64,000 nucleotides of DNA, taken from Patescibacteria group bacterium. Its GTDB lineage: Bacteria; Patescibacteriota; Patescibacteriia; 2-12-FULL-60-25. Where the stretch lies: NCBI GenBank assembly GCA_029210915.1, contig JARGGJ010000004.1, positions 15,327 through 79,326 on the forward strand, read 5' to 3'. The notes beneath the pieces are model-generated. The model saw nothing but the letters and a program-made list of their open reading frames with translations, had not been told where the DNA came from and ran no database searches. A program made the position numbers and the translations under genes. How positions within the stretch are numbered: position 1 is the first letter of the stretch; every line of letters begins with the position of its first letter. Below are positions 1 through 64,000 of this stretch, piece by piece.

Positions 1-3000
1 CACAGCCTACATTTTGCAATGTGCAGGATTGTGAGGCGCTTGGTATTAAATATGCCTTGCCATCATCGGCCGGGTCGCTGTATTCGGGATAAACGGGGTT
101 GTAAACCAAATCAAAGGATGAAGCGAGTTTGCGATATTCGCCATAGCTCGAGCAGACAGATGGGCAGTAATCTTTCGCTGTTAGAGTTGCGGGGATCTCG
201 GGAGCGGTAGGATCGTTTACATCGGTGTAGCCCTGGCAACCCACTTCGGTCTGGCGGCAAACTCGGGCAAAGTTTTTACATGATGGATGATCTTCATCGT
301 CATTACCCGTACATTCATATTCATCCGGGGCAATCTTAATATGGCTCTCATCAAGTTCGGCGAGTTCCTCGACGTAATCGGTAACATATTCACCTTCTTC
401 CAATTCGATAGCGTCTATATATAGGAAGTCGGCAAGATTGATGTAGACGCGCGTTACCACAACATCAGCCGGAGATACGAACTGGCAGATTAAACGATGC
501 CATTCTTGGTCGCCCGGAATTTCTTTAAAGGTTAATCTGTTACCACCGTCATCCCAATAACAATCTTCAAAGTTTGCAGGTTCGGTGGTTATGCGATTTT
601 GCGAAGTTATTGCCGTATCATTAAAGAAATCCATGTTCACACGCCCAAATGTATCGCCGTAATTAATTTTTGATTTGAAATAAAACGAAAGTGTATAGTT
701 GCGATTTGGTGTTAAGGGAACAACCTGATAAAGCATGTAGCCGGCAGCGGAATCCAAAGTTAGTGAACGAGTTCCATCGTATGCTTCTTCGGTTGTGTTT
801 ATGTTTTGATATACAGCATTAGCAGAACTCCAAGAATCGATACCTTGCAATGATAACGCACCGTTTTGTTCTACTTCCGTTACCTTTTCGAATGAACTGT
901 TGTTGATTAGATTAAATGCCGATTCACCTGGTTTAAAATTATAAACTTTAGTACATCCTTCGGAAGAACAAGGCTCCGCACCGCCATCGAGGTAAACCCT
1001 TGAGCCTTCTGTCAGAGTACCTTCCCAAAGTCCATCCGGCGAGGCTGAACTGGTTACATAACGATTTGTAGCAAACCACATACAACCGATATTTTCAGCG
1101 GAACAAGCCCCGCGTTCTACGGTGTAGCGTAACGCGCTAAGAGGTTCACCTTTTGATGATTGGTATGTACGGCAAGAGGCGTATTGCTCTGAGCATTCGG
1201 GAGAGTCGAATTTATAAATCGGTCGCTCGGCTAAGCAATAACCGTAACCGTCTACACACTCACCTTTTTGATCCGTTCCTAGACAACTGACCATGTCACC
1301 ACATTCTTCTTGGCGGATACCAAGCTCCGGCATTAATGTATCGCCATAGCCAACCGAACGGCATTGATAATTGGGAGCAGCTAAAATCCAGTTAGGATCA
1401 ATGAGATGACACCATGGATGATCTTTATCGAGCTTGCCTTCATCGTTACAGTTGTAAAAACCACGGACAACCTCTCCCAAAGTTACATAGCTACCATTAT
1501 GTTTAATATTATATGGCGAGTTGGCAGCCATCTCAAAACCGATAGGCAAAATACGCGCCAAACGCAGTTTCTTTAAATTACCGGCACAATACGCACGTTG
1601 ATAGCAAGATGGGTCTGTATTGTTAGCAATATCACTTTCAGGGATTAATTCCCAATTGGGATTTAATCCATTCGTTCTTGGATTGCTGGATGAATTCTCG
1701 TTACCAATACCGGTTGCTTTGCCAACAGTTAACGCACCATCTCGTGAGCCCAAATTAATAGCTATAGCTAAAGCTTGATCCATTGCACAGTTCCACTTGG
1801 TTCGCATTGCCGAGCACGTTGATAATTCCGTTACTAAATCCTTATCTTCCTGAGAATAAAATGATGGGATGATAAAATCTCCCAGGGATTTGGCAAAAGC
1901 TTGTCGCTCGTAATAATTTTGTGTATCTCCTGACGCGTCTTCATTAACAAGAGAGTTAAAAATAACATTATATTTTTGTGTGTCACCGTAAAAGGTACCC
2001 TCAATATTATCCGAAGGAGTAAGAAGTTTTTGCAAAAAACCAAAAGCCAAACGATTTAAAAATGTTGATAAAGTTAAAAAGCCCAATCCCTCGAGTCCGG
2101 TTTCCCAAAAAGCCTGTACCATGTAAGCCTCTTGTTTATCATTTTGAACTTGCGCCATTGCGGTCGGCTCTATGTTGCGCATTCCCTCGTTTGCCATTAA
2201 ACTTGGCCATTGAATGCGTTGCGTAATTTTATCGATAACCGGGACCATGCCTTCAGATTCTTGGCGAGAAAGTTTTGCGCGCCTATCTTCGCTTAAAATA
2301 GCATCAACATAATTTGATTGAATTTCCAAGCCCACATGCAAGTCATTACCGTATGGCTCGAAGGATGCTCTGTGAATATTTAATGCATCTCCTGAGTTTA
2401 TCATGTCCGCAATCGCGTCAAAATTATCTACCATCGCGGAGAGTGTACAAGTGGCACCGTTAAGCGGTCCCATATCACTCATACCTAAACCCAGTCTAAT
2501 GTCTAATGGGCTGGGTTTTTTACAAAGTGTAGTGAAACCAAATGAAGTTTGGTCGCCGCTGCCAAAATCCGCAGAGAATTGTCCTATCGCATCAAATCTT
2601 TCAAAGAAAACACCCGAAGCCTGATCTGCATGATATTCTAAATAATCTCCAAAATCAGCTTCATAAAAACTTGGTTTTCCATCGGGCCTGTCTACACCCA
2701 AAATCATGTTAGCCGTATCATAAGCAAAATTAGTTGTAAAATAAGCCATTGAATCCAATAGTGCGCCCATAGCAGCCAACTTAATCTTAAACTCAGTACC
2801 TTGCGCGATAGATTCTTGCCTGCGATACCACCAATCACCGGTACGTTCTTGCCACGCTGCGATTTCTTGATAATGCTCTGCAATACAATTATAAAATAGT
2901 GCCATTCTAGCCTCACCATTTGTTGCAGTACCTACGGGTGTCGCTGAAAGAATGGTCATGCAAGAAGCAAGTTCCGGAGTCATCGGCGGCGGAGATGCGT

Positions 3001-3124
3001 CATAAGGAACTGACGTTTCAGCGGATACGGAGTGTACGCTAAGCACAGATAAGACCAACATTGCGACAAAAGCAAAGCCTAAGCTTATGAGTTTAATTGT
3101 ATTTTTTAAATTGAGTTTCCTCAT
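1..3124 (-). CDS. Large secreted Cys-rich protein, more than 1040 aa, C-terminus cut by the window edge
   Basis: Absent from the ORF track because no stop lies inside the window. Hand translation from the ATG at 3124-3122 gives MRKLNLKNTIKLISLGFAFVAMLVLSVLSVHSVSA/ETSVPYD (Sec signal). The frame was spot-checked at 841-961 (EGCTKVYNFKPGESAFNLINNSSFEKVTEVEQNGALSLQG, CBM/jelly-roll-like) and at 1-61 (KAYLIPSASQSCTLQNVGC). Its start lies 4 nt after the stop of the upstream gene. Confidence 0.75.
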   Translation of the reverse strand, partial: MRKLNLKNTIKLISLGFAFVAMLVLSVLSVHSVSAETSVPYDASPPPMTPELASCMTILSATPVGTATNGEARMALFYNCIAEHYQEIAAWQERTGDWWYRRQESIAQGTEFKIKLAAMGALLDSMAYFTTNFAYDTANMILGVDRPDGKPSFYEADFGDYLEYHADQASGVFFERFDAIGQFSADFGSGDQTSFGFTTLCKKPSPLDIRLGLGMSDMGPLNGATCTLSAMVDNFDAIADMINSGDALNIHRASFEPYGNDLHVGLEIQSNYVDAILSEDRRAKLSRQESEGMVPVIDKITQRIQWPSLMANEGMRNIEPTAMAQVQNDKQEAYMVQAFWETGLEGLGFLTLSTFLNRLAFGFLQKLLTPSDNIEGTFYGDTQKYNVIFNSLVNEDASGDTQNYYERQAFAKSLGDFIIPSFYSQEDKDLVTELSTCSAMRTKWNCAMDQALAIAINLGSRDGALTVGKATGIGNENSSSNPRTNGLNPNWELIPESDIANNTDPSCYQRAYCAGNLKKLRLARILPIGFEMAANSPYNIKHNGSYVTLGEVVRGFYNCNDEGKLDKDHPWCHLIDPNWILAAPNYQCRSVGYGDTLMPELGIRQEECGDMVSCLGTDQKGECVDGYGYCLAERPIYKFDSPECSEQYASCRTYQSSKGEPLSALRYTVERGACSAENIGCMWFATNRYVTSSASPDGLWEGTLTEGSRVYLDGGAEPCSSEGCTKVYNFKPGESAFNLINNSSFEKVTEVEQNGALSLQGIDSWSSANAVYQNINTTEEAYDGTRSLTLDSAAGYMLYQVVPLTPNRNYTLSFYFKSKINYGDTFGRVNMDFFNDTAITSQNRITTEPANFEDCYWDDGGNRLTFKEIPGDQEWHRLICQFVSPADVVVTRVYINLADFLYIDAIELEEGEYVTDYVEELAELDESHIKIAPDEYECTGNDDEDHPSCKNFARVCRQTEVGCQGYTDVNDPTAPEIPATLTAKDYCPSVCSSYGEYRKLASSFDLVYNPVYPEYSDPADDGKAYLIPSASQSCTLQNVGC

Positions 3125-3127
3125 AGT

Positions 3128-3862
3128 TTATTGATTTGCTTGTTTTTCGGTTTCCATTTCTGTTTCTAATTCTATTAGCGCGTCATTCATTAATTTCATT
3201 AAATCGTCATCTGAAATTTTTTCCAGATCTTCTTGGGTTATTTTTCCTGTTTGCAGTATTACACTTCTTAGAACTGCCGGATCTTTAGGTATTTGCTCTT
3301 TCATGGTTTCTATGTCGATTCCCATGTCTTCGACTGTTTCTTGATAGTTACTGGAGCCTGGGCCGGTACCCATTAAAACGTCATTGAGCCGAGTTGATGG
3401 GTCTTGCATGTCGGAAATATTGGTTGGCAGTGTTGTAGTTGGCAAATTAAACTTCATGGCGCCGATGTCGCAAGTTTCTCCGCTTTTACAAAGAGGGTTT
3501 TCGCCCATAGCGATTTTTACATTATCCGGAACATCATCGCCGGCGGTACTCCAAAGATAGGGTGATGTTTTGTAAATGTTTTCCTCGGCCCAATCGGAAA
3601 GGCCATCGCCATCGGTATCGGTACGTTTTTGTAATGACTCGTATTCGGCAATTGGATCTTGAATGAGTTCACGATTTTTTTCGAAATCATCGATGGATGC
3701 CAAGAACGGTGAGTAGATACCTTGACGAACACGAAGTGCGGAAAAAACAAAAATAAAACCCGCACCTATCACTAATGCGATAATTGCAAGTTTTTTCTCT
3801 GTGTTTAGCTTTTTCCATTGCATCCGGATCGAACCACTTTCTTGGGCGTTTTCCTCCTGCAT
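3128..3862 (-). CDS. Membrane-anchored protein with a thrombospondin-type-3-like acidic Ca-binding motif
   Basis: 244-aa ORF with an N-terminal TM helix (LAIIALVIGAGFIFVFSAL) and a DTDGDGLSDWAEE motif. Tightly coupled to the downstream secreted-protein gene. Confidence 0.65.
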   Translation of the reverse strand: MQEENAQESGSIRMQWKKLNTEKKLAIIALVIGAGFIFVFSALRVRQGIYSPFLASIDDFEKNRELIQDPIAEYESLQKRTDTDGDGLSDWAEENIYKTSPYLWSTAGDDVPDNVKIAMGENPLCKSGETCDIGAMKFNLPTTTLPTNISDMQDPSTRLNDVLMGTGPGSSNYQETVEDMGIDIETMKEQIPKDPAVLRSVILQTGKITQEDLEKISDDDLMKLMNDALIELETEMETEKQANQ

Positions 3863-3942
3863 AGATGCGTAGCTATCATATCATAATAGCAATCAAAAAA
3901 GAACGCGTTTTATACGTTCATTGTGCATAAAATTACCTGCCA

Positions 3943-3976
3943 CGAACTACGAATTTCGAACTACGAACTACGAATT
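3943..3976. repeat. Tandem cgaactacgaa(ttt) units (intergenic copy)
   Basis: cgaactacgaatttcgaactacgaactacgaattt. The same family occurs at 47088-47163 (in leuS) and 51387-51426 (in dinB). Confidence 0.9.
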
Positions 3977-4043
3977 TTTTGATTAGTCATTTTGCATGGG
4001 ACAACCAAACATCGACCCTTTCCATGAATCTTTTATGAGATTT

Positions 4044-4070
4044 ACTAGGACTAGGACTAAGTACTATGAC
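4044..4070. repeat. taggactaagtactatgac-family element
   Basis: The 19-mer taggactaagtactatgac is identical at 4052-4070 and 18331-18349. A reverse-orientation relative cctagtcctagtcctagtcctagtcatagtggtag lies at 43408-43446. Confidence 0.9.
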
Positions 4071-4088
4071 TTTAGTGTAAGTTTTAGG

Positions 4089-4451
4089 TTATTTCTCCCA
4101 CTCTACCTTTACCTGTTTGCCATCTTTGCGGATGGGGATGCGGATTTCCAAGATACCGTTTTTGATTTTGGCTTCGGTGGCATCGGAGGCAACGTGGTAT
4201 GGGAGTACGATAGAACGGCTAAAGGCTCCCCAGTAGCATTCCTCGTAAAACCAGTCTGTGGCTTGCTCTTTTTTTTCATGTTCGCGCTTGCCACGGATTG
4301 TGAGCAAATCGCCATGTACGGAAATGTCGAGATTGTCGGGCTCTACTCCGGCTACAAGTGAGCGAATAACAAGCATATCGCCATCGCGATAAACATCCAC
4401 GGAAAGTTGACCCTCATCACCCGAGGGCATCCAATCTGAAAGTTGGTTCAT
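4089..4451 (-). CDS. Hsp20/alpha-crystallin small heat-shock protein
   Basis: 120 aa with an alpha-crystallin domain pattern: SVDVYRDGDMLVIRSLVAGV...ISVHGDLLTIRGKRE...GAFSRSIVLP...AKIKNGILEIRIP. The overlapping plus-strand ORF 3996-4361 is a shadow. Confidence 0.9.
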   Translation of the reverse strand: MNQLSDWMPSGDEGQLSVDVYRDGDMLVIRSLVAGVEPDNLDISVHGDLLTIRGKREHEKKEQATDWFYEECYWGAFSRSIVLPYHVASDATEAKIKNGILEIRIPIRKDGKQVKVEWEK

Positions 4452-4588
4452 ACAAACTTATTATATCATAATGAAAGAATAACCAATAACCAAACTCCAA
4501 TAACCAATCAATCACCAATAATCAAATTCCAATCACCAATTAATTTCCGATAAACAATTTAAAAAAACTCCAAAAACCACTATTACGA

Positions 4589-4664
4589 CCCCCTTTAGCA
4601 AAGGGGGATAATTACACAAAGTGTAATTTGGGGGATTTCCGAAAGCCCCCTTTATGAAAGGGGG
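4589..4664. repeat. Cluster of GC-rich palindromic elements (intergenic)
   Basis: CCCCCTTTAGCAAAGGGGG, AATTACACaaaGTGTAATT, GGGGGATTTCCGAAAGCCCCC, CCCCCTTTATGAAAGGGGG. Lies between the vanW-like stop and the hsp20 start. Confidence 0.9.
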
Positions 4665-4717
4665 ACGAAATAAAAAAAACACGATTCACCGTGATTTTTT
4701 TTATTTCCGGGGGAATG

Positions 4718-6613
4718 TTACTCCTCCACCGGAACCACCTCACTACCATCCCCTGCCTCCGTATCGGTTGCGGGTTTTTCTACGCCGATTAAGCAGACCG
4801 CTTGCCAGGGGCGGTAATGACTTAAAAAAGTCTCCTCGCGAACTTGGCCGTCGGCATATGTGATTGTTGTACTGAATTTTGCATCAGCGCCCGCATGGGC
4901 TGATTCGGTGCATTTCTTTTTACCAGGAGCCAAATCTGTGGTTTCGATAAGTTTGGTTGGAGGCGCGGCGGTAATGTTGTAGATGATTGGTTTGCCAACT
5001 TCCACATTGCGGCCATCGTTAGTACCCCAGAACTCGAAGATTATTTCCGTACCTACAATGTAGGCGTTAATGTATACGTGCTTTGACGTATCGTTAAGGA
5101 ATCTGAAATCCGGGGCTGGGTCGTAGATGGTTGCGTCTGTACCTGCCGGTTCGTAGTAAGAAACGCGATACGAGTGATTACGGCGCTCGGTAATTTTTAA
5201 GCCCGTGTCTACAGCTCCGCGGAACATGGTTGTACCAATTTGGCATAATCCTCCGCCGTATTCAGGTTTGGTTTCGTTGCCTTTGATAACAAGTTCGGGA
5301 AGCCAGCCGTGGGCGCCGTCGATTTCACCCAAAGCCTTTAACATAGAGAACTCTTCACCCGGAGCCAGCAATGTGCCGTTAACGTGATCCTCTACGGCTT
5401 TGGTGATGTTGCGGGTGCGATTATAAGGTGAACCGCGGAAATTGGATTTACCAACTCCAATAAGCTCAACGATGCCCAGTTCTTCCAGATTGTTTCCCGT
5501 TATTTTTCCGTGTTCTTCTTCGACAACAAGAGGGAACGTGGAAGTTGGCGGCCAAGAAGTTAGAATGGGTTCTAAAGTTTTATCGATATTTACCACTCTT
5601 CCCAATGTACCCGCTTCAAAAGATACAATTTTACCATCTTTTACTTCCATTTTACCGGTTTTACTTTCCATCTCGATTTCTTTAGCCAGCATATGGACAC
5701 TGGAGGCAAAAGCTGTTTTATCGATGGTGGCGTTTACACCGTCATCCGCGGAGACTATCCAACCGGCTAACATTTTAGGGTCGATTTTAAACTCCTCATC
5801 TTCATGGGTAAGTACGAGTTGAGGCCGAGATAATACTTCTTTTACACTATTGATAATGGCGCTTAATTCATCGGATTGCCTCTCCGCTTTCATGTCTTTA
5901 ATATGAAGTGTAATGGTTTTGAAATCAAGTATTTGCGCTTGGGCTTTTAATTTATCAAATACACCTTGAGTATCCAAAGTTTTGCCATCTTTATCGGGGA
6001 TGACTATGACCTCGGGCGGTTCATCTTGATATGTTGAAATTTCAAATGTCGCATCAACCGGATCGAATAATTTATCTTTATACTCGCTTAATAATGCCTC
6101 TTCCACTCTGCGCTCATCGATACTGATGTTTACGTCCAAATTATAAGCGCGTATTCGGGAACGGAGGATTTGGTATAAAACCTTTCTTAGTTCATCGGCA
6201 CGGCCAATATTATAAGAATCGGATACGGCTTTATCTATGTCATATAAAACGATATCCGGCAGATCGCTATTGGCAGAGGCTTGCAGATTCACCTCTTGCC
6301 CATCTAACGAAAAATGCAAACCGCTTTTTAAGGCTGAATCAGTTGCCTTGATTAGAGTTTCACGAGCTTCGTTTGGAGTTTGACCATCAAGCCTTATATC
6401 CAATACTTTGACGCCCGGATATATCTTGCCCTCGTACATACGCATGTATGCAAAAGCTCCAAATGCAATTATGGTACTCAATAACAACAAAACGCCTAGG
6501 GTGATCCCGGTCCATAAGAGCACAGGTTTGGCGATATCTACTTTGCTCTTATTTTTTGCTGCCGGTTTATTTTCGAGTTTCTTGTTCTCCGAATTCTTGG
6601 GTTTGTCTGACAT
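4718..6613 (-). CDS. VanW/YoaR-like cell-wall-associated protein
   Basis: 631 aa with an N-terminal TM anchor. C-terminal VanW-type signature GGGLCQIGTTMFRGAVDTGLKITERRNHSYRVSYYEPAGTDATIY. Confidence 0.85.
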   Translation of the reverse strand: MSDKPKNSENKKLENKPAAKNKSKVDIAKPVLLWTGITLGVLLLLSTIIAFGAFAYMRMYEGKIYPGVKVLDIRLDGQTPNEARETLIKATDSALKSGLHFSLDGQEVNLQASANSDLPDIVLYDIDKAVSDSYNIGRADELRKVLYQILRSRIRAYNLDVNISIDERRVEEALLSEYKDKLFDPVDATFEISTYQDEPPEVIVIPDKDGKTLDTQGVFDKLKAQAQILDFKTITLHIKDMKAERQSDELSAIINSVKEVLSRPQLVLTHEDEEFKIDPKMLAGWIVSADDGVNATIDKTAFASSVHMLAKEIEMESKTGKMEVKDGKIVSFEAGTLGRVVNIDKTLEPILTSWPPTSTFPLVVEEEHGKITGNNLEELGIVELIGVGKSNFRGSPYNRTRNITKAVEDHVNGTLLAPGEEFSMLKALGEIDGAHGWLPELVIKGNETKPEYGGGLCQIGTTMFRGAVDTGLKITERRNHSYRVSYYEPAGTDATIYDPAPDFRFLNDTSKHVYINAYIVGTEIIFEFWGTNDGRNVEVGKPIIYNITAAPPTKLIETTDLAPGKKKCTESAHAGADAKFSTTITYADGQVREETFLSHYRPWQAVCLIGVEKPATDTEAGDGSEVVPVEE

Positions 6614-6696
6614 ACAACATTAGTTAAAAGTCTATCAAGTTAAAAGTCTATCAAGCTGGCTCTCTGTGATCAATGAGAGATAAAAGTTTATAAAAC

Positions 6697-6909
6697 TTAG
6701 AAGTTTTTTATTAATTGGTTTAAAAGGTTTTTAGCGAGTTCTTGGGAGGCTTGGGTTTCGAGGCCCGGGGATGCGAGTAGAAGGTTTACAGTATCGCCTT
6801 CTTTAACCTCTCCCACAACTTCGGATTCAGAAACAATAAAAGATTGTCCATCCGCTAGAGATAACGTAACTTTGCCATCTTTATTACTTACAACTTTTGC
6901 CTTAATCAT
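6697..6909 (-). CDS. Small hypothetical protein (DUF3006-like?)
   Basis: 70-aa ORF co-directional with vanW-like and smc. MIKAKVVSNKDGKVTLSLADGQSFIVSESEVVGEVKEGDTV resembles small beta-barrel DUF3006 proteins. The family call is weak. Confidence 0.5.
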   Translation of the reverse strand: MIKAKVVSNKDGKVTLSLADGQSFIVSESEVVGEVKEGDTVNLLLASPGLETQASQELAKNLLNQLIKNF

Positions 6910-6965
6910 AGATGCATACTACCTACTATTTTTGGTTTAAACAATATCCAATCGCATGACTTATT

Positions 6966-7068
6966 AATAACCAATAATCAATATTCCAATCATCAATAAA
7001 TAACCAATAATCAATAACTTAATAATCAATTGGTGATTCATTGGTTATTGGGACTTGGATATTGGTAT
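6966..7068. repeat. ccaataacc/ggttattgg-family hairpin
   Basis: The left arm is rich in aataaccaataatcaata units and the right arm reads cattggttattgggacttggatattgg. Other loci: 4478-4541, 10400-10558, 16881-16911, 28280-28318. Confidence 0.85.
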
Positions 7069-7090
7069 ATTTCCACAATATGTGGAGGTA

Positions 7091-7227
7091 ACAAATAAAG
7101 ACCTCAAACAATCCGCACCCAAGAAATCTAGTTGTAGGATGATACGAGTCGTAAGACCAGTTTCAACCTACTATTAGATCCCATGCTTGTCGTGGACGCG
7201 GATTGTTTGAAGCCTCTCTTTATTTGT
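7091..7227. repeat. 137-nt extended hairpin (possible ncRNA)
   Basis: ACAAATAAAGA-cc-TCAAACAATCCGC (7091-7116) pairs with GCGGATTGTTTGA-agcctctc-TTTATTTGT (7198-7227). The 80-nt interior has further pairing (ATCTA..GTAGG / CCTAC..TAGAT). Confidence 0.8.
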
Positions 7228-7443
7228 CGCTTCTTGATTGAATGTTCAGTTGATTATGTTTTATATCACGATTTAGTGTTTGTGTCAAGGGTTTGTGCTT
7301 GTATAACGTTGTTTAAAAGCCAACGATGACAAATGACGTCTTGCCGTATGCAAGACGTATTAAGGTACACCAAAAGTATCTCATGCGTTCAGGGGTGCGT
7401 CAAGACTCTAATATTGGCTTATTTTAGCTAAAAAACAAAATGG

Positions 7444-7612
7444 TTTGTAAAGTTAAAAGTTTATAAAGTTTGTAAAGTATAAGTGGACAGAACTTGTAGA
7501 TTTTCAATTATGTCAATCAAGCCAAAAATAACTAATTCTTCAAGAGTGACTTCAAGCCTCTCTTTATGAACTTGTTACTTTATGAACTTTATAAACTTTA
7601 TGAACTTGTTTA
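7444..7612. repeat. ataaagtt/aactttat-family hairpin downstream of smc
   Basis: tttgtaaagttaaaagtttataaagtttgtaaag ... ctttatgaactttataaactttatgaacttgtttac. Siblings at 16705-16813 and 38121-38175. Confidence 0.9.
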
Positions 7613-9817
7613 CTTTTTAAGCATGTCTTGCATTTTTACGGACAAGAGCTGGGAAGTGCCGTTATCGCCCATACTGACACCGTAGAGGATGTGGGCTCGT
7701 TCCATGGTGGCTCTGTTGTGGGTTACAACAACAAACTGAGTTTGATCGGCCAGAGAGCTGATGATTTCGGCGAATTTTCGTGAGTTTGACTCATCGAGGG
7801 CGGCATCAACCTCATCGAGTACAACAAATGGAGATGGGTTAGTGGCCATGATTGCGCAAATGAGCGCGATGGAGCAAAGCGCGCGTTCACCGCCCGATAG
7901 GAGCGCGATGGCTTTAAGGCGTTTGCCCGGGGGTGTTGCCTGGATATCGATGCCGATTGGACCGGCAGAGGAATCGACGGGTTTAACAACTATCCCCTCT
8001 TCGTTAACTTCGGGTTCCGGAAAAACCTCGCTTAAGCCGGCCTCGCCTCCGCCAAAAAGCTTTTTAAAGTAAAGACCAAACTCGTGATTCAGTTTGCGAA
8101 AAGCCGTGCGGCTGCGCTCTGATATTGTTTGATCCAGTTCTTTGATAATGGTTTCGAGTGATGCCATGGCACCAACCAAATCCTCGGTTTGGGTGGTTAG
8201 CTCTTCATAGCGCTTTTTGGTTTCTTCGTATTCTTTCATGGTCTCGGGGTCGATTCCGCCGATCCATTCGAGCTGGGCACGAAGCTTGGTTAATTGCGGA
8301 GCAAGTGATTCCGGGTTTCTGATATCCGTAGCTTTGGAGGCCAGCGATGCCAAATCCGCTTCTTGCTCGGGAATGTGCATGCGAACATCTTCCATAAAAG
8401 CATCACGGCGGGTTTCTATGCGCGCCAGCTCTACCGATGCTTGGCTTTTACGACCTTCGGCGCGTGCGGCTTCGGAGCGTTTGGCGGATAATTGGCGTTG
8501 AACATCAAAAATATGCGAGCGATTCTTTTGTTCGTTGGCATTAAAATCTTCGAGTTCTTTTTGAACAGCCTGAATTTGGTGAGTAATATCATCCATGGCT
8601 GTTACCAGCTCTTCCATTTCTTTTTTGAGCTTGGGATCGGCATCCTTTTCTTGCTCGGGCTCGGGAGCCGGGCGCTGGAGTTTGGAGGTAAGATCGGTAA
8701 TTTGCGCGCGGATGCTTGAGGCGAGTTGTTTGATTTTTTCTACGTCCATTTTATCGGATTCGATGGCTTGCAACAAAGTATCCTGGTCTTGACCGAGAGC
8801 TTCGATGGAACTGATGATTTTAGAGAGTGGCAACGGAGCCCAAGGTTTTTCGGAACGGACTTTGGCTATCTCAACCGATGTTTCGAGCTTAAATTGTTTT
8901 TCACGGAGCTTTGTGCGCTCTTCCATCAATCGATTCAAAGAGGCTCGCAGTTTGCCGAATTCTTCGGATGGCGGGTTGGCGCTTTCCATGGTACGCAGTT
9001 CGGCCTCGCTTTTTTCGGCCTCTGCACTCGCATCATCAGCTTCTTTAGCGGCTCTGTCGCGAGAGGCTTTTGCCGTACTTAAAGCGGATTCGAGATCGCG
9101 ATACATGGCGCCATAATATTGTGTTTGCAGTAATGCCAGCTCTTGCTCGAGAGTTTCGCGTTTTTCCAAACGTTTTACCTGGCGTTCGAGCGAGTTTAAG
9201 CGTGGTTGAATTTCGCGGATTAAAAGCTCGGATTGCCGAAGATTATCGCGCGAGGCATCGAGCTTGTTCATGCTGGATTGGCGCTTGAGTTGGAATGGGC
9301 GCAAACCCGCGGCTTCATCAAAAAAAGCTTTGCGCTCTATTGGAGTTGCAGAGAGAACATCGTCTACCATGCCTTGGCCGATAACGCTGTAGGTGCGCTG
9401 GCCTATGCCTGCTTGAGCTAAAAGCATCACTACATCTGTAAGGCGGGCACCTTGTTTGTTTATTTCGTATTCCGATTGACCATCGCGATAAAGCCGGCGT
9501 GTTATGACAATTTCCGAATAATCCAGCTCGGGCTTATCATCGTTTTCCAATGTCATGGAAACCTCAGCGAACCCTGAGCGGGGCTTTTTCTCTGTACCGG
9601 AAAAAATTACATCTTCGGATTTTTTACAACGTAAAAGTTTTAGGCTTTGCTCGCCCATTACCCAACGCGCCGCATCGGCAATGTTTGACTTGCCGGATCC
9701 GTTGGGGCCAACAACACCGGTTACGCCCCTGCGGCCATCTTTATCGAGCTCATATTCCAAAACAGTTTTACTCGCGAAAGTTTTAAAACCCTGCAATTCC
9801 AAGCGTTTGAGATACAT
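7610..9817 (-). CDS. smc: SMC-family chromosome condensation ATPase, unusually short (735 aa), no recognisable hinge
   Basis: SMC head motifs: FKTFA..., Walker A GPNGSGKSN, QGMVDDVL, signature LSGGERALCSIAL, Walker B FVVLDEVDAALD. The roughly 420 aa between the head halves is heptad-like coiled coil only. Confidence 0.85.
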   Translation of the reverse strand: MYLKRLELQGFKTFASKTVLEYELDKDGRRGVTGVVGPNGSGKSNIADAARWVMGEQSLKLLRCKKSEDVIFSGTEKKPRSGFAEVSMTLENDDKPELDYSEIVITRRLYRDGQSEYEINKQGARLTDVVMLLAQAGIGQRTYSVIGQGMVDDVLSATPIERKAFFDEAAGLRPFQLKRQSSMNKLDASRDNLRQSELLIREIQPRLNSLERQVKRLEKRETLEQELALLQTQYYGAMYRDLESALSTAKASRDRAAKEADDASAEAEKSEAELRTMESANPPSEEFGKLRASLNRLMEERTKLREKQFKLETSVEIAKVRSEKPWAPLPLSKIISSIEALGQDQDTLLQAIESDKMDVEKIKQLASSIRAQITDLTSKLQRPAPEPEQEKDADPKLKKEMEELVTAMDDITHQIQAVQKELEDFNANEQKNRSHIFDVQRQLSAKRSEAARAEGRKSQASVELARIETRRDAFMEDVRMHIPEQEADLASLASKATDIRNPESLAPQLTKLRAQLEWIGGIDPETMKEYEETKKRYEELTTQTEDLVGAMASLETIIKELDQTISERSRTAFRKLNHEFGLYFKKLFGGGEAGLSEVFPEPEVNEEGIVVKPVDSSAGPIGIDIQATPPGKRLKAIALLSGGERALCSIALICAIMATNPSPFVVLDEVDAALDESNSRKFAEIISSLADQTQFVVVTHNRATMERAHILYGVSMGDNGTSQLLSVKMQDMLKK

Positions 9818-9830
9818 AATTTCAACACCA

Positions 9831-9916
9831 CAAAGTCATAACGTCTATAACGGGAAACGTCTTAACGGTAATTCCTAAAAACTCCGTTAGGACGTTAAGA
9901 CTTTATGACGTTTACC
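9831..9916. repeat. gtcataacg/cgttatgac-family hairpin upstream of smc
   Basis: caaagtcataacgtctataacgggaaacgtcttaacgg ... ccgttaggacgttaagactttatgacg. Sibling at 54930-54992. Confidence 0.9.
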
Positions 9917-10049
9917 TAATAGTAATACGGATTGTATTTTAGGCTAGATAAAGCGAAACGTCAATTGACTAACCAACCCAATGTCTAATGTCTAAGGTCT
10001 AAGGTCAAGGGTTGATAATATGGTGGATATGTAGTAGTGTGGATTTGTT

Positions 10050-10394
10050 ATGACAGATTATATACAACGCAAAGAACACTTTAAGGATTCAATGGCCGAT
10101 ATCTTGAGGCGCAAAGTGGAGTTTCCACTTGGGTCTTTGGTTACGGTTGTTGATGCTAAGCTTACAAATGATCTTAGATTCGCTAACACGGTTTTGAGTG
10201 TTTTGCCAATTTCGGCCGAGGAAGATGTGCTTAAAGCTTTGGATCAATTTAAACACGATATATTAAAAGAGATGGCCGATACATTGCATATGCGCCGTCT
10301 GCCAAAATTACATTGGAGTTTTGATAACTCGCAGCAGGTAGGCGCGGATATTAATGATTATATCAACGAGCTAAAGGAGCAAGGGAAACTTTAG
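10050..10394 (+). CDS. rbfA: Ribosome-binding factor A
   Basis: 114 aa. RbfA-like length and pattern (ILRRKVEFPLGSLVTVVDAKLTNDLRFANTVLSVL) and the classic rbfA-nrnA neighbourhood. Confidence 0.7.
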   Translation: MTDYIQRKEHFKDSMADILRRKVEFPLGSLVTVVDAKLTNDLRFANTVLSVLPISAEEDVLKALDQFKHDILKEMADTLHMRRLPKLHWSFDNSQQVGADINDYINELKEQGKL

Positions 10395-10399
10395 CTCAC

Positions 10400-10558
10400 A
10401 ATTACCAATCACCAACAAAACAATAACCAATTAATAACCAAAATCCAATAACTCAATAACCAATAGTTCGAGGGTTGACTTTTGTTGCATTTGGGTTTAG
10501 TGTTGGTTATTGGTTTATTGGATATTTATTGATGATTGGAACTTGGTTATTGGTTATT
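10400..10558. repeat. ccaataacc/ggttattgg-family hairpin between rbfA and nrnA
   Basis: Arm 10400-10465 (attaccaatcaccaac...aataaccaat) against arm 10501-10558 (tgttggttattggtttattgg...ggttattggttatt). Confidence 0.9.
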
Positions 10559-10567
10559 TCAAGTGAT

Positions 10568-11530
10568 ATGAATTTCGAGAATCGCTTAAAGCAATTACAC
10601 GACGCGCTCAAAAGTTCGGAGCGCGTGCTTTTGATTGGGCATCAAAAGCCGGATGGCGATGCTTTGGGATCTACGAGTGGATTTTATAGTTGGTTAAAAC
10701 GTGAAGGAAAAAAGCCGACTTTGTATTGCAAGGATTTGCCGGCACAGCAGTATAAGTACTTAGATGCTTTTTTTGATTATAAAGATGATATCAAAGTCTT
10801 TGATATGAAGTATGACATGGTAATCATGTTTGATTCGGGAGATATGGTTTATGCTGGGGTTGATGCACTTATCCCAAAGCTCCCCAACTCCCCTACTTTG
10901 GTAAATATCGACCATCATAAAACAAATCAGTTTTATGGAGATGTAAATATTGTTAACGTGGAAGCGACCTCTACCTGCGAAGTTGTGGCGAGATTTTTTG
11001 AGGCGAATAATGTGCTGATAGATTCTACAATGGCGACTTCGCTGATGACCGGGATTCTAACAGACACATCGCACTTTAGTAATGCGGCAACTACAAGCCA
11101 AGGAATGGATGTGGCGGGGAGGTTGATTGCAAGCGGCGCGCGCATGAACGAGATTACAAAATATTTACTTAAGAATAAAGAGTTGCCAATTTTAAAAATT
11201 TGGGGCTTGGCACTATCGCGATTACACAAAAATGAAACTCAAGATATTGCGGTAACATTTGTAACCAATGAAGACTTTTTAAAATACGGAGTCTCGCCAA
11301 ATGCCGTAGAGGGTATCTCTAATTTTTTACAAGGTGTAACCGGAAACGCGGAATCAATTTTGGTTTTGCATGACCGCGGTGATGGAACAATAAAGGGTTC
11401 AATGAGATCCGTAACCCGCGATGTCTCAGCAATAGCCAAACTTTTTGGTGGAGGTGGGCATAAGCTTGCGGCAGGGTTTGCCATCAAAGGTACCATCAAA
11501 GAGACGAAGGAGGGGTTTGAGATCAACTAA
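10568..11530 (+). CDS. nrnA: DHH/DHHA1 phosphoesterase (NrnA-like oligoribonuclease/pAp phosphatase)
   Basis: Motifs HQKPDGDALGS, NIDHHKTN and GGGHKLAAG. The track ORF starts at a TTG at 10475 inside the ggttattgg repeat hairpin. I trimmed it to the ATG at 10568 (MNFENRLKQLHDAL). Confidence 0.85.
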   Translation: MNFENRLKQLHDALKSSERVLLIGHQKPDGDALGSTSGFYSWLKREGKKPTLYCKDLPAQQYKYLDAFFDYKDDIKVFDMKYDMVIMFDSGDMVYAGVDALIPKLPNSPTLVNIDHHKTNQFYGDVNIVNVEATSTCEVVARFFEANNVLIDSTMATSLMTGILTDTSHFSNAATTSQGMDVAGRLIASGARMNEITKYLLKNKELPILKIWGLALSRLHKNETQDIAVTFVTNEDFLKYGVSPNAVEGISNFLQGVTGNAESILVLHDRGDGTIKGSMRSVTRDVSAIAKLFGGGGHKLAAGFAIKGTIKETKEGFEIN

Positions 11531-11611
11531 TTAATGCATAATGTATAATGCATGATGCATAATGGATGAAAATATTTTATTATTCATTATGCATTATTAA
11601 TTATGCATTGT
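11531..11611. repeat. gcataatg/cattatgc hairpin between nrnA and clpP
   Basis: ttaatgcataatgtataatgcatgatgcataatgg ... ttcattatgcattattaattatgcattg. Confidence 0.9.
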
Positions 11612-11784
11612 GTTTTAGCACTCTTGGTATTTGACTGCTAAATCATTATCCCTTATACTGGATTTACGTTAAAAGATGAAAGTAACAAGTTCATCAAGAT
11701 AAATGATTAATACAATTAATGAAATATTCGAAGTTCGTCGAGCTGAGCTCGATTCGTCGTTCGAAATTCGATGTTCGAAAGTAT

Positions 11785-12396
11785 ATGAATCCCTATCAAA
11801 TTACATCACAAGCTCCAGCTAGCTATCTGATACCAACTGTTATTGAAAAAACTCATAATGGTGAGCGTGCATACGACATTTACTCGCGTTTGCTTAAAGA
11901 TAGAATCATAATGCTGGGAACAGCCATTAATGATGATATTGCAAACATTGTAATTGCACAGTTATTGTTTTTGGAAAGCCAAGATAAAAGTAAAGATATT
12001 AAGTTATACGTTAACTCACCGGGCGGATCTGTGACTGCGGGGCTCGCGATTTATGACACGATGCAACATATTAGTTGTGACGTTTCAACGATTTGTACCG
12101 GCCTTGCGGCATCGATGGGAGCCGTATTACTTGCCGGCGGAGCTACGGGAAAACGTTTCGCGCTCCCCAACTCCGAGATTATGATTCACCAAGTTTTGGG
12201 TGGATTTGAGGGGCAAGCAACGGATATTAAGATTCACGCAGAAAGAATCTTGAAGACTAAGGAACAACTGAATAAAATTTTATCCAAGCACACCGGTAAA
12301 CCGCTTAAACAATTAGAAAAGGATACGGATCGTGATTATTTTATGGATCCCAAGGAAGCTAAAGCTTATGGGTTGATTGATAAGGTGCTTGAGTAA
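11785..12396 (+). CDS. clpP: ATP-dependent Clp protease proteolytic subunit
   Basis: [28 protein letters not shown], catalytic Ser in [17 protein letters not shown], His in IMIHQ. The track start at 11719 adds 22 repeat-derived residues, so I trimmed to the ATG at 11785. Confidence 0.9.
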
Positions 12397-12519
12397 TTGT
12401 CTGAACCACGATTCGTAGGATTAATGGATTAACGTGATTATTCTTCTTATACTTCCAGAATATAAATGAGAGAATAATCTAGTTAATCCGTTAATCGAGT
12501 AAATCAAGGTTCAAGACAA
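12397..12519. mobile_element. MITE-like hairpin element, copy A (about 120 bp)
   Basis: Terminal inverted repeats TTGTCTGAACC / GGTTCAAGACAA. Internal complementary blocks acgattc, gattaacg/ccgttaatc, gattattct/agaataatc. No ORF. Confidence 0.7.
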
Positions 12520-12552
12520 AAAAATCCCTCGAGTTAATCGAGGGATTTTTTA
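12517..12552. terminator. Bidirectional terminator between clpP and gyrA
   Basis: aaaaaaa-ATCCCTCGA-gttaa-TCGAGGGAT-tttttt. Confidence 0.85.
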
Positions 12553-12634
12553 TTTCTATATAAATTGAATTACATCCTATAGAGATTTTGGTTAATTTGT
12601 TTTGATAATTAAGGTTAATCCGGGTCCTGGTAGT

Positions 12635-15136
12635 TTATCCGTTCAGCTTGTTTTCTTCATCTTTGCCTACGAATGTGACGGAGGAGACGCTGTCGCCGGC
12701 ATCTTTGAAGCGCATTAGGCGGACTCCTTGAGTGTCGCGGCCGAGGAGCGGTACGTTGGAGTAGGCTTGGCGGATAACTATGCCGTGTTTGCTTATCATC
12801 ATTAAATCGCGCTCTTCCTCGGATAGGGCGATGAAGGCGGCAACCACTTTGCCGGTTTTGGCAGTTACCTTCATGGCGCGGACTCCGGAGCCTCCGCGAT
12901 TTTGGACTTTGAATTCCTTAATGTTTGTTTGTTTGCCAAGGCCAAGCGAGGATAAAGTAAAGAGGGTGAATTTACCTTTTTTGGCCAGTTCGGAATTGAT
13001 TATATCCATACCCACAACCGAATCATCCTTTTTGAGTTTAATACCGCGAACCCCGGAAGCGGCACGGCCCATTGGGCGCACATCTTCCTCGTTGAAGCGG
13101 ATTGATTGGCCGTTCTCCGTGACAATGGAAACCTCGTCTTTGCCTGTTGTTGGCTTGACCCATTCCAAATCATCACCTTCGTGCAAGTTTATGGCGATTA
13201 AACCGCTTCGGCGTACGTTTTTAAAATCTTCGAGAGCAACTTTTTTGATTGTGCCTTGGGAAGTTACCATCATCATATACTTCATGCCGTTCATATCGGC
13301 CAGAGGCAAGGCTTGAGCGGCGCGTTCACCCGGAGAAAGTTGAAGGAAATTAACTATGGCTTGGCCTTTGGATGTGCGTGAACCTTGTGGGATTTCGTAG
13401 GCTTTAAGTTGGAATACGCGACCGCGAGAGGTGAAGAAGAGGATGTCCGTATGAGTTCGTGTGGAGAACATTTGGAAGACTTCATCTTGCTCTTTGGTGC
13501 TTAAACCGGTTATACCTTTGCCCCCGCGCCCTTGGGTGCGGAATGTGTCGGGAGGCAGGCGCTTAATGTAGCCATCGCTTGTGAGCATTACGATTGCGGT
13601 TTCATCGGGAACCAAATCAACCATGGAGAATTCACCAACCGGATGCGGGATAACTTTTGTACGGCGGGCATCGCCAAAGCGTTCTTTTAGATCTAAAACT
13701 TCGCCTTTAATAATCTCTAACATCTTTTTAACTGATTTCAAAATTGCTTCGAGCTCTTTAATGAGTGCTAATTTTTCTTGATATTCCTGTTCAACCTTTA
13801 AACGCTCGAGGTTTGCTAATTGTTGCAAGCGCATCTCGAGAATTGCCGTCGATTGGATCTCGGAGAGCTTAAAGTTTTTCATGAGGTTTGCGCGTGCCTC
13901 ATCTTTATCTTTGGATTTTTTGATTGTTTCGATGACTTTGTCGATCTTGAGCAGAGCGATACGTAAACCCTCCAAGATATGCGCGCGGTCTTTGGCTTTG
14001 TTTAAATCGAACTCGGTGCGACGCCTTACAACCTCTTTGCGGTGGTTGATGTACTCTGTGAGAATGTCTTTTAGGGTTAAAACACGGGGCTGCATTCCGC
14101 CTTCCGTGAGAGCTAGCATGTTTACATGAAAAGTCTCTTGCAAAGGAGTCATCTTAAAAAGCTGGTTCAAAACTTTTTTGGGATAAGAATCTTTTTTAAG
14201 ATCGATAACTATACGGATTCCATCTTTATTTGATTCATCGCTTAAACCGCGGATACCCTCTATCTTTTTTTCTTGTACAAGGGTTGCAATCTTTTCGAGA
14301 AGTGTTGATTTATTAACCGCGTAGGGAATCTCGCTGACGAGAATGCGGAACTGGCCGGCTTTTTCCTCGATAATCTCGGTGGCCGCTCGCATAACTATTC
14401 CGCCTTTGCCGGTTGCGTAGGCTTGTTTGATCTCGTTTTTATCGTAGATGATACCGCCGGTTGGAAAGTCGGGACCGGGAATAAGTTTGATTAAATCATC
14501 AACTTCGATTTCGGGATCATCAATTATGGCCGTGATGCCATTGCAAAGCTCGGTAAGATTGTGCGGTGGGATGTTGGTGGCCATACCAACGGCTATACCA
14601 AGAGTTCCGTTTAAGAGAAGGTTGGGAAGTTTTGCCGGCAAAACGGTTGGTTCTTTTTTGGAGCCGTCGAAGTTTGGTGCAAAATCCACCGTTTGCTTTT
14701 CGATGTCGAATAAAAGCTCTTCGGCAATAGCAGAGAGTTTGGCCTCGGTATATCTGTATGCGGCAGCGCCATCGCCATCAACGGAGCCAAAGTTTCCTTG
14801 GCCTTTAACCAACATGTAGCGCAAGCTAAAATCTTGAGCCATGCGGACCATTGCATCATAAACCGCGGTATCGCCGTGAGGGTGAAAATCACCAAGCACA
14901 CGACCAACAACAGTAGCCGATTTGCGAAATTTAGCCGTAGAACGCAAGCCCTCTTGCCACATGGCGTAGAGAATACGGCGATGCACCGGTTTCATGCCGT
15001 CGCGGACATCGGGAAGGGCGCGGGTTATAATGACAGACATCGCATAATCCAAATAGCATGTCCGCATTTCTTCGGAGAGAGATTGTGGAATCACGTGGCC
15101 GATTCCTTTGTGCTCTTTTGATTCTTGTTCGTCCAT
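12635..15136 (-). CDS. gyrA: DNA gyrase subunit A
   Basis: 833 aa. [23 protein letters not shown], active-site Tyr context [11 protein letters not shown], and a C-terminal beta-pinwheel repeat region. Confidence 0.95.
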
Positions 15137-15148
15137 AACTTACTTTCA

Positions 15149-15232
15149 ATAATTAATAATTTTACATTTAATGAATAATAAAGCTTTTCATGATGAATAT
15201 CTTTATTATTTGTTATTTATTATTTGTTAATT
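15149..15232. repeat. aataataaag/ctttattatt-family hairpin upstream of gyrA
   Basis: aataattaataattttacatttaatgaataataaag ... ctttattatttgttatttattatttgtt. Half-sites also at 28205-28230, 35284-35313, 38634-38665 and 40271-40300. Confidence 0.9.
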
Positions 15233-15844
15233 GGCGTTTTGTGCATCGATTGTTACACCCGGTGGAATTTGGAAATCGTTTGATGAAGGAGTTTCGGAGG
15301 ATTCATTTGAGGGTTGAAACAAATCACTGTGACCGGAAGACTCCATTTGTGCCGAAGTTGTTGCATTGTCTGCCGAAGTTGATGCGTTTATTTGATCTAT
15401 TGTTTGCAATATGGCGGCCTGTTCTCTTAAATCCATTAAATGATCTTCTTGCAGTGAATCTATTTCTTCGACCATTACGTTGATGTTATCGTGAATAGTA
15501 CTTTTTAGCTCCCCGTAATTTACCTCGCCCGTAGTACCGGTTTCGTTGGTTCCGATTGCTCCGGCAATGGTTTGGCGCATGGTATAAACCCAGCCAATAG
15601 CAATTGCCAAAACACAAACGATGACTCCGGTCCATAAAGAAAACCGTTGCACTGTGTCTACAGGTTGGCGCATTGCGGCATGAGCCAAAATCAGCTGGCG
15701 CTTTTCTTCGGAAGACATGATGCGCGGGCGCTCGGGAGCCGGAGTGCTTGCAGCTGAAGCAACACGCTTTGATGCGGTTCGGCGGGTACGCTTTGGCGCT
15801 GCGGTTATTACCTCATCTTCATTTGTAGCTTTTTTACGGGGCAT
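15227..15844 (-). CDS. Hypothetical single-pass membrane protein
   Basis: 205 aa with a basic N-terminus, one TM helix (LWTGVIVCVLAIAIGWVY) and a Ser/Thr-rich tail. No family recognised. Confidence 0.55.
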   Translation of the reverse strand: MPRKKATNEDEVITAAPKRTRRTASKRVASAASTPAPERPRIMSSEEKRQLILAHAAMRQPVDTVQRFSLWTGVIVCVLAIAIGWVYTMRQTIAGAIGTNETGTTGEVNYGELKSTIHDNINVMVEEIDSLQEDHLMDLREQAAILQTIDQINASTSADNATTSAQMESSGHSDLFQPSNESSETPSSNDFQIPPGVTIDAQNAN

Positions 15845-15855
15845 ATCCTCCTTTT

Positions 15856-15937
15856 AAGTAACAAGTATCAAGTAGCAAGTTCATCAAGAGATACCTAAGC
15901 AACTCTTGATGAACTTGTTACTTTTATCTTGATGAAC
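15856..15937. repeat. catcaagag/ctcttgatg-family hairpin
   Basis: aagtaacaagtatcaagtagcaagttcatcaagag ... ctcttgatgaacttgttacttttatcttgatgaac. Sibling at 40316-40393. Confidence 0.9.
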
Positions 15938-15941
15938 AGTA

Positions 15942-16586
15942 TTAAGTACGTTCCACTACCATAACAATAACATCTTCGACGGGTAGATCTTTTTTGGTTA
16001 TTTTTAGTTTGTTTACGTTTTCGCGTTTACAGACACCGAGCGCGTTACAGAACTGATCAACCGTACCAAGATCTGTTTTAATGCCCGGTATTTGATAATT
16101 AATGGGCACTACAACGCGGGGTTCGATTTGTGACATGGCTTTTGATGCCGCTTTTGCATCCAGCGCATCGCCTCCGCCAACCGGTATAATTAAAATATCT
16201 ATATTTCCCAAATGTTCGATTTCATCATTGGTGAGGGCGCGGTTTAGACCTCCTAAAAAAGCAATCGACATATCCTCGGCTTCGATGCGATAAATGATTG
16301 GGCGTTTTTTACCTTCATCGGCGGCAGGGTCTTGGATGCCGTAAACAAAAACACCGTGAACTTCGTATTCACCGGGATCGGAAACTATAAACGGAGAACC
16401 GGCCACTCCATCTATATTGAATAGTTTTGTATCTTGGTTGGAAAGCAGGAGAAGCTCCGGCTCCAGGGCGCGCGGTAGGCGCATGGCGGCCTCATTTTGA
16501 AATGGGTCGGTCATGAGCATGCAAGGCTCTTCCCCTTGCTTGGTTTCGATGCGTATTGATGAGTATCCTTGCCAATATATTTGCAT
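15942..16586 (-). CDS. MBL-fold (UPF0173-like) protein with a degenerate metal-binding motif
   Basis: MQIYWQGYSSIRIETK...LMTDPF...IIPVGGGDALDAKAASKAMSQIEPRVVVPINY matches the UPF0173/Lactamase_B_3 layout. The expected HxHxDH position reads LLLLSNQD. The track start at 16679 was trimmed to the ATG at 16586. Confidence 0.75.
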   Translation of the reverse strand: MQIYWQGYSSIRIETKQGEEPCMLMTDPFQNEAAMRLPRALEPELLLLSNQDTKLFNIDGVAGSPFIVSDPGEYEVHGVFVYGIQDPAADEGKKRPIIYRIEAEDMSIAFLGGLNRALTNDEIEHLGNIDILIIPVGGGDALDAKAASKAMSQIEPRVVVPINYQIPGIKTDLGTVDQFCNALGVCKRENVNKLKITKKDLPVEDVIVMVVERT

Positions 16587-16704
16587 AGTTTTTACCTGTT
16601 TTAACCCAGAAATTTTAACACAGCAGACCCAATTCGGCAAGGGTATTTTGAACCAGGATTGTCGATAAAATATGACCAAAAAATTAACAAATATTTACCA
16701 AAAA

Positions 16705-16813
16705 TCAGTTCATAAAGTTTGTAAAGTTCATAAAGTTCATAAAGTTTGTAAAGTGGTTATGATGGGTTGATTGGCTTTATGAACTTTATGAACTTTTAAC
16801 TTTACAAACTGAT
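16705..16813. repeat. ataaagtt-family hairpin between ruvC and the MBL-fold gene
   Basis: atcagttcataaagtttgtaaagttcataaagttcataaag ... ctttatgaactttatgaacttttaactttacaaactgat. Confidence 0.9.
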
Positions 16814-16895
16814 CTGGAAAGTTTGGAGGTACTTGTTTCTTGGTAAAGATTTGGTCAATATTTTAATTTGGATCCTTTTTATTGGTTATAATTGG

Positions 16896-17405
16896 TTATT
16901 TGATTGATTTGTGTCTTTTTTGGTTGGTTTGATAAGTGAGGCCTCCGGCGATAGCGATGGCCAGTGCGTCGGCGGCGTCGTCCGGTTTGGGCGTTTCTGT
17001 GAGACACAGCAGGCGCGTGACCATGTACTCGATTTGCTTTTTATCGGCAGCGCCATGGCCGGCAACCGTTTGTTTGATTTCGTTTGGGGTGAGCTCAACC
17101 GTTGGAAGATTGGCATCAGCCAAAGCAAGGAGAATGACACCGCGTGCCATGCCAACGTTTATTGCAGTTTTGACGTTGCTTTGAAAAAAGAGATGCTCTA
17201 CGGACGCTACATCCGGATTAAACCTGCGGATAGCTTCCGTTAAATCATTGCGGACGGTTTGCAGACGCTCTGTAAATGGAGCGTCGGATGGTGTATCGAT
17301 GCAAGAATGCCAAACGTGAGTTAATTTGGAATTTTTTATATCGATGATTCCAAGGCCGGTACGGCCAAAACCCGGGTCGATGCCGAGGATTCGGAAATCC
17401 CCCAA
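16896..17405 (-). CDS. ruvC: Holliday junction resolvase RuvC
   Basis: FRILGIDPGFGRTGLGII... is the typical RuvC core. The track ORF (ATG 17543) adds about 46 residues encoded by three palindromic elements and overlaps the yebC stop. Alternative starts are the in-frame TTG at 17405 (MGDFRILGIDPG) or the ATG at 17453. The C-terminal residues run into a ggttat repeat. Confidence 0.85.
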   Translation of the reverse strand: MGDFRILGIDPGFGRTGLGIIDIKNSKLTHVWHSCIDTPSDAPFTERLQTVRNDLTEAIRRFNPDVASVEHLFFQSNVKTAINVGMARGVILLALADANLPTVELTPNEIKQTVAGHGAADKKQIEYMVTRLLCLTETPKPDDAADALAIAIAGGLTYQTNQKRHKSIK

Positions 17406-17408
17406 TCC

Positions 17409-17495
17409 GACGCTTTGCGTCGAATGTCCCCCTTTGACGAGGGGGCTATTCATGCAATTGCACTTTGCGTGATTATCCCTCTTTGCTAAAGAGGG
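17409..17495. repeat. Three palindromic elements between yebC and the ruvC core
   Basis: GACGCtttGCGTC, CCCCCTTTGACGAGGGGG, CCCTCTTTGCTAAAGAGGG. Confidence 0.9.
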
Positions 17496-17532
17496 TAGCT
17501 TGTAGACTTGGTCTGTCGCGTGTGACTGAGCG

Positions 17533-18252
17533 TTACTCGGCATTTGTGTAGACGTTGGTTATATCATCGTGCTCTTCGAGTTTGGCGATGATTTCTGCGA
17601 CTTTGGATGCGACATCTGAGTCGATTGGGATTGTGGATTTGGGGATCCATTCCAAGCCTGCGGATGTGATGTTTAGTTTGACTTTGGTTGCGGCATCGTT
17701 GATGCTTGAGAGATCAGCGGGAGTTGATACAATCACGCTCCCCTCCTCTTCGTGCGCAATATCCTCGGCACCGGATTCGATAAGCTCCATCTCAACATCA
17801 TCGCGAGCAGACTCGGGGATTAAATTTGTTCTAATTATTCCTTTTTGATCGAATAGATAGGTAACCGCTCCTTGGCCAGCGAGAGAACCTCCGTTTTTAC
17901 TTAAAATTAGTTTTACCTCGTTACCAGTGCGATTGCGATTATCGGAAACACATTCGATGATTAGCGCCGTGCCTCCGGGCGCGTATGCCTCGTAGACAAG
18001 CTCTTCTATGATGGATTCACCAGCTCCACCGGAACCGCGTGTAATTGCGCGTTCGATATTATCTTTGGGCATGTTACTGGCGCGAGCTCTATCGATTGCC
18101 AGGCGCAACTGAAAGTTCATATCCGGGTTGGGGCCTTTGCCTCGAGCCGCGACCTCGATTTCGCGTGCGAGGCGTGTAAAGTTTGCCGCGCGTTTGGCGT
18201 CGGCGGCGCCTTTCTTGTTTTTAATTGTAGACCATTTGCTGTGACCAGACAT
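17533..18252 (-). CDS. YebC/PmpR-family transcriptional regulator
   Basis: 239 aa. MSGHSKWSTIKNKKGAADAKRAANFTRLAREI... is the canonical YebC N-terminus, and the yebC-ruvC order is common. Confidence 0.9.
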   Translation of the reverse strand: MSGHSKWSTIKNKKGAADAKRAANFTRLAREIEVAARGKGPNPDMNFQLRLAIDRARASNMPKDNIERAITRGSGGAGESIIEELVYEAYAPGGTALIIECVSDNRNRTGNEVKLILSKNGGSLAGQGAVTYLFDQKGIIRTNLIPESARDDVEMELIESGAEDIAHEEEGSVIVSTPADLSSINDAATKVKLNITSAGLEWIPKSTIPIDSDVASKVAEIIAKLEEHDDITNVYTNAE

Positions 18253-18462
18253 AAAATGTAAACATTACCAAATATTAAACAAATACTTACAAAGTTTTAC
18301 AAAATAATCCTGTTATGACAACTAAGAATTAGGACTAAGTACTATGACTTGTGTTTGATTAAGTTACCCCAAAGTTTAATTGCGGGCAAGTTCTTGACTT
18401 GGGATTTCTTTTGATGCAATATTCTTTACTTCCGATGCACCTTTAATTTTACGGAGGAAACA

Positions 18463-18753
18463 ATGGGGCTGGTGGCCATGATAATCCGATCGCACGCCGA
18501 TGGAACCGTTAAGGTTGCGGTAAAACGAAGCTGTGTCAAAGAAACGCCTTGTGCGCACGGTATAGTTTTGGGTACTTTGACCAACGATTCGAGTGGTATA
18601 AGTACCATAATGAGTTTAGCCGGTATGGATAATGATATCGGCGAGAATGTAGCTACGGCGCTTGAAGAGTTGTTGGCGAAAGCTTTTGAGTTGGGAATGA
18701 ACGAAGCTGAACAGATCGGCAAATTAACTTCTCCAACTTATCCCCCTCCGTAA
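18463..18753 (+). CDS. Hypothetical protein
   Basis: 96 aa. Strong SD (acGGAGGaaacaATG), a TTGACT-17-CAATAT promoter candidate upstream and a stem-loop plus T-run terminator at 18801-18824. The antisense ORF 18426-18722 has none of these. No family recognised. Confidence 0.55.
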   Translation: MGLVAMIIRSHADGTVKVAVKRSCVKETPCAHGIVLGTLTNDSSGISTIMSLAGMDNDIGENVATALEELLAKAFELGMNEAEQIGKLTSPTYPPP

Positions 18754-18795
18754 GCTGATATCGCCAAAGGCGATCAAGAGCTGATGGTTGATGGC
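18754..18795. repeat. gatatcgccaaaggcgat...agagctgatgg element
   Basis: gctgatatcgccaaaggcgatcaagagctgatgg. The second copy, gccgatatcgccaaaggccgattaagagctgatgg, lies at 50689-50728. Both are just 3-prime of plus-strand orphan genes. Confidence 0.85.
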
Positions 18796-18800
18796 TTTTA

Positions 18801-18824
18801 GACGCAGACTCTGCGTCTTTTTTG
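18801..18824 (+). terminator. Terminator of the 18463-18753 gene
   Basis: GACGCAGA-ctc-TGCGTC-tttttt. Confidence 0.8.
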
Positions 18825-18828
18825 TACT

Positions 18829-18853
18829 CAAAAACGCCCTGGTGGGCGTTTTT
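18829..18853. terminator. Bidirectional terminator (serves rpoC on the minus strand)
   Basis: aaaaa-CGCCC-tggt-GGGCG-ttttt, about 45 nt past the rpoC stop. Confidence 0.75.
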
Positions 18854-18895
18854 GAGGTGCAGTGGCGACTACCTTGGGTCGCCGCTACAGTTGTT

Positions 18896-21800
18896 TTATT
18901 CTGATTTTTCTGTTTTTTCTGATTCTAATGCTTCGGGTTTTACGTTGTCGATTTCTTCGGGGTCGTAATCGCCATCTTCAGTGTCCGCGTCTTCTTCATC
19001 ATCTTCTTCTTGAAGCTCTGGGAAAAGTTCCGGGTGATGGTAGGAGAAGCCGGTTCCGGCTGGGACTAAGCGACCGATGATAACGTTTTCTTTTAAGCCT
19101 TCGAGCAAGTCGACTTTGCCGGTTATGGCAGCGTGTATTAGCACGCGAGCAGTCTCTTGGAAGGATGCGGATGAAAGGAAGGATTCGGTTGTGAGCGCGA
19201 CTTTGGTAATACCCATGAAGAGTTCTTCGAGAACTGCCGGTTCGCCGCCGGTTTCCACGACTTTGCGATTAACATCCTCGGAACGAGCGCGTTCAACGAT
19301 TTCGCCCGGTAAAAGCTCGGTATTGCCGGAATCGCGTACGTAGGCGCGCGAGAACATTTGGCGAATGATAACCTCTATATGTTTGGAGTTGATGCGTTGG
19401 CCTTGGGTTGCGTAGATAGAGAGAATCTCGCGGAGAACATAGTTCATAACTGCAGGGCGGCCCTTTGTTTTGTAAAGGAGGTGCAAATCCCAGTGACCCT
19501 CGGTGAGCACATCACCGGCCTGCACTTCATCGCCGTCTTTAACGAGAATCTTAAAGCCAACCGGAGTTTGATACTCGTGAGCGGATTTACCTTCCCAAAC
19601 AATAAATATCTTGCGTTTGTCGAGGCGTACCGTACCTGTGTGCTCGGATACAATCTCTGTACCATCTTTGCGTACAATAATTACCTGGCCTTCTGTTACT
19701 TTGCCGCCATCTTCCACTTTAACTTCATCCTTAGCGGTAACTACAAATGCATCTTCACGCATTTCATCGGCAAGGATGCGGATAATTTTACCTGTTCTAG
19801 CTTGGTCTACAATACGTTGACCGCCAATGACTTGGATTTCGTGAGCTTCGGGTTCCGCAATTTCAATTTTACCGGAAACCTCGGCCATAACAGCTTTGTG
19901 TTTAGGGATGCGGGCCTCTACCAATTCTTCAACACGAGGAAGACCTTGGGTAATATCAACACCTGTTGCAACACCACCGGTGTGGAAGGTGCGCATGGTA
20001 AGCTGAGTACCAGGTTCACCAATGGATTGAGCGGCAACAACACCAACAGCGGCTCCAAGGTTTACGTGTTCGTTATATGCCAAGTCGTAACCATAACATC
20101 TGGCGCAAAGACCGCGGGCATTACGGCATTTCATAACGGAGCGCACATGAGCTTCGGCAAGCGGTTTCTCTGCGGCTTTCAAGATTTGAATGTGTTCATC
20201 TGTAATAAGTGTATCTTTGGCGACAATCACTTTCTTGGTATCCGGGTGTTTGATTTCTTTTACGGTGTAACGACCCAAAATACGGGTTAGCAAGCCTTCA
20301 CCGATTTCTTCACACTCTTCGTGTGTTAAGAGGTGGCCATCATCATCTCCACAGTCTTCGCAGGTGATAATAACATCCTGGGCTACATCTACAAGACGGC
20401 GGGTTAAGTGGCCGGCGTTGGCGGTTTTAAGAGCCGTATCGGTTAAACCTTTTCTGGTACCGTGGGATGAGATGAAATATTCCAAAACGTCCAAGCCTTG
20501 GCGGAAAGAGGATTTGATGGGAAGCTCGATAATACCACCGGAAGGGTTGGTAACGAGGCCTTTCATACCCACAACTTGCATCAGCTGAACAATGGAACCG
20601 CGGGCGCCGGAATCAATCATAGCCGCAACGGATCCCTCTTTATTAAGTGCCGATTTGGAAAGATTTTTAATGCGATCCTGAATGTCAGACCAAACTTTAA
20701 TAATTTGAGTATAACGTTCGCGTTTGGTGAGTAAACCATCTCTGTATTGTTCTTCGATAATCTTAACGCGGCCGGCGGCTTCTTCCATAATATCATCCTT
20801 TTCCACGATGGTTGGAAGGTCACCGACACCGTAAGAGAAACCGGATTTGGTAATATATTTGTAACCCAGCGCTTTGATTCTATCCAAAAGTTGAGCGGTT
20901 ACCTCAAAACCAAATTGATCGATCGAGCTTTGCGTGATTTCGGCAAGTTGTTTTTTGCCAAGCAAGTCGTTTTTAAACGGCATACCTTCGGGCAAGATTC
21001 GATTAAACAAGACACGACCAACGGTAGTCTCTGTAGGTTTTTCACCGGGGTTTAAGCGAACATTGATTTTTTCACGAATTGGCAGATAACCGGCTTGATA
21101 TGCGTAGACAGCCTCGTCTGTAGATGCGAAGTTACGTGTTTTATCACCCTCGGGTTCAAACATCGAGGTCATGTAATAGACTCCCCAAACAATATCTTGA
21201 GATGGAGTTGTAACAGGGGTTCCGGTGGCCGGTTTAAGCAAGTTCTTGGTAGACAACATTATATCGCGAGCCTCGGTGCGTGCTTCTTCGGTTAACGGGA
21301 CGTGAACAGCCATTTGATCTCCATCGAAGTCGGCGTTAAAAGCGGAACAGACCAATGGATGAATTTGGATGGATTTGCCCTCGATAAGAACCGGTTGGAA
21401 ACCTTGGATGCCCAAGCGGTGAAGAGTTGGAGCACGGTTTAGAAGAACGACAGCATCACGCGCTATGTTTTCCAGAATATCCCAAACCTCGGGATTATCG
21501 GATTCGATAAACCTGTTGGCACTGCGGATATTGTGAACGATCTCTTGTTTGATGAGCTGGGAAATGATGAATGGACGGAACAGCTCGAGAGCCATGGTTT
21601 TAGGCAATCCGCATTGATGCATTTTTAGATATGGACCAACAACGATAACGGAACGGCCGGAATAGTCTACGCGTTTACCAAGTAGGTTTTGGCGGAAACG
21701 GCCTTGCTTTCCTTTTAAGCCATCAGCTAAAGATTTTAGCTGGCGTTTTTTACCCGTTGAGGCTAATACGGTTTTTGAATGGCGAGCGCTGTTATCAATA

Positions 21801-22921
21801 AGTGCGTCTACAGCTTCTTGAAGCATGCGTTTTTCGTTTCTGGTAATAACCTCTGGGGCATGAAGTTCGATTAGACGCTTTAAGCGATTGTTGCGATTGA
21901 TAACACGGCGATATAAATCGTTTAAATCGGAGGTGGCAAACCGGCCTCCATCCAAAGCAACCATCGGGCGCATATCCGGAGGAGTGACAGGCACAACTTT
22001 CAGTACCATCCAATTTGGTTCAATTTTTTGTTGATTGAATGATTTTAAGAGTTTTAGACGGCGAATGAGATGCTCGTATTTTGCACCGCCGGCTTTTAAC
22101 AACTCTTCTTCCAAGACAGCAACCGTAGCGTCTACATCAATCTTTTTTAAGAGTTCATCCAAAGCCTCGGCTCCGATTTTGGCTTCAAAAATATGACCGA
22201 ATTTTAGCGCGTACTCGTGGTATTCGTTCTCGGAAAGAATCTTAAGCGGTTGAAGAGTTTTTAATTCTTTCTCGGCTTCGCTGTTATCTTCGTCGAGTTC
22301 GGTGAGCTTGCGTTCTTTATCGCCATGAGCACGATCGAGTTCTTTGGTTTTTTCGGCCTCTTTCATGTCGGCCTTTTCATTTATACGCTGAACATTGCGC
22401 TCGTACTCGGATTCGATTTGTTTGCGTTTGCCTTTATACTCTGTACGCAATTGCTCGATAACTTGCTCACGAAGCTCGTCATCGACTTCGGTGACTATGA
22501 AGGATGCAAAGTAAACAACCTTTTCCAGATTCATAACCGAGAGGTCGAGCACGGTACCGATGCGCGATGGAACACCGCGCAAAAACCAGATATGTGTAAC
22601 CGGCGCGGCAAGCTCAATGTGACCCATGCGTTCGCGGCGAACAAGTGAGTGAGTTACCTCCACTCCGCATTTGTCGCAGATGATTCCTTTGTAGCGAATC
22701 TTCTTATATTTTCCGCAATAACATTCCCAATCTTTTGATGGGCCAAAAATCTCTTCGGCAAATAAGCCGCTTTTCTCGGGTTTTTGTGTGCGGTAGTTGA
22801 TTGTCTCAGGCTTTGTTACCTCGCCGTAAGACCAGTCGCGGATTGTTTCGGGCGAAGCAAGCTTGAGCCTAATGCCGTTAAAATCCGTGGTTTTGACGTT
22901 TTCTGTTTGAAAAAATGACAT
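18896..22921 (-). CDS. rpoC: DNA-directed RNA polymerase subunit beta-prime
   Basis: 1341 aa with the catalytic [14 protein letters not shown] motif and a poly-acidic C-terminal tail. Immediately downstream of rpoB. Confidence 0.97.
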
Positions 22922-22930
22922 AAGCGAGGA

Positions 22931-25900
22931 TTAAGATTTAGGAGATACTTCATTATTAGATTCCCAGGTGAACTCTTCCGTTGCCGAGGCTGTTTGTTTG
23001 ATTACCGCGGGTTTTGTTTCTTCCAGACGTTTTCCGTTCTTTAACAGTTCAACCTCCAAACACAAACCTTTAAGCTCGCGCATAAGAACGTTGAATGATT
23101 CTGGAACGTTGACTTTGGAAATCGGCTCGCCTTTGATGATAGCCTCGTAAGCTTTAGAACGGCCAACAACATCATCAGATTTGATGGTAAGAATTTCTTG
23201 CAAAGTATGAGCAGCGCCGTAAGCTTCCAAAGACCAAACTTCCATTTCTCCAAAACGCTGACCACCTGATTGAGCCTTACCTCCCAATGGTTGTTGAGTG
23301 ATAAGTGAGTAAGGGCCAATGGAGCGTTGGTGAATTTTATCTTCTACCATGTGAACCAGTTTCAAAATGTAGTTGTAGCCAACTGTTGGCGCGTGTTCGT
23401 AAGATTCACCGGTTCGGCCATCAAATAATTTAATCTTTCCGTCCTCGGGATAGTTGCCTTTGGCTAATTCTTCGTGAATTGTTTGTTCGGAGATACCATC
23501 AAAAACCGGAGTGGCTACATTATATCCACCGGCATTAGCCGCGAGACCCATATGCGTTTCCAAAATCTGACCCAAGTTCATACGAGAAACAACGCCAAGC
23601 GGGGAAAGAATGATATCGACCGGTGTTCCGTCTTCCAAGAAAGGAAGATCCTCTACGGGAACGATGCGGGATATAACACCCTTGTTACCGTGGCGGCCGG
23701 CGAGTTTATCGCCAACTTGGATTTTGCGAAGGTCGGCTACGGCTATAACGATGCGTTTTAATACACCGGGTTGAAGCTTATCGCCGTTTTCGCGTGTGAA
23801 GGTTGTGATGCCTACAATTTTACCGCGAGCACCGTGCTGAAGGTAAAGCGATGTATCGCGGACATCGCGGGCTTTTTCTCCAAAGATGGCACGCAGAAGT
23901 TTTTCTTCGGCGGATAAATCGGTCTCGCCTTTTGGTGTGATTTTACCAACTAAAATATCACCGGATTTTACTTCGGCACCAATACGGATTACACCGTTTT
24001 CATCCAGATTTTTGAGTTTTTCCTCGGATACATTTGGGATATCGTTGGTAACAACTTCGGGGCCAAGCTTGGTATCGCGGACATCCATGGCGAAGTGCTC
24101 GATATGCACAGAGGTGAAACGATCTTGATGAACCAAGCGTTCGGAAAGGATAATAGCATCTTCAAAGTTGTAGCCGTCCCAACAGAGATATGTGCAAAGC
24201 AAGTTTTGACCGAGAGCGAGTTCCCCGTTTTGGCAGGATGCTCCGTCAACTAAAACTTCGCCGGCATAAACTTTTTGATCTTTATCTACACGAACATGTT
24301 GGTTTAAACAGGTTGATTGGTTGGAGCGTTGGAATTTGATTAGCTCGTAGCGATGTATCTCGCCACGTTCCGTTGTTATTTCCACATGATTCGCGGCAAG
24401 TGATGTGATAGTGCCATCATCCGGAGCCAAGATGGCATGGCCGGAATCTACAGCCGCACGACGCTCTACACCCGTGCCGACAATCGGAGCATCGGGTTTG
24501 ATGCATGGCACAGCCTGGCGTTGCATGTTGGAACCCATAAGCGCGCGCTGGCCATCATCGTGCTCAACGAAAGGAATGAGGGAAGTTGATATTGATAGAA
24601 TTTGTTTTGAGGAAACATCCAGGTAATCTATTTCGTGAACATCGACAACCGTAGGCTCGCCGTTTTTACGAGCAGGTGTACGGTCTACCAAAAAGTTTCC
24701 TTGTCTATCGATTGGGGTTGTGGCCGGGGCCGTTGTTCCACGCTCTTCGGTGAAGGCGTTTAAGTAAACAATTTCACCTGTAACTTTTGGAATCAAAGGA
24801 ATTTGAGTGAGTGGAAGATCGGTGAGTTTTTTGGCGATTTCTTTGGTTACTTCATTGCCGGCTTTGGCAATGGATTTTCCGGAACCGTCGTTAACATCTA
24901 CACGCAAGATTCCACCAACAGCATCTTTGCCGTCGTTTTGCGCCCAGTTCTTGACCTTGCGATATGGAGTCTCGATAAATCCATACTCGTTGATACGAGC
25001 ATAGCTACTCATGTGGCCAACAAGACCGATGCTTGGGCCTTCGGGAGATTGAATGGGGCAAATACGGCCATAGTGAGTGCGGTGCACATCGCGGACTTCG
25101 AAACCGGCACGCTCGCGGGTTAAACCTCCGGGGCCTGTGGCTGATAAACGACGTTTATGCTCGAGCTCTGAAAGCGGATTGGTTTGATCCATGAACTGCG
25201 AGAGTTGGGATGACATGAAGAACTCGCGCACAGCGGCAATAACCGGGCGGGCGTTGATAAGCCTGCCGGGAGTCAGCACGCTAATATCCTGGGTGCTCAT
25301 GCGATCTTTGATGATGCGCTCCATGCGAGCCAAACCAATGCGGAAACGGCCTTTGATAAGCTCACCAATGGCGCGGACACGGCGATTACCCAAGTGGTCG
25401 ACATCATCCGGTTCTTCTTGAGTATTGTTTAATCTGATTATTTCTTTAAGAATGGCTACCAAATCTTCTTTGGAAAGGATACGGTTCTCTTCGGCAAAAA
25501 CCATTTCATGATCCCAAGGCATGCCAAAGCGTTGATTGAATTTATAACGACCAACCGGACCCAAGTCATAACGCTCGAACTTGAAGAACATGGAGTGAAT
25601 AAGCGACTTGGCGTTATCGGCAGTGGCGAGATCACCCGGGCGTATGCGTTTGTAGACTTCGATATAACCTTCGTCTTCGGTTTTGGCGGAATCTTTGGCC
25701 AGAGTTGATTCGATGTATTTGTTCATCGGGTGAATATCAACATCTTCGAAGGCTTTCAAAATATCCTCATCTTCCGTTAAACCAAAAGTTCTAAGCAGTG
25801 AAGTTGCGGCCACTTTGCGTTTGCGGTCGATTTTGACGTAAATGACATGATTGGAATCGGTCTCAAACTCAAGCCAGGCACCGCGGTCGGGAATAACTTT

Positions 25901-26386
25901 AGCGCCATAGTAACGGCGGCCGCGCGCGCTTTCGGCGGTAAAGAATGCACCGGCGGAACGGACCAGCTGAGAAATAACAACACGCTCGACACCATTGATA
26001 ACAAAAGTACCGCGGTCTGTCATGACGGGAAGATCGCCTAAATATATTTCTTGTTCTTTGGATTCACCGGAACGCTTGTTGACCAAACGAGTTTTTACGC
26101 GAAGAGGAGCCTCGTAAGTGATGCTCTTTTTCTTTGATGTCTTCTCGTCAAACTTTGGTTCGTCTAAAAAATAATCAACGAATGAAAGTTCGAGATCACG
26201 GCCAATAAAATCTCGGACCGGGGAAATCTCGTGAAACAGATCTTTGATACCTGTTTCGATGAACCAGCGATAGCTTTGCTTTTGAACCTCGATTAAATCG
26301 GGTAAAGCCATGGCATCGCGTGATGCGGTAAAATAACGACGCTCGCGATCTTTTACATCTTGGCGTCTGAAAACCATTTTACTCAT
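22931..26386 (-). CDS. rpoB: DNA-directed RNA polymerase subunit beta
   Basis: 1151 aa with conserved blocks throughout (GDKLAGRHGNKGVISRI, GGQRFGEMEVWSLEAYGAAHTLQE). Confidence 0.97.
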   Translation of the reverse strand: MSKMVFRRQDVKDRERRYFTASRDAMALPDLIEVQKQSYRWFIETGIKDLFHEISPVRDFIGRDLELSFVDYFLDEPKFDEKTSKKKSITYEAPLRVKTRLVNKRSGESKEQEIYLGDLPVMTDRGTFVINGVERVVISQLVRSAGAFFTAESARGRRYYGAKVIPDRGAWLEFETDSNHVIYVKIDRKRKVAATSLLRTFGLTEDEDILKAFEDVDIHPMNKYIESTLAKDSAKTEDEGYIEVYKRIRPGDLATADNAKSLIHSMFFKFERYDLGPVGRYKFNQRFGMPWDHEMVFAEENRILSKEDLVAILKEIIRLNNTQEEPDDVDHLGNRRVRAIGELIKGRFRIGLARMERIIKDRMSTQDISVLTPGRLINARPVIAAVREFFMSSQLSQFMDQTNPLSELEHKRRLSATGPGGLTRERAGFEVRDVHRTHYGRICPIQSPEGPSIGLVGHMSSYARINEYGFIETPYRKVKNWAQNDGKDAVGGILRVDVNDGSGKSIAKAGNEVTKEIAKKLTDLPLTQIPLIPKVTGEIVYLNAFTEERGTTAPATTPIDRQGNFLVDRTPARKNGEPTVVDVHEIDYLDVSSKQILSISTSLIPFVEHDDGQRALMGSNMQRQAVPCIKPDAPIVGTGVERRAAVDSGHAILAPDDGTITSLAANHVEITTERGEIHRYELIKFQRSNQSTCLNQHVRVDKDQKVYAGEVLVDGASCQNGELALGQNLLCTYLCWDGYNFEDAIILSERLVHQDRFTSVHIEHFAMDVRDTKLGPEVVTNDIPNVSEEKLKNLDENGVIRIGAEVKSGDILVGKITPKGETDLSAEEKLLRAIFGEKARDVRDTSLYLQHGARGKIVGITTFTRENGDKLQPGVLKRIVIAVADLRKIQVGDKLAGRHGNKGVISRIVPVEDLPFLEDGTPVDIILSPLGVVSRMNLGQILETHMGLAANAGGYNVATPVFDGISEQTIHEELAKGNYPEDGKIKLFDGRTGESYEHAPTVGYNYILKLVHMVEDKIHQRSIGPYSLITQQPLGGKAQSGGQRFGEMEVWSLEAYGAAHTLQEILTIKSDDVVGRSKAYEAIIKGEPISKVNVPESFNVLMRELKGLCLEVELLKNGKRLEETKPAVIKQTASATEEFTWESNNEVSPKS

Positions 26387-26497
26387 GGTGTGACGTGTTT
26401 AATCCCGAGAAAAGCCTTAGCCGGACCAGAACTGCAGACATAAGAGCGGAGAGTCTGGCGACAGTAAGAATTTAAAGCGGGTTTTTTAGATAAGAAA

Positions 26498-26527
26498 CAA
26501 AAAGCCTCCGAAAGTTCGGGGTTTTTG
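26498..26527 (-). terminator. Stem-loop flanked by A and T runs inside the rpoB leader (possible attenuator or insulator)
   Basis: Minus-strand reading aaaaaCCCCGAActTTCGGAGGcttttt, about 115-140 nt upstream of the rpoB ATG. Confidence 0.4.
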
Positions 26528-26649
26528 GATGGGTTTATTTTTAGACAGAAGTGATATGCATGAAATAATGTTGACTCCCTATTTTGGAGAGTTTTTTGCC
26601 GCTTAATGCAGCAGATAATTTTTCTGTCAAATTTTTGTTTACTCGCGCG

Positions 26650-26678
26650 ATTATCACATTATTGAGCTTAGTTGTCAA
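26650..26678 (-). promoter_or_regulatory. Candidate rpoBC promoter (TTGACA-17 nt-GATAAT on the minus strand)
   Basis: The plus strand shows tgtcaa at 26673-26678 and attatc at 26650-26655. This implies a leader of about 255 nt before the rpoB ATG. Confidence 0.45.
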
Positions 26679-26774
26679 GCTTTCTGTGGATGAATCTTAT
26701 AATCATCTTTTGTAAACCTTGGCAATATTTGATACTTTTTAAGTTAACTCAGCAAAAAACAATAATAGAGCCAC

Positions 26775-26804
26775 TTGACATATCCCCAAATTCCTGCTTA
26801 AATA
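26775..26804 (+). promoter_or_regulatory. Promoter P1 for ORF246
   Basis: TTGACA (26775-26780), 17-18 nt spacer, TAAATA. The ATG lies 58 nt downstream with a GGAGG SD. Confidence 0.6.
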
Positions 26805-26861
26805 AATAATCTTGCTTTTTATCTGGCAAAAAAACGTTCATTACAAGAATCGGAGGCGGTT

Positions 26862-27602
26862 ATGCTTCAAACCTATCTACAAAAAAGAAGGGCGGTTGCG
26901 GAACTTTTGCACTGCGCTGAAAGATTGGCAAAGTGCATCGAGTGCAGACAAGTGGATGACCACTTGTTGGATATTGCGTGGAATCTCCTTCACAGACACG
27001 CCAAGTCACGCAGACTTTTGAAGGAATTCAACGCTCTTTTGCCGGAGGCACTGGAAAAAGCACCTCGCACATCCAAAGGTTACCGCCTCTGCGATGAGCA
27101 GGTGGAGCACCTTGCCCAGGCCAAGCAAACGTTTGAACTGCGGGCATACGCCTTAAGCGTTGAACTGGCGGAACTGGCGGAAAGCCGGCTAAAACGCGAT
27201 CTTGAAGCCCTGAACGAGTGGTGGAAGCACTGCTCCGCCGAAGAACGAGACATCGCTTTTTCGGCGATTGCTTCGGCAACAGGTGCCAACAAGCCGGCAC
27301 GATTGCTCTCGGCGGCAAAGGGCGAGAAGCGCATCATGCTTTTGGCTCTAGGCATGGAGGCTGTCGAGCTTGTCTACAAGCAAGCTCGAGTGCAAGCCGC
27401 GAAATGGAAAGCTTTGAATGACAAAGACCAAAGAAAGGTCATGAAAAGCATCCATACGCACACCGGAATGGATCCGAATGAATGGTGGAGCCGAGCCACC
27501 ATCATTGAAAGGACAAAGGTTTTGAAAGAGCTTCTAGGCGTTCTGGAAGATGCGGAAGAGGCAAAAAAAGCTCTGAAAAAGAGCAAAACCGGTACCGCCT
27601 AA
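26862..27602 (+). CDS. Orphan hypothetical protein ORF246 (mostly helical, no recognisable motif)
   Basis: 246 aa. SD GGAGG 5 nt before the ATG, own TTGACA promoter at 26775 and terminator at 27608. Higher G+C than the neighbours by eye. Confidence 0.65.
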   Translation: MLQTYLQKRRAVAELLHCAERLAKCIECRQVDDHLLDIAWNLLHRHAKSRRLLKEFNALLPEALEKAPRTSKGYRLCDEQVEHLAQAKQTFELRAYALSVELAELAESRLKRDLEALNEWWKHCSAEERDIAFSAIASATGANKPARLLSAAKGEKRIMLLALGMEAVELVYKQARVQAAKWKALNDKDQRKVMKSIHTHTGMDPNEWWSRATIIERTKVLKELLGVLEDAEEAKKALKKSKTGTA

Positions 27603-27607
27603 CCTTG

Positions 27608-27636
27608 ACCCGACTGTAAAGTCGGGTTTTCTTTTT
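27608..27636 (+). terminator. Intrinsic terminator after ORF246
   Basis: ACCCGACT-gtaa-AGTCGGGT followed by tttcttttt. Confidence 0.8.
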
Positions 27637-27725
27637 ATCTATTTTTAGCCTAATTTTGTAAATTTGGCTTAACTAAGGCAATATTTTTTTGGCTAAGTTC
27701 AGCTTAAAAAACATGCCAAGCACTC

Positions 27726-27754
27726 TTGACAAAATGCTCTTTTTGTGGTATAGT
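27726..27754 (+). promoter_or_regulatory. Promoter P2 driving the structured RNA region
   Basis: TTGACA (27726-27731), 17-nt spacer, TATAGT (27749-27754). This is the best promoter match in the window. Confidence 0.65.
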
Positions 27755-27760
27755 TATTTG

Positions 27761-28190
27761 TTCATTAAATGAGATACCGCCAATAATCATCTCGAAAGAT
27801 ATAGAGGAGGAAGGCAACTCTTGCAGATACCCAAACATGGGAATTCTGCGGAACGAGTAAGAACCTATGAAAATCCGGTTTCGACTGGAATTCCATAGTA
27901 GTACTGCTCACAGATATTCAGCGCTTCGGTGTTATGGATATCCGCCGTCTCCGCATTTACTTGCGGAGCCCTCTAGATCCTTCCAGATGATATTAAACAA
28001 TAATGTCTCGAAAGACGTGGGGGAGAGAGATTCTCTCTGTGGGCGGGCGTTTTAACGTCATGTACCACAGGTGCTCCATAGACCTTAATGCAGTTTGGTT
28101 TTAGGACTGAACTAACATTTTGATGCTATGGTGCGGATTTACCGGTATTTTTAATACCAGGTAATCCCCTCCGCATCTATCGAGATATTT
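27761..28190 (+). ncRNA. Candidate novel structured RNA of about 430 nt (free ncRNA, or a very long leader of the 61-aa ORF)
   Basis: No ORF with an RBS. Many helices: GGAATTC/GAATTCC (27840/27888), UUCG-loop hairpin (27921-27934), CTCCGCA/TGCGGAG (27949/27962), GCTCCATAG/CTATGGTGC (28071/28126), nested TGCGGA..ACCGGTA..TACCAGGT..TCCGCA (28131-28175). An internal duplicated module CAATAAT-NTCT-CGAA-AGAN-G-rich occurs at 27781 and 27998, with a compensatory A:U to G:C change. Confidence 0.5.
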
Positions 28191-28327
28191 TGATACCTAA
28201 ATTACAAATAATAAATAATAAATAATAAAGATTGTGTCACTTTGTGAATTTAATTATACTATCTATGTAATGTGATACTAATTGGTTATTGTTAATTGAT
28301 TATTGATTATTGATTATTTCAAGTTTT

Positions 28328-28513
28328 ATGCCCAAGCAAAAGAGTCATGAGGTTATGCCTCAAAAATCTGATGAGATAGTGATAACTATCAACCCTTTTG
28401 ATATCGAAAAACGTGTCAGAAAACCTTTACCGCCTCCATCGCGGTTTCATAAGGACAAATCAAAATATTCTAGAAAACAAAAACATGGGCAGGATTTTGG
28501 AAAAAATGAATAA
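28328..28513 (+). CDS. Small basic hypothetical protein (61 aa)
   Basis: MPKQKSHEVMPQKSDEIVITINPFDIEKRVRKPLPPPSRFHKDKSKYSRKQKH. It lies between the structured RNA region and the terminator at 28576. No SD. The track start at 28310 is inside a ggttattg repeat. Coding status is uncertain. Confidence 0.35.
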   Translation: MPKQKSHEVMPQKSDEIVITINPFDIEKRVRKPLPPPSRFHKDKSKYSRKQKHGQDFGKNE

Positions 28514-28575
28514 GTGGAAGGATGTTAGAAAAATGGCTTAAATAAAGCTTTTATTCTACGATCTTTACACCAAAT

Positions 28576-28602
28576 AAAAATCGGGCATTTTGCCCGATTT
28601 TT
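28576..28602. terminator. Bidirectional intrinsic terminator
   Basis: aaaaa-TCGGGCA-ttt-TGCCCGA-ttttt. It closes the P2 unit. Confidence 0.8.
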
Positions 28603-28627
28603 ATGTTTACAAAAAGCGGGCAGAGGC

Positions 28628-28656
28628 TTGACAATTACCCTGTTTTTTGCTAAGGT
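28628..28656 (+). promoter_or_regulatory. Promoter P3 for ORF526
   Basis: TTGACA (28628-28633), 17-nt spacer, TAAGGT. Confidence 0.6.
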
Positions 28657-28662
28657 TTCAAA

Positions 28663-28939
28663 TCTTCGAAATGGAAATCTTCATGGAGGGGAAAGCGATT
28701 AGCTTTTGTTTACATGACTCCGGCCGGCGCTGGACTCTATGTACACATGGGCACCCTTGGCTCGCATTATGCAAATGCAAAAACGTGAGTCGCCTCCATA
28801 AAGATTTCCGATTCCGGGAATTACATGATGGTAATTAGCATCATGTCAAAACACTCCTCTCCGGCTTACAACCAAAGAGGATAAAACTTAAACCGAACCT
28901 TACATTTTTTCTCAAGAAGTTTGTGAAAGGAAAAAGATC
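28663..28939 (+). promoter_or_regulatory. Structured 5-prime leader of ORF526 of about 275 nt (candidate cis-regulatory RNA)
   Basis: Long-range closing helix GGAAATCTTCATGGAGG (28674-28690) with CCTCCATAAAGATTTCC (28793-28809), enclosing about 100 nt with sub-hairpins. Then CATGATG-gtaattag-CATCATG (28825-28846) and CCTCT...AGAGG (28856-28880). Confidence 0.45.
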
Positions 28940-30520
28940 ATGAGCGAAAATAAAGAAGAACAGATCATCGATCTCCACCTCCGATTCAACACAGTGATCT
29001 CAGTCCCCAAAAAAGCAGTTGCGATGGGCTCCGAACGGTATGCAAAATTCGCGTTGCGCAATGTTGAGGCAACCGTGCGGGTGAGTGTGCCCAAATGGGC
29101 GTTGGACTCGGGAGATATCAAGGTTCCCAAGGAAAGAAAGGGGATTTTGGGATCGTTCGAGATTCTGATGAACGCGTCTCTGCCCGACGAGACCCTTGCA
29201 TTTGAGCTAACGCGTGAAGATTACGCGAGGCTGGATTTGCTGAAGGTGGAGTTCGACAGAGATTCCGTGCCGGGGATGGTGCTCGTTAAGATCGAGTTGC
29301 CATTGCCGGCAGCAATTGTTGAGAAGCAGATCAATGCGTCCAGAAAATACATGGGTACGGATTGTTCTCAATCGGCTGGCTGTGTTGTGGTGAACAACGT
29401 GGCAGGGGTGAAACCGCCGCACCAGGGTACGGGTCGAGGACGGTACCGAGGCAAGAACGTTGGAAACAGCCAACCGTTGAATCATGAGTTGAATACGATC
29501 AATGGTTACTGGTTCGACTACTGGGTGAACCGTCCGGAAGACCCGGAGGAGGCGGCGCCCGGAACGGTGGTGAAGTACACTGACACGTACTTCTGGCCTG
29601 CGGAGTGCAAGCTGTGTGTTCAGGTAAGCGACGAGATGCTCGCTGATCCCAAGGATCTGGTGATGGAAGAGCGAGGTCAGCTCACGCACAAGCACACGGC
29701 GCTTATGGGAGCGCACGCCAACTTGCTGCGAACCATTGCAGATGGATATTTCCGGATCTATATGGTGCCGGAGATCGTTCCGTTTGTCGTTGGCAAAGGC
29801 CAAAGGAACTTCTTCACACACAAGTTCCCAGAATTGGTCGCCGCGCTGGACAACAATAAAGTCTCGGCAATGCTGCAAGGCTCGGGGCATTTTCAGCCCC
29901 GAGACGAGGTAGCATATGACTTTTACTGTTGTAATGGGGCGAACGATCCGAACTCCGGTTCGGTGTTCATGACCTCGGCGTGCTTTGGGCGCACTCAACC
30001 CATTTACCACATGCAGTGGAAGGATGGGCGCAGGCAACCGGTGATTCGGGATGGAGAGAAAGTACTCAACAATCAAGTTGGGCACTTGGTCATTCTCTCC
30101 GACCTGACAGCTCATCAGCTGGAAGGAGCTGTGTTCGAAGCCATGGTCGATGGCACCATGGACAGGTTCTACGAGAAACACGGTTTGCTCTTTCCGGATG
30201 AAGCATTTGCAGGTGATGATTTTGTGGCGGCACAGAGCCACAAGAAAGCAAATCGCGAAGCCAAACAGGGCGACGGCAATGGTGTTCGGGAGAGCTCGAA
30301 GAAGAGCGTCAAGCCCGATCCCGAGCCCGAGCCTGAGCCTGAACCGAAGCCTGTTCAGTTTGGGAGCTTCGATGATGTGCTCCCTCCCCTGCCCGAAGAA
30401 TCCGAACCCGAGGAGTCAGAAGATGATCCGGGTGAAGAATCCGATGGGGAGGATGAGCAGGAAAACGAGAAAACTCAAGACGACGACACCGGTGACGAAC
30501 CCTCGGACTTCCCGGTCTGA
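28940..30520 (+). CDS. Orphan hypothetical protein ORF526 with a PEPEPEPEP linker and poly-acidic C-terminal tail
   Basis: 526 aa. AAGGA RBS, own TTGACA promoter 280 nt upstream, terminator at 30548 and a TGA stop. G+C is high enough to open a 344-aa antisense shadow ORF. No catalytic or DNA-binding motif recognised. Confidence 0.75.
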   Translation: MSENKEEQIIDLHLRFNTVISVPKKAVAMGSERYAKFALRNVEATVRVSVPKWALDSGDIKVPKERKGILGSFEILMNASLPDETLAFELTREDYARLDLLKVEFDRDSVPGMVLVKIELPLPAAIVEKQINASRKYMGTDCSQSAGCVVVNNVAGVKPPHQGTGRGRYRGKNVGNSQPLNHELNTINGYWFDYWVNRPEDPEEAAPGTVVKYTDTYFWPAECKLCVQVSDEMLADPKDLVMEERGQLTHKHTALMGAHANLLRTIADGYFRIYMVPEIVPFVVGKGQRNFFTHKFPELVAALDNNKVSAMLQGSGHFQPRDEVAYDFYCCNGANDPNSGSVFMTSACFGRTQPIYHMQWKDGRRQPVIRDGEKVLNNQVGHLVILSDLTAHQLEGAVFEAMVDGTMDRFYEKHGLLFPDEAFAGDDFVAAQSHKKANREAKQGDGNGVRESSKKSVKPDPEPEPEPEPKPVQFGSFDDVLPPLPEESEPEESEDDPGEESDGEDEQENEKTQDDDTGDEPSDFPV

Positions 30521-30547
30521 GATATGAACCTTACTTAACTTGTTAGT

Positions 30548-30575
30548 GCGGCTGTAAGTTACAGCCGCCTTTTTC
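30548..30575 (+). terminator. Intrinsic terminator after ORF526
   Basis: GCGGCTGT-aagtt-ACAGCCGC followed by cttttt. Confidence 0.8.
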
Positions 30576-30626
30576 TCTCGTGCATTTGAATTCAAGTGCC
30601 CGGGAGCTGAAAGCTTTCATAGTTTG

Positions 30627-30655
30627 TTGACAGAAAGTGTTGCATTTAATAGCAT
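30627..30655 (+). promoter_or_regulatory. Promoter P4
   Basis: TTGACA (30627-30632), 17-nt spacer, TAGCAT. Confidence 0.5.
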
Positions 30656-30661
30656 AAAAAA

Positions 30662-30826
30662 ACAATGCGGTTTGCAAGTTGCGAAACGAAGCGCGACCGG
30701 TAAAGAAATTCATGGTTACTCAATTTATTGAGTTCTCTCTCCTCCTATGAAATTCCATACCATCTTTGCGGCAACGTTTCGCAGCTTACAGACCACATAA
30801 AAAAACACCCTTTACCGGGTGTTTTT
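30662..30826 (+). ncRNA. Candidate small RNA of about 160 nt
   Basis: Lies between P4 and the terminator at 30801-30826. Long-range helix TTGCGAAACG (about 30690) with CGTTTCGCAG (about 30775), inner CTCAAT-tt-ATTGAG hairpin and an exposed CU-rich stretch TCTCTCTCCTCCT. Only a 12-codon ORF without an RBS. Confidence 0.4.
30801..30826. terminator. Bidirectional terminator shared by the P4 unit and the rodZ-like gene
   Basis: aaaaa-ACACCC-tttacc-GGGTGT-ttttt. It abuts the stop of the 30825-31592 gene. Confidence 0.75.
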
Positions 30827-31592
30827 AGTTTATGGTTGAGGTGGCGAAAGATTCGGTTGTGGTAGAGTAATCCTGAAAATAGCGGATGGTTTCATTAGGT
30901 GGAGCCGGCCCTTGAATGGGGGCATATGTGATGTATCTGGTTAATTTTGACTCCAATCCATAACGTCGTTTGGCAATGATATCCAATTTGGTTAAACCCC
31001 GCGGAATATCCATGTTTAATGCAAATGAGCCATCTTCTTCCACAACTGCAAAAATACCATTAACAACTACCGAGGCCGTGGGATCGGTTTTTCCTTGGAT
31101 TATTATGCGCGGGCCGGTGATTTGTTCGTTATCTGCCGGCGAGGTTACAGTGAGTGATGGGGACTCGCGAAAAATTTTTGCCTCGTTCCAAACGTAATAC
31201 CCCAATAAAAAAAATATCGGAATAATTATTAAAAAAGGTAAATATTTTGTTGGAGTAAAAAATTCACTGCGTTTTATCTTATGCGTGAACGAATAATTTT
31301 TTGTAGTGTTTCTTATTTCAAAACCATCGCGAACCAAGGCGGCTCTGTACTTTCCAAGGATAAACGGGATTCTGCCATCCAATGCCTTGGTTAGCGCGCG
31401 AACATGCCTCTCGGAGTAATAGGGATCGTTTAATGAGGAGAAATTCTCGCTTTCTAAAGCTTCAATAATATATTCAGAGATACCTGATATTTTTGATAAT
31501 TCTTTTACTGTCCAGCCTCGGAGCTCGCGAAGTTCTTTTAAATCTATTCCAAAACTCTGATCTGTTCCGATACTTTTTTTTATAAAACCCAT
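30825..31592 (-). CDS. RodZ-like HTH (XRE-type) membrane protein
   Basis: 255 aa. N-terminal HTH (LRELRGWTVKELSKISGISEYIIEALE), central TM helix (YLPFLIIIPIFFLLGYYVW) and an extracytoplasmic beta-rich domain. Confidence 0.75.
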   Translation of the reverse strand: MGFIKKSIGTDQSFGIDLKELRELRGWTVKELSKISGISEYIIEALESENFSSLNDPYYSERHVRALTKALDGRIPFILGKYRAALVRDGFEIRNTTKNYSFTHKIKRSEFFTPTKYLPFLIIIPIFFLLGYYVWNEAKIFRESPSLTVTSPADNEQITGPRIIIQGKTDPTASVVVNGIFAVVEEDGSFALNMDIPRGLTKLDIIAKRRYGLESKLTRYITYAPIQGPAPPNETIRYFQDYSTTTESFATSTIN

Positions 31593-31598
31593 AATACC

Positions 31599-33941
31599 TT
31601 AATACCTCCTTTCAGTCTCCTCGTCAACCTCATCATCTTCGTCACTCTCCTCCTCCTCTTCCTCGTCAGTATCTTCGTAATCATTATCCGGATTATTATT
31701 ATTATCTTCTTCTTCCTCTTCTTCTTCGATTTCATCTTCCTCAACTTCTTCCGCTTCATACTCGTCCGCCGGGTCATTAGCGTTTGTAAAATCCGCTTTG
31801 AGGATTTCGCGAGGTTTAGCGCCATCGGCAGGGCCTATAAAACCTTCTTCTTCCAAAAGATCAAGGATGCGCGCAGCGCGAGCATAACCAACCTTAAGGC
31901 GCCTTTGGAGCAATGATGCACTGGCTTTACCGGCGCGGATTATTTCTTCTTTTGCTTCATGAAGCAAAGCATCACCACCCTCACCGCCACCGCCTCCTGA
32001 TGAAAATATTGATTTAGATCTATCATGCTCTACAACTTCGGGGTCGTAATCCGCGGGTTCGTATTTGGATTTTAGATATTCAACTACGCGATTAATCTCG
32101 TCATCCGCCAGATAAACACCCTGAATACGTCGAGGTGATGAAAGCTCGGCAGTGGAGTAAAGCATATCGCCCCGGCCAATGAGTTTCTCGGCGCCGGATT
32201 GGTCGATGATGGTGCGCGAATCCATGAGTGATGCAACGGAGAAAGCGATACGCGCCGGGATGTTGGCTTTAATAAGACCGGTGATAACATCTACCGATGG
32301 GCGCTGGGTCGCAAGAATAAGGTGGATACCAACCGCACGCGACATTTGCGCCAAGCGGACAATTTGTGACTCAACCTCTTGCTTGGAGTTGACCATTAGA
32401 TCGGCGAGCTCATCGACTATCATTACAATATAAGGAAGTTTTTCTTTACACCTGGCATTGTAAGTGGCTATATCACGGCACTGCATTTTGGAAAGCATGT
32501 CGAAGCGCTTGTTCATCTCCCTAACCGCCCATTTCATGGAGTTTATTGTTTTGTCGACATCTGTAATAACCGGAGTGATGAGATGCGGTATGCCGTTGTA
32601 TATTGGGAATTCAACACGTTTCGGATCGACTAATATCAATTTGAGATCATCCGGGCCATTGGAGTAAAGAAGCGACATAATGATGCTGTTTAAACACACC
32701 GATTTACCGGAACCGGTTGCGCCGGCAACAAGCAAGTGAGGCATACGGCATACATCGGCATGCCAGGGTTTACCGGTTACATCACGTCCCAAAGAAAAAG
32801 TGAGTTGGCTTTTGCGGTCGCGCCATTCTTTGGTTTCGAAAAGCTCGCGCAGGCCAACAATGGCAACGCTTTGGTTGGGAACTTCGACGCCTACCATGGA
32901 TTTGCCCGGGATTGGAGCTTCGATACGAATTGGGTGAGCAGCGAGCGCCATAGCCAAATCGTTGTGTAGTGCCGTAATTTTGTTTAGCTTGATTCCTTCG
33001 GCGGGTTTGAATGTAAATTGGGTTACAGTTGGGCCAACAGCGACCTCACCCATTTCGACAGGGATTCCAAAAGTTTCGAGTGTGCGTTGAATTAAGAGTT
33101 GACGGCTTTCGATATCACCCGAAGTTGGTTTTTGATCGTGAGTTGTTAGAAGCTCGAAAGGAATATCTATCTTGGGCCTGCGACGGCGGGGTTTTGGCTC
33201 TTTAACCTTTTTGGGTTTGGGAATGCCGGTTTCATTTTCCTCCTCTTCGATTTCTTCTTCGTCGGCTTCCTCCTCCTCTTCATCTTCTTCTTCATCCTCT
33301 TCGGTTTCAGTATCATCTATTTCGTTATTATTTGATGATTTTTTAAACTTACGATTTTTTAATGAAGTTGCGATGGCTACCAAAGGTTTAAAGATGATAG
33401 AGAAAATGCGAAGTACAAAATTGACTACACTCATTAACCAATCGCCAATAGTTGACAATGATGTGTTAAAGATTAAAACCAAAGAGGCGCCAAATATGGC
33501 GGCAAAAAATATTATTGCGCCGGCTACTCCAAAAAGCGGAATAAACGGTTCCGCTAAAATCATTCCCAGTTTACCGGCCGCGGCATCGATGGCTGTTGCT
33601 GTGGCTTTTGAATCTTTGAAAGTTAAAAGATGGATAAGCGGATTAAAACCAATGAAAAACAGTAAAAAACCAATGCCGTTTGATAGCTTTAAAGGTAAAC
33701 GAGACGGTGAGTACAGAAAGATACCGACAGTAAAAATAAAGAATGGCAACACTATTTTATCCCAGCCAAAAACGTGCGCCATGGCAGAATCCAAACCTGT
33801 TCCGACCGCGCCGGCTAAATCAAAAAGGGATAAAAGCAAAAAGATTGCAACGGCAAATAAAATGACAGTCACAATTCCTTTTTGTGTTTGCGCATCTAAA
33901 TTCAGACGAAAGCCATAGCTTTTTTTTCGGCGTCTTCCCAT
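31599..33941 (-). CDS. ftsK: DNA translocase FtsK/SpoIIIE
   Basis: 780 aa. N-terminal TM helices, poly-acidic linker, Walker A VAGATGSGKS, Walker B IVMIVDELADL, gamma domain LLQRRLKVGYARAARILDLLEEEG, plus an acidic tail. Confidence 0.95.
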   Translation of the reverse strand: MGRRRKKSYGFRLNLDAQTQKGIVTVILFAVAIFLLLSLFDLAGAVGTGLDSAMAHVFGWDKIVLPFFIFTVGIFLYSPSRLPLKLSNGIGFLLFFIGFNPLIHLLTFKDSKATATAIDAAAGKLGMILAEPFIPLFGVAGAIIFFAAIFGASLVLIFNTSLSTIGDWLMSVVNFVLRIFSIIFKPLVAIATSLKNRKFKKSSNNNEIDDTETEEDEEEDEEEEEADEEEIEEEENETGIPKPKKVKEPKPRRRRPKIDIPFELLTTHDQKPTSGDIESRQLLIQRTLETFGIPVEMGEVAVGPTVTQFTFKPAEGIKLNKITALHNDLAMALAAHPIRIEAPIPGKSMVGVEVPNQSVAIVGLRELFETKEWRDRKSQLTFSLGRDVTGKPWHADVCRMPHLLVAGATGSGKSVCLNSIIMSLLYSNGPDDLKLILVDPKRVEFPIYNGIPHLITPVITDVDKTINSMKWAVREMNKRFDMLSKMQCRDIATYNARCKEKLPYIVMIVDELADLMVNSKQEVESQIVRLAQMSRAVGIHLILATQRPSVDVITGLIKANIPARIAFSVASLMDSRTIIDQSGAEKLIGRGDMLYSTAELSSPRRIQGVYLADDEINRVVEYLKSKYEPADYDPEVVEHDRSKSIFSSGGGGGEGGDALLHEAKEEIIRAGKASASLLQRRLKVGYARAARILDLLEEEGFIGPADGAKPREILKADFTNANDPADEYEAEEVEEDEIEEEEEEEDNNNNPDNDYEDTDEEEEEESDEDDEVDEETERRY

Positions 33942-33998
33942 GGTTAAGGCTTATTTTACTTTAAAAATACAAAATAGTCTAACTGAATAAAAACGTTA

Positions 33999-35087
33999 CT
34001 ACCCTTGCTCATCCGCAATATCATCGTCTTTAGGATCTTCCGCTTTGCCTTTAGTATCGGATGCCAAATCAATTCCCTCTTTTACGCGCCATGACTCAAC
34101 TATTTCTGCGCGAATTGTTTTCATTATTTCCGGTTCTTGCCTAAGCGCGGCTTTGGCGTTTTCACGGCCTACGCCGAGCTTGGTATCTTTATATGAATAA
34201 CTGTTGCCGGCTTTTTTGATTGCATTCCATTCAACGCCAAGATCCAAGAGATCGCCGGCGATGGAGATGCCTTCGTTATACATTATATCAAACTCACAAG
34301 TACGGAACGGGGCGGCCATCTTGTTTTTAACAATCTTGGTTTTAACACGATTGCCAATGATGCGATCGCCCATTTTGATTTGGGCGCTGCGGCGAACCTC
34401 GATGCGAACCGATGAGTAGAATTTGAGAGCCATACCGCCGGTAGTAGTTTCCGGGTTGCCAAACATGACGCCGATTTTTTGACGAAGCTGGTTGATGAAA
34501 ATTACCGAGGTTTTAGTACGTGAGACAATGGCTGTGAGTTTGCGAAGAGCTTGACTCATGAGGCGGGCTTGGAGACCCATGTGGGAATCGCCCATTTCGC
34601 CTTCGATTTCCGCTTTTGGAGTTAGTGCCGCGACAGAGTCGATGACTATTACGTCGACAGCGTTGGAGCGTACGAGTGTTTCCACAATATCCAATGCTTG
34701 CTCTCCGGTATCGGGCTGGGAGATAAGCATGTCGTTAATGTTGACTCCGATTTTTTTGGCGTAATCCGGATCCAGTGCGTGCTCTGCGTCTACAAAAGCG
34801 GCGAGACCGCCCATTTTTTGCACTTCGGCAATGATATGCTGGGCAAGTGTGGTTTTACCTGATGCCTCGGGTCCGTAGACCTCGATAATGCGGCCGCGCG
34901 GTACGCCCATGACACCGAGTGCGAGATCGAGTGACAGACAACCGGTTGGAACCGTGTCTACCTGCATTTTTTTAGCCTCGCCAAGGCGCATAATTGCACC
35001 CTCGCCAAAGCGTTCTTTAATTTGATCAATAGCTTCTTGAGCGGCCACCATACGAGCGCCGGCCTCATCTACAACTTTTTTAGCCAT
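33999..35087 (-). CDS. recA: Recombinase RecA
   Basis: 362 aa. [18 protein letters not shown] and the L1/L2 regions ([23 protein letters not shown]). Confidence 0.97.
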
Positions 35088-35100
35088 AAAAACTTTTTAT

Positions 35101-35182
35101 AATTAATAAATAACAAATAATAAATAATAAAGCGAGCGGAGGTGATTAATCTTTATTATTTGTTATTTATTATTTGTTATTT
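35101..35182. repeat. aataataaag-family near-perfect 32-bp-arm hairpin in the recA 5-prime region
   Basis: aattaataaataacaaataataaataataaag-cgagcggaggtgattaat-ctttattatttgttatttattatttgttattt. Lies between the SOS box and the recA ATG. Confidence 0.95.
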
Positions 35183-35192
35183 ACGGTACGTT

Positions 35193-35207
35193 GTTCTGTT
35201 TTTGTTC
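35193..35207. promoter_or_regulatory. Candidate LexA operator (SOS box) upstream of recA: GTTC-N7-GTTC on the plus strand
   Basis: gttGTTCtgtttttGTTCtataac. Its reverse complement ttataGAACaaaaacaGAACaac matches the lexA-upstream site at all but one position from TTATAGAAC through the second GAAC. Confidence 0.6.
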
Positions 35208-35374
35208 TATAACTGCAAGCTTAGCAAATTGGCGGGGAGTAGTCATTGGGGATAACTCTGTGCTGCGCTGGCGCTTCGCAAAATTACAAATAATAAATTA
35301 ATAAATAATAAAGAAATCTGAAAGAGTAATCCTTGTTAATTAACATGAAGTACTGGTCAAACCCGGTTCGAGTT

Positions 35375-35398
35375 TAAAAAAGCCCCGAGTCATTGGGG
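35375..35398 (-). terminator. Terminator of the M23 peptidase gene
   Basis: Minus-strand GCCCC-aatgactc-GGGGC-tttttt, about 13 nt after the stop. Confidence 0.8.
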
Positions 35399-35410
35399 CT
35401 TTGGTTTAGA

Positions 35411-38005
35411 CTACGGATAAAGGCAGGCGTTCATCCAGGGGAACTGGCTTTCTCCGCAGATGTTGGAGTAATTGTTGTTTATTATGCCATTGGAGCAGAG
35501 GCCGAAATCGGTGGGAACGCCATCGAGTTCGAGCCAGACTGTGCCAATGACTGTGACACTGGTGCAATAGTAATTGGGCAGTTCTGAGGCGGGGATGCAT
35601 GGTGCCGGGGCAAGGCCCGAGGTGTCTCCCCAGTAGCGATTATTGCCAAGTGAAACTTGCCACCTGAATGAATTGAGTGATGCAACAGGCAGGCTAAATG
35701 TACACTCGGCCGTTTGAGATGTTATGGCGGAGCAACCCGGGGCGGGCCCCCAATCATTTGAGCCGACTACGTATGTGAATTTTGGCATGGTCCAAGTTGG
35801 GCCTTGGTAACGCAGTTTGATACTTACGTAATCCAAACTTTGCGAGGTGCCACCGGAACCGGATGTTCCTGCGGTACCGCCAGTGCTGCTTGTTCCACCT
35901 GTGCCGGATGTACCACCGGTTCCACCGGTGTTGGTGGAATAGCAAGAGCACATACCGGACCAGAAACCGTTATCACACAACTCGTCACCGATGTAACCAT
36001 CACCGCAGAGCGGTGAGCAATCGCGAGTTGTGCCGGTTGTACATTCGGCTTGTAGCGTACCACCTGACCCGGCTGTACCGCCTGTGCCGGATGTTCCACC
36101 TGTTCCTGTGCTTTCGGGATGGCAGGCACAAGTGCTCCATGAATCATCAACGCAAGGCTGGATGCCATAGTAACCACTGGGGCATTTGGAAGTACAATCT
36201 TGCGTTTGGCCGGAAACGCACTCGGGCTGAGGTGATCCACCTGCGCCTCCGGTGCCGGATGTTCCGCCCGCGCCACCGGTTCCCTCGGCGGGGCAGATGC
36301 ACGCACTTAGCGTGTTATCAGTAAGGCATTCTTGAACTCCGCCTTCGCAGATATCATCGCAAGGCAAAGTTGCACCGGGCGGGTTGCATGGGTCGCCGGT
36401 TCCGCCGCCACCGGGGCCGGGCTCGCACATGCAGGGGCCGAATGACTTTCCGTCATCAAGACACGATTGTGTGCCGGACGTTGTACCGCATGAACAAGGA
36501 AGTACGCTTCCGGGTGTACAGATTGATTGCGAGGTTCCGGTTGGGCACTCAAGTGCTGATGATTCGGTGATGAGATCGTTTGATCTGGCACCGGCCACCA
36601 CATCTAAAGTGCTTGGTTCAATTTCGTAGACACAGTTGGAGTTATAACCAAGGCTCTGGAACAGCTCCCAGCTAAGGATTGGTCGCCGTGTTCCGTGCTG
36701 ATTGGCAACGGTTACTTCGCTATCGCCAAAGCCTTTTGCCAAAGCGCCGGGCATAAAGCCAACACCACCCTCGTTTTTTAGAGCGCTAACGAGCTCTTGT
36801 TTTTCCGTAGAGGGATAGTGCTGAATATCGGAATCAGTGTAACCCCAGGATAAGAAGGACTCGTAAGAAAGGAAGACTTGGTAACCCGTGGCCTCGAACC
36901 CGCCGCCGGGGTAAAGCCTGTAGACCTCGGATGAGCCATCGAATTTGATAACCTTGGCATCGAGGACTGTGCTCGTTTCGTGAAATGACGTTTCACGATA
37001 GCAACTCAACTCTTCGCGGGTTGTGGTAATACGGCAAGTACGAGGCAAAGTTTTGTAGTTTGTGACGTTAAGGATTTGATCATCCTCCACGACAAGCCAA
37101 TCTTTGCCTGTCTCCTCATCAAACAGCAATGTACCGATGGGATGGTGAGTGATAGATTCGGCGACAACACCTTGCTCGAGCGAGACTCCGATGTGCTTTG
37201 CAAGAGCGGGTATAAAAGTACTTGGTTTTGTGTAGTACTTTTTGTAGTCCCCGTTCATGCTATCGTTTCCGCGGAGCCAAAACTTGGGCTCGGTAGCTTG
37301 AGCGTCTGCCAAGCTTTGGATTCTGACTCCAAGATGCAAATGCTCGGGGCCTTCGCCGTTTAAAGCGCTTGTTTGAATATACAAGATGACATCATTTGCA
37401 TTGACAGTATCCCCCACTTTCCAATTCAATGCCGGGTTTTGGCCGGTTGGATCGGTTTTACTGCCATGGCCATAAATGGTGAGAAATTTATGGATTGAAA
37501 CCGATTCGCCATCGCCATTTGTGACGGTGATAGGAACTTCCAACACATGTTCAATAACAGTCACCAAAGTTCCATATCCGTCCGCTTTGCCGTAAAAGAC
37601 GATCTTACCATTGGCGATTGGATAGATTTCTTCGCCGGCAACGTAGATTAAATCACGGCCGAGATGAGGAATGCCTTTGTATTCGCTCAAGAAATCGCGA
37701 TTGCCGTAGAGTAAGTTCGCATCTTGGAAATCTTCTGCATTTGTGGGATAGCGAACATCAATTACATAATAAGATGATGCGCTTTGACTCCCAATCTTTG
37801 AGCCGCTGACAGAGTTTCCCTGAACTTCTTCTCCGCCATCGCAGGCAATAATCGCAGAGAAAGCGGTTAATGCGGTTAAGAGTATTAATGATTTATTAAA
37901 ATCGCGGAGCGTGCGTTCGTGGGATGTAATCTTCATGACACGAAGTCCTTTCCGTAAGTGAAGTGACGTTTGGGCGTTTCTTTCGATTGTCGATGTGCGT
38001 TTCAT
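35411..38005 (-). CDS. Secreted/lipoprotein M23 (LytM-type) metallopeptidase with four Cys-rich repeat modules and a C-terminal beta domain
   Basis: 864 aa. Strong SD GGAGGAG, lipobox-like LTAFSAIIAC, M23 motifs HLGRDL...YGHG...HLHLGV. Four C-x-C modules are separated by (G/T/S)-rich linkers (TGGTSGTGGAGGS). One module reads CGDGYIGDELCDNG, like the myxococcal Cys-rich repeat. Confidence 0.85.
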   Translation of the reverse strand: MKRTSTIERNAQTSLHLRKGLRVMKITSHERTLRDFNKSLILLTALTAFSAIIACDGGEEVQGNSVSGSKIGSQSASSYYVIDVRYPTNAEDFQDANLLYGNRDFLSEYKGIPHLGRDLIYVAGEEIYPIANGKIVFYGKADGYGTLVTVIEHVLEVPITVTNGDGESVSIHKFLTIYGHGSKTDPTGQNPALNWKVGDTVNANDVILYIQTSALNGEGPEHLHLGVRIQSLADAQATEPKFWLRGNDSMNGDYKKYYTKPSTFIPALAKHIGVSLEQGVVAESITHHPIGTLLFDEETGKDWLVVEDDQILNVTNYKTLPRTCRITTTREELSCYRETSFHETSTVLDAKVIKFDGSSEVYRLYPGGGFEATGYQVFLSYESFLSWGYTDSDIQHYPSTEKQELVSALKNEGGVGFMPGALAKGFGDSEVTVANQHGTRRPILSWELFQSLGYNSNCVYEIEPSTLDVVAGARSNDLITESSALECPTGTSQSICTPGSVLPCSCGTTSGTQSCLDDGKSFGPCMCEPGPGGGGTGDPCNPPGATLPCDDICEGGVQECLTDNTLSACICPAEGTGGAGGTSGTGGAGGSPQPECVSGQTQDCTSKCPSGYYGIQPCVDDSWSTCACHPESTGTGGTSGTGGTAGSGGTLQAECTTGTTRDCSPLCGDGYIGDELCDNGFWSGMCSCYSTNTGGTGGTSGTGGTSSTGGTAGTSGSGGTSQSLDYVSIKLRYQGPTWTMPKFTYVVGSNDWGPAPGCSAITSQTAECTFSLPVASLNSFRWQVSLGNNRYWGDTSGLAPAPCIPASELPNYYCTSVTVIGTVWLELDGVPTDFGLCSNGIINNNYSNICGESQFPWMNACLYP
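35800..36310 (-). repeat. In-frame tandem GGN/ACN-rich repeats encoding (G/T/S) linkers between Cys-rich modules of the M23 protein
   Basis: Repeated ggtggtaca/ggaacatccggcacagg-type units. They give rise to many shadow ORFs in the track (35754-36324). Confidence 0.85.
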
Positions 38006-38069
38006 GTTCTCCTCCTAATCCACCGCTACTAGTTACGATGGATATTGGGGGGATCATGGATGACTTTTT

Positions 38070-38122
38070 CGTTTATAACCCCATTATTCAACGGGGCAGG
38101 CCGTTTGTAACGTTTATAACGA
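38070..38122. repeat. Conserved 45-50-nt motif upstream of the M23 gene (partner upstream of leuS)
   Basis: cgtttataaCCCCattattcaaCGGGGcaggccgtttgtaacgtttataacgag versus 49358-49402 acgtttataaCCCCGTTatgcAACGGGGcaggctgtttataacgag. Both lie about 65-115 nt 5-prime of a minus-strand ATG. Confidence 0.85.
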
Positions 38123-38186
38123 GTTTATAAAGTTTGTAAAGTTGAAAGTTTGTAAGGTTGAAAGTTTGTAAGGTTATTAAAGAGTG

Positions 38187-38534
38187 AATGAAGTGCAGGT
38201 ATAACATTCGGAAGTATTTGGTATATACGTACTGACTTTGGATTTTTCGTGCTTTGCCCTTGGCCAATTGTGGCGGGGTTTTGCCGAGCGGAATGATTTA
38301 TTTACATACATTCCGTTACGAATTTATCCATCGTTTATTTTTATTGCTTAATACTTGGCTAATGCTTAACGAGGTTTGATTTTATCAAAATGTGTATCAT
38401 CTCCTCTTGATACGTAAGAGCGATAACAAGCCAGTTACCATACCAGCTTGTGGCCGCATCCAAGGCCCGTGATCTCCTTGGGACAGCCCGATCTTTTTTT
38501 TGCATTGCCAAGTTGTTATACCTGCACTTGCATT
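38187..38534. repeat. Segment of about 340 bp bounded by a 16-21-bp inverted repeat (unknown ncRNA or non-autonomous element)
   Basis: gaatgAAGTGCAGGTATAACA (38187-38206) against TGTTATACCTGCACTTgcatt (38514-38534). The interior holds hairpins CGGAATG..CATTCCG, CTCTT..AAGAG, CCAAGG..CCTTGG and a T8 run. No ORF. Confidence 0.75.
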
Positions 38535-38719
38535 TGTTATGGTGCGGGGCGCGAAAGCCTTACTAATAGTGTCGGTTTAATATCGAATTTGGTCAATTCA
38601 AGTGATTGGTGACAAATGACAACCGCTAAAGCGAAATAATAAATAATAAATAATAAATAATAATTTTGCCGAAAAAAAACCAAATATTCTGTTTGTTGAT
38701 TATGACAATTGTTGTTTTG

Positions 38720-40201
38720 TCAGGTGATCTCATTACAAAAAATGGATTGCTTTGTGTATAACTCGTTTTTTTGGCGCAACAAAAACCATAATCGGATGAT
38801 TAAGACGTATGTTCCGACGCAAAAGAAAAAATTTGTGCCCGAAATGTGGATATCCATCCAAGGAAATACTTCGGCGATTCTTGCAGAGAGAAAAATAATT
38901 TTACTTAATCCCAAAGTCGGAAGATTTATAAAATGAATATGAGATCCAAACACAGCGGTAACAGCTCCAAAGAGCATGGCCCATGGCACAATGGGTACGG
39001 CTATTAGATTAGTAAAAAGCCCGGCAAGTGAAATACGTTCAAAAACCAAAGAGATGTAAGGCGTTGTCATGAGGGTAGCGGCAAAAGTTGTAGCGGCTGC
39101 CTCGCGCAGACCCCAAGTTGCGGGTAAATATTTAAACTTTTCGGTAAATATAGGTGTCCAGATAACCAAGCCGATGGTTGCCAAAAAAGATAAGGCGAAT
39201 CCGGCATCAAAAGCAAACATCCACGGATCGTAAAGCGATAGAAGGGCGGCCGAGAGCAAACAAAGATGCCAAATGTTGGGTGAACGTCCAAGGTGACGCG
39301 CTAATAATAAAATCCAACCCATAATGGCGGCGCGCGCAACAGAGGCGGAGAAACCCACGAAGCCAAAAAAGAGAAGCATTGCGGCGGTTGTGATTGTAAA
39401 TGCTTGGTGGCGCCAAAGGCCGATACCGAGCAGGATTGAGAATACGACGGTGACTATGATTGTAAAGTTGGATCCGGATACGGCGATGATGTGGGTGAGG
39501 CCGGCGCGTCGAAAAAGATCTTTTGCTTGCGGAGTTAAATTGCGCTCTCCGTAAAGCAGGCCCGCCACCAGCACACCTTCATCTCCCGGGATCGATGAGT
39601 TGATGCGTTTATTGGCAAGGTTGCGCCAACCGGCAAAAACATTGCGCAAATCGTACCAAGCAGGAGGTGAAACGATGTTAAGTTTGACGCTTTTGCAATA
39701 ACCGTGCGAATAATATTGCCACATGTAAAATTTATATTTCGTATCTCCATCTTCTTGAATCCTGGGCTGCAAATCGCAAGTTATAAGCACTTTTGATCCT
39801 ATCGCGATATCATTTTTAAGATCTATTTGAATTTTAGACGGCGCTTCCAAGAAATTGCCGGCTGGGATTTTAATGTTAGCTTTTTTGCCATATGTTCCCT
39901 GCCAGACGCTTTGTATTGTTGCGGGGGAGGAATCCAGTTTTAGGGGAAGTTTTGGCGGGACCGAGAGATCGAATCGGACAAGCCCCATGGCAAAACAAAA
40001 AATAATCAATGCGAAAAATTTAGTTCCGCCTCTTGTTAGAGAAAACGCCAAACATAAAGCCAATGATAAAATCACCCAAATATTTACCGAATATTTTAAA
40101 AGCGGGGTTATGGAGTGAATAATGATTCCAAATAAAAAAGCCCCAAGATAAAACATCCTCCGGCGCAATTCGAACCAGTGTAAAATTTTCTCTCTCCTCA
40201 T
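38720..40201 (-). CDS. comEC: ComEC/Rec2-family DNA internalisation channel (competence domain only)
   Basis: 493 aa, polytopic. LLYGERNLTPQAKDLFRRAGLTHIIAVSGSNFTII is the ComEC competence-domain signature. No C-terminal MBL domain. Confidence 0.85.
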   Translation of the reverse strand: MRREKILHWFELRRRMFYLGAFLFGIIIHSITPLLKYSVNIWVILSLALCLAFSLTRGGTKFFALIIFCFAMGLVRFDLSVPPKLPLKLDSSPATIQSVWQGTYGKKANIKIPAGNFLEAPSKIQIDLKNDIAIGSKVLITCDLQPRIQEDGDTKYKFYMWQYYSHGYCKSVKLNIVSPPAWYDLRNVFAGWRNLANKRINSSIPGDEGVLVAGLLYGERNLTPQAKDLFRRAGLTHIIAVSGSNFTIIVTVVFSILLGIGLWRHQAFTITTAAMLLFFGFVGFSASVARAAIMGWILLLARHLGRSPNIWHLCLLSAALLSLYDPWMFAFDAGFALSFLATIGLVIWTPIFTEKFKYLPATWGLREAAATTFAATLMTTPYISLVFERISLAGLFTNLIAVPIVPWAMLFGAVTAVFGSHIHFINLPTLGLSKIIFLSARIAEVFPWMDIHISGTNFFFCVGTYVLIIRLWFLLRQKNELYTKQSIFCNEIT

Positions 40202-40315
40202 GACTATTGTGACACGGAAATTGACAAGTTTGTCAAGGGGAAAACTTTACTAAATGACAAATTTTAAATATTAAATAACAAATAATAAAGAATAAAGAAC
40301 TAAACTGATTAAAGA

Positions 40316-40393
40316 AAAAGTTCATCAAGATAAAGTTTATCAAGAGTAGATAATGTTTCTCTTGATGAACTTGCTACTTTAAGCTTGATGAAC
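40316..40393. repeat. catcaagag-family hairpin upstream of comEC
   Basis: aaaaagttcatcaagataaagtttatcaagag ... ctcttgatgaacttgctactttaagcttgatgaac. Confidence 0.9.
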
Positions 40394-40485
40394 GATGAAT
40401 CTAATAAAAAATAAAGTCTTAGTGCAGAGCGACGACTGAAACATTTACCTGATTGACAAGGATTGTTTGTGCGAGGATTGATTTT

Positions 40486-41124
40486 TTAGTGGTGCGGGTT
40501 AAATAACCAAATAGCATTTTCACTTTCGGCGTAATCTTTTGGGGAGATTTCTTCCATTTGAAGAAGAAAGTTTAATTGTTTGTTTTTTTTGCGCATTAAT
40601 ACCAAATCCCTTTTTTCTTTAGAAACCGCCAGGTAAAAAGCGCGTTGAGCAAAGGTGGTGCATACATACTGATCGATATCGATCACGTGTTTTGTGATCC
40701 AGTTTACTATTTCGGTTCCAAAAATCTTATTAACAAATTTTTTAGTAAAATATGAAAACAATCGAGAAAAATCGTATGGAGTGTCCACAGCGTCCAAAAA
40801 GAAACCTCTAAAACGTTCGCGTTCTTGATCGTTTAGAATCGGTATTCTTTTTATGCCTATGTCGTATTTTTTTGGATTCCTTAGGTAGTGTTCGATGCGA
40901 TGAATCTCTATACCGCGGTCCAGAGCCTCTATTATTAAAACATCCGGATGATTTGTTGAGTTTGGGATTACATCAAAAACCAAGGCCACATGACTCCAAT
41001 ATGAAGATGTTGCCCGGCGGATTAATTTTGATAGCCAATAACCTTTTGTATGTACTAAAATTACATCCCCTATTTTTAGTTGGGGCAAGGCCGCTTGCAT
41101 GGTTTTAAAGCGCGCCTTTTGCAT
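40486..41124 (-). CDS. Permuted papain-like amidase (YiiX/YaeF, C92-like), paralog 2
   Basis: 212 aa. LKIGDVILVHTKG...SSYWSHVALVF...IIEALDRGIEIHRIEHYL. Clearly alignable to the adjacent ORF. Confidence 0.65.
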   Translation of the reverse strand: MQKARFKTMQAALPQLKIGDVILVHTKGYWLSKLIRRATSSYWSHVALVFDVIPNSTNHPDVLIIEALDRGIEIHRIEHYLRNPKKYDIGIKRIPILNDQERERFRGFFLDAVDTPYDFSRLFSYFTKKFVNKIFGTEIVNWITKHVIDIDQYVCTTFAQRAFYLAVSKEKRDLVLMRKKNKQLNFLLQMEEISPKDYAESENAIWLFNPHH

Positions 41125-41126
41125 AT

Positions 41127-41795
41127 TTAGTGTTTATTCCAAATCCAATCGCATGCATCGCTTTCGGCGATGTCGGCTGGAGAGGTTGTTTCTTGGATTT
41201 CGATAGGTGTGTATCCGGGGCCTTTAAACACAATATCCGCACGATCCTTCCAATCTACAGCTTCATAAAAAGATTTTTGTACCAAACCGCTACAAGAATA
41301 ACGCTGTCGCCTTAATAGATTCTTTTTATAGAAATCGGAAAATAATGCCAATAAAAATTTTGAGGTTGCCAAAGGATAATATGGCGTATCGATGTTCATT
41401 AGCATATACGAACGAACGCGGGATTTAATACTTGGGCTTAACCAAGAAAAGCGTTTTATGCCTATATCGTATCTAGCTGGATTGTTTAGGTATTTTTCCA
41501 GACGGTGAATCTCTACTCCGCGCTTGAGTGAGCTGTTTATTCCATATTGAATGGATTCTATGTAAATATTGTTAGAATAACCTTTTGTGGCATCAAAGGG
41601 GTAGATAATCATGGCCGTATGATCCCAATACGATTGGGTTACTCTTCGGAGCAATCGCCTCATGACTCCTTTTTTGTGCCTCACCAAAATAATGTCCGCG
41701 ACCTCCAGTTTTGGCAAAGGCCCGTGAATTTTTTCCAGTTCAGATAAGTTGAGCCGCCCGCGCGGCGACTCGTTGCCCCTCTTTTTTATGCTCAT
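41127..41795 (-). CDS. Permuted papain-like amidase (YiiX/YaeF, C92-like), paralog 1
   Basis: 222 aa. LEVADIILVRHKKG...QSYWDHTAMII...YIESIQYG...GVEIHRLEKYL. Its stop lies 3 nt before the start of paralog 2. Confidence 0.65.
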   Translation of the reverse strand: MSIKKRGNESPRGRLNLSELEKIHGPLPKLEVADIILVRHKKGVMRRLLRRVTQSYWDHTAMIIYPFDATKGYSNNIYIESIQYGINSSLKRGVEIHRLEKYLNNPARYDIGIKRFSWLSPSIKSRVRSYMLMNIDTPYYPLATSKFLLALFSDFYKKNLLRRQRYSCSGLVQKSFYEAVDWKDRADIVFKGPGYTPIEIQETTSPADIAESDACDWIWNKH

Positions 41796-41825
41796 AATCT
41801 GTTAGTATGATACAATATTTTTAAT

Positions 41826-42290
41826 ATGAAGACAAAAAAAGTTATCCCGAAAAAGTTAATAAAAAAGCAAAAAACAATAAAGCTCACTAAAAATGATAAT
41901 ATCAAGTGTTTTCCATCCGATTGGTTCGATAAGATGCCGGCACCAATTTTTATTTTGGATGAGAGCGGACAAATACTTTACGCGAATGATGCGTTTTGTG
42001 ATTTAATAAATAAAAAGAAAAAAGCTTGCTTGGCCGTAAAGCCAATGGACATGATGATAGATCAGGCTGAAAATCGAAAATTTTTAAAGGATCTGTTGCA
42101 AGTTTACAGAGGCGTGGCAATTAAAAGGGGTATTTATACATTAAATATTTCGGGCAAAAGCTTTAAAACCCTTTTAGATATAGCGCCGGTTTATGATAAC
42201 AAGAAAAAAATGGTGCAGTATGCAGTAGGCTTGATTTTGGATCACGACTCTAAAAAGGGGCTAAGGAGATTGAGGGATTTGTTTAAATAA
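41826..42290 (+). CDS. Small PAS-domain protein
   Basis: 154 aa. MPAPIFILDESGQILYANDAFCDLINKKK... is a PAS N-cap/beta pattern. Divergent from the C92 pair. Confidence 0.55.
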   Translation: MKTKKVIPKKLIKKQKTIKLTKNDNIKCFPSDWFDKMPAPIFILDESGQILYANDAFCDLINKKKKACLAVKPMDMMIDQAENRKFLKDLLQVYRGVAIKRGIYTLNISGKSFKTLLDIAPVYDNKKKMVQYAVGLILDHDSKKGLRRLRDLFK

Positions 42291-42324
42291 CAAATGGCAA
42301 ATATCAAATAGCAAGAGTAAATTA

Positions 42325-42357
42325 AAAAATCAGAGCTTGAATTGCTCTGATTTTTTT
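42325..42357. terminator. Bidirectional terminator between the PAS gene and trxB, nested in the loop of a repeat hairpin
   Basis: aaaaaa-TCAGAGC-ttgaatt-GCTCTGA-ttttttt. Flanked by the complementary arms aaataacaaatggcaaatatcaaatagcaagag (42285-42317) and ctcttgctatttgccatttgttattt (42372-42397). Confidence 0.85.
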
Positions 42358-42400
42358 CTAACTGTCGCTTCTCTTGCTATTTGCCATTTGTTATTTACTA

Positions 42401-43324
42401 TTATTCTTGTTCCTCCAAAAATTTCTTTGCCTCCAGCGCGGCCATACAGCCGGTGCCTGCAGAGGTGATGGCTTGGCGGTAGACACGGTCCATTACGTCG
42501 CCTGCCGCATAGATGCCACCAACATTTGTTTTAACACCGTCGGTGACGATATAACCTTCGGTATCGCAGGTGATAAGATCTTTGCAGAAATCCGTGTTGG
42601 GGCGGTGGCCGATAGCAATAAAAACTCCGTCGATTGGCATTTCCGATGTTTCATTGGTTAGATTATTTTTAATGCGGATTTTTTCCAGTTTCATATCTCC
42701 CATAAATTCATCTATCTCCGTATTGAACACGAACTTGATTTTGGGATTGGCCTTGGCGCGCTCGAACATAATTTTGCTGGCACGGACAGCGTTTTCGCCT
42801 TTGCGAACGAGGACAGTTACAGATGCGGCGACCTTGGCCAGAGTTTGCGCGTCTTCCATGGCAACATCCCCGGCGCCTACTACAGCAACATTTTTATCGC
42901 GGAAGAAGAAGCCATCGCAAGTTGCGCAACCCGAGACTCCGCGGCCTTTAAACTTTTCCTCGGACTCCGTGCCAAGCCATTTAGCCACGGCTCCCGTGGC
43001 AATGATGACGGTTTTGACTTTTCCGGATGTTTTTTCGCCATGTAAAATAAAACCATCTTCAACTTTTTCGATTTTGGTAACTTTTCCATCCAAAAGATTC
43101 GTGCCGAAACGAGCAGCTTGTTGTTTGGAGCGTTCCATAAACTCAGGCCCCATAATGCCCTCGGGAAAGCCGATGAAGTTTTCGACTTCGTTGGTTGTTG
43201 TGAGCTGACCGCCCGGTTCGGGACCAAGCCAGAGCGCAACGGTAAAACCAGCACGAGCAGCGTAAACCGCGGCCGAGTATCCGGCAGGGCCGGCACCGAT
43301 TATACCTATATCGTAGTTATTCAT
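42401..43324 (-). CDS. trxB: Thioredoxin-disulfide reductase
   Basis: IIGAGPAGYSAAVYAARAG, redox-active CATCDG, VVGAGDVAMEDA. The track GTG start at 43354 was trimmed to the ATG at 43324 (MNNYDIGIIGAG). Confidence 0.93.
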   Translation of the reverse strand: MNNYDIGIIGAGPAGYSAAVYAARAGFTVALWLGPEPGGQLTTTNEVENFIGFPEGIMGPEFMERSKQQAARFGTNLLDGKVTKIEKVEDGFILHGEKTSGKVKTVIIATGAVAKWLGTESEEKFKGRGVSGCATCDGFFFRDKNVAVVGAGDVAMEDAQTLAKVAASVTVLVRKGENAVRASKIMFERAKANPKIKFVFNTEIDEFMGDMKLEKIRIKNNLTNETSEMPIDGVFIAIGHRPNTDFCKDLITCDTEGYIVTDGVKTNVGGIYAAGDVMDRVYRQAITSAGTGCMAALEAKKFLEEQE

Positions 43325-43553
43325 AATATATTTAGTAATTAATATACTTAGCACTCAAACTCGTACTTAGTCGTAATACTTCCTCTTAGCTATACGGGAT
43401 AAATAGCCCTAGTCCTAGTCCTAGTCCTAGTCATAGTGGTAGTAGCTAATGAATTTGTAAGTCGAGTGGTATGTACTTTATTACTTGTACGATTATTTGG
43501 CAACACTCTGATGCTGGTCATAATTACAATGTTGGTTTAGTATAAATATAAAT

Positions 43554-44783
43554 ATGAATAACAAAAAATATTTTGGTTTAGCGAGTTTTATAATGTTTGC
43601 GGTTTTGGCTTTTAGTTTTGGATTTAACGCATTCGCACAAATCACTACCAATGCGGCAAACATAACATCAACCCCCGGATTAATTGAAGAGCCTATTACC
43701 AATCCGGAAAATATTACAAATAAAAACTCTAACACTAAACCTGTAGATGATTTATTTGAAGCTAAGGTGATTGAAATCTTGGAAGAGAGGCCGGTAAGCC
43801 AACCCGATGGATCCGTTGTTGTACAGCAGAAAGTTAAAATGCGAGGCTTAAAGAATATATGGAAAGATTTTGAATTTGAGTTTAATGGGATATCAGAGAT
43901 AATCGCGGTTAGCGGTAATGTATATAAAAAAGGCGACCATGTACTTGTAAACCATCAAATTGATTCGGACGGAAACGACGTTTATTATATCGCGGATTAC
44001 ATAAGGCGTTGGCCGTTGTACTTTTTGGCTTTCTTATTTGCTCTCACTATAACGGTTGTTGGTAAAGCCAGAGGGTTTAGATCTTTAATAGCTCTTATTA
44101 TCAGTTTCTTGATTATTCTTAAGGGCACGATCCCGCTTATTCTTGCGGGCTGGAATCCTCTTGCGGTTGGGATACTGACTTGTATCTTAATATTTATATT
44201 CCTTATCTACATAACGGATGGCTGGAACCATAAAAGTCATTTGGCCATATTGAGTTTGGCGGTGGCAATGGTTATTGTGGCTTTGCTTTCTTGGATTTTT
44301 ACATATTTAACCCGGTTAACAGGAACCTCGAGCGAGGAAACATTGTTTTTAATCGGCATAGGTGAAAAAGCAATCGACTTTAAGGGTTTGTTTTTGGCCG
44401 GTGTGCTGATTGGTGCCTTGGGTGTGTTGGATGACATTGTGATTGGCCAAATAGAAGCCGTAGAACAAATAAAAAAAGCTAATCCCAAGTTGCCTGTAAA
44501 GCAAACTTTTAAATTAGCTCTTGATGTTGGCAATGCCCACATTGGCGCAATGGTTAATACTTTGTTTTTGGCTTACGCAGGCGCATCGTTGCCTCTATTA
44601 ATCTTATTCTCGATAAATGAACCGCCGTTTCTTACATTTGGGCAAGTTATCAATAGCGAATTAATAGCCGGTGAAATTGTAAGAACATTGGTTGGCAGTT
44701 TAGGAATTGCTTTAGCCATGCCGCTTGCAACTTATTTAGCCGCAAGTTTTTACAAACCTAAAAATTCCAACTCTTCGAGTTAG
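43554..44783 (+). CDS. YibE/F-family integral membrane protein
   Basis: 409 aa. N-terminal signal/TM, soluble loop, then multi-TM core with LGVLDDIVIGQIEAVEQI typical of YibE/F. Confidence 0.75.
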   Translation: MNNKKYFGLASFIMFAVLAFSFGFNAFAQITTNAANITSTPGLIEEPITNPENITNKNSNTKPVDDLFEAKVIEILEERPVSQPDGSVVVQQKVKMRGLKNIWKDFEFEFNGISEIIAVSGNVYKKGDHVLVNHQIDSDGNDVYYIADYIRRWPLYFLAFLFALTITVVGKARGFRSLIALIISFLIILKGTIPLILAGWNPLAVGILTCILIFIFLIYITDGWNHKSHLAILSLAVAMVIVALLSWIFTYLTRLTGTSSEETLFLIGIGEKAIDFKGLFLAGVLIGALGVLDDIVIGQIEAVEQIKKANPKLPVKQTFKLALDVGNAHIGAMVNTLFLAYAGASLPLLILFSINEPPFLTFGQVINSELIAGEIVRTLVGSLGIALAMPLATYLAASFYKPKNSNSSS

Positions 44784-45271
44784 TATTTTGTATCATTTAC
44801 CCTTACAGTTTCCGCTTTGGAATCATCATCAACATCAAATTCAGATACCGAGCAAAGCTCGGGGGCAACCTTGCTATTGTGCCCCAATAAATCAAAAAGA
44901 TTTTGTATAACATCGGAGTGCGAAACTATTATTATAGTTTCATGTTCATACTTTTGCCGTAATCCATTTAAAAAAGTCTCGACTCTATTTTTAAAAACCT
45001 CGGCTGATTCAGAAGGATCTATCATGCGCAAATCTTTGGTTAGCATAACGGTAACATCTGGCATACCATCGGAAATTACGTAAGCTGTAGCAGCAGCTCG
45101 TAAAATATCACTGCTGTAAATATAGCCAACTTTATAAGTGCTTAAATGTTTAGCCAGTAATTCGGCTTGGGCTTTACCGCTTTCCGATAAAGCGCCTATA
45201 ACACCCTCATTGTGGTGAAACCCGTTACCATCCGGGTTAGATTCCGCGTGTCTTACGATTAATAACTTCAT
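44780..45271 (-). CDS. Histidine phosphatase (phosphoglycerate mutase-like) family protein
   Basis: 163 aa. MKLLIVRHAESN is the RHG catalytic motif. The later SHSDVIQ may carry the second catalytic His. Confidence 0.8.
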   Translation of the reverse strand: MKLLIVRHAESNPDGNGFHHNEGVIGALSESGKAQAELLAKHLSTYKVGYIYSSDILRAAATAYVISDGMPDVTVMLTKDLRMIDPSESAEVFKNRVETFLNGLRQKYEHETIIIVSHSDVIQNLFDLLGHNSKVAPELCSVSEFDVDDDSKAETVRVNDTKY

Positions 45272-45272
45272 A

Positions 45273-46562
45273 TTATTTTCTACCTATGGATAAATATTGC
45301 CAGCCCGCTTCTTTGGCGCGAGCCGGATCAAAAAGATTACGTGTATCAACAAGCAAATCACCTGCCGATGATTTGCGTAGTTTTAAAAGATCGATTGTGC
45401 GGAATTGCTCCCATTCAGTAGCAACGATTACGGCATGCGCGCCCTCGGATGCTTTGTAAGGGCAATCGATATGCGCGAGCTCATAACCATCCAAATCATT
45501 TGGCGCGACAACAGCGACTGGATCATGAGCAATAACCGTTGCACCGTGATTTAAGAGATATTTAATGATCTCGATCGAGGCCGATTCGCGAGTATCATCC
45601 GTATTTCCTTTAAAAGCCAAGCCGAGAATGGCTATCTTTTTTTGATCCAAACTGCCGAGCTTTTCTTCGAGACGCTTGGCCATGCGAATTCGCGCTTGTT
45701 CATTAAGTTCGTGTGCGGCGTTGACAACGGGTAGCGGAACTCCTTTTTGTTTGGCCAGATGGCGCATCGCGCGAACATCCTTAGGGAAACAGCTCCCACC
45801 CCAACCCGGGCCGGCCTTTAGAAAGTCTTTGCCGATACGCGGGTCGGAGCCGATACCGAGCGCGACGTCTGAAATATCCGCGCCGACTTCTTCGGCCAAA
45901 ACAGCCATCTCGTTGATAAAACTAATCTTGGTGGCCAAAAAAGAATTAGCCGCGTATTTTGTGAGTTCTGCACTGCGGCGATCCATAACAAGTTTGGGGC
46001 AATCTACATGTTCGTAAGCTTGGAGCATGCGATCTTTAGCATCATCGGCTGTAGTGCCGATGATGATGCGGGCAGGATGCAGAAAATCGTAAACCGCGTG
46101 ACCTTCGCGCAAAAACTCGGGATTAGATATAACATCAACTTGGACACCCGAGACTTCGCGGATTATTGCTTCAACTTTTTCCGCAGTACCAACAGGGACG
46201 GTGCTTTTGTCGGCGATGACGGTGTACTCGGTTATATGAGCGCCAATGTCTCGAGCCGCGGCTTCAATATATTGCATATCTACGGATCCATCATCGGCAG
46301 ATGGCGTACCGACGGCAATAGAGATCAGTTCGGCGCCGAGGATGGCATCTTCGTAAGAATCGGTAAAAAATAAACGACCGGCTTGGACGTTTCGTAGAAC
46401 CACGGAGTCTAAACCGGGCTCATATATGGGCATTATCCCCTCTTTAAGTTTTGCTATTTTTTCGGATTGAACATCCAGGCAAGTTACAATGTTACCGAGT
46501 TCCGCGAGGCACGCACCCGAGACTAAACCCACATAGCCTGTACCGATTACTGTGATTTTCAT
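45273..46562 (-). CDS. ugd: UDP-glucose 6-dehydrogenase
   Basis: 429 aa. MKITVIGTGYVGLVSGACLA Rossmann start, catalytic Cys context GWGGSCFPKD. Confidence 0.93.
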   Translation of the reverse strand: MKITVIGTGYVGLVSGACLAELGNIVTCLDVQSEKIAKLKEGIMPIYEPGLDSVVLRNVQAGRLFFTDSYEDAILGAELISIAVGTPSADDGSVDMQYIEAAARDIGAHITEYTVIADKSTVPVGTAEKVEAIIREVSGVQVDVISNPEFLREGHAVYDFLHPARIIIGTTADDAKDRMLQAYEHVDCPKLVMDRRSAELTKYAANSFLATKISFINEMAVLAEEVGADISDVALGIGSDPRIGKDFLKAGPGWGGSCFPKDVRAMRHLAKQKGVPLPVVNAAHELNEQARIRMAKRLEEKLGSLDQKKIAILGLAFKGNTDDTRESASIEIIKYLLNHGATVIAHDPVAVVAPNDLDGYELAHIDCPYKASEGAHAVIVATEWEQFRTIDLLKLRKSSAGDLLVDTRNLFDPARAKEAGWQYLSIGRK

Positions 46563-46636
46563 ATCTATATTAAATCATTTTAAATTCAAATAGCCCAGAT
46601 AATGTCAACCATAAAACCGCCCTAAGGCGGTTTTTG

Positions 46637-49294
46637 TTAAATTACAATGTTTAGAATTCTGCCGGGAACATAGATAACTTTTTTCGGCTCAGTACCATCT
46701 AAATACTTTTTCACATTCTCATCTTGCATAGCTGCTTCCATAGCCTCGGACTCTTTAGCATCGGGCGCGATTGTGATTTCACCGCGGACTTTGCCGTTAA
46801 TTTGGACGCCGAGGGTAATTGTATCTTCGATGAGCAAATCCGGATTGTAAGTTGGCCAAGCTTCCAAGTGGATTGATGATTCGTTGCCAAAATTGTGCCA
46901 GATTTGTTCGGCGATATGTGGAGCGAAAGGCGCTATCAATTTAAGATACGTTTTATAATCATCATCCGTGACTGATTCGGATTCGAGGAGAGTGTTAGTT
47001 AAGATCATGAGTTGCGAAATAGCTGTGTTGAAGCGCATCGCATCGATATCGTCGCCGACTTTTTTGATGGACTTGTGTAAGATTGATTCGTATTTCGTAT
47101 TTCGTATTTCGAATTTCGCGTCCGAAGGATTCGTTGTTCGTAATTCGTCGTTCGTAGTTCGAGTTTGATGGAGTGACCAGATTTTATCCAGGAAGCGTTT
47201 GATGCCTTGGATGCCGTGGGTATCCCAAGGAGCGTCCGTATCAAATGGACCCATAAACATTTCGTAGCAACGAAAAACATCGGATCCGTATTCGGAGATG
47301 ACATCATCCGGATTAACAACGTTACCTTTGGACTTAGACATCTTTATTCCACCCTCACCCAAGATCATGCCGTGAGCTGTGCGCTTGGCATAAGGCTCGA
47401 CTCCGCAAGACTCGGGGATGTGGCCCAAATCGTGTAAAACTTTGTACCAAAAGCGAGAGTATAGAAGGTGAAGAGTGGTGTGTTCCATGCCACCGTCGTA
47501 AAGATCAACGGGCATCCAATACTTGAGAGCTTCGGGTGACGCGAAGACTTGATCGTTTTCCGCATCACAATAGCGCAAGAAATACCAAGATGAGCCCGCC
47601 CAGTTGGGCATGGTATCGGTTTCGCGCTTGGCATTGCCTCCGCAAGCCGGGCAAGTAGTGTTTACCCAATCAATGATGACTGAAAGTGGTGATTCGCCGC
47701 TGTCGGTTGGTTCGTAGTTTTCGACATCCGGAAGAAGAATCGGAAGTTCCGACTCTGCGACAGGTTGCCAACCGCATTTTTCACAATGAATCATCGGAAT
47801 CGGCTCGCCCCAATAACGCTGGCGAGAAAAAACCCAATCACGTTGTTTGTAATTTGTGCAACCATGGCCGGCGCCATGCTCTTCGAGCCAAGCAACTATT
47901 TTTTCTTGAGATTTATCAGTTGTGAGATCGTTTAAAAATTCGGAGTTAATGGAAATGCCCTCACCTATCCAGCATTCTGATTCGACTCTAACATCTTCTT
48001 GAGAGACCGGCGTAATATTGGCCGGAGGATGAGAAAGTTCAGCTAGAGCCGGAGGCACTACCACCTTAATAATGGGTAACTCGAATTTTTTGGCGAATTC
48101 ATAATCCCGTTCATCGTGAGCGGGAACGGCCATGATGGCACCCGTGCCGTAGCCCGCCAAGACATAGTCGGCGATCCATACGGGCACTTCTTTGCCGGTT
48201 GCTGGGTTCACGGCTTTTAGACCATGGATCTCTACTCCGGTTTTTTCTTTATTTTCCTGGCGTTCACGATCTGATTTTTTGCGAGTTGTTTCTTGATAAT
48301 CTTTTACTTCTTTTATATTTTCTATTGCATCATGATCGATCCACGAGGTTAAAAGTGGATGCTCGGGTGAGAGAACCAAGTATGTTGCACCAAAAAGGGT
48401 ATCGGGGCGGGTTGTAAAAACTTCTATCTCGTCTATGGTCCTATGTACATGGTCCTGGCTTTGGTTTTGAGTAATTGCAAATTTTATGAGAGCTCCTTCG
48501 GAGCGGCCGATCCAGTTGATTTGCTGGGTTTTTATCTTATCGAGATAATTAACATCTGAGAGTTCATCGATAAGGCGGTTGGCGTATTTGGTTATACGCA
48601 TCATCCATTGTTCTTTTTCGCGCTTTTCAACCTCACCTCCACAACGCTCGCAAACTCCGCCTTGCGCTTCTTCGTTTGATAAACCGATTTTGCAGGCCGG
48701 GCACCAGTTGATTGTTGTGGTGGTTTTATATACGATGCGTTTTGAATCTCTATAATTGCGAATTGCCAAGTCACCATCTTTTTGAATTTCGGCGGGGATC
48801 TCGAGTTCGGTTATAGGACGAGCCTTCTGCAATGATTCATCAAAATAGGCATTGTAGAATTGAATGAACATCCATTGAGTCCATTTGTAATATTTGGGAT
48901 CTGTTGTGTTGATTTCGCGCGACCAATCAAAACCGGTTCCGAGCGATTGGGTTTGACGTTTAAAAGTTGCGACGTTCTTCTCGGTGATTATGGCCGGTTG
49001 CATCTTTTTCTTGATAGCAGCGTTTTCCGTTGGTAAACCAAAAGCATCCCAACCGATGGGGTACATTACATTTAAACCCTCCATGCGTTTTTTACGGGAG
49101 ACTATATCCAGAGCCGTGTAAGATCGCGGATGGCCAACATGCAGGCCATCGCCCGATGGATATGGGAACTCGACCAGAGTGTAAAACTTTTTATCTTTGG
49201 TATCTGATGGTTGTTTTGCGTGATAAATTCCATTATCTTCCCACCATTTTTGCCATTTTTGTTCGATATCTTGAAAAGGGTATTTGTTTGCCAT
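46637..49294 (-). CDS. leuS: Leucine--tRNA ligase, with two repeat-derived in-frame insertions
   Basis: 885 aa. HIGH motif (GLHVGHPRSY), KMSKSKGN, CP1 editing domain (TTRPDTLFGATY). The segments TRTTNDELRTTNPSDAKFEIRNTKYES and QNQSQDHVHRT are encoded by repeat families also found intergenically. Confidence 0.97.
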   Translation of the reverse strand: MANKYPFQDIEQKWQKWWEDNGIYHAKQPSDTKDKKFYTLVEFPYPSGDGLHVGHPRSYTALDIVSRKKRMEGLNVMYPIGWDAFGLPTENAAIKKKMQPAIITEKNVATFKRQTQSLGTGFDWSREINTTDPKYYKWTQWMFIQFYNAYFDESLQKARPITELEIPAEIQKDGDLAIRNYRDSKRIVYKTTTTINWCPACKIGLSNEEAQGGVCERCGGEVEKREKEQWMMRITKYANRLIDELSDVNYLDKIKTQQINWIGRSEGALIKFAITQNQSQDHVHRTIDEIEVFTTRPDTLFGATYLVLSPEHPLLTSWIDHDAIENIKEVKDYQETTRKKSDRERQENKEKTGVEIHGLKAVNPATGKEVPVWIADYVLAGYGTGAIMAVPAHDERDYEFAKKFELPIIKVVVPPALAELSHPPANITPVSQEDVRVESECWIGEGISINSEFLNDLTTDKSQEKIVAWLEEHGAGHGCTNYKQRDWVFSRQRYWGEPIPMIHCEKCGWQPVAESELPILLPDVENYEPTDSGESPLSVIIDWVNTTCPACGGNAKRETDTMPNWAGSSWYFLRYCDAENDQVFASPEALKYWMPVDLYDGGMEHTTLHLLYSRFWYKVLHDLGHIPESCGVEPYAKRTAHGMILGEGGIKMSKSKGNVVNPDDVISEYGSDVFRCYEMFMGPFDTDAPWDTHGIQGIKRFLDKIWSLHQTRTTNDELRTTNPSDAKFEIRNTKYESILHKSIKKVGDDIDAMRFNTAISQLMILTNTLLESESVTDDDYKTYLKLIAPFAPHIAEQIWHNFGNESSIHLEAWPTYNPDLLIEDTITLGVQINGKVRGEITIAPDAKESEAMEAAMQDENVKKYLDGTEPKKVIYVPGRILNIVI
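47088..47163. repeat. ttcgta/ttcgtagttcg tandem units inside leuS
   Basis: ttcgtatttcgtatttcgtatttcgaatttcgcgtccgaaggattcgttgttcgtaattcgtcgttcgtagttcgag, in frame. Confidence 0.9.
48437..48471. repeat. gtacatggtcctgg-family element inside leuS
   Basis: ggtcctatgtacatggtcctggctttggttttgag. About 25 nt are near-identical to 53486-53516. Confidence 0.9.
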
Positions 49295-49472
49295 AATGGG
49301 AATACTATAAACTGAGCTTGCGATAAACTCAAGTCCTCCATAGTATTGCGTTAATAACGTTTATAACCCCGTTATGCAACGGGGCAGGCTGTTTATAACG
49401 AGTTAATGTGGTTATCTGTAAATACAAAAATCCCCCATTGTGAAATGGAGGATTTGTTTTTTTGGTTGGTAC

Positions 49473-49730
49473 TTAGCGAGCTTCGGCAGGACGAGCCATA
49501 TTGACTACGATCTGACGACCACCCATGTCAGTCTCATTCAACATCTCGATAGCTTTCTCAGCGGCTGCTTCGTCTGTCATTTCGACGAAAGCGAATCCAC
49601 GAGGACGGCGAGTTTCGCGATCTAATGGGATGAACACGGATACTACATCACCAGCTGCGGAGAACATCTCTTCGAGTTCTGCATCAGTTGTGCGATAAGG
49701 AATACCACCTACAAATAATTTTACAGGCAT
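49473..49730 (-). CDS. RRM-type (RNP-1/RNP-2) RNA-binding protein
   Basis: KLFVGGIPY (RNP-2) and RGFAFVEM (RNP-1). The track start at 49772 was trimmed to the ATG at 49730 (MPVKLFVGG). Confidence 0.85.
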   Translation of the reverse strand: MPVKLFVGGIPYRTTDAELEEMFSAAGDVVSVFIPLDRETRRPRGFAFVEMTDEAAAEKAIEMLNETDMGGRQIVVNMARPAEAR

Positions 49731-49957
49731 GCGTATAACATGAATAATTAAACTGGACTTCTTTGCGCACACCAGACGTAAAACTACATCCTACTCCTTC
49801 GACCCTGACAGGGATGGCCCCTATTAGGATGGCATTCGCACGAACATTCCAAGTAGGAGGATAGCACAAATAGTGAAAAAATGCAAGCCCAATCCTCTAT
49901 TTAGCATGACTGTTTGCACCAATATACCCCAAAATGCTATCTTAAATGGGTATAAAT

Positions 49958-50683
49958 ATGAAAAAAATACACTTTTTAACGGTTTTCTTACTTTTTGTGG
50001 CTTTTGTAAAGGCCGGCTGTCAGCAAGAACCTCCCCGAGAGAATGCACCGATAATTTCACAGACACCGGCCTTGGTTTCCTTGGAGGAAGCAAACCAAGC
50101 GGAAGATGAAATTTACGAAAATAAATTAGGCGCCATGCCATGCTTACAATTTAAATATAGCGAGGGATTTTTAAAATGGCTCGAGGCTTACAGAACAGCC
50201 GATTCGGAAGCTGCATTAAAAATGGCTCGAGGCATAAGCTTGCCCGATAATCCGGAACCGCAAATGGTAGAAGCTCTAAAAATGTCACAGACCGAGGGTG
50301 CCCTGCAAACCAGTTTGTGCAATGTTCATAAAGGATTGGGTATTTTTACTTGGGCTGTGGAGTTTGCGGATGAAACGAACATCTATACATATAGAAAGCC
50401 GGATTATAAAAAATTGAACGTAGCAATAAAAGCTAATACAGATGCATCACAGATATATTCGAGTTCTACGGATTTAACACAATTGGCACTACCCTCGTGC
50501 TTGCCAAAAACGATAACCCCTTCGGAGTTAATTTGGTTTTGCGGTACACCTTATGAAAACTGGAAAGAGGTTCATGTAAACAGGAAGCTGGGAAACATGA
50601 AACAAATATCTTGCGAGATCAAAAAAGGAGATGAAACCGTGAAGCCGGGCTTGGGATGTTTAGACCCGAGTGCAGCGAACTAA
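49958..50683 (+). CDS. Hypothetical lipoprotein
   Basis: MKKIHFLTVFLLFVAFVKAGC lipobox, Cys-containing mature part. No family recognised. Confidence 0.6.
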   Translation: MKKIHFLTVFLLFVAFVKAGCQQEPPRENAPIISQTPALVSLEEANQAEDEIYENKLGAMPCLQFKYSEGFLKWLEAYRTADSEAALKMARGISLPDNPEPQMVEALKMSQTEGALQTSLCNVHKGLGIFTWAVEFADETNIYTYRKPDYKKLNVAIKANTDASQIYSSSTDLTQLALPSCLPKTITPSELIWFCGTPYENWKEVHVNRKLGNMKQISCEIKKGDETVKPGLGCLDPSAAN

Positions 50684-50788
50684 TCAAAGCCGATATCGCC
50701 AAAGGCCGATTAAGAGCTGATGGCGGATTAGATCCTGTGGACTGGATCCTGAAATGAATTCCGGATGGTTGCAAACAAAATGCATAGA

Positions 50789-52252
50789 TCAGTTGCCGGA
50801 GACTTGGACATCGACACCTTCGGTTTTGCGGAAGCCGATGCGGTCGGGGGCGTAATCGGAGCTTAAGCCCATCATGGAGGCAAAGATGATGGATTCCTCG
50901 CCGTGGCGGTCGCGGATGGCGTCGATACAATCCCCCAATTCGAGACCATGTCTCGAATATCCCCCTTTGACAAGGGGGCTTTTAAGAGAATATTTGAGTT
51001 GGAGTTGATGATTGGGTGGGACCAAGTCGGACAGAGTTATGGCGAGGAAGGTTACTTGTTCGCCCTGCCAGATTTGTTCCAGCACTTGCGTAGCCGCATG
51101 AACCAAACTGAAAGGATCGTTGGCAGGGTCGACAAACTTAACCGTTTGGCTCAAACCCACCCCAAACCCCTCCCTTGTCAAGGAGGGACTTGTTTCACTG
51201 CTTCCCCCTGACAAGGGGGAGTGAGGGGGTTTGAACGAAGCTTGGATGGTCATGGTGCGGGCGTAATGACCGAAGCTTCTAAGGCGGCGGCCGGCGCGTT
51301 CGGTGAGGCGGATTAGGATTGGCAGAATCAGGTTTTGTTCATTAGCGCGTTTGGGGACGCAGAAGGAGTGACCGACGGACTTAGGGATCGAACTACGAAC
51401 CTCGAACGACGAACTACGATTTTCGGAGTCGAAGTTCTGAGTGTCGTCGCTCGTCGCTCGTCCCACGTCGCTCGCCAGAGGAGATTGTTCGAAGCGGTCG
51501 ATTTCTTGGCCGCTTAGGCGCTCGTGCCAGTAGTAGCCGGCAACTCCCAAGGCGCGGATTAGGTTGCCTACTGGATAGTTTTTTAAGTCGAGGAGATTAT
51601 AGATGCCAAGAAGGTTTAAGCGGCGGCGGATGCGTTTGCCGATTCCGCAGGCGTCCTCGAGGTCGCGGGTGGCGAGTGTAGCATCTAAATTTTCGCGGTT
51701 GATGATTGTAAGGCCGTTGGGTTTTTTTATTTCTGAAGCGAGTTTTGCGAGGAACTTGCTGGGCGCGATACCAACAGAGCATGTGAGCCACTCGCCCACT
51801 TCGGATTGAATGCGCATGCGCGCACGGCAAAGTGCCCAAGAAGCCTCGGCTTCGTCGCGGTACCAGCCGGTTAGATCTAAAAAGACTTCGTCTATAGAGT
51901 AGTGCTCCACCTTGTCTGTAAGTTCGTGGAAAAGGGAAAAGACACGCGAGCTGACGGCGCGATATTTAGCCGGATCGTTTTGGATAAATTTCATTTGCGG
52001 GCAAACTTTTTTTGCGATTTCCATACTCATACCAACTTTGACTCCGCACTTTTTAGCTTCGACAGAGGCGGCAATGACACAGCCGGCTTTGTGCAGATAA
52101 GCGCAGACACCCAAAGGACGCCCGCGAAGCTGGGGGTTTGCCTGCTGTTCAACGCTGGCGAAGTAGGAGTTCATGTCGATGTGACTGTATAACTTTCGTC
52201 GCACGTCACTCGTCCTACGTCCCACGTTGGGTGATTTGAGTGTTATCGGCAT
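50789..52252 (-). CDS. dinB: Y-family DNA polymerase IV, expanded by several in-frame repeat insertions
   Basis: HIDMNSYFASVEQ, SIDEVFLDL, IAPSKFLAKLASEIKKPNG, HhH GIGKRIRRRLN. 487 aa versus about 350-400 typical. The extra segments coincide exactly with repeat elements. Confidence 0.88.
   Translation of the reverse strand: MPITLKSPNVGRRTSDVRRKLYSHIDMNSYFASVEQQANPQLRGRPLGVCAYLHKAGCVIAASVEAKKCGVKVGMSMEIAKKVCPQMKFIQNDPAKYRAVSSRVFSLFHELTDKVEHYSIDEVFLDLTGWYRDEAEASWALCRARMRIQSEVGEWLTCSVGIAPSKFLAKLASEIKKPNGLTIINRENLDATLATRDLEDACGIGKRIRRRLNLLGIYNLLDLKNYPVGNLIRALGVAGYYWHERLSGQEIDRFEQSPLASDVGRATSDDTQNFDSENRSSSFEVRSSIPKSVGHSFCVPKRANEQNLILPILIRLTERAGRRLRSFGHYARTMTIQASFKPPHSPLSGGSSETSPSLTREGFGVGLSQTVKFVDPANDPFSLVHAATQVLEQIWQGEQVTFLAITLSDLVPPNHQLQLKYSLKSPLVKGGYSRHGLELGDCIDAIRDRHGEESIIFASMMGLSSDYAPDRIGFRKTEGVDVQVSGN
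50961..50978. repeat. GC-rich palindrome inside dinB (encodes SPLVKGG)
   Basis: CCCCCTTTGACAAGGGGG. Confidence 0.9.
51164..51233. repeat. Compound GC-rich palindromic element inside dinB
   Basis: CAAACCCCTC-CCTTGTCAAGGAGGG-...-CCCCCTGACAAGGGGG-AGTGAGGGGGTTTG. It encodes KPPHSPLSGGSSETSPSLTREGFGVG in frame. Confidence 0.9.
51387..51476. repeat. Two adjacent low-complexity tandem elements inside dinB
   Basis: atcgaactacgaacctcgaacgacgaactacgattttcgg, then gtcgtcgctcgtcgctcgtcccacgtcgctcgcc. A relative of the second (tcgtcgcacgtcactcgtcctacgtcccacg) sits at 52197-52231 in the dinB 5-prime end. Confidence 0.9.
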
Positions 52253-52318
52253 AGATTTGGAGAGCTTTAAAATGTGGCATTTAAAAATGTTGATTACGCT
52301 TTTTTAATTCACTATTTG

Positions 52319-53191
52319 TTACTCTAATTCCTTTAAATTCGATCTTCTTATGAACAAGGCGTTCTTAGAAGAAACCACAGCCTCACCCGTTTGCTCTTCG
52401 ATTTCTTTGCGTGCATTACCGGCAATTTGACCACCGCTTTTTGCGACTGTTTTATTTTCATTAAGATCTTTTGGTAATTTACTTTTGGAGATTGCTGTTG
52501 TGGAGGCTTCGGCGAGCAGGTTTAAAACCAGTTCCAGATTAGTCATATTATCCCGCAAGTTTTCTTTTTTGAGGCCTTTGAAATTTTTGTAATCCCGAAC
52601 GCTCTTGCCTGACCAGGCTTTTGTAATCTCGTTTGTTAGGATGGCGAATTCCAAACCCTCTTTCATTCCCCTTTCTTGCCACTCATCAGTGAGATCTTTT
52701 CTGACTTCGATGGTTTTAAGTCGTTGGTTAATCCATTCTTTGGAATAGCCTTTTTGCAAGTAAGTGCGCATAGCACGGTTAAAAGCCAATTCCGGATCTT
52801 CGGTTTCTTCGATGCGTTCGTAGCCAACTTGAGCAAGCCAGAGTTTTAAAGGCTCGGCTTTTGGAGAAGGGATAGATTGAATTACGCGCAATAGATCTTG
52901 AGTGGAGAAACAATCTGTGGCGTACTTTTTTCCGTCAGAGGCTAATAATTTCAGTTGTACGATTTTTTCGTACACCTCACTTCCTTCATTTCTTAGCTTG
53001 TTTTTAAGATCACTCCAATATCTTTTGGGTATGGTTGAATCAGTTAGAACTTCGATAATGTCGATGATCGAAAAATACCAAAGCTCCCGACCACTATCCC
53101 AGTGACGGCGGACCTGTTTTTCGTGAAAGAGGATGATCGAGCCATGCTTGGGAGCTTGACCATCTTTATTTTGTCGTTTGTCGAATGTCAT
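52319..53191 (-). CDS. Bro-N/KilA-N-like plus DinD-like (DNA-damage-inducible protein D family) protein
   Basis: 290 aa. N-terminal WYFSIIDIIEVLTDS...PKRYWSDLKNKL (Bro-N-like). C-terminal KGLKKENLRDNMTNLELVLNLLAEASTT...GGQIAGNARKEIEEQTG resembles E. coli DinD from memory. Lies between lexA and dinB. Confidence 0.65.
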   Translation of the reverse strand: MTFDKRQNKDGQAPKHGSIILFHEKQVRRHWDSGRELWYFSIIDIIEVLTDSTIPKRYWSDLKNKLRNEGSEVYEKIVQLKLLASDGKKYATDCFSTQDLLRVIQSIPSPKAEPLKLWLAQVGYERIEETEDPELAFNRAMRTYLQKGYSKEWINQRLKTIEVRKDLTDEWQERGMKEGLEFAILTNEITKAWSGKSVRDYKNFKGLKKENLRDNMTNLELVLNLLAEASTTAISKSKLPKDLNENKTVAKSGGQIAGNARKEIEEQTGEAVVSSKNALFIRRSNLKELE

Positions 53192-53226
53192 ATTTTGTTA
53201 CATGCTACAAGTTACATGCTACATGA

Positions 53227-53472
53227 TTACAGTATCGCCATTTCTTCCAACTCCCACTTTAGTGTTTCGGTATAAAAACGCAGACGAAAAGCATTTGCCT
53301 TATCGGTGACGGAATAGATGTACATTTTGTTGCGGCCTTGGCGCTCGGTGTGGACGAGGTTGACCGAGGTGATGCGGTAGTAGCGATTGTTCCACTTAAA
53401 AATCACAGGCTCTGCTCGATCCTGCCTAAACGTAGCTATAACGTCTACGGGTTCTCCAATGTGGCTATACAT
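53227..53472 (-). CDS. Small hypothetical protein (81 aa) in the lexA-dinB operon
   Basis: MYSHIGEPVDVIATFRQDRAEPVIFKWNNRYYRITSVNLVHTERQG... The track start at 53496 lies in a repeat and was trimmed. No family recognised. Confidence 0.5.
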   Translation of the reverse strand: MYSHIGEPVDVIATFRQDRAEPVIFKWNNRYYRITSVNLVHTERQGRNKMYIYSVTDKANAFRLRFYTETLKWELEEMAIL

Positions 53473-53882
53473 ATTGGTACATGGTCCTGGGTACATGGTC
53501 CTGGCTTTGGCTTGAGTTGCCCTAGTTGTTCTCTTGTTCTTAGGGAGGTGATGAATCCTGCTAGAACTTTATTTATTCTTAATGATAAATTGCGCAATTC
53601 CTCAGCCAGCTCTTTGCTAATGTATTCGCGATCTTCCCCAAGATAAAGCAACGATCTAACTTCTGCACATGAACCTTTTGAAATTATTAAAAATCTTGCA
53701 AATTCCTTATCCCCCTTACGATCAAATCCTTCTGCAATATTGTTCATTATAGACATGCACGCTCTTTCTATCTGGTCTTTGTATGACCAATCCCGGCAAT
53801 TTTTAATCTCGCTATGTATGCGATTTGATAATTCACGTGCTAGTTGCCAGGCGATGATATCTTCGAATTTTTCTATGCTCAT
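53445..53882 (-). CDS. Four-helix-bundle protein (23S rRNA intervening-sequence protein family)
   Basis: FEDIIAWQLARELSNRI...MSIMNNIAEGFDRKGDKEFARFLIISKGSCAEVRSLL is the family signature. The last 30 or so residues are read from the gtacatggtcctgg repeat, so the true C-terminus is uncertain. Confidence 0.8.
   Translation of the reverse strand: MSIEKFEDIIAWQLARELSNRIHSEIKNCRDWSYKDQIERACMSIMNNIAEGFDRKGDKEFARFLIISKGSCAEVRSLLYLGEDREYISKELAEELRNLSLRINKVLAGFITSLRTREQLGQLKPKPGPCTQDHVPICIATLENP
53476..53516. repeat. gtacatggtcctgg-family element (overlaps the 4HB gene end and the orf81 start)
   Basis: ggtacatggtcctgggtacatggtcctggctttggcttgag. Confidence 0.9.
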
Positions 53883-53891
53883 ATACTTAAA

Positions 53892-53960
53892 GTCCTGGGT
53901 ACATGGTCCTGAGTCCTGGCTCCGATCGAAGCCAGGACCATGTACCCAGGACCATGTACG
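53892..53960. repeat. gtacatggtcctgg-family hairpin between lexA and the 4HB gene
   Basis: gtcctgggtacatggtcctgagtcctggct-ccgatcga-agccaggaccatgtacccaggaccatgtac. The arms are complementary. Confidence 0.9.
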
Positions 53961-53967
53961 ATTAAGT

Positions 53968-54576
53968 CTATCCGAATTTACGTATGACAGCCTTAACAGT
54001 CCCTTGAATCACCGGGTCGTAACAGTAAATTGGTTTCATGGTGGAGTTTGCCGGTTGGAGGCGGATGCGGTCGCGCTCGCGGTAGAAGCGTTTTAGGGTG
54101 GCGTAGGCGTTATCGAGAAGCGCGACGACCACATCGCCGTTTTTGGGTGATGGATTGCGCTCGACTACGACGTAATCGCCGTCGAAGATGCCATCTTCGA
54201 TCATGGATTGGCCTTTGACGCGGAGTACGTAGGAGTTGGCGGAGTTGGGCGCGAGATCTACGGGGATGGCGATTGTTTCGTGCTCCTCGACAGCCTCGAT
54301 TGGTACGCCGGCAGTGATTAAGCCGGCTAAAGGGAGCATAATGCTTTTACCCCAGCGCACCGCTTTATCGGTAGGCTCGAGCTCGCGCGCGGCACCGCCG
54401 GCTTTTAAGAAGCCGCGCGAACGCAAAGCTTGAATGTGCACGTGCACAGTTGAGGGAGAAGCGAGGTTTAGGCCATCTGCGATTTCGCGAAATGATGGAG
54501 CGTATCCGCGATCGTTAATGAAGTCGATGATGAAATCGAGGACTTCTTTTTGCTTGGGAGTTAATGGCTGCAACAT
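53968..54576 (-). CDS. lexA: SOS repressor LexA
   Basis: wHTH N-terminus (LTPKQKEVLDFIIDFINDRGYAPSFREIA), Ala-Gly cleavage region (LAGLITAGVP), Ser in VKGQSM, Lys in ATLKRF. The track TTG start at 54606 overlaps the operator and was trimmed to the ATG at 54576. Confidence 0.93.
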   Translation of the reverse strand: MLQPLTPKQKEVLDFIIDFINDRGYAPSFREIADGLNLASPSTVHVHIQALRSRGFLKAGGAARELEPTDKAVRWGKSIMLPLAGLITAGVPIEAVEEHETIAIPVDLAPNSANSYVLRVKGQSMIEDGIFDGDYVVVERNPSPKNGDVVVALLDNAYATLKRFYRERDRIRLQPANSTMKPIYCYDPVIQGTVKAVIRKFG

Positions 54577-54600
54577 ATAAATATTTGTGAGAGGGTTATA

Positions 54601-54615
54601 GAACAAAAATAGAAC
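54601..54615. promoter_or_regulatory. Candidate LexA operator (SOS box) upstream of lexA: GAAC-N7-GAAC
   Basis: ttataGAACaaaaataGAACgaa, 25 nt upstream of the lexA ATG. It overlaps the -10 and spacer of the TTGACC-17-TATTTT promoter candidate read on the minus strand. Confidence 0.6.
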
Positions 54616-54634
54616 GAATGCAGCCTTGGGTCAA
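54606..54634 (-). promoter_or_regulatory. Candidate promoter of the lexA-4HB-orf81-dinD-like-dinB operon
   Basis: Minus-strand TTGACC (plus 54629-54634), 17-nt spacer, TATTTT (plus 54606-54611). Confidence 0.5.
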
Positions 54635-54696
54635 GGGATGAGGGTTGAGCCAAAAATTAGACATTTCCACATAGGTTGTTCCATAGTTGTTCGAAT

Positions 54697-54872
54697 ATTG
54701 TCTGAACCTTGATTCACTTATTGTCTGAACCACGATTCACTCGATTAACGGATTAGCTTGATTATTAATTTATACGGACATCCGAAATATGATGAATAAT
54801 CGAGTTAATCGAAATAATCCTGTAAATCCCACTTCGCCAAGGCTGCGAGGGACACGGTCAAGGTTCAGACAG
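54697..54872. mobile_element. MITE-like hairpin element, copy B (about 175 bp, left terminus duplicated)
   Basis: TGTCTGAACC at 54699 and 54722, with its perfect complement GGTTCAGACA at 54861. It shares the acgattc, gattaacgg and aataatcgagttaatcg blocks with copy A. Lies between the lexA and malic-enzyme promoters. Confidence 0.7.
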
Positions 54873-54929
54873 TCATCTTGCCACACCTCTGACCTGGGCT
54901 TATGATTAAAACTTAATCACTAGGACCGA

Positions 54930-54992
54930 GTCTTAACGTCATAAAGTCATAACGGAGCTCCGTTAAGACGTTATGACGTTATGACGTTTAAC
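54930..54992. repeat. gtcataacg/cgttatgac-family hairpin upstream of the malic enzyme gene
   Basis: gtcttaacgtcataaagtcataacggag-ctccgttaagacgttatgacgttatgacg. Confidence 0.9.
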
Positions 54993-55003
54993 TTTTAAAC
55001 AAT

Positions 55004-56332
55004 ATGAAAGAAGACGCATTAAATTATCATGAGTTTAAAAAACCCGGAAAGATTGGGTTGGCAATTACAAAGCCTTGCGCGACTGCCGCGGAGTTATCAC
55101 TCGCCTATTCGCCGGGTGTGGCTTATCCGTGTTTAGAAATTAAAGATAATCCCGAGGATGCATATCGCTATACATCAAAAGGGAATTTGGTTGGTGTTGT
55201 TAGCAATGGTACGGCGGTTTTGGGTTTGGGGAATATTGGTGCGCTGGCCGGGAAGCCCGTGATGGAAGGTAAGGGAGTTTTGTTTAAAAGATTTGCAGGT
55301 GTTGATGTGTTTGATATCGAAGTTGATGAGCAGGATCCGCAAAAGTTTATTGAGACGGTTGCAAGGCTCGAGCCAACTTTTGGCGGGATTAATTTAGAAG
55401 ATATAAAAGCGCCCGAGTGTTTTGTTATAGAGAAAGCCTTGAAGGAGAAGATGAATATACCGGTTTTTCATGATGATCAGCATGGGACGGCGATCATTGT
55501 TGCGGCAGGTTTAAAAAATGCTTTGCAGATAGTTGAGAAAAAAATTGATCAAGTTAAAATCGTGGTGAATGGTGCGGGTGCGGCGGCGATTGCCATCTCT
55601 CATCTTTTGATTGATGTGGGAGTGAAAAAAGAAAATATCTTTATGCTGGATAGCAAGGGATTAATCTCGCAAAATAGAGAAGATTTGAATGAGTACAAAT
55701 TGTTTTTTGCGCAGAAAAACCCCTCCCCATCCCTCCCCTTGTCAGGGGAAGGCGACGGCGATAAGAGTCATTTTAGCTTAGCTGATGTGATGGTGGGTGC
55801 GGATGTGTTTGTTGGGGTTTCGACAGGGAATATTTTAACCGCCGAGATGGTAAAGACTATGAACGAAAAGCCAATTATTTTTGCGCTGGCTAACCCAACT
55901 CCGGAGATAGATCCAAAACTTGCCCGCGAGGCTTCCCCGGGCGCAATCATCGCCACGGGCAGGAGCGATAATGCCAACCAAGTAAATAATGTTTTGGGAT
56001 TCCCTTACATATTTCGTGCGGCGCTGGATGTGCGGGCAAAAGAAATCAATAAAGAAATGAAGTTGGCTGCGGTAGATGCCATTGCGAGTTTGGCGCAAAA
56101 GCCGGTTCCGCAAAGTGTGGTTGATGCCTACGGGCAAGAGTTTACTTTTGGCCCGGATTACATCATCCCCAAACCGTTTGACCCAAGATTGCTCGTGGAG
56201 ATCCCACCGGTTATTGCGCAAGCGGCAATGGATACGGGAGTTGCGACTAAACCAATAGATGACATGGATGCGTATAAAGCTCGGCTTACGGAAATTTCCG
56301 AGGCCTTGGGGCGTGGGGAGTTTTCGTTGTAA
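55004..56332 (+). CDS. NAD(P)-dependent malic enzyme (short form, no PTA domain) with a palindrome-derived insertion
   Basis: 442 aa. LAYSPGVA, HDDQHGTA, Rossmann VVNGAGAAAIA, ALANPTPEI. The extra KNPSPSLPLSGEGDGDK segment is encoded by a CCCTCCCC-TTGTCA-GGGGAAGG palindrome. Confidence 0.93.
   Translation: MKEDALNYHEFKKPGKIGLAITKPCATAAELSLAYSPGVAYPCLEIKDNPEDAYRYTSKGNLVGVVSNGTAVLGLGNIGALAGKPVMEGKGVLFKRFAGVDVFDIEVDEQDPQKFIETVARLEPTFGGINLEDIKAPECFVIEKALKEKMNIPVFHDDQHGTAIIVAAGLKNALQIVEKKIDQVKIVVNGAGAAAIAISHLLIDVGVKKENIFMLDSKGLISQNREDLNEYKLFFAQKNPSPSLPLSGEGDGDKSHFSLADVMVGADVFVGVSTGNILTAEMVKTMNEKPIIFALANPTPEIDPKLAREASPGAIIATGRSDNANQVNNVLGFPYIFRAALDVRAKEINKEMKLAAVDAIASLAQKPVPQSVVDAYGQEFTFGPDYIIPKPFDPRLLVEIPPVIAQAAMDTGVATKPIDDMDAYKARLTEISEALGRGEFSL
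55731..55752. repeat. GC-rich palindrome inside the malic enzyme gene
   Basis: CCCTCCCCTTGTCAGGGGAAGG. Confidence 0.9.
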
Positions 56333-56416
56333 ATGTACAGTGAGAGAAAAAATTAAGAATTAAGAATTAAGAATTTTGGAGGCCTGCGGCATTAATATTA
56401 AACTTAGTTTAAGAAA

Positions 56417-56441
56417 GCCTCGTGCATTGTGCGGGGTTTTT
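56417..56441 (+). terminator. Terminator, member of a near-identical terminator family
   Basis: GCCTCGTGC-att-GTGCGGGG-ttttt. Siblings lie at 57329-57360, 58484-58511 and 58857-58882. Confidence 0.75.
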
Positions 56442-56526
56442 GACTGATAAACTGTTTTAATGGTTAAATAAAAAGGTTAGGTTGCACAATCAGCCAAGGC
56501 TTAATTTAATAGATAAAATTATATAT

Positions 56527-56913
56527 ATGAATAATTACGGAATATCAAAAGAAGTCGCGATGGGATTTAACGCGGCAGTAGAGAGAGTTAATGAAGTACT
56601 TAAGCGGCACGGATTTGGCGTGCTAACAAAGATAGACGTTGCAGAGCAGATGAAGGAAAAACTCGAAAAAGAGATGGGGCGTTACATAATTTTAGGCGCA
56701 TGCAATCCGCCCTCGGCATATGAAGCGATACAAAATGATGTTGAAATTGGTCTACTTCTACCATGTAATGTGATTGTTTACGAAAAAGAGGGTGGAGTTT
56801 TTGTATCCGCAATAAAGCCGACAGTAGCAATGGGTTTTGTAAATAATGAACAGATCCAGGATATAGCAAAAAAAATTGAGAAGATGCTTAATGAAGCAAT
56901 GGAGGAACTTTAG
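56527..56913 (+). CDS. DUF302-domain protein
   Basis: FGVLTKIDVAEQMKEKL...YIILGACNPPSAYEAI...LLPCNVIVYEKEGG is typical DUF302. Trimmed from the track start at 56482. Confidence 0.8.
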   Translation: MNNYGISKEVAMGFNAAVERVNEVLKRHGFGVLTKIDVAEQMKEKLEKEMGRYIILGACNPPSAYEAIQNDVEIGLLLPCNVIVYEKEGGVFVSAIKPTVAMGFVNNEQIQDIAKKIEKMLNEAMEEL

Positions 56914-57011
56914 TTTTGGTTCAGATCATATGGCCGGTGTAGTAAGTGCGGAGTTTATTAATAAAGATATAATTCGTTGCAACTAACTCAAAATATTACG
57001 ATATCAAAACT

Positions 57012-57314
57012 ATGAACAAACTATACCTAATACCTCTAATCGCGTTTGCATTTATTTCTGCAGGTTGTTCGAGTTCAACAGTTGGTAAAATTGTACAGCC
57101 GGATGAATATTTTGATTTGGAGAATCCTGCGCAAGGTTGCGCGATTAAGGAAACTTGCGGTGATTTGGTTAGCGTGGATTGTGGGATTGCCGCAGATGGG
57201 CCGTTTTATTATGTAGAAAAATCTACAAATAAAATCGTAAGTGATTGTGGTGGTTTTCGTATGGCAGGCGAAAATACCGATGTTTGCCCTCCGGAAGAGT
57301 GGACTTGTGAGTAG
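57012..57314 (+). CDS. Small Cys-rich lipoprotein
   Basis: MNKLYLIPLIAFAFISAGC lipobox, 100 aa, terminator at 57329-57360. Confidence 0.6.
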   Translation: MNKLYLIPLIAFAFISAGCSSSTVGKIVQPDEYFDLENPAQGCAIKETCGDLVSVDCGIAADGPFYYVEKSTNKIVSDCGGFRMAGENTDVCPPEEWTCE

Positions 57315-57403
57315 AAAAATTGCAATTAAAAAAATCCCGTACGTTTGTGCGGGGTTTTTTAATTTACAAAGATGTAGTTGTTGGATAAGATGATTCAATA
57401 AAT

Positions 57404-57880
57404 ATGCTATCTACAAATAAAATGACCGGGGATGACGTTAAGTATGTTTCATCTGTGGCTCAAAAAATTATAGACGAAACAACTTATTATTCAGCCGAAG
57501 CGCGTAGCACGGAGTGTGCTAAGTTTAGCGTAGAAAATTTACAAAAGATTTTAGATAACGACCAGGCAATATTACTTACAGCTAAAGACGGAGATGATAT
57601 AGTGGGATTTTGCTATGGTTTTTTTGATTGTGGAACTTTCTGGGCGGATTGGATTGGTGTTTTGGCGGAATATAGGGGAAAGGGTGTAGCGATGAATCTG
57701 ATGAAGGAGTTAGGTGAATTATTAACATTTACCAATGCTCATAAAATATGGTGTGATACAAGGTGCGCCAATACAGAATCCAATAATCTACTGAAAAAAA
57801 ATGGGTTTGAACAAGTAGCTCAACTTAAAAATCATTGGTACGGGCAAGATTATTATATTTGGGAAAAGTTTTTAAAGTAA
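57404..57880 (+). CDS. GNAT-family N-acetyltransferase
   Basis: 158 aa. Acetyl-CoA binding motif VLAEYRGKGVAMNLM. Confidence 0.8.
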   Translation: MLSTNKMTGDDVKYVSSVAQKIIDETTYYSAEARSTECAKFSVENLQKILDNDQAILLTAKDGDDIVGFCYGFFDCGTFWADWIGVLAEYRGKGVAMNLMKELGELLTFTNAHKIWCDTRCANTESNNLLKKNGFEQVAQLKNHWYGQDYYIWEKFLK

Positions 57881-57892
57881 AAATCAAATATT

Positions 57893-58459
57893 ATGAAAAT
57901 CTTTCTTCGGTTTACTCTATTTCTGCTTTTTATTGTAGGATTCGGATTTAAAGCTGAAAACGCTTATGCAAGAATGCCCGATGTGTATCCGGTTTGGGGT
58001 TATAATGCGCAGGATCATATTTGCCAGATAAAGCAAGAATCGGAACAGGGTTTGGTAAATGAAAATTTATTGGGAGATTACTGGAATATAAGAGAATGCC
58101 GATCTAACCATCCGGAGATAATTTTTTATTCCGGCGGTGGAATCTTGATTTGGTTTTGTCTTTTGATTTTTGTATTCGCCCTCCATTATCTCATCTTCCC
58201 AAAATTAGACAAACGAAATAAAGCGGAGAAGGCCATATTTTTTGTTCAAGATATAATTATTCTGGCGATAGTAATGTTTTTTATCGTTTTATTGCAACAC
58301 TACTTTGATATTCCCATGGCTGTATATAATTACCAATCTGATGCGGATCATATAATCTATTCCACGTTTATTAAAAACCGGATTCCACTTTTTATTGCCG
58401 GAGTTTATATATTGATCTCATCACTAAGATTGTTTTTTGCATATCAAAAGAATAGATAA
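57893..58459 (+). CDS. Hypothetical membrane protein
   Basis: 188 aa. Signal/TM plus 3-4 TM helices. Terminator at 58484-58511. Confidence 0.55.
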   Translation: MKIFLRFTLFLLFIVGFGFKAENAYARMPDVYPVWGYNAQDHICQIKQESEQGLVNENLLGDYWNIRECRSNHPEIIFYSGGGILIWFCLLIFVFALHYLIFPKLDKRNKAEKAIFFVQDIIILAIVMFFIVLLQHYFDIPMAVYNYQSDADHIIYSTFIKNRIPLFIAGVYILISSLRLFFAYQKNR

Positions 58460-58483
58460 TAGAAGATGTATAAGATGTGTTTT

Positions 58484-58511
58484 ATCCTCGTGCTCATTGC
58501 GCGGGGTTTTT
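58484..58511 (+). terminator. Terminator (same family)
   Basis: ATCCTCGTGCtcattGCGCGGGG-ttttt. Confidence 0.75.
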
Positions 58512-58601
58512 GATTTGACTTAAAAATTAGCTTATGGTGATATTGTGCTTGGAGATTTTAAGGTGACCAACAAATTCGGTGATCATTAAGGAGATGCTCT
58601 T

Positions 58602-58835
58602 ATGACGATCCACCTGCTCAGAACGCAACGAGGAGTTGTTATTGCACGTACTTCATTAATGGAGTTGCTTGATGGAGAAGAAGACAGCTATGAAATAGTA
58701 GCTGTGCTCAACATCGATGACGAAAGCTGTTTAACAGCCGACCATCCGGATTTGCAAAAACTTTTGAATGACGCTTTTGTGAGCGGAGCAAAGTGGGGGC
58801 AAAAGAATCCCCAAAAGTACATTTCACATTCATAA
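58602..58835 (+). CDS. Hypothetical protein
   Basis: 77 aa. Strong SD AAGGAG 8 nt upstream, TTGACT-17-GATATT promoter candidate, terminator at 58857-58882. Confidence 0.5.
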   Translation: MTIHLLRTQRGVVIARTSLMELLDGEEDSYEIVAVLNIDDESCLTADHPDLQKLLNDAFVSGAKWGQKNPQKYISHS

Positions 58836-58942
58836 AAGCATTTGCTCTTTTATACTAACCCTGCGCGATGCGCGGGTTTTTTGTTTTACAAAAAATTAAA
58901 CTCTGGATATGATGAATATACCCTGACAATTAAGAAAAAGTT

Positions 58943-59305
58943 ATGACCTCGACCAAGCAAAACAGCAAACTTATAGATGAATATATAGCGCAATTCCCAC
59001 AAGAAGTGCAGGTGATTTTGGTTAAAATTAGAAAAGTGATTAAGAAATCCGCACCGGGTGCGATAGAGGTTATGAGCTATGGAGTTCCTACATTCGATTT
59101 GGACTTGGAGCATTTGATTCATTATGCGGCATTTAAAAAACATATCGGGATCTACCCTACTCCTTCAGCGATTGTAAAATTTAAAAAAGAATTGGAAGGT
59201 TATGAAACGTCAAAGGGAACAATTCAGTTTCCGCTTGATGAACCGATTCCGTATGAATTGATACAGAAGATTGTGGAGTTTAGAGTCGATAGTTGTACGG
59301 ATTAA
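58943..59305 (+). CDS. DUF1801 (YdhG-like) domain protein
   Basis: IDEYIAQFPQEVQVILVKIRKVIKKSAPGAIEVMSYGVPTFDL...HIGIYPTP matches the DUF1801 pattern. Confidence 0.8.
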   Translation: MTSTKQNSKLIDEYIAQFPQEVQVILVKIRKVIKKSAPGAIEVMSYGVPTFDLDLEHLIHYAAFKKHIGIYPTPSAIVKFKKELEGYETSKGTIQFPLDEPIPYELIQKIVEFRVDSCTD

Positions 59306-59346
59306 TTTGGAAGAATATTTTCCTACATAAAAGTGTTGATGATTGT

Positions 59347-60414
59347 ATGAAAAAATTCGCGCTATACAAAATATTTGGGATAGTTGGCGGAGTTGCAATT
59401 ATAGTTTTGCTGATTTTTGGATTTATCAAAGTAATCGACGAAGAAAAACAGGCCTCGTTAAGAACCGCCGAAGTTTCGGCTCCGGGAGAAATAATTAACG
59501 ACACACAAACATCAATCGCCGAGGTTGAACTTGCTGAAGTTTTGCATCCGATGGCAATCGAGAGTTTGCGGAGAGGTAGCTATCCCGGAGGGGATTTTGT
59601 GATAGAGGAAAAACTTGTGAATGGCTCGAACTATGAGCAATATATTGTTTCGTATAAATCGGAAGGATTAAAGATATATGGATTGTTGACCGTGCCTTTG
59701 GCAAAAATGCCCAACGAGGGGTATCCGGCGATAATTTTTGTTCATGGTTACATTCCTCCCAAGCAATACTCTACAACGGGGAACTACCCAACTTACCAAG
59801 CAACTTTGGCGCGCGCGGGGTTTGTAACTTTTAAGCCGGATTTGCGCGGGCATGGCAACTCGGAGGGCGAGGCAGTTGGCGCGCATTATTCGGAAAAATA
59901 TGTTATCGACACTTTAAATGCAATTGCTTATTTGAAAGATTACAAAGATGTTGATGCCGAGCGGATCGGTTATTGGGGGCACTCTAACGGCGGAGAGATC
60001 GGGCTTCGGGTTTTGGTTGTTTCGGATGACATTAAGGCGGCGTCTTTGTGGGCGGGGGTTGTGGGAAGTTACGAAACAATGTTTGAGACGTTAAATTATC
60101 AAATTGATTTTTTACGGAACGTTACATCCACATCATTGGTTCAAGAGAATGGGTTACCAAGCGAGAATCCGGATTTTTGGAACAAGCTGGATCCTTACAA
60201 TTATTTAGATGATGTTGGCGCGCCGGTTCAGTTGCAACATGCAACAGGTGACGAGAGCGTGCCATTCCAGCTTTCGCTAGAATTAAAACAGGCGCTGGAA
60301 GAAGCCGGGAAGAATGTGGAATATTTTGAGTACAAGGGTGATGACCATAACATTGGCGCGAACTCGGGTTTGGCTTGGAGGCGGGCTATAGAGTTTTTTA
60401 ATAAGAATTTATAA
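59347..60414 (+). CDS. Alpha/beta hydrolase (S9 prolyl-oligopeptidase/dienelactone-hydrolase-like), membrane anchored
   Basis: N-terminal TM. Nucleophile elbow GYWGHSNGG. Later GDESVP and DDHNI are consistent with the Asp and His of the triad. The track start at 59293 overlaps the previous gene, so the ATG at 59347 is preferred. Confidence 0.85.
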   Translation: MKKFALYKIFGIVGGVAIIVLLIFGFIKVIDEEKQASLRTAEVSAPGEIINDTQTSIAEVELAEVLHPMAIESLRRGSYPGGDFVIEEKLVNGSNYEQYIVSYKSEGLKIYGLLTVPLAKMPNEGYPAIIFVHGYIPPKQYSTTGNYPTYQATLARAGFVTFKPDLRGHGNSEGEAVGAHYSEKYVIDTLNAIAYLKDYKDVDAERIGYWGHSNGGEIGLRVLVVSDDIKAASLWAGVVGSYETMFETLNYQIDFLRNVTSTSLVQENGLPSENPDFWNKLDPYNYLDDVGAPVQLQHATGDESVPFQLSLELKQALEEAGKNVEYFEYKGDDHNIGANSGLAWRRAIEFFNKNL

Positions 60415-60505
60415 AAGCAAAAAACCTCACGAAGAGTCATGAGGCGTGAGATGTTGGAACGAGAAAATATTTTGTAGCTAAATACGTTATTTTATAATTT
60501 AGTTT

Positions 60506-60784
60506 TTATGACTGCCCAACAGCGATTGCTTCTTGATTACTTGTAGTGCGTTCGCGCAGGCGGAGCTCGAGGCTTGCTGTGTCGCGGTGTGGCGCGACAA
60601 GCGAATCGGACGATCTCTCGTTTACCGAGGCCTTGGTGACTACACTGAGACCGCATCCCTCGATTGCCAATTTGAGGCACGTCCAACCAAAGCGCCGATC
60701 CCAAACGTAGCAAATATTATTACTACGCTCGAGAGCCGCCAAATCCACCTCGTACTCGTGGCCGTTGTAGAAAAACGTATCCAC
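60506..60784 (-). CDS. Orphan hypothetical protein (92 aa)
   Basis: The track ORF starts at a TTG at 60805. The GTG at 60784 is preceded by AGGGGGA 6 nt upstream. TTGACT-17-TAAATT promoter candidate and a stem-loop plus T-run at about 60425-60455. G+C above the local background by eye. Confidence 0.5.
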   Translation of the reverse strand: MDTFFYNGHEYEVDLAALERSNNICYVWDRRFGWTCLKLAIEGCGLSVVTKASVNERSSDSLVAPHRDTASLELRLRERTTSNQEAIAVGQS

Positions 60785-60960
60785 TCTTGATCCCCCTTCC
60801 TTCAAGTTAAGTTTTCGTCAAATGAATTTAACATTTTTTGGGGTTTTAGTCAACGGTACAGCCAGAACTTACGGATAAAGTAGATACTTATTTTGTATTT
60901 TTGCACCTAAATAAGCACTGTGTTAAACTAAAAATAGCTCTTTTTAACGGGGGGGTAAAA

Positions 60961-61281
60961 ATGGAAGCACGGTGCCGTGAAGATAAAAACAGGCCCAGCG
61001 AGCCTCCGTATGCCCGAAAGACTTTGGAAGAAGGAAAGATTGCAACCGGCTTATTTAAAGGCCAAGCACTGATTTTTATTCCGCGATATGTATGTTGCAA
61101 ACTTGGCAAAGAACGTATTCACGCTCTTGCTCGCCGTGTATACGGGCAACTCAGGCTAAATGTTTTTAGAGCCGATAATTTTGAATATAGAAATTCGTAT
61201 TGTTTGGAATTGCCACCAAGCACAACTCTTGCCTACATGTTCATTACAATGTTGCACGAAGAACTCAAAAAATCCCCTTGA
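60961..61281 (+). CDS. Orphan hypothetical protein (106 aa)
   Basis: The ATG at 60961 is preceded by GGGGGGG-taaaa. TTGCAC-17-TAAACT promoter candidate, TGA stop, terminator at about 61287-61312. Divergent from the 60506-60784 gene. Confidence 0.5.
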   Translation: MEARCREDKNRPSEPPYARKTLEEGKIATGLFKGQALIFIPRYVCCKLGKERIHALARRVYGQLRLNVFRADNFEYRNSYCLELPPSTTLAYMFITMLHEELKKSP

Positions 61282-61415
61282 TATAACCGGTTAATTTTGC
61301 CGGTTTTTTATTTTTCTACAAAGCGGTCAATATTTAAAGCTATACATCTTTAAGTGATTTTTTTACTTTACTTTGTGCCTAAGATATACTCATAAAATTA
61401 ATTTTAACGATAACT

Positions 61416-62900
61416 ATGAACAAAAACATCGTTTCATTTGTCAGTTTGAGTTTGATGGCAGTATTTTTATTCGGTGGATGCGGGCAAAAGCAAGCTCAAC
61501 CCCAAGAGCAGGTTGTTCTGGAGCAGACTTATAACATCTCGAGGGAATATGTGGCCTTGCGATATGAAACTGATAATGTTTTGATAAATGCGGAAGAATA
61601 TAAGGATTACGGCACTTGGGATAAAGCGATGAGTGAGATTATTAAAAGATGGGAACAAATGGAAAAAGATGCGCAAGAGTTGGAGGGCATGGCAGACGAA
61701 ATGAGTAAGGCTGAAACAAGTTTAAAATTAATTCCTACAGCTTTGGCTTATGATAAGCAAGAGATATCGAATGTTTTTGACAAAGCTCCGGCCGGAAAAA
61801 AGATAGCGACTTTAGCAAAATGCTTGGGCGTTGACGCCAAGCGAGCATATGCGATTTTGACTCAAGATCAGGCGCAGGTAGAGGCGGATGCGTGGAATCA
61901 AGCCGGTGACACGTTCCAAAAGTTGGAATCTTCGGCGGTTGTGATTAAAGACGGTTGTAAAGTAGCGGGTTTTGTAGGCGGTGTTGTTTTGAGCGGAGGA
62001 ACATCCGCAATAGCAGCCGGTTCAACATTGACTAAAGCGGCGGTAGTTATCAGCGGAGCGGATTTGACTTTAGAGGTTACATCGGACGGAGCGAGTATTG
62101 CGCTTGGCAACAATAATAAAATCTCGGCTATTGCCAACGAGGCGCGTAAAGCAACGGAACCGATTGCCACTATTCTGACCATTACGGATATTCCCAATAA
62201 CTTGAACAAAGGAATTGATAAATTCAATGCGGTAATGGTTGGTTTGGAGCAGTTTAGAGGAGCGGCACAAGAAGGAAAAGTTTTAACTATTGCTTTGCCA
62301 ACCTATACGGGTGAAAAAGAAACAAAACCGATTACCCTGGCAACTTTGGAGCCTGCCGAGGTGGAAGATTGGCTAAAAGAAAATGGCACTGCATATAAAG
62401 CGGAGACTGTTGCTGAGGTGGAACAGACTTTAGGAATAAATCAAAAGGACGTCACGGATGGTTCCGGCGAAGATGATGAAGAAGAGGAATCCACCGGAGT
62501 TAATCAGCCGGAGGAGACTGAATCTTCGAATAGTGAACAACCGCAAGATTCTGCAGAGAGCACCAATTCAGCACAGACAATAGCCGGCAGTTATAGTGGG
62601 AGCGCGATTCTGCAACACGTTGAAGAAGACGTTGAGTCTCCTGATAGCCTGCCCGTAACACTACAACTCAACGAGAACGGTACGGGCACGGTAAATGTGA
62701 ATGGTTTTGGCGGTGATGCATATTACGCCGGTAACAAGGTTAATTTTTCCGTGACGATGAAGGAGGATGGTGCGGTGGTAAAGTGCACGTTCGATGGAAT
62801 AGTAACCCGATACGGCAGTCAGATTAGTATTAGTGGCAATATGAGCTTTTCCATGATGGGTGTTGCTTTTGCCTCTTACAGTTGGAGTGCGCAAAAGTAA
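61416..62900 (+). CDS. Hypothetical lipoprotein with an acidic linker
   Basis: 494 aa. LMAVFLFGGC lipobox, central Gly/Ala-rich amphipathic region, DGSGEDDEEEEST linker. Terminator at 63000-63027. Confidence 0.7.
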   Translation: MNKNIVSFVSLSLMAVFLFGGCGQKQAQPQEQVVLEQTYNISREYVALRYETDNVLINAEEYKDYGTWDKAMSEIIKRWEQMEKDAQELEGMADEMSKAETSLKLIPTALAYDKQEISNVFDKAPAGKKIATLAKCLGVDAKRAYAILTQDQAQVEADAWNQAGDTFQKLESSAVVIKDGCKVAGFVGGVVLSGGTSAIAAGSTLTKAAVVISGADLTLEVTSDGASIALGNNNKISAIANEARKATEPIATILTITDIPNNLNKGIDKFNAVMVGLEQFRGAAQEGKVLTIALPTYTGEKETKPITLATLEPAEVEDWLKENGTAYKAETVAEVEQTLGINQKDVTDGSGEDDEEEESTGVNQPEETESSNSEQPQDSAESTNSAQTIAGSYSGSAILQHVEEDVESPDSLPVTLQLNENGTGTVNVNGFGGDAYYAGNKVNFSVTMKEDGAVVKCTFDGIVTRYGSQISISGNMSFSMMGVAFASYSWSAQK

Positions 62901-63077
62901 GCTTCACCTCAATAAAAACCTCCTAATATATAAAAGGTTAAAAAACTCAAGCATTTTAATAGTCCATTACCGAGCACAACAAAATTCACACATTCGCAAA
63001 AAGCCAACTTAAATTGGCTTTTTTGTTTGTTGTGAGCTAGGATTGAATTACTAAAAGCAACAATAAGAACAATTGCA

Positions 63078-63773
63078 ATGAAAGATTTACAACTTCTGTA
63101 TTTAATTGATCGTGCACAGCGTCTTAAACATAAACTTGAGATAATTGGAGACCTCAAATCCGGTAAAGAGGCAACAGTTTATAGGGTTATGCTGGATGGT
63201 GATTTGGTTGCCATGAAGGTTTATGAAGATCCGGAAAAACGAGCGTTTCAAAATACCGGTAAATATTTGGCGGGTAAAACTTACAAAAAAGAATCCGAGA
63301 GAAGGGCTGTGGCAAAAGGAAATAGATTTGCAAAAAAAATGCAACAAGATAATTGGATAAAACGAGAGTTTTCCATATTGAATAAATTGTACAAATTGGG
63401 TGCAAAAATACCAAAGCCGATATTACAAATTGAAAATGCTGTTTTTATGGAGCTATTGGGAGATATGGAAATTGCAGCTCCCAGATTGTGCAATGTTGAA
63501 TTATCTGTCGATCAAGCTCAAAAGGCTTACAAGCAGATTATGGAAAATATTTTAATTTTTTGGAGTGTTGGAATAATCCACGCAGATTTGTCGGAATACA
63601 ACATTCTTTGGTGGAATAATGAAGCTTACATAATAGATTTTCCTCAATGTATAGATTTAAGGACTAATCCGAACTACAAAGAAATTTTAGAAAAGGATAT
63701 CCAAAATATTGTAAGATTTTTTAGCAAATACTTTAAAATTGATTTCAATGAAGTGATGAGTGGGTTTGTTTAG
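63078..63773 (+). CDS. RIO-type atypical serine protein kinase/ATPase
   Basis: 231 aa with RIO hallmarks: SGKEATVYRV (flexible ATP loop), VAMKVY (Lys), IIHADLSEYNILW (catalytic loop), IIDFPQ (metal-binding). Confidence 0.8.
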   Translation: MKDLQLLYLIDRAQRLKHKLEIIGDLKSGKEATVYRVMLDGDLVAMKVYEDPEKRAFQNTGKYLAGKTYKKESERRAVAKGNRFAKKMQQDNWIKREFSILNKLYKLGAKIPKPILQIENAVFMELLGDMEIAAPRLCNVELSVDQAQKAYKQIMENILIFWSVGIIHADLSEYNILWWNNEAYIIDFPQCIDLRTNPNYKEILEKDIQNIVRFFSKYFKIDFNEVMSGFV

Positions 63774-64000
63774 AACTATTTATCCAAAAAAGCCAATTAT
63801 ATTGGCTTTTTCAAGTTTTAAGAGCTACCGAAGGTTTGATAAATGTAACGAAATAGTGTATGAATACGTTCCAATGGCTACGTATGAACAAACCCATAAA
63901 CAGATCTAAAGTAAGATTGCTGGCAGGCCGGTTTTTTTACACTTTAAAAAAGTATTGTTATTGGCATTTTTCGAATACTGATTTCGCAAGCAAAAGAGAT

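Follow-up and report, generated by a model that had tools for sequence, protein, structure and literature searches.

Word-built hairpins in the spacers of a Patescibacteria genome are, for the most part, probable gene-less copies of a rapidly moving four-helix-bundle cassette

The 1.46 Mb metagenome-assembled genome of this tiny, uncultured Patescibacteria group bacterium (G000) contains 271 hairpin loci, of which 252 are intergenic, and most of these are apparently copies, without a gene, of a selfish cassette that moves rapidly. The account that we consider probable is that the hairpins form one class of palindromic insertion element, whose full form carries a four-helix-bundle (4HB) cassette and most of whose copies have no gene. 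The arms of such an element would be inverted arrays of short words, mostly of 7 nt. The loop of the full form would hold a single small gene, usually a 4HB gene (PF05635/TIGR02436), and the gene-less majority, including nearly all copies in the window (the whole 64,000-nucleotide stretch analysed), would consist of the arms and a short loop.

Hairpins were called as ungapped arms of at least 18 nt with at least 80% complementarity, and the chance level was taken from three dinucleotide-preserving shuffles, which gave 13-16 loci (approximately 14), only 1-7 of them intergenic. The initial annotation, which described these hairpins in positions 3943-56380 of the window, was therefore right that they are real, and they are not restricted to the window, although several details needed correction. 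Its five named examples are all present, at 35100-35183, 16704-16813, 10405-10558, 53892-53952 and 42284-42397. It had placed a hairpin in nearly every spacer, which was an overstatement, since among the 31 spacers of at least 50 nt in this range 15 contain a long hairpin, 16 a word array and 22 a hairpin or an array; genome-wide, the strict hairpin occurs in approximately 22% of spacers. It had also given the units as 8-11-mers. The intergenic word arrays of G000 have mainly a period of 7 (n=469), followed by 9 (n=197) and 8 (n=119), and the 9-11-mers first described are mostly mis-phased heptamers. That many families exist was borne out by more than 135 distinct heptamer units, but TAGTCC (43404-43437) and AATTAAG (56351-56375) lack a mirror arm in the window. 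Clear periodicity was present in only 151 of the 271 best arms. The gene-less hairpins and arrays of the window that have no assigned strand are the following.

4478-4544: AATAACC-type direct array; a separate hairpin lies at 4581-4672
6966-7049: AATAACC/AATAATC array with a short opposing ATTGGTGATTC array
7443-7607: hairpin of 9-mer AAAGTTTAT words with a 96-nt loop
10398-10558: AATAACC-type hairpin with a unique loop, between rbfA and nrnA
11532-11617: TAATGCA-word hairpin just past nrnA, upstream of the conserved clpP promoter
12397-12519: gene-less foldback of the TGTCTGAACCTTGATT family
15140-15233: AATAAT/TTTGTTA arrays, with a short hairpin at 15174-15210
15856-15923: gene-less hairpin of the AAGTTCATCAAGAG family, filling the gap between the stop codon and the ribosome-binding site
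16704-16813: gene-less hairpin of 9-mer words AAAGTTCAT/AAAGTTTGT, with perfect 22-nt arms
28198-28319: TAAATAA array and ATTGATT array, weak hairpin
35099-35183: gene-less hairpin of the AAATAAC/AAATAAT family, with 33-nt arms, 88% complementary
38102-38175: direct arrays of CGTTTATAA and AAAGTTTGTAAGGTTG
40251-40372: AAATAAC-type array, then a second gene-less AAGTTCATCAAGA hairpin (40318-40372)
42284-42402: heptamer arms around a canonical bidirectional terminator, between convergent genes
43404-43437: TAGTCC direct array of 5.7 units, without mirror arm
54697-54872: second copy of the TGTCTGAACC foldback family, its left end duplicated (a 23-nt unit twice at 54696-54741)
54929-54988: 8-mer words GTCATAAC/GTCTTAAC forming a near-perfect palindrome, upstream of lexA
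56351-56375: AATTAAG direct array, without mirror arm

Several hairpin families have tens of copies scattered through the genome, whose loops or ends are conserved. The loop at 35099-35183 contains CCTCCGCTCGC, a motif with 25-32 occurrences in G000 against 1.5 by chance, and the hairpin at 16704-16813 carries the family loop GTGGTTAT..GGGTTG. Two non-repetitive loop or arm-end sequences, TACATGGTCCTGGCTT and CATCAAGAGT, are likewise common to dispersed copies, the latter with 27 occurrences, and, across the genome, arrays number 33 for the 8-mer family AACGTCAT and 36 for AACGTCTT. That many families are such dispersed copies is a further point in which the first description needed correction. 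Where words vary within an arm, 74% pair in register, and a shift by one word reduces this to 31-33%. The mirror relation of the arms might be upheld by copying of each hairpin as a unit, or by selected pairing.

The full form is represented in the window by one locus.

53477-53959, minus strand: full 4HB cassette with perfect 31-nt inverted arms, GTACATGGTCCTGG twice

Its arms (53477-53507 and 53929-53959, matching at 31/31 positions) enclose a 4HB gene (ORF 53445-53882, PF05635 match 53559-53864), whose product matches TIGR02436 with E=4e-28 and PDB 2GSC, an S23p-type protein of Xanthomonas, with E=6e-7. The C-terminal residues of this ORF are read from the 3' arm, so that a repeat-derived C-terminus had been read correctly, and the hairpin at 53892-53952 (perfect 20-nt arms) is an extra inner word copy that pairs with the right arm. 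Genome-wide there are 15 such genes (PF05635/TIGR02436, S23p/Avd-like; E=1e-15 to 4e-37 for 14 loci), and 14 of them lie exactly in the loop of a hairpin with inverted arms of 16-38 nt, one arm directly adjoining the start codon and the other extending as far as the stop or across it. Comparable arms flank only 31 of 414 other small ORFs (7.5%; Fisher p=2e-12), and the longest-armed of these controls include two GxxExxY nucleases, a GIY-YIG nuclease and a PemK/MazF protein. In relatives, 65 of 80 4HB genes are flanked by such arms, as are all 14 in two Bacteroidia genomes, which belong to another phylum, mostly by period-7 words. The PF05635/TIGR02436 protein is known as S23p from the intervening sequences of 23S rRNA and is homologous to Avd, the accessory protein of diversity-generating retroelements; as a hypothesis only, we propose it as a candidate word-recognising factor.

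Every flanked 4HB gene of G000 has its own word family, and these families recur in gene-less hairpins. At least five 7-mers in common with the arms of a G000 cassette were found in 112 of 263 hairpins not adjacent to a 4HB gene, compared with 2 for shuffled arms. Several window features have such a partner: the AAATAAC/AAATAAT words and AAAGCGAG arm end of 35099-35183 also flank the 4HB gene at C8:8219, the words of 10398-10558 those at C6:2283 and C9:27771, and the words and CAAGAGT arm end of 42284-42402 the one at C11:72418, while the TAGTCC words of 43404-43437 form the arms of the cassette at C45:37714-38154 and the AAGTTCATCAAGAG family has a gene-bearing copy at C8:22868-23244. The TGTCTGAACCTTGATT family, with 73 matches to its terminal motif in G000 against 2 by chance and with inverted termini, has a full form that carries a GxxExxY PD-(D/E)XK nuclease instead of a 4HB gene: all three GxxExxY/PDDEXK_3 nuclease genes of G000 sit within its foldback arms (TGAACCTTGATT-type). 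It was considered as a MITE on account of these termini and rejected, its gene-bearing partner encoding this nuclease and not a transposase. Alternatively, the hairpins without genes might have come first and have taken up the genes afterwards.

Protein and arms of the 4HB cassettes diverge together. The 6-mer Jaccard index of the arms is 0.78 at protein identities of at least 90%, approximately 0.22 at 70-80% and 0.007 below 50%, values obtained with a crude filter for different loci and also expected from vertical co-inheritance alone. The 4HB genes are under purifying selection (dN/dS 0.02-0.10). The cassette at C2:45867-46285 matches positions 57113-57539 of the sister species G007 (76% of nucleotides, 84% of amino acids) between unrelated flanks, and the lexA-adjacent site of G000 holds a cassette different from this one of G007; cassettes of one lineage occupy different loci in sister species. 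The elements would spread as DNA units into the gaps between genes, and occasionally in frame into tolerant protein loops, as could be the case for two arrays on the minus strand.

47087-47165, minus strand: TTCGTAT/TTCGTAG arrays in frame inside leuS (residues 710-736)
51388-51474, minus strand: CGAACTA and TCGTCGC arrays in frame inside a dinB-like gene

The leuS stretch has six residues fewer in G007 and is diverged, and its words also flank the 4HB gene at C22:76208; the arrays of the dinB-like gene are an 18-residue insertion relative to G007. Mobility is read here from distribution and not from mechanism, because no transposase, Y1/RAYT, recombinase or reverse transcriptase was found in G000 or is encoded in the cassettes.

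Comparison with sister genomes showed that hairpin families expand and vanish between species. In orthologous spacers, hairpins are gained, lost, changed in steps of 7 nt or exchanged for one built of unrelated words; occupied sites were set against empty ones across species at 76-86% identity, where the boundaries are not sharp enough for target-site duplications to be recognised. The hairpin at 16704-16813 is missing from G007 (a spacer of 255 nt in G000 and 41 nt in G007), 11532-11617 has unrelated TAGTCC/TAGTACT words there next to a clpP promoter that is 98% conserved, and 7443-7607 has conserved arms and a diverged loop, which in G007 contains a nested CATCAAGAG-type hairpin. The recA 5' leader, where 35099-35183 lies between a conserved promoter/LexA-like box and the ATG, may, depending on the species, be empty or be occupied by a gene-less hairpin, by one of another family or by a 4HB gene between AATTCAA/TTGAATT arms. 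G000 has 74 matches to AAGTTCATCAAGAG and G001 has 378, and the number is between 0 and 3 in 14 of 20 congeners. A cognate 4HB gene (at least 75% identity) occurs only in AAGTTCATCAAGAG-bearing genomes (3/6 against 0/14, p=0.018); G007 and G017 keep gene-less copies without the cognate gene, a point against the insertion-element account. The suggestion of non-autonomous elements is well supported by these patchy counts, by the dispersed copies with conserved loops and by the gene-bearing 4HB and GxxExxY versions.

A rather unlikely explanation of the same material is a local by-product of replication, in which heptamer microsatellites, as in the STRR of cyanobacteria, expand by slippage in AT-rich spacers and are made palindromic by template switching at stalled forks, with neither mobility nor function, the 4HB genes merely residing in array-prone spacers. 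The diversity of heptamer units agrees with it, as do the many arrays that are locus-specific or without a mirror arm, the differences between the arms of different species, which are gains and losses of exactly one or more whole 7-nt words, the nested local expansions and duplications in the recA leader of G001, the lack of a transposase and the approximately half of hairpins that share no words with any sampled cassette. It does not account for the non-repetitive loops and arm ends shared by dispersed copies, for a whole cassette, arms and gene, at unrelated loci in two species, for flanking arms at 14 of 15 4HB genes against 7.5% of control ORFs, or for lineage-specific bursts of one word, from 0 to 378 matches. 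Slippage itself, which the initial annotation had suggested, is supported by the whole-word differences and the nested expansions, and under the insertion-element account it would keep remodelling the arms; some arrays may arise locally in this way, because many are locus-specific or unpaired and about half of the hairpins have no cassette words.

Hairpins occur between co-directional genes and in 5' regions, as first described, and start at a median of 19 nt past the stop codon, almost filling the spacer. As intrinsic terminators they were rejected: 15% of hairpins have a T-rich 10-mer past the 3' arm, where the background is 11%, and divergent spacers, which have no 3' ends, are as populated (19%, against 22% and 20% in the others), as is the recA 5' leader. 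The earlier statements that most lack a T-run and that they are not simply terminators thus hold. Canonical terminators stand apart from the hairpin class, at approximately 42325-42360 and at 46563-46636. The former lies within 42284-42402, whose 24-nt arms (96% complementary) are built of AAATAAC, AAATGGC, AAATATC and AAATAGC, then AAGAG; G007 keeps the terminator, and between the two species the arm sequences differ in steps of entire 7-nt words.

A wider role as host-selected RNA punctuation, in which the stems are terminators, attenuators, RNase III sites or protectors of 3' ends in a Rho-less lineage with few Shine-Dalgarno sequences, and selection keeps a hairpin in place while its sequence drifts or is swapped, also seems doubtful to us, though several observations suit it. 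Rho is absent from all 21 genomes tested and an RNase III gene is present in G000 (223.6 bits); the hairpins follow stop codons closely and nearly fill their spacers; the genuine bidirectional terminator within 42284-42402 is lengthened by heptamer arms; the two sister species give concordant folding z-scores for orthologous spacers; and two sites hold hairpins of unrelated families in both, the recA leader and 15856-15923, where G007 has GTCATAAC/CGTTAAGAC words. The rbfA-nrnA hairpin (10398-10558) is approximately 94% identical in G007, loop included, and the flanking genes are less conserved, a pattern more readily expected of a host function than of a selfish element. Against such a role stand the background level of T-runs, the equal frequency in divergent spacers, asymmetric loops whose orientation is unbiased relative to transcription, many hairpins that have no counterpart in the sister species' orthologous spacer or in several congeners, word arrays inside coding sequences, and the enclosed 4HB and nuclease genes, which it leaves unexplained. 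Copies of an insertion element may still act in RNA: by analogy with rRNA intervening sequences, transcript stems of 20-40 bp would be cut by RNase III, and in a Rho-less lineage such cuts would divide cistrons from one another or shorten 3' ends.

The initial annotation had likened the hairpins to REP/BIME elements, an analogy that holds for behaviour but not for membership. Like REP/BIME/REPIN sequences (PMC3116915), they are short, dispersed, intergenic palindromes, also found between co-directional genes, and their non-autonomous copies outnumber the gene-bearing unit; roles in mRNA stability have been proposed for REP/BIME/REPIN (PMC3116915). A REP, in contrast, is a GC-rich palindrome of 20-40 nt with a conserved tetranucleotide, whereas the arms in G000 are AT-rich tandem words of dozens of unrelated families in this genome alone, and membership was rejected for want of a cognate RAYT (Y1, PF01797) in G000. 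That the hairpins are REP/BIME-type or IS200/IS605-derived palindromes, mobilised by a Y1 (RAYT/TnpA) transposase on single-stranded DNA hairpins, is very improbable. Their intergenic, dispersed, multi-family character would suit it, G007 has 13 copies of a Y1 transposase gene, and insertion-sequence copies may be missing from the assembly, since G000 contigs often end in repeats (contig edges account for 6 of 32 loop motifs). PF01797, however, has no match in G000, whose assembly is 98% complete, and occurs in only four of 13 congeners, yet all have hairpins; the G007 copies are identical, multi-copy insertion-sequence genes and not a single REP-flanked RAYT; and the proteins of the gene-bearing hairpins are of the 4HB or GxxExxY type, none of them a transposase. 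A diversity-generating retroelement was also rejected, as PF00078 has no match in G000 or G007 and the cassettes hold a single ORF.

The best reading would be that the cassettes resemble rRNA intervening sequences (IVS), accompanied by gene-less derivatives. The IVS of Coxiella burnetii contains an S23p ORF, now decaying, a 28-bp terminal inverted-repeat stem excised by RNase III, and tandem heptamers whose number varies between strains (PMC4990558). Common to the 23S rRNA IVS (Coxiella burnetii, Leptospira; Xanthomonas-type protein; PMC4990558) and the G000 elements are the long terminal inverted-repeat stem, the single PF05635 ORF that fills the loop, variable tandem heptamers, the lack of a transposase and their being regarded as selfish. 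The cassette at 53477-53959 has both stem and ORF; the gene-less hairpins have no PF05635 ORF in the loop. Differences are also clear. The IVS sits in helix 25 or 45 of 23S rRNA, whereas the G000 elements lie between or within protein-coding genes, and no 23S rRNA insertion was found, all 15 4HB genes being off the rRNA contig C30, where the contig end cuts the 23S gene. Moreover, G000 has 15 gene-bearing and hundreds of gene-less copies per 1.46 Mb, its arms are whole word arrays with a different family for each cassette, and its ORFs are under purifying selection, unlike that of Coxiella.

The STRR heptanucleotide repeats are reportedly found in heterocystous cyanobacteria, and the P6b stem of the Nostoc tRNA-Leu intron is said to be built of heptamers. 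Canonical STRR units are CCCCAGT, TTGGTCA and CAACAGT, none of which is among the 40 commonest heptamers of G000; we know of no described link of STRR to enclosed 4HB genes. Both systems have tandem 7-nt units of many families, mainly intergenic, with arrays and complements that form hairpins and sizes that vary by whole units, but the phylum and the unit sequences differ, and pairing is the rule in G000 and the exception in STRR. Rickettsia palindromic elements, reportedly 100-150 bp long, of few families and inserted in frame in protein-coding genes, share with the G000 hairpins in-frame insertion into the genes of a small genome; to our knowledge they are not built of tandem words and have no gene-bearing form. 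Intergenic direct repeats of the heptamer TAACTGA in Beggiatoaceae, cyanobacteria and Bacteroidetes (PMC4679880) and GGGAATC repeats in Xanthomonas and Nostoc (PMC4692102) resemble those of G000 in their 7-nt period, intergenic position and patchy spread across phyla without a known transfer mechanism. They consist mainly of one word in direct arrays upstream of starts, whereas G000 has many words and mirror arms; one inverted set among 170 was reported for a Beggiatoaceae genome (PMC4679880).

The repeats also affect gene prediction. Spurious N-terminal extensions at 10475, 11719 and 16679, which the initial annotation had attributed to them, are supported by ortholog alignment, and the same applies to lexA.

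The genome from which the window was drawn (C44:15327-79326 of G000) is assembled into 49 contigs of 1.455 Mb with a G+C content of about 43%, and the closest named relatives of its RecA are Candidatus Uhrbacteria, Parcubacteria and Patescibacteria MAGs with identities of up to 78%. Among the recognisable genes of the window are rpoB, rpoC, recA, lexA, clpP, rbfA and nrnA; an Rfam scan of the window gave no family at threshold, and a search for tRNA and tmRNA genes in it found none. For comparison we used 18 congeneric species and 12 other families of the class. The nearest relative is G007: its RecA is 96% identical, its gene order is shared and its nucleotide identity is 76-86%.

Using a strict detector (ungapped arms of at least 18 nt, at least 80% complementary, span up to 260 nt), we identified 271 hairpin loci in the genome, 252 of them intergenic, against 13-16 loci in each of three dinucleotide-preserving shuffles. 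The density is 1.86 per 10 kb, compared with 0.63 per 10 kb in non-CPR control loci, where two of 26 hairpins are periodic; here the best arms are clearly periodic in 151 of the 271. The five example hairpins named in the initial annotation were all recovered where it had placed them. Its description of the repeat units, or words, as 8-11-mers has to be corrected: among about 1000 intergenic arrays found by Tandem Repeats Finder, period 7 dominates (469, compared with 197 of period 9 and 119 of period 8), so that most of the supposed longer units are mis-phased heptamers. More than 135 distinct heptamer units occur. The statement that nearly every spacer holds a hairpin was also too strong. 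Of the 31 spacers of at least 50 nt between 3943 and 56380 of the window, a long hairpin is present in 15, a word array in 16 and at least one of the two in 22; across the genome, a strict hairpin is found in about 22% of spacers. Where words within an arm differ, 74% of the differences pair in register, compared with 31-33% after a shift of one word, a figure that carries some ascertainment bias; each arm is a genuine mirror copy of the other. An A-rich 5' arm followed by a T-rich 3' arm is only moderately favoured (157 vs 93). An assembly artefact is ruled out, as 30 relatives show this architecture too, some of them in assemblies of one or three contigs.

The non-repetitive loops and arm ends also recur throughout the genome, including the loop GTGGTTATTGGGTTGG of a 9-mer family, the CATCAAGAG family and the following.

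Dispersed pieces, genome count and chance expectation
...CCTCCGCTCGCTTT, loop of the recA hairpin: 25 copies, 1.5 expected
GTACATGGTCCTGG: 46 copies, 0 expected
TGTCTGAACCTTGATT: 73 copies, 2 expected

Matches to the word AAGTTCATCAAGAG number 74 here and 378 in the congener G001; two more congeners have 45-88, and 14 of 20 have 0-3. On the question whether these are expanding repeats or conserved unique sequences, the dispersed motifs and this patchiness (0-378) show that these families are expanding repeats.

The suggestion that the hairpins are not simply terminators was borne out. They occupy 22% of co-directional, 20% of convergent and 19% of divergent spacers, and a T-rich stretch of 10 nt follows the 3' arm in 15% of hairpins, the background being 11%; because T-runs are not enriched and divergent spacers are equally occupied, a canonical-terminator reading is excluded. 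Asymmetric loops show no orientation bias relative to transcription (D-family loop, six sense and 11 antisense). Canonical terminators are present apart from the hairpins, and one is enclosed by heptamer arms (42284-42402). At 46563-46636 there is a canonical bidirectional terminator (AAAACCGCCC..GGCGGTTTTT), and G007 has a non-homologous canonical terminator at this site; plain terminators likewise turn over fast in the genus. Rho was absent from the genome and 20 relatives (21 genomes of the class), where the search returned weak matches only, at the level of ATP synthase, which were taken to be ATP synthase subunits. An RNase III gene is present. In this Rho-less lineage the elements probably split polycistronic transcripts, and their stems may be RNase III substrates. 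A host function of this general kind accounts for part of the data and is compatible with the main reading, in which most hairpins would be gene-less derivatives of mobile cassettes.

Comparison of orthologous spacers with G007 revealed every kind of outcome: conservation, absence, replacement and insertion or deletion of words.

Hairpins of the window compared with G007
rbfA-nrnA spacer: hairpin conserved, about 94% identical, loop included
7443-7607: arms kept, loop replaced
11532-11617 and 15856-15923: unrelated word family substituted, flanks conserved to the base
16704-16813: hairpin present here and absent in G007 (spacer of 255 and 41 nt, respectively)
42284-42402: exact 7-nt word indels

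Local slippage, by which words would be gained and lost in place, accounts for part of the data and is also compatible with the main reading. The recA leader, compared across nine congeners, is one site with differing contents.

The recA promoter region and the contents of the leader site
35192-35257, minus strand: recA promoter region, AGTTATCCCCAATGAC...TTGCTAAG..., with a LexA-like TAGAACAAAAACAGAACA box (GAAC-N7-GAAC)
G000: AAATAAC hairpin, with an expanded version in G001
G007: TAGTATC hairpin
G013 and G004: 4HB gene flanked by AATTCAA/TTGAATT arrays
Remaining congeners: other word arrays, or nothing

The promoter and the GAAC-N7-GAAC box are kept in nine species of the genus, while the interval from box to ATG is hypervariable; since the hairpin lies downstream of both, it is located in the 5' leader. 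A TTTTAAC/GTTAAAA hairpin is found immediately upstream of recA in G030, from another family of the class. The clpP promoter (TTGACT-17-TATACT, 11631-11659) and leader are 98% identical in G007 and adjoin a wholly replaced spacer segment.

The genome has 15 genes for four-helix-bundle (4HB) proteins of the S23p/Avd-like type (PF05635/TIGR02436), and 14 of them lie between inverted arms of 16-38 nt, which directly adjoin the start codon at one end and, at the other, reach or overlap the stop codon. Among 414 other ORFs of 90-200 aa, just 31 had comparable arms (Fisher p=2e-12, with 13 of 15 conservatively entered as flanked). Of the six long-armed exceptions searched against Pfam, four gave matches: two of them matched GxxExxY/PDDEXK_3 nucleases, one a GIY-YIG nuclease and one a PemK/MazF protein. 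The arms are of TGAACCTTGATT type in all three GxxExxY genes, so that the foldback at 12397-12519 and 54697-54872 has these as its gene-bearing form. Similar arms, with period 7 in most, flank 65 of 80 further 4HB loci in more than 20 relatives and, in another phylum, 14 of 14 PF05635 genes of two Bacteroidia genomes (13 with arms of at least 16 nt, mostly period 7). Bacteroides thetaiotaomicron, which served as a control, has PF05635 genes as well. 4HB and GxxExxY genes are near-universally embedded in word-armed hairpins in two phyla. PADLOC annotation for anti-phage defence gave no match to the 4HB and GxxExxY proteins. The word family differs from cassette to cassette, and those shared with gene-less (solo) hairpins include AAATAAC...AAAGCGAG, AAATAGC...CAAGAGT, AATAACC, AAGTTCATCAAGAGT, CGTTTATAA, TAGTCC, TTCGTAT, AGATAC, ACGTCCC and GTACATGGTCCTGG. 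The window has one 4HB cassette (53477-53959; ORF 53445-53882, with paralogues at C8:22905 and C22:76208), and a hairpin described earlier at 53892-53952 is an extra inner copy of its words. A divergent 4HB subfamily (139-199 aa), found in many genomes, has non-periodic arms ending ...GAGCGCGCAA/TTGCGCGCTC (C8:20245-20776 here; loci L155, L159, L162, L163, L171 and L174), so the word-built arm is not universal for 4HB genes.

Gene and arms diverge together. The Jaccard index of arm 6-mers is 0.78 at protein identities of at least 90%, about 0.22 at 70-80%, 0.06 at 60-70% and 0.007 below 50%, and the ORFs are under purifying selection (dN/dS 0.02-0.10). One cassette has also relocated: C2:45867-46285 corresponds to the G007 cassette at 57113-57539 (76% nt, 84% aa) with unrelated flanks, and the lexA-adjacent site here has another cassette (54% aa). 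Beside the lexA-adjacent cassette of G007, a segment of about 300 nt (57540-57850, locus L083) lies between further copies of the ATAATGACGTGGGACGAT words of that cassette, a hint of tandem or nested cassettes that include a further small ORF. At least five 7-mers are shared with the arms of a G000 cassette by 112 of 263 hairpins away from 4HB genes, compared with two for shuffled arms, and the innermost 16 nt of a cassette arm recur in 57 solo hairpins. The cognate 4HB gene of the AAGTTCATCAAGAG family is limited to genomes with the word (3/6 vs 0/14, p=0.018), and G007 and the congener G017 have the word without the gene. A conserved junction between arm and ORF would point to genes hopping into existing loops; we found none, and the arms abut the ORF directly. 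In the main reading, gene-less hairpins would derive from cassettes and not the reverse, and the elements would be mobile as DNA. A RAYT or Y1 transposase was rejected as mobiliser, none being present in the assembled genome. G007, assembled into 3 contigs, carries a 148-aa Y1 transposase gene of IS200/IS605 type in 13 copies (for example C3 816742-817104, locus L084 16742-17104), and copies of this kind could be missing from G000 because of its short-read assembly.

To our knowledge, bacterial heptamer repeats (STRR and others) and rRNA intervening sequences with an S23p ORF have gone unexplained for some 30 years and have been treated as unrelated. Three results connect them: the S23p-type gene lies almost always within a word-armed hairpin, it does so in two phyla, and gene-less hairpins of this form sit in about half of the spacers between genes in a streamlined genome of 1.46 Mb. 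Together they give a single testable hypothesis that unites the two puzzles. STRR repeats and the hairpins of the Nostoc intron P6b are known comparison cases. We tentatively propose, as a reading that is possible and rather unlikely, that inverted 7-nt word arrays around a 4HB gene form a transposase-free, cross-phylum class of mobile cassette. The 4HB protein, a pentamer, would recognise the periodic array of its own words, which would account for the separate words of each protein lineage; gene-less copies would be non-autonomous derivatives; and 23S rRNA intervening sequences, cyanobacterial STRR hairpins and Patescibacteria spacer hairpins would be three faces of one class. [quoted passage not shown] In the present genome the sole 23S rRNA match (C30:5751-7264) is truncated by a contig end. 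Heptamer direct repeats are described in Beggiatoaceae, cyanobacteria and Bacteroidetes (PMC4679880). PF05635 has the Avd-like fold of DGRs (PMC10053308); a DGR context was rejected here, reverse transcriptase being absent from G000 and G007. Our literature search found no publication on Patescibacteria hairpins, nor any that describes 4HB genes within word-armed hairpins other than those of rRNA.

The elements also affect assembly and annotation. They break short-read assemblies. They inflate ORF calls with false N- and C-terminal extensions and insert into coding loops. Of the spurious N-terminal extensions proposed in the initial annotation, ortholog alignment supports those at 10475 (nrnA) and 16679 (a metal-dependent hydrolase-like gene, NCBIfam PRK00685), and the real clpP start lies near 11785, not 11719. 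The longest-ORF starts of nrnA, the PRK00685-like gene and lexA (54606) enter repeat sequence, and ortholog alignments begin 16, 13 and 10 residues further in, respectively. Word arrays also lie in frame within leuS (47087-47165, residues 710-736) and within a dinB-like gene (51388-51474), the latter an 18-residue insertion relative to G007, and both are reminiscent of Rickettsia palindromic elements.

Follow-up and report, generated by a model that had tools for sequence, protein, structure and literature searches.

Structured leader RNAs confined to a lineage are common in general, and 6S RNA, a regulator of RNA polymerase whose defining feature is a two-sided central bubble flanked by a terminal helix, is notoriously difficult to detect by sequence. 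We analysed a 64,000-nucleotide stretch of Patescibacteria DNA (the window), in which a plus-strand block lies between the minus-strand genes rpoC-rpoB (18896-26386) and the rodZ-like, ftsK and recA genes (30825-35087), as the first-pass annotation had described. This segment of about 4 kb is the form taken in this genome by an ancestral, vertically inherited locus of Candidatus Uhrbacteria (Patescibacteria/CPR), which occupies the space between two divergent blocks, rpoBC and rodZ-ftsK-recA. The locus comprises three undescribed families of structured RNA, which form its conserved core (the U2 module array, the U3 leader and the U4 rod), and three proteins without known relatives between them, namely the small basic ORF61 and the rapidly evolving, lineage-specific ORF246 and ORF526. 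The three RNA families appear to be mutually related, and each has its own predicted, near-consensus sigma-70-type promoter; no description of these RNA families or proteins was found in the literature.

Conservation of the locus between rpoB and rodZ

Eighty species-representative loci were retrieved via the RpoB N-terminus. Across them, recA-ftsK-rodZ lies 3.5-8 kb upstream of rpoB, and the parts of the cassette, where detectable, keep their order and strand. Homologs of ORF246, ORF61 and ORF526 and the three RNAs occur in one order, from rpoB to rodZ, in many Uhrbacteria species representatives and metagenome contigs (the gene order is identical in one JGI contig). Among the 47 loci whose sequence extends 9 kb or more upstream of rpoB, modules of the U2 type were found in 38, U3 in 25 and U4 in 27. 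A metagenome scan with the module pattern returned 14 true modules, and those with visible context all adjoin rpoB, ORF61 or rodZ (five short contigs had no identifiable flank). In loci with RpoB at 93-98% identity, identity is only 33-53% for ORF526, against 73-94% for the RNAs; in nucleotide identity, too, the non-coding stretches (77-94%) are better conserved than ORF526 (about 65%). The RNAs are more conserved than any protein downstream of them, and also more widespread: modules were detected in 58 of 83 sources, U3 in 44, U4 in 38 and detectable ORF61 in 22. Since modules occur in more loci than ORF61, U3 or U4, the parts are not strictly co-inherited at the sensitivity used.

The first-pass annotation had taken the block for an insert upstream of rpoB, which would make it a horizontally acquired accessory island, possibly an RNA-guided or anti-phage one. 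This reading can point to the orphan, fast-evolving proteins, to the modular series of promoters, RNAs and proteins, and to the GC3 of ORF526 and ORF246, the highest in the neighbourhood; it is largely refuted, and we regard it as very improbable. The synteny holds across the lineage, and a comparison of the rpoB-upstream junction in relatives placed homologs at the same position, though without an assigned housekeeping role. As had already been noted, the block has no tRNA, recombinase or credible flanking repeat, and neither an integrase nor a tmRNA was found. The locus had no match among viral contigs (IMG/VR), phage records or plasmid collections, and the supposed likeness to RNA-guided systems found no support, with no nuclease, reverse-transcriptase or defence-protein (PADLOC) signature, no repeat-spacer array and no variable guide-like segment. 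What had been read as host-type repeats (28198-28306) are simple, AT-rich repeats within the spacer between U2 and ORF61 (28196-28327), which is not conserved.

Base composition had been cited as setting the block apart. ORF526 (GC 0.541, GC3 0.634) indeed ranks highest of the 38 large ORFs of the window (mean GC3 0.442, sd 0.077), but the next two come close (0.600 and 0.610) and ORF246, at 0.567, is only about 1.6 sd over the mean. Orthologs of ORF526 have a GC3 of 0.64-0.85 in every genome examined, clearly higher than that of rpoB (0.39-0.57) in 9 of 10 genomes and about equal to it in the GC-rich L012 (0.85 versus 0.84); being common to the orthologs relative to their own genomes, high GC3 is no sign of recent arrival. 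The 344-aa antisense ORF within ORF526 is a by-product of composition, and synonymous-codon shuffles produce antisense ORFs as long. Two translational peculiarities were real but less distinctive than proposed: ORF246 carries a GGAGG Shine-Dalgarno site, but so does the adjacent rodZ-like gene, and with such sites in about 5 of 38 genes (most genes of the genome have none) the signal is rare and not unique to the block; ORF526 ends in TGA, but it shares this stop with two other ORFs (3/38).

Predicted transcription units and their proteins

A promoter scan and direct reading placed four TTGACA boxes with 17-nt spacers where they had first been annotated (-35 boxes at 26775, 27726, 28628 and 30627; -10 boxes, in order, TTAAAT, TATAGT, TAAGGT and TAGCAT), and the -35 boxes do not vary in any orthologous locus where the alignment reaches them. 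The first box belongs to a divergent control region (26387-26861; 69-83% identical in 10 related loci), in which the ORF246 promoter on the plus strand (TTGACA at 26775, TTAAAT at 26798) faces away from an rpoB leader with a near-consensus minus-strand promoter (26678-26650) and a hairpin with a T-run (26506-26521). Apart from one bidirectional terminator, the remaining features lie on the plus strand. The U2 promoter (27726-27754), with a TG-extended TATAGT, agrees with 11 of 12 consensus positions and is invariant in 10 orthologs; the U3-ORF526 promoter (28628-28656), with a TG-extended TAAGGT, is invariant in 9 orthologs; and the U4 promoter (30627-30655), 5' of which lies the palindrome GCATTTGAATTCAAGTGC (30579-30600), is conserved in 10 of 12 orthologs, the aligned segments of the other two (L012 and L023) beginning downstream of the -35 box. 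A stem-loop with a T-run closes every unit, as annotated: at 27607-27636 for ORF246 (stem covarying among the window, L001 and L002), at 28574-28604 for U2-ORF61 (a bidirectional hairpin with a perfect 14-bp inverted repeat, conserved in L001), at 30548-30578 for ORF526 (stem covarying with L001) and at 30801-30826 for U4, the last being common to the convergent rodZ-like gene. From these promoter and terminator motifs we infer the RNA ends, read-through from U2 into ORF61 and accumulation of the RNAs.

ORF246 (26862-27602), with homologs in 14 sources at a conserved position, is all-helical and lineage-restricted, contains two LN.WW....ER motifs and shows the codon-position substitution pattern of a coding sequence. 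No protein of the locus is more widely conserved than ORF61 (28328-28513), whose homologs all lie upstream of rpoB; it is small and basic, has a conserved C-terminal motif (RKPLPPxSxxHKxKxKYxRKxKH) and differs from its L001 counterpart by 27 synonymous and 12 non-synonymous changes. Two units had been thought to be without a convincing ORF, which is true of U4, but in unit 2 this 61-aa gene downstream of the RNA is real. Its matches to DUF7230 (15 of 18 members, below cut-off), phrog_2701 and phrog_18092 are weak, and no PDB sequence matched. ORF526 (28940-30520) belongs to a fast-evolving, lineage-restricted family; all 17 sources that carry it have it at this position, and a search of 1.84 billion representative proteins yielded only 11 relatives. 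In its AF2 model (pLDDT 88, pTM 0.81) residues 1-437 fold into a core of two domains, beta at the N-terminal side and alpha/beta at the C-terminal side, followed by the proline-glutamate linker (PEPEPEPEP) and long acidic tail of the first annotation; the tail ends in a conserved tip, P-x-D-F-P-V. The fold, confidently predicted, matches nothing solved in the model comparison (Foldseek, nothing with E below 0.1 in PDB or BFVD). Both ORF246 and ORF526 are orphans, as had been claimed, with no match in Pfam, NCBIfam, PHROGs, PADLOC or PDB sequences.

The structured RNAs U2, U3 and U4

The view that the block is divided into separate promoter-to-terminator units, several of them making RNA and not protein, is borne out by conserved non-coding stretches with strong compensatory covariation. 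U2 (27761-28195; MFE z-score -6.7) consists of two tandem homologous modules of about 180-200 nt (5' module ~27786-27991, 3' module ~28002-28189), both of them closed by a long P1 helix, in which the purine tract GGAGGAG is embedded. An invariant T-loop-like hairpin, CCGGUUUCGACUGG, is present in the 5' module, and its equivalent in the 3' module is altered to UUUGGUUUUAGGACUGA. RNAalifold on 10 orthologs gave 124 pairs, 42 of them compensatory (18.2 +/- 2.7 in shuffles, 5-20 in slid controls), and in an alignment of 64 modules covariation was seen in 20 of the 24 pairs of the P1 helix and the T-loop hairpin. Sources with module HMM matches have 1-4 copies each.

U3 (28663-28818) is a three-way junction. 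A long helix (CAUGGAGG.../...CCUCCAU) closes it and encloses two hairpins, of which one reads UCCGG-loop-CUGGA; 19 of its 57 pairs are compensatory (shuffles 9.6 +/- 1.8, slid controls 2-10). A 63-aa ORF overlapping it is not coding, because the indels are not multiples of three. U3 is probably a diverged paralog of the U2 module, and its position suggests that it is the 5' part of the ORF526 transcript.

U4 (30662-30826 including the terminator; RNA body 30662-30800) is a rod-like hairpin, about 140 nt long, that encloses a second hairpin (MFE z-score -9.5); 28 of its 49 pairs are compensatory (shuffles 11.9 +/- 2.2, slid controls 8-13). U4 exposes a nearly invariant pyrimidine tract, UCUCUCUCCUCC, of which the segment UCUCUCCUCC is complementary to GGAGGAGAGA of the modules; UCUCUCCUC is kept in 37 of the 38 U4 RNAs, and GGAGGAG... 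in nearly all modules. Across the whole window, U4 is predicted to form its best duplex with the U2 3' module (-28.6 kcal/mol; background minimum -23.9). The U4 tract also resembles the 3' strand of the module's own P1 helix, so U4 may be a module paralog minus its purine strand, and the complementarity could be inherited rather than functional; as both tracts are almost invariant, they offer no between-tract covariation by which pairing in trans could be proved.

These RNAs might be read differently, the U2 modules and U3 being purely cis-acting 5' UTRs, riboswitch-like or autoregulatory through a bound protein, that sense a ligand or their own product (e.g., ORF61) and control the downstream ORF, with cooperativity from the tandem copies, and U4 being an unrelated small RNA or the leader of a lost gene. 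Such leaders would be nothing unusual, wherever an ORF526-family gene was detected U3 directly precedes it, and the modules precede ORF61 on the same strand in 22 sources (in the window the scan found no strong terminator between them) and are interleaved with ORFs in distant loci. We nevertheless consider this account doubtful: U4, which contains no ORF, is equipped with a promoter and a terminator of its own, a T-run follows the P1 helix of the last module in most orthologs as if the RNA ended there, up to four copies extend over 3 kb, no alternative-pairing expression platform is visible, and it is the RNAs, not the downstream proteins, that are the better conserved and more widespread.

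Proposed function and comparison with known systems

To the best explanation as a whole, a vertically inherited, RNA-centred locus that works as a regulatory or ribonucleoprotein unit, we give about even weight; its second part, to which the structured leaders, the complementary trans RNA and the small basic protein point, is proposed with low confidence. The transcripts of ORF61 and ORF526 would begin with structured parts, the module array and U3 respectively, each of which locks a near-invariant purine tract, GGAGGAG[A/G]n, in its closing helix, and U4 would present the exactly complementary tract in an unpaired loop. U4 could then act in trans: it might invade the purine-tract helix, or it might compete for a protein that binds both, and in either case the folding, processing or translation of the neighbouring transcripts would be altered. 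The RNA-binding partner would most likely be ORF61, which is basic and widely conserved. No expression platform was identified (neither an alternative terminator/antiterminator nor sequestration of a Shine-Dalgarno site), and this explanation leaves the roles of ORF246 and ORF526 unaccounted for.

Strong promoters of constitutive type, conservation throughout the lineage and a single fixed position next to rpoBC would also suit a highly divergent housekeeping RNA missed by the Rfam models, with U4 or U3 as 6S RNA, or U2 as RNase P, tmRNA or SRP RNA, a reading that we think improbable. No Rfam family matched U2, U3 or U4, even with E cut-offs relaxed to 10 for the cassette and to 1 for three distant loci, and ARAGORN found no tmRNA. 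U2 consists of at least two tandem, independently closed modules in a variable number of copies (1-4), without 5'-3' terminal pairing, an acceptor/CCA end or a tag ORF, and is therefore incompatible with RNase P, tmRNA and SRP RNA. As for 6S RNA, such RNAs easily escape sequence searches, and U4, a long and irregular hairpin, has an unpaired region that is asymmetric; however, U4 is without the two-sided central bubble that defines 6S RNA, and U3 is a three-way junction. Set beside these systems, the locus is a solid lead on new RNA families, and not a mobile or RNA-guided system.

A vertically inherited locus between rpoB and rodZ

The closest relatives of the genome in which the locus lies, a Patescibacteria (CPR) metagenome-assembled genome, are named Candidatus Uhrbacteria. 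The locus is a plus-strand block (26700-30826) that sits between two sets of minus-strand genes, rpoC-rpoB (18896-26386) and the rodZ-like, ftsK and recA genes (30825-35087). Its proteins are encoded by ORF246 (26862-27602; P1P90_01620 at NCBI), ORF61 (28328-28513) and ORF526 (28940-30520; P1P90_01630), the first and the last of which are annotated as hypothetical. The first-pass annotation had described the block as an atypical insert of orphan ORFs and RNA units, and several of the features on which it relied are indeed present, i.e., four TTGACA boxes with 17-nt spacers (26775, 27726, 28628 and 30627), stem-loop/T-run terminators (27607, 28574-28604, 30548 and 30801), and the TGA stop, PEPEPEP linker and acidic tail of ORF526; likewise, neither ORF246 nor ORF526 matched Pfam, NCBIfam, PHROGs or PADLOC. 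Other features had to be revised. ORF246 has the GGAGG Shine-Dalgarno site, but the core neighbours do not all lack one, as the rodZ-like gene has GGAGG too (a recognisable Shine-Dalgarno occurs in about 5 of the 38 large genes of the window). Two transcription units had been thought to hold no convincing ORF, but the second contains a real 61-aa gene, ORF61. The 344-aa antisense ORF within ORF526 was rejected as a gene, because shuffling of synonymous codons yields the same lengths and the reading frame is thus an artefact. The unusual G+C content was borne out in part: the GC3 of ORF526 (0.634) is the highest of 38 ORFs in the window (mean 0.442, sd 0.077), but two further ORFs come close, at 0.60-0.61. 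The remaining GC peak, 0.55 at 36-37 kb, is accounted for by an 864-aa ORF (35411-38005, minus strand) whose repeats, of the GGTSGTGG type, are rich in GC and contain Cys.

Related loci from 80 species representatives were fetched with the N-terminus of RpoB. In most of them recA-ftsK-rodZ is divergent from rpoB and lies 3.5-8 kb upstream of it, and the gap between the two blocks is therefore ancestral. Homologs of ORF246, ORF526 and ORF61 were found inside this gap in 14, 17 and 22 sources, respectively, with order and orientation kept. The sole close database homolog of ORF526 is on a JGI contig with an arrangement identical to that of the window (rpoC, rpoB / ORF246, 61-aa ORF, 575-aa ORF / rodZ-like, ftsK), to which the whole 4.4-kb interval can be aligned. 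RpoB is 93-98% identical in loci in which ORF526 is only 33-53% identical, which identifies the proteins of the locus as fast-evolving residents and not as newcomers. The GC3 of ORF526 orthologs is 0.64-0.85 and clearly exceeds that of rpoB from the same genome (0.39-0.57) in nine of ten genomes (0.64-0.75 versus 0.39-0.57 in the window and in the related loci L001, L003-L007, L010 and L048); in the GC-rich locus L012 the ORF526-family gene has about the same GC3 as rpoB (0.85 and 0.84). This trait of ORF526 is thus old, and recent horizontal transfer was rejected as the source of its high GC; it is a persistent, unexplained compositional excess in an otherwise fast-diverging gene.

Because the content and order of the rpoB-rodZ interval are the same in relatives, the segment is not a foreign insert. 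A mobile origin (island, prophage or insertion sequence) was likewise rejected: ARAGORN found no tRNA or tmRNA gene in the 64-kb window, no credible flanking direct or terminal inverted repeats were detected (only short imperfect chance repeats inside rpoB and ftsK), and the segment had no match among IMG/VR viral contigs, GenBank phages or plasmids. No integrase, transposase or other recombinase was identified in ORF246, ORF61, ORF526 and their homologs with Pfam, PHROG and NCBIfam. The layout had also been likened to RNA-guided systems. Pfam and PADLOC gave no match to RuvC, HNH or HD nucleases or to reverse-transcriptase effectors (CRISPR-Cas, OMEGA TnpB/IscB, retrons), the confident model of ORF526 has no structural neighbour in PDB or BFVD, and the segment contains no short regular repeats that could form a repeat-spacer array. 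The variable parts of its RNAs are covarying helices, not free guide-like ends. With synteny, composition and domain evidence against it, the reading of the segment as a mobile or RNA-guided accessory system is largely excluded and in our judgement highly improbable. The locus is vertically inherited, RNA-centred and equipped with four strong conserved promoters.

Several elements were observed near these promoters. The ORF246 and U2 promoters are both preceded, 40-45 bp ahead of the -35 box, by the motif TTTTGTAAA(1-2 nt)TTGGC...GGCAATATTT (at 26708-26730 and 27654-27686), possibly an operator or UP element that the two have in common; GGCAATATTT was found three times in the window against 0.29 expected, and the copy at 27654-27686 is unchanged in loci L001 and L002. 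The palindrome GCATTTGAATTCAAGTGC (30579-30600), directly upstream of the U4 promoter and conserved in L001, is a candidate regulator-binding site. On the minus strand, an apparent near-consensus promoter of rpoB at 26678-26650 would give rpoB a leader of about 260 nt. This predicted leader (within 26387-26700) holds a hairpin and T-run at 26506-26521, is 69-83% identical across 10 loci, and may be an attenuator of rpoBC.

Three structured RNAs and a repeated module

The noncoding stretches of the locus are better conserved than its proteins. They comprise three predicted structured RNAs, U2 (27761-28195), U3 (about 28663-28818) and U4 (30662-30800), whose ends were all predicted from sequence. 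U2, which is 73-94% identical across nine full-length orthologs, is predicted to start directly after a near-perfect extended -10 promoter. RNAalifold folded ten orthologs of U2 into 124 pairs, 42 of them with compensatory double changes, compared to 18.2 +/- 2.7 in column shuffles and 5-20 with slid partners (as for the counts below, the alignments are MAFFT- or HMM-based, the sequences are mutually related, and shuffle controls are not probabilities). The RNA consists of two domains, each with a separate long closing helix, and the two are homologous, as indicated by a direct repeat (D2) and an iterated nhmmer search. The repeated domain is a module of about 180-200 nt. Of 83 sources, 58 carry it upstream of rpoB, in 1-4 tandem copies that are sometimes hundreds of nucleotides apart; among the 47 loci whose sequence extends 9 kb or more beyond rpoB on that side, 38 have a module. 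An iterated search could in principle drift, but its matches all share one location and one orientation relative to rpoB. Where a part of the locus is absent from the most distant loci, this may reflect limited sensitivity and not true loss.

Four parts can be recognised in the module. In the closing helix (P1), a nearly invariant GGAGGAG(R)n tract lies opposite CCCCUCU; the other parts are an AGUAC junction and two hairpins, one of which is invariant (CCGGUUUCGACUGG, with a T-loop-like UUCGA) and the other capped by UUCG. In an alignment of 64 modules, 20 of the 24 pairs of P1 and the T-loop hairpin covary. A degenerate module pattern gave 25 matches in the JGI metagenome collection, of which 14 were upheld and 11 correctly rejected by the HMM, and no match in viral contigs; every upheld module with visible context adjoins rpoB, ORF61 or rodZ. 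Locus L001 carries a 115-nt hairpin-forming insertion (L001:8975-9100) in the linker between its U2 modules, and the U2 of L010 has a shorter insertion at the same site. U2 was also considered as RNase P RNA or tmRNA, and this was rejected (no Rfam or ARAGORN match, tandem self-closed modules, varying copy number).

U3, detected in 44 sources, is preceded by an invariant promoter and followed by ORF526, and the region is 71-85% identical among orthologs. It folds into a three-way junction formed by a long closing helix (CAUGGAGG/CCUCCAU) and two inner hairpins. Compensatory changes were seen in 19 of 57 pairs (9.6 +/- 1.8 in shuffles), a count that spans six helices, one of which, with 7 pairs and no compensatory change among them, runs into the promoter and is probably spurious. 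A 63-aa ORF within U3 was rejected as a gene, since its indels are not multiples of three and variation in the helices is compensatory. The U3 consensus resembles the module in its GGAGG purine start, a UCCGG-loop-CUGGA hairpin and the closing strand CCUCYAYAU, and from these consensus features we infer that U3 and the module probably share ancestry.

U4 was found in 38 sources, each time adjoining the 3' end of rodZ, and is 72-83% identical among orthologs. It is a rod-like hairpin (MFE z-score -9.5) with 28 of 49 pairs compensatory (11.9 +/- 2.2 in shuffles). Its unpaired region is one-sided, beside the apical hairpin, and contains the tract UCUCUCCUC, which is kept in 37 of the 38 sources while the stems drift. 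The terminator of U4 is common to rodZ: the stop codon of the rodZ-like gene overlaps it, and one hairpin serves both convergent units. The rodZ-like gene itself (30825-31592, minus strand) encodes a protein in which HTH_25 and Glucodextranase_B-like domains are combined with a transmembrane segment.

None of U2, U3 and U4 gave a gathering-level match to the 4,227 families of Rfam 15, in the window or in seven further loci, and no Rfam family was found anywhere in the 64-kb window. Permissive searches returned only terminator-driven noise (E up to 10 for the 4-kb segment, E up to 1 for three distant loci). We found no published account of these RNAs in the literature on Uhrbacteria noncoding RNA or Patescibacteria structured RNA. 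U4 resembles 6S RNA in that it is an irregular hairpin of about 140 nt, has a promoter and a terminator to itself, and is encoded close to the genes for RNA polymerase. It does not match the 6S model of Rfam, its rod-like fold shows no large central bubble that is open on both sides and bounded by a terminal helix, and its conserved element is a one-sided pyrimidine tract; U3 is a three-way junction. That one of the RNAs is a disguised housekeeping RNA such as 6S is in our judgement improbable.

Lineage-specific proteins of the locus

Word-indexed protein searches yielded one homolog each for ORF246 and ORF526; the others were recovered via the loci fetched with RpoB and, for ORF526, also via an exhaustive search of representative proteins. 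Among 1.84 billion such proteins, just 11 relatives of the ORF526 core were found. An AlphaFold2 model of ORF526 based on a 12-sequence alignment reached pLDDT 88 and pTM 0.81, compared to pLDDT 38 with a 2-sequence alignment, and predicts a beta domain at the N-terminus and an alpha/beta domain at the C-terminus, with a basic loop at residues 163-175 that is disordered. Foldseek found nothing at E<0.1 in 350,542 PDB chains or in BFVD, and TM-scores did not exceed about 0.25, save for one alignment of about 80 residues to a viral protein (target-normalised TM 0.42). The predicted fold is therefore without neighbour in PDB and BFVD, the two libraries compared. The tip of the acidic tail is conserved (EFGDFSD...PxDFPV) and recalls, as a resemblance only, the protein-recruiting tips of SSB-type tails. 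In the L012 homolog (L012:5810-7477, minus strand), a RecR-type zinc-finger/Toprim_4 segment (41 bits, cut-off 25) replaces the N-terminal beta domain, which is a weak hint at a nucleic-acid-connected role; no Toprim was found in ORF526 or in its homologs other than that of L012, and ORF526 does not qualify as a RecR/Toprim protein. Another homolog, a 678-aa ORF (L048:401-2437, minus strand), has an additional copy of the N-terminal beta domain. Ten ORFs in the corresponding interval of distant loci gave no Pfam match.

The coding nature of ORF61 is evident from 27 synonymous versus 12 non-synonymous codon changes relative to L001. The protein is basic, with a conserved tail (RKPLPPxSxxHKxKxKYxRKxKH) whose matches, to DUF7230 and to a pair of PHROGs without assigned function, all stay below threshold. 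ORF61 does not qualify as a member of DUF7230 (PF23876), the sole recorded bit score, 17.9 bits for the protein of the window, being below the gathering threshold of 27 bits; matches occur in 15 of 18 ORF61 homologs (best E 1.2e-4) and cover a 16-residue stretch only, and we found nothing relevant in the literature on DUF7230. The tail pattern K-x-K-x-K-Y-x-R-K-x-K-H led us to consider ORF61 as an ArfA-type ribosome rescue factor. This was rejected after a profile of 18 homologs retrieved no ArfA PDB chain at E up to 10, and the ORF61 family gave no ArfA Pfam match at E up to 10 either. ORF246 is helical and contains the motif LN.WW....ER twice; no relatives could be detected beyond the lineage.

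A possible RNP circuit and its relation to known systems

The module array and U3 would form structured 5' parts of the ORF61 and ORF526 transcripts, because they are on the same strand as these genes with no strong terminator between them in the window. A T-run follows the closing helix of the last module in most orthologs, and U2 could also be a stand-alone RNA that stops at this point. The RNAs might act purely in cis, as leaders. U3 occupies the same-strand 5' UTR position with ORF526-family genes and the modules do so with ORF61 in 22 sources; U4, however, has no downstream ORF, modules are also found where ORF61 is not detectable, and neither folding nor the ortholog alignment revealed an obvious alternative pairing in U2 that could serve as an expression platform. 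We regard purely cis-acting leaders as possible, though unlikely.

A nearly invariant purine tract would be buried in the closing helix of every module and of U3, and U4 exposes its exact complement (UCUCUCCUCC against GGAGGAGAGA, 10-12 bp). The 3' module of U2 is the best predicted site for a U4 duplex in 64 kb (-28.6 kcal/mol versus a background minimum of -23.9). On account of this complementarity and of the duplex site we propose, with low confidence, that U4 acts in trans. It would do so through strand invasion of the closing helix or through competition for a protein that binds both RNAs, for which ORF61 would be the obvious candidate. Alternatively, the complementarity may simply reflect shared ancestry, since the U4 tract resembles the 3' strand of the module's own P1, and both tracts are too invariant to reveal inter-molecular covariation. 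The locus might encode a hitherto unrecognised RNP system, composed of a multi-module ornate RNA (1-4 tandem domains of about 180 nt, with a T-loop hairpin in each), two paralogous small RNAs, a small basic protein and a new-fold protein with an SSB-like acidic tail; it might have a core cellular role in this lineage of reduced genomes (e.g., modulating RNA polymerase or translation), with U4 switching the modules by strand invasion of their closing helix. We put this forward as a tentative proposal that could well be wrong. The locus appears to be new at the level of its parts, because the RNA families appear undescribed and the predicted fold of ORF526 is unmatched in the libraries compared; Rfam models, defence and nuclease domains and the hallmarks of mobile elements all failed to place it, and U4 departs from the 6S architecture in its one-sided unpaired region.

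The CPR/Patescibacteria account for a large share of bacterial diversity, and the lineage-specific content of their tiny genomes is mostly unexplained. In most of the Uhrbacteria loci examined, a segment of 4-8 kb has been retained at a fixed place next to the genes for RNA polymerase, and what it conserves best are RNAs outside the described families. Classes of large structured RNA are seldom found, and in the past they have opened up new biochemistry. Should the RNAs described here make up a functional RNP or a regulatory circuit, they would add new large structured RNA classes and a new protein fold, and would offer a handle on regulation in organisms that are not yet culturable alone. The RNAs are well defined by promoters, predicted ends and covarying helices, and are ready for structure probing, cryo-EM and metatranscriptome mapping.

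Among known systems, bacterial Y RNA/Rsr (Ro60) loci also combine one to several structured RNAs, a T-loop-like hairpin and a neighbouring protein of about 530 aa. ORF526, however, contains neither a TROVE or vWA domain nor a ring of HEAT repeats, the T-loop-like hairpin does not belong to a tRNA-like domain adjoining the closing stem, and the YrlA and Y_RNA models were unmatched. Sponge RNAs of the CsrB/RsmZ and Qrr type are similar in forming paralogous families, with a strictly conserved GGAGGAGG (three overlapping GGA) and its complement CCUCC in the RNAs described here, which are driven by strong promoters; a role in titration or competition is plausible. In contrast to CsrB/RsmZ, where hairpin loops present the motif, the purine tracts are paired in a long covarying helix, the modules fold into several helices in a complex arrangement, and no CsrA-like protein was identified in the locus. 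Tandem riboswitches and leaders (tandem glycine aptamers, autoregulatory leaders of ribosomal proteins) share the arrangement of repeated structured domains 5' of a gene on the same strand, and the small basic ORF61 downstream could feed back on its own leader as in autoregulation; in contrast to tandem riboswitches, there is no match to an aptamer family, no expression platform was found, anything from 1 to 4 copies may be present, and ORF61 has a narrower distribution than the RNAs.

By analogy, the locus is closest in style to the 'ornate' lineage-specific noncoding RNAs (OLE, ROOL, GOLLD, raiA), together with tandem leader arrangements. OLE, ROOL, GOLLD and the raiA motif RNA are long, intricately folded, lineage-restricted and covariation-supported, with promoters of their own; some ornate RNAs have dedicated protein partners (OLE with OapA/B/C), and their function could not be deduced from sequence. 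The RNAs of the rpoB-rodZ interval are likewise lineage-restricted, supported by covariation and transcribed from their own predicted promoters. They differ from OLE, ROOL, GOLLD and raiA in matching no Rfam 15 sequence or structure, in being built from a module of about 180 nt in 1-4 tandem copies with two smaller apparent paralogs, and in occupying one fixed site beside rpoBC, in Uhrbacteria only.

Follow-up and report, generated by a model that had tools for sequence, protein, structure and literature searches.

OLE RNA of extremophilic Firmicutes is a large, ornate and conserved RNA with a strong promoter, and it lies beside the genes of its partner proteins (oapA and others). Together with GOLLD, ROOL and HEARO/omega RNA it belongs to the large RNAs that later yielded unexpected biology; to our knowledge, large bacterial RNAs that have covariation support but no known function are rare. 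Known protein operators, such as the ribosomal-protein leaders and the three PyrR-binding sites of the pyr operon, are 30-150 nt long and simple, and the P1 helices of riboswitches are short and marginally stable. The HMP-PP (thiS) riboswitch is described in PMC6478431 as an aptamer embedded in a terminator.

The region at 27755-28195 of the 64-kb window (the whole stretch of DNA analysed here; all coordinates refer to its plus strand) is a genuine structured non-coding RNA of about 430 nt from a previously uncatalogued family. The family is conserved within a small clade of ultra-small bacteria (Patescibacteria/Uhrbacteria), and comparison of its sequences resolves the RNA into two tandem domains, D1 and D2, which are paralogous yet individually conserved. 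Like OLE RNA, it is large, ornate and highly conserved, has a strong promoter and is restricted to one lineage, with a function that is not obvious from sequence and a small gene for a candidate partner directly downstream. However, it has no sequence or structure match to OLE, which is held in Rfam; its paralogous domains are repeated, one of them as a separate 5' leader, and its candidate partner is a basic, soluble-looking peptide of 60 aa, whereas that of OLE is a membrane protein. With the tandem-aptamer glycine riboswitch and the five-way-junction lysine riboswitch it shares related but non-identical tandem domains in a 5' region, multi-way junctions with conserved unpaired nucleotides and the presence of one domain class before more than one transcription unit. 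Yet there is no Rfam match to these classes, the closing helices are 20-28 bp long instead of forming a short, switchable P1, no expression platform was found in the locus, and the downstream genes have no metabolic identity. Ribosomal-protein and PyrR leaders are similar in placing paralogous RNA elements in one locus, here before the gene of a small basic candidate RNA-binding protein and before the next gene, but the units described here are multi-arm junctions of 115-205 nt with a conserved core, and protein binding is putative. Finally, the HMP-PP riboswitch resembles D2 in that a domain-closing helix is followed by a U tract, giving a terminator-like stem; its aptamer is tiny compared with the 145-nt multi-arm 'loop' of the present RNA, whose U tract is moreover absent or weak in three homologs and lacking after the third domain, D3.

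Two covarying domains

Homologs were gathered by synteny and a two-anchor DNA pattern, which gave 22 distinct sequences from Patescibacteria/Uhrbacteria assemblies, and covariation was counted on MAFFT alignments made from sequence only and not fitted to any structure. The 441-nt region folds far better than its shuffled versions (z = -7.2); the minus strand folds equally well, so that folding energy alone cannot choose the strand. The plus strand is fixed by the comparison, because G·U cells outnumber A·C cells by far in the helices of the models (137 to 35, 117 to 18 and 53 to 11). The earlier note saw no ORF with an RBS in this stretch, and the homologs agree: no reading frame is conserved inside the RNA, and the longest ORFs of 21 homologs differ in frame, position and length. 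The 62-aa ORF of the window corresponds to ORFs of 69, 63, 42 and 35 aa in close relatives and is missing in others, its ATG sits in a stem and is replaced by ATA, ATT, GTA or GTG in 5 of 21 sequences, and L015 and L016 have no ORF longer than 33 aa in the RNA. The region is thus not a protein-coding gene.

D1 (27786..27991; RNAalifold on alignment A4 of 21 sequences) is closed by helix P1, which pairs 27790-27807 with 27970-27987 and can be extended to 27786/27991. Inside it lie P2 (27818-27826/27846-27853, with a CCC/GGG tip at 27830-32/27839-41), P3 (27865-27880/27883-27898, tipped CCGGU-UUCG-ACUGG), P4 (27913-27924/27931-27942) and P5 (27949-27955/27962-27968), the last of which was folded per sequence. 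The linker to D2 (27992..28001) ranges from 0 to 137 nt among the homologs and holds extra hairpins in L001 and L026. A purine-rich D1 linker, GAGUAAGAA in the window, was considered as a Shine-Dalgarno mimic and rejected on account of its variability. D2 (28002..28189; RNAalifold on alignment A3 of 22 sequences) is closed by a P1 of 28002-28023 with 28168-28189, containing an invariant C·A mismatch and a U·G pair, and comprises P2 (28024-27/28033-36), P3 (28037-42/28065-70), P4 (28073-80/28127-34), P5-P6 (28087-99/28106-19, with the tip GGU...ACU) and P7 (28135-45/28157-67).

Both models are strongly supported by covariation. The 47 pairs of D1 are formed in 94.9% of cases over 21 sequences, with 31 pairs changed on both sides, and the 62 pairs of D2 in 92.7% over 22 sequences, with 33 so changed. 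None of 500 shuffles was as good for either domain, and slid registers paired at 33-45% (D1) and 40-49% (D2); the covariance model built from D2 (R1) scores D2 of the window at 191 bits. The common plan is a multi-arm junction of four or five hairpin arms inside a long-range closing helix of 20-25 bp. The inner end of this helix reads GGAGG/CCUCC or similar (GAGG/CCUC in D1), and a C·A (or A·G) mismatch is conserved in it at a distance of 7 bp from the junction. One arm of each domain is tipped by CCGG(U/C)-loop-(A/G)CUGG with an invariant G·U inside, and the domain units, 115-205 nt long, have many invariant junction nucleotides.

Most of the local helices that had been proposed from the single sequence find a place in this plan. 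The C-G-C UUCG G-U-G hairpin (GCGC-UUCG-GUGU) is the tip of D1 P4 and is backed by the comparison; CUCCGCA/UGCGGAG is D1 P5, and a hairpin of different sequence stands at the same position in 17 of 21 homologs; and GCUCCAUAG/CUAUGGUGC is D2 P4, which covaries. On the other hand, the proposed GGAATTC/GAATTCC helix clashes with the covarying P2 and P3 and has a single compensatory pair against many breaks, and the outer TGCGGA/TCCGCA stem shows no covariation, its UCCGCA being part of the closing helix P1. The duplicated module CAATAAT-N-(A/G)TCT-CGAA-AGA(T/C) is a real sequence repeat, but in the 4-bp hairpin drawn in it each pair fails in 5-16 of about 21 homologs, without a single compensation. 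The repeated segment is in fact the 5' strand of each closing helix and covaries with the 3' end of its domain; the change from A:U to G:C that had been taken for compensation within the 4-bp stem was therefore misread.

The RNA is 84-92% identical between close relatives, against about 55-65% for the DNA of the flanking genes ORF246 and ORF526 and about 85% for rpoB, and is thus as conserved as rpoB. Copy number varies: two to three domains stand in tandem, with extra copies besides, and L040 has three domain copies. In L042, whose rpoB is 77% identical, the RNA, the small ORF downstream of it and ORF526 are all lacking. No similarity was found in the phage collection, and the pattern matches in a viral contig (L039) and in metagenomes (L024, L030 and L038; L029 and L032) were GC-rich chance matches that do not align. 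Given the tiny genomes of Patescibacteria, it is notable that 0.6 kb next to rpoBC is given over to conserved non-coding RNA; the literature searched holds no description of this RNA, and almost no lineage-specific RNA of Patescibacteria is described there. At their present depth, the alignments can serve as the seed of an Rfam family and as a basis for structural work.

The length of the closing helices (20-28 bp, near-perfect, on the 5' side of mRNAs) also brings to mind a processing or stability element, in which these helices would be RNase III substrates like the stems of rRNA precursors, their cleavage would decide how stable or translatable the downstream mRNAs are, and the domain interiors would matter little. 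Yet the interiors equal the stems in conservation and in strength of covariation, which a processing stem would not need, and we consider it very unlikely that processing is all that the domains serve.

Promoter, ends and known RNA classes

The RNA is preceded by a sigma-70-type promoter (27726..27754) with TTGACA, a 17-nt spacer and TGgTATAGT, an extended -10 element, from which transcription would start at about 27760. The earlier note had ranked this TTGACA-17-TATAGT site as the best promoter in the window; it does agree with the consensus at 11 of 12 positions, and no site reaches 12, but it shares the top rank with four other 11/12 sites. Of the 21 full-length homologs, 20 have a strict TTGACA-N15-19-TAnnnT upstream of D1, and the remaining one, L007, matches if one mismatch is allowed in the -35 hexamer. 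Further upstream, a block at 27644..27712 with several GCTAA/TTAGC half-sites (such as TTGGCTTAACTAAGGC) is almost invariant in close relatives, and GGCT(T)AA...TTAGCC-like motifs precede the promoter in distant homologs too; judged by its sequence, this block may be a regulator site or an UP site of the RNA promoter. The 5' leader of the RNA (27755..27785) begins with UAUUUGUUCAUUAAA, and columns 1-15 of alignment A4 are conserved across the homologs. At the other end, a U-rich tail (28190..28196) follows directly on the 3' strand of D2 P1. Of 22 homologs, 20 have four or more T among the first 8 nt after D2 and 16 have five or more; L015 and L016 lack the tail (1 and 3 T), and that of L037 is weak (4 T). 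This tract may be a weak 3' end or an attenuator, at which termination would be expected from the sequence.

That the RNA is novel, and is not RNase P RNA, tmRNA, SRP RNA or a known riboswitch, was suggested before and agrees with the searches made here as well as with the covariation among the 22 homologs. The comparison with Rfam 15 (4227 covariance models) gave no match at the gathering threshold, either in the 64-kb window or in 132 kb of seven homologous loci. At E <=10 the sole match within 27755-28195 was a chance one to mir-875 (16.5 bits), neither RF00010 nor RF00011 matched at E <=10, and the two GC-richer homologs, L009 and L041, had only chance-level matches at E <=5. ARAGORN found no tRNA or tmRNA in the window; tmRNA, with its tRNA-like acceptor, T-arm and tag frame, is ruled out by the lack of any ARAGORN or Rfam match.

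A highly diverged housekeeping RNA (RNase P RNA, tmRNA, 6S or SRP RNA) missed by the models could be imagined, as CPR genomes are known for aberrant RNAs, and a length of about 430 nt, a strong promoter and rRNA-like conservation would suit RNase P RNA. However, no Rfam model matched even at E of 5-10 on the RNA of the window and the two GC-richer homologs, and ARAGORN detected no tmRNA. In RNase P RNA the S-domain and C-domain are nested, a layout to which tandem, self-closed domains of variable copy number are a misfit. The P4 strands of bacterial RNase P RNA (GGAAAGUCC and ACAGAA) and its nested S-domain were not recognised, and the ACAGAU of the present RNA is not conserved, varying even among the closest relatives. 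We regard such an origin as extremely improbable. Short tandem RNA-repeat systems, such as type III toxin-antitoxin loci, CRISPR and TIGR arrays, were also considered and rejected: the units here are 115-205 nt long and mutually diverged, the region holds short direct repeats only and no near-identical ones of about 30-40 nt, and Pfam and fold searches revealed no effector-like domain in the neighbouring genes.

A third domain in the leader of ORF526

ORF526 (28940..30520) has in its 5' leader a third domain, D3 (28670..28812), which is paralogous to the other two and lies 480 nt downstream of the RNA. It is preceded by its own promoter (28628..28656; TTGACA, a 17-nt spacer and TGCTAAGGT), in which TTGACA-N-TGCTAAG(G/C/T)T is kept in all nine homologous loci inspected. 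D3 has a long P1 (GGAAAUCUUCAUGGAGG/CCUCCAUAAAGAUUUCC) and the hairpins CUCCGGC...GCUGGAC and CUCGC...GUGAG; its 37 pairs are formed in 95.4% of cases in alignment A7 (17 sequences), with 16 changed on both sides, and slid registers pair at 31-46%. The paralogy of the domains is evident from the D2 model R1, which aligns the D3 copy of L009 across all helices (44 bits, E 5e-16; E 7e-14 in a wider search) and finds D1 in nearly every locus (16-48 bits, best E 2e-15). All but one of its matches in 250 kb fall at D1, D2 or D3 positions, and the paralogous domains have in common the C·A mismatch and the G·U hairpin. An apparent switch hairpin after D3 P1 proved to be an extension of P1 itself.

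Covarying elements thus stand in 5' untranslated regions, D1-D2 before the small ORF and D3 before ORF526. This arrangement would suit a riboswitch-like cis-regulator, whose domains would be aptamers for a small molecule, an ion or a tRNA, a tandem controlling the small ORF and a single one ORF526, with closing helix and U tract forming a terminator-embedded aptamer. The occurrence of one domain class 5' of two adjacent transcription units, in tandem in one of them, and the multi-way junction with invariant unpaired nucleotides are in line with it, as is the U tract right after the 3' strand of D2 P1, which recalls the HMP-PP riboswitch (PMC6478431). Yet closing helices of 20-28 bp would form without ligand, and no expression platform was recognised: no alternative, mutually exclusive downstream pairing was found, conserved or otherwise, the spacers are unconserved, and a U tract follows D2 only, with none after D3 P1. 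Neither the small basic protein nor ORF526, which has no structural neighbour, gives a metabolic hint, and no Rfam riboswitch matched even at E of 5-10. A switch of this kind appears improbable.

The small basic protein gene and the flanking genes

The gene that follows the RNA (28328..28513) encodes a basic protein of 61 aa with the consensus IIINPFxIEKKVRKPLPP..HKDKxKYxRKxKH (alignment A5), rich in K and R and with a KxKxxYxRKxKH motif. An HMM of this ORF matches 3' of the RNA in every DNA-pattern-matched locus with enough sequence (E 1e-21 to 1e-33) and in L041 (E 1e-16); in L040 the HMM search found no clear homolog. The RNA is linked across lineages to the gene of a candidate binding protein, L042 lacking both and L040 being the sole exception. 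The protein has no Pfam or NCBIfam match. Its motif resembles the C-terminal, rRNA-binding tail of bL21 in a PDB profile search, but this likeness is local, weak and non-significant (E about 0.7), and an assignment to bS21 or another known family was rejected.

The distance from the RNA to the small ORF is 27-140 nt in most loci, and another ORF intervenes in L003, L007 and L026. In the window, the spacer (28197-28327) is AT-rich and poorly conserved (46% identity) and contains a promoter-like TTGTGT-17-TATACT (28232..28260), for which the evidence is weak. Similar motifs occur in 10 of 22 homologs, mostly where the spacer is at least about 50 nt long, and in these the small ORF may be transcribed on its own; a recognisable promoter is mostly missing from spacers of 27-50 nt, which implies co-transcription of the RNA and the small ORF. 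The RNA-plus-small-ORF unit ends at an intrinsic terminator (28574..28604; inverted repeat I10), a 14-bp perfect stem with a U run that is kept in L001 and L006.

Our preferred reading, held tentatively and at somewhat less than even confidence, is that the RNA domains and the small basic protein make up an RNA-protein unit, in which the protein would recognise the closing-helix/junction motif common to D1, D2 and D3. D1-D2 would then serve the protein as a scaffold or sink and, on the transcript that encodes it, as a site of autoregulation; D3 would put ORF526 under the same control, and RNase III may cut the long closing helices, freeing the domains as stable RNAs. With its tandem domains, the further copy in the leader of a neighbouring gene and the linked small basic protein, the family makes this a concrete hypothesis, and in its favour the RNA and the small ORF co-occur in the pattern-matched loci and are jointly lost in L042. 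The protein-RNA link is a candidate one drawn from gene neighbourhood. Against it, L040 has copies of the RNA and no clear small protein, the likeness to bL21 is not significant, another ORF intervenes in three loci, and 10 of 22 spacers have a promoter-like motif. In size and elaboration the domains, besides, go far beyond the usual protein operator sites, which suits an RNA that has its own activity.

Such an activity could also belong to a free, trans-acting large non-coding RNA (structural, catalytic or scaffold) in the manner of OLE, ROOL, GOLLD or raiA, independent of the adjacent genes. Its 3' end would be the U-rich tract that follows D2, and its linkage to the small ORF would be mere operon packaging. 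It has its own strong, conserved promoter, a U-rich tail in most homologs and, in 10 of 22, a separate promoter-like motif before the small ORF; a poorly conserved spacer follows an RNA as conserved as rpoB; its size, its multi-domain complexity and the individual conservation of the domains are suggestive, and a different ORF is the next gene in three lineages. However, the paralogous D3 occupies a clear 5'-UTR position before ORF526 behind a different promoter, several homologs have only 27-50 nt, mostly promoterless, before the small ORF, and that ORF accompanies the RNA in every pattern-matched locus with enough sequence, both being lost in L042. Independence from the adjacent genes thus seems somewhat unlikely. 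The RNA could be either of the two things named in the earlier note, a free RNA or a long leader of the 61-aa ORF. A bolder version of the RNA-protein unit, which we think unlikely, is that the repeated five-armed domain represents a new class of functional RNA module specific to a clade of ultra-small symbiotic bacteria and forms with the 60-aa basic protein an unknown ribonucleoprotein, possibly catalytic or replacing a missing housekeeping function and not a mere regulatory leader, with ORF526 as part of the same system.

ORF526 encodes a lineage-specific protein that is syntenic in relatives and has only 14 representatives among 1.84 billion proteins in a profile search. Its AlphaFold model is confident (pLDDT 79) and has no structural neighbour in PDB or BFVD, so that it gives no functional lead. 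Neither ORF526 nor the upstream neighbour ORF246 belongs to a Pfam family, and each has just 1-2 homologs in a 5.8-billion-protein index. The earlier note asked whether ORF246-like genes always neighbour the RNA; ORF246 is absent in L003, L040 and L041 and is not a constant partner. This dispensability had escaped the earlier note, as had the two-domain plan with its long closing helices, the D3 copy in the ORF526 leader and the strict association with the small basic ORF. A gene of 195-250 aa stands at the ORF246 position in L001, L002 and L005-L010, with sequence homology demonstrated only for close relatives; in the window, ORF246 (26862..27602) has its own terminator at 27607-27628.

Genomic setting and homologs

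The RNA stretch (27755-28195, plus strand) lies on chromosomal DNA of a Patescibacteria metagenome-assembled genome (proteins named P1P90_016xx by NCBI), and a near-identical locus is found in L022, a 1.3-Mb contig named Candidatus Uhrbacteria. It is flanked by rpoB-rpoC on one side (22931-26386 and 18896-22921, both on the minus strand) and by an HTH gene, ftsK and recA on the other. On the plus strand, the protein gene ORF246 (26862-27602) comes first, with its own terminator. The RNA promoter at 27726-27754 (TTGACA-17-TATAGT, TG-extended) follows, and behind it lie the non-coding stretch and, at 28328-28513, a 61-aa ORF. Beyond a strong terminator at 28574-28604 there is a second promoter at 28628-28656 (TTGACA-17-TGCTAAGGT), then a conserved leader and ORF526 (28940-30520). 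The RNA promoter is a genuine consensus match; the earlier note called it the best in the window, and its score of 11/12 is indeed the top one, but it is shared with four other sites. GCTAA/TTAGC half-sites (TTGGCTTAACTAAGGC and similar) are repeated upstream of this promoter (27644-27712) and downstream of the small ORF (28532-28548), and the second promoter has GCTAAG as well, inside its invariant -10 element (TGCTAAGGT; 28648-28656); judged by their sequence, they could be sites of one common regulator. The minus-strand rpoB leader (26387-26700), 86-89% conserved relative to the related contig L001, contains, upstream of the rpoB start, a TG-extended promoter scoring 11/12 (26678-26650) and a hairpin resembling a terminator (26521-26506), and may be an attenuator.

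Among 5.8 billion proteins, ORF526 and ORF246 had only one or two relatives, whose contigs (L001 and L002) also contain the intergenic RNA, with 85-92% identity. Between L001 and the window, the flanking ORF DNA is 55-65% identical, rpoB ~85% and the spacer upstream of the small ORF 46%. In the neighbourhoods retrieved for the nearest relatives by rpoB (84-98% amino-acid identity), the layout is always that of the window and remnants of the RNA can be recognised. A two-anchor DNA pattern derived from these relatives, ACGTGGRGGAGAGA-N(120-150)-CCTCCGCAT, matched 12 genome contigs, 15 metagenome contigs and one viral contig; the viral contig and 5 of the 15 metagenome contigs were GC-rich chance matches that failed to align. 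With duplicates removed, the distinct homologs number 22, every one from Patescibacteria or Uhrbacteria assemblies. Five records (L012, L016, L018, L019 and L021) are titled 'uncultured Gammaproteobacteria bacterium' despite a Patescibacteria-type locus, which is probably a taxonomic mislabel; L018 and L019 share contigs with L008 and L009, and rpoB there is 84-85% identical to that of the window.

Covariation in the tandem domains

The 441 nt of the stretch fold with a z-score of -7.2 relative to dinucleotide shuffles, yet the reverse strand folds as well (-7.45), so that folding energy alone decides nothing. The domain alignments were made by MAFFT without structural information. In the second of two tandem domains, D2 (28002-28189, plus strand; 22 sequences), 62 pairs in 7 helices are 92.7% paired and 33 have changed on both sides; none of 500 shuffles was as good, and sliding the 3' partners by 1-3 columns left 40-49% paired. 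The corresponding values for D1 (27786-27991, plus strand; 21 sequences) are 47 pairs, 94.9% paired and 31 changed on both sides, with 0 of 500 shuffles as good and 33-45% paired after sliding by 1-3 columns. In each domain a long-range helix (P1) of 20-25 bp closes a junction of 4-5 hairpin arms, and the linker between them varies from 0 to 137 nt among homologs. Within the model helices G·U is far commoner than A·C (137 to 35 cells and 117 to 18 cells), which identifies the plus strand as the RNA strand. Comparison across homologs revealed no conserved reading frame within the RNA, in agreement with its earlier description as non-coding. It is close to certain that the stretch is a functional structured RNA. 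Extra hairpins totalling 125-137 nt occupy the linker in L001 (8975-9100) and in L026, and one of those in L001 resembles the P7/P1 end of D2 (GCGGAGGAUGAGGAUGC...GUAUCCCCUCCUCCGC).

The helices proposed in the earlier note fared unevenly. The UUCG hairpin, GCUCCAUAG/CUAUGGUGC and CUCCGCA/UGCGGAG were borne out, the last being a fifth D1 hairpin present in 17 of 21 homologs with differing sequences, while GGAATTC/GAATTCC and the outer TGCGGA/TCCGCA stem have no supporting compensation and conflict with the covarying helices. The duplicated module is a true sequence repeat, but the 4-bp hairpin read into it is often broken across homologs and never compensated: the repeated segment forms the 5' strand in the closing helices of D1 and D2, and its partner lies at the 3' end of each domain.

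Rfam 15 gave no match at gathering thresholds in the entire 64-kb window and nothing meaningful at E <= 10 within the RNA region, which the earlier note had likewise left unassigned, and ARAGORN detected neither tRNA nor tmRNA in the full window (1-64000). That the stretch is a diverged housekeeping RNA is very improbable. A literature search found no description of the D1-D2 RNA, and it represents a new RNA family, absent from both Rfam and the literature. Large structured bacterial RNAs that are lineage-specific and have a partner gene next to them are, as a general kind, already known.

A paralogous domain in the ORF526 leader

A covariance model of D2 (R1) detected no additional copy elsewhere in the 64-kb window. 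In related loci its scores against D1 reached 48 bits (E 2e-15), and it matched the conserved leader of the ORF526 homolog at 44 bits, with an alignment spanning all helices. This third domain, D3, occupies 28670-28812 (plus strand) in the ORF526 leader behind its own conserved promoter, and across 17 sequences its 37 pairs are 95.4% paired, 16 of them compensatory. In D1, D2 and D3 alike, P1 is GGAGG/CCUCC-like at its inner end, a C·A mismatch occurs 7 bp away from the junction (invariant in D2, present in 11 of 17 D3 copies and alternating with an adjacent A·G in D1), and one hairpin reads CCGG(U/C)-loop-(A/G)CUGG and includes an invariant G·U. This modular three-domain layout is unusual. 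More distant loci, in which rpoB is 79-81% identical, carry three copies (L040) or three tandem copies and a fourth (L041); L042 (rpoB 77% identical) has none. A promoter-like TTGACA-18-TGTAAT (28849-28820, minus strand; 11/12) in the D3-ORF526 spacer is directed antisense into D3, and in L001 a 63-aa ORF is called on that strand; the site is probably due to chance.

Linked genes and possible roles

The 61-aa ORF is a genuine gene, a member of a conserved basic family (A5). The HMM of this family found a match behind the RNA in every pattern-matched locus whose sequence extended far enough, and also in L041; it found none in L040, and L042 is missing the RNA together with the small ORF and ORF526. 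The small protein matched no family in Pfam or NCBIfam, and its resemblance to the basic rRNA-binding segment of bL21 is non-significant. ORF246 is missing from some RNA-bearing loci. A search of 1.84 billion proteins yielded 14 representatives of the ORF526 family. AlphaFold models ORF526 with confidence (pLDDT 79, pTM 0.72) as a beta-rich protein whose acidic tail is disordered, and neither PDB nor BFVD yielded a structural neighbour for the model.

We tentatively favour an RNA-protein unit: the small basic protein would recognise the P1/junction motif that D1, D2 and D3 share. The RNA domains might then serve as a scaffold or sink, with feedback on the protein's own transcript and on ORF526. 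The long P1 helices might also be cleaved by RNase III. A mere processing element is a rather improbable account of the RNA. A riboswitch-like regulator is unlikely too, though somewhat less so, given a very long P1 and no expression platform. The D2-to-small-ORF spacing, usually 27-140 nt, and the U-rich tail downstream of D2 in most homologs bear on whether the RNA might be free and trans-acting: short spacers mostly have no recognisable promoter, whereas longer ones often contain a TTGnnn-17-TAnnAT-like motif. We consider a free trans-acting RNA doubtful, yet the most plausible alternative to the RNA-protein unit.

Several features of the neighbouring genes vary among loci. L003 (~8680-9060, minus strand), L007 and L026 have an inserted Cys-rich lipoprotein-like ORF of ~100 aa (MKKLMFAALYGLVAMACEA...) that separates the RNA from the small basic ORF. 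ORF526 homologs in L009 (1674-3215) and L010 (1807-3396) contain an insertion, absent from ORF526 of the window, that resembles a RecR zinc-finger plus Toprim module (Pfam Toprim_4 in L010). The gap that separates ORF526 from the convergent HTH gene holds a small-RNA-like unit (30627-30828, plus strand), made up of TTGACA-17-TAGCAT, a body of ~150 nt and, at 30805-30823, a terminator hairpin with its T run. This arrangement is not universal, since the corresponding gap measures only 59 nt in L008. The unit is 80-86% identical to L001, compared with ~57% for the adjacent ORF526 DNA, and carries UCUCUCUCCUCC, the exact complement of the D2 motif GGAGGAGAGAGA in most homologs.
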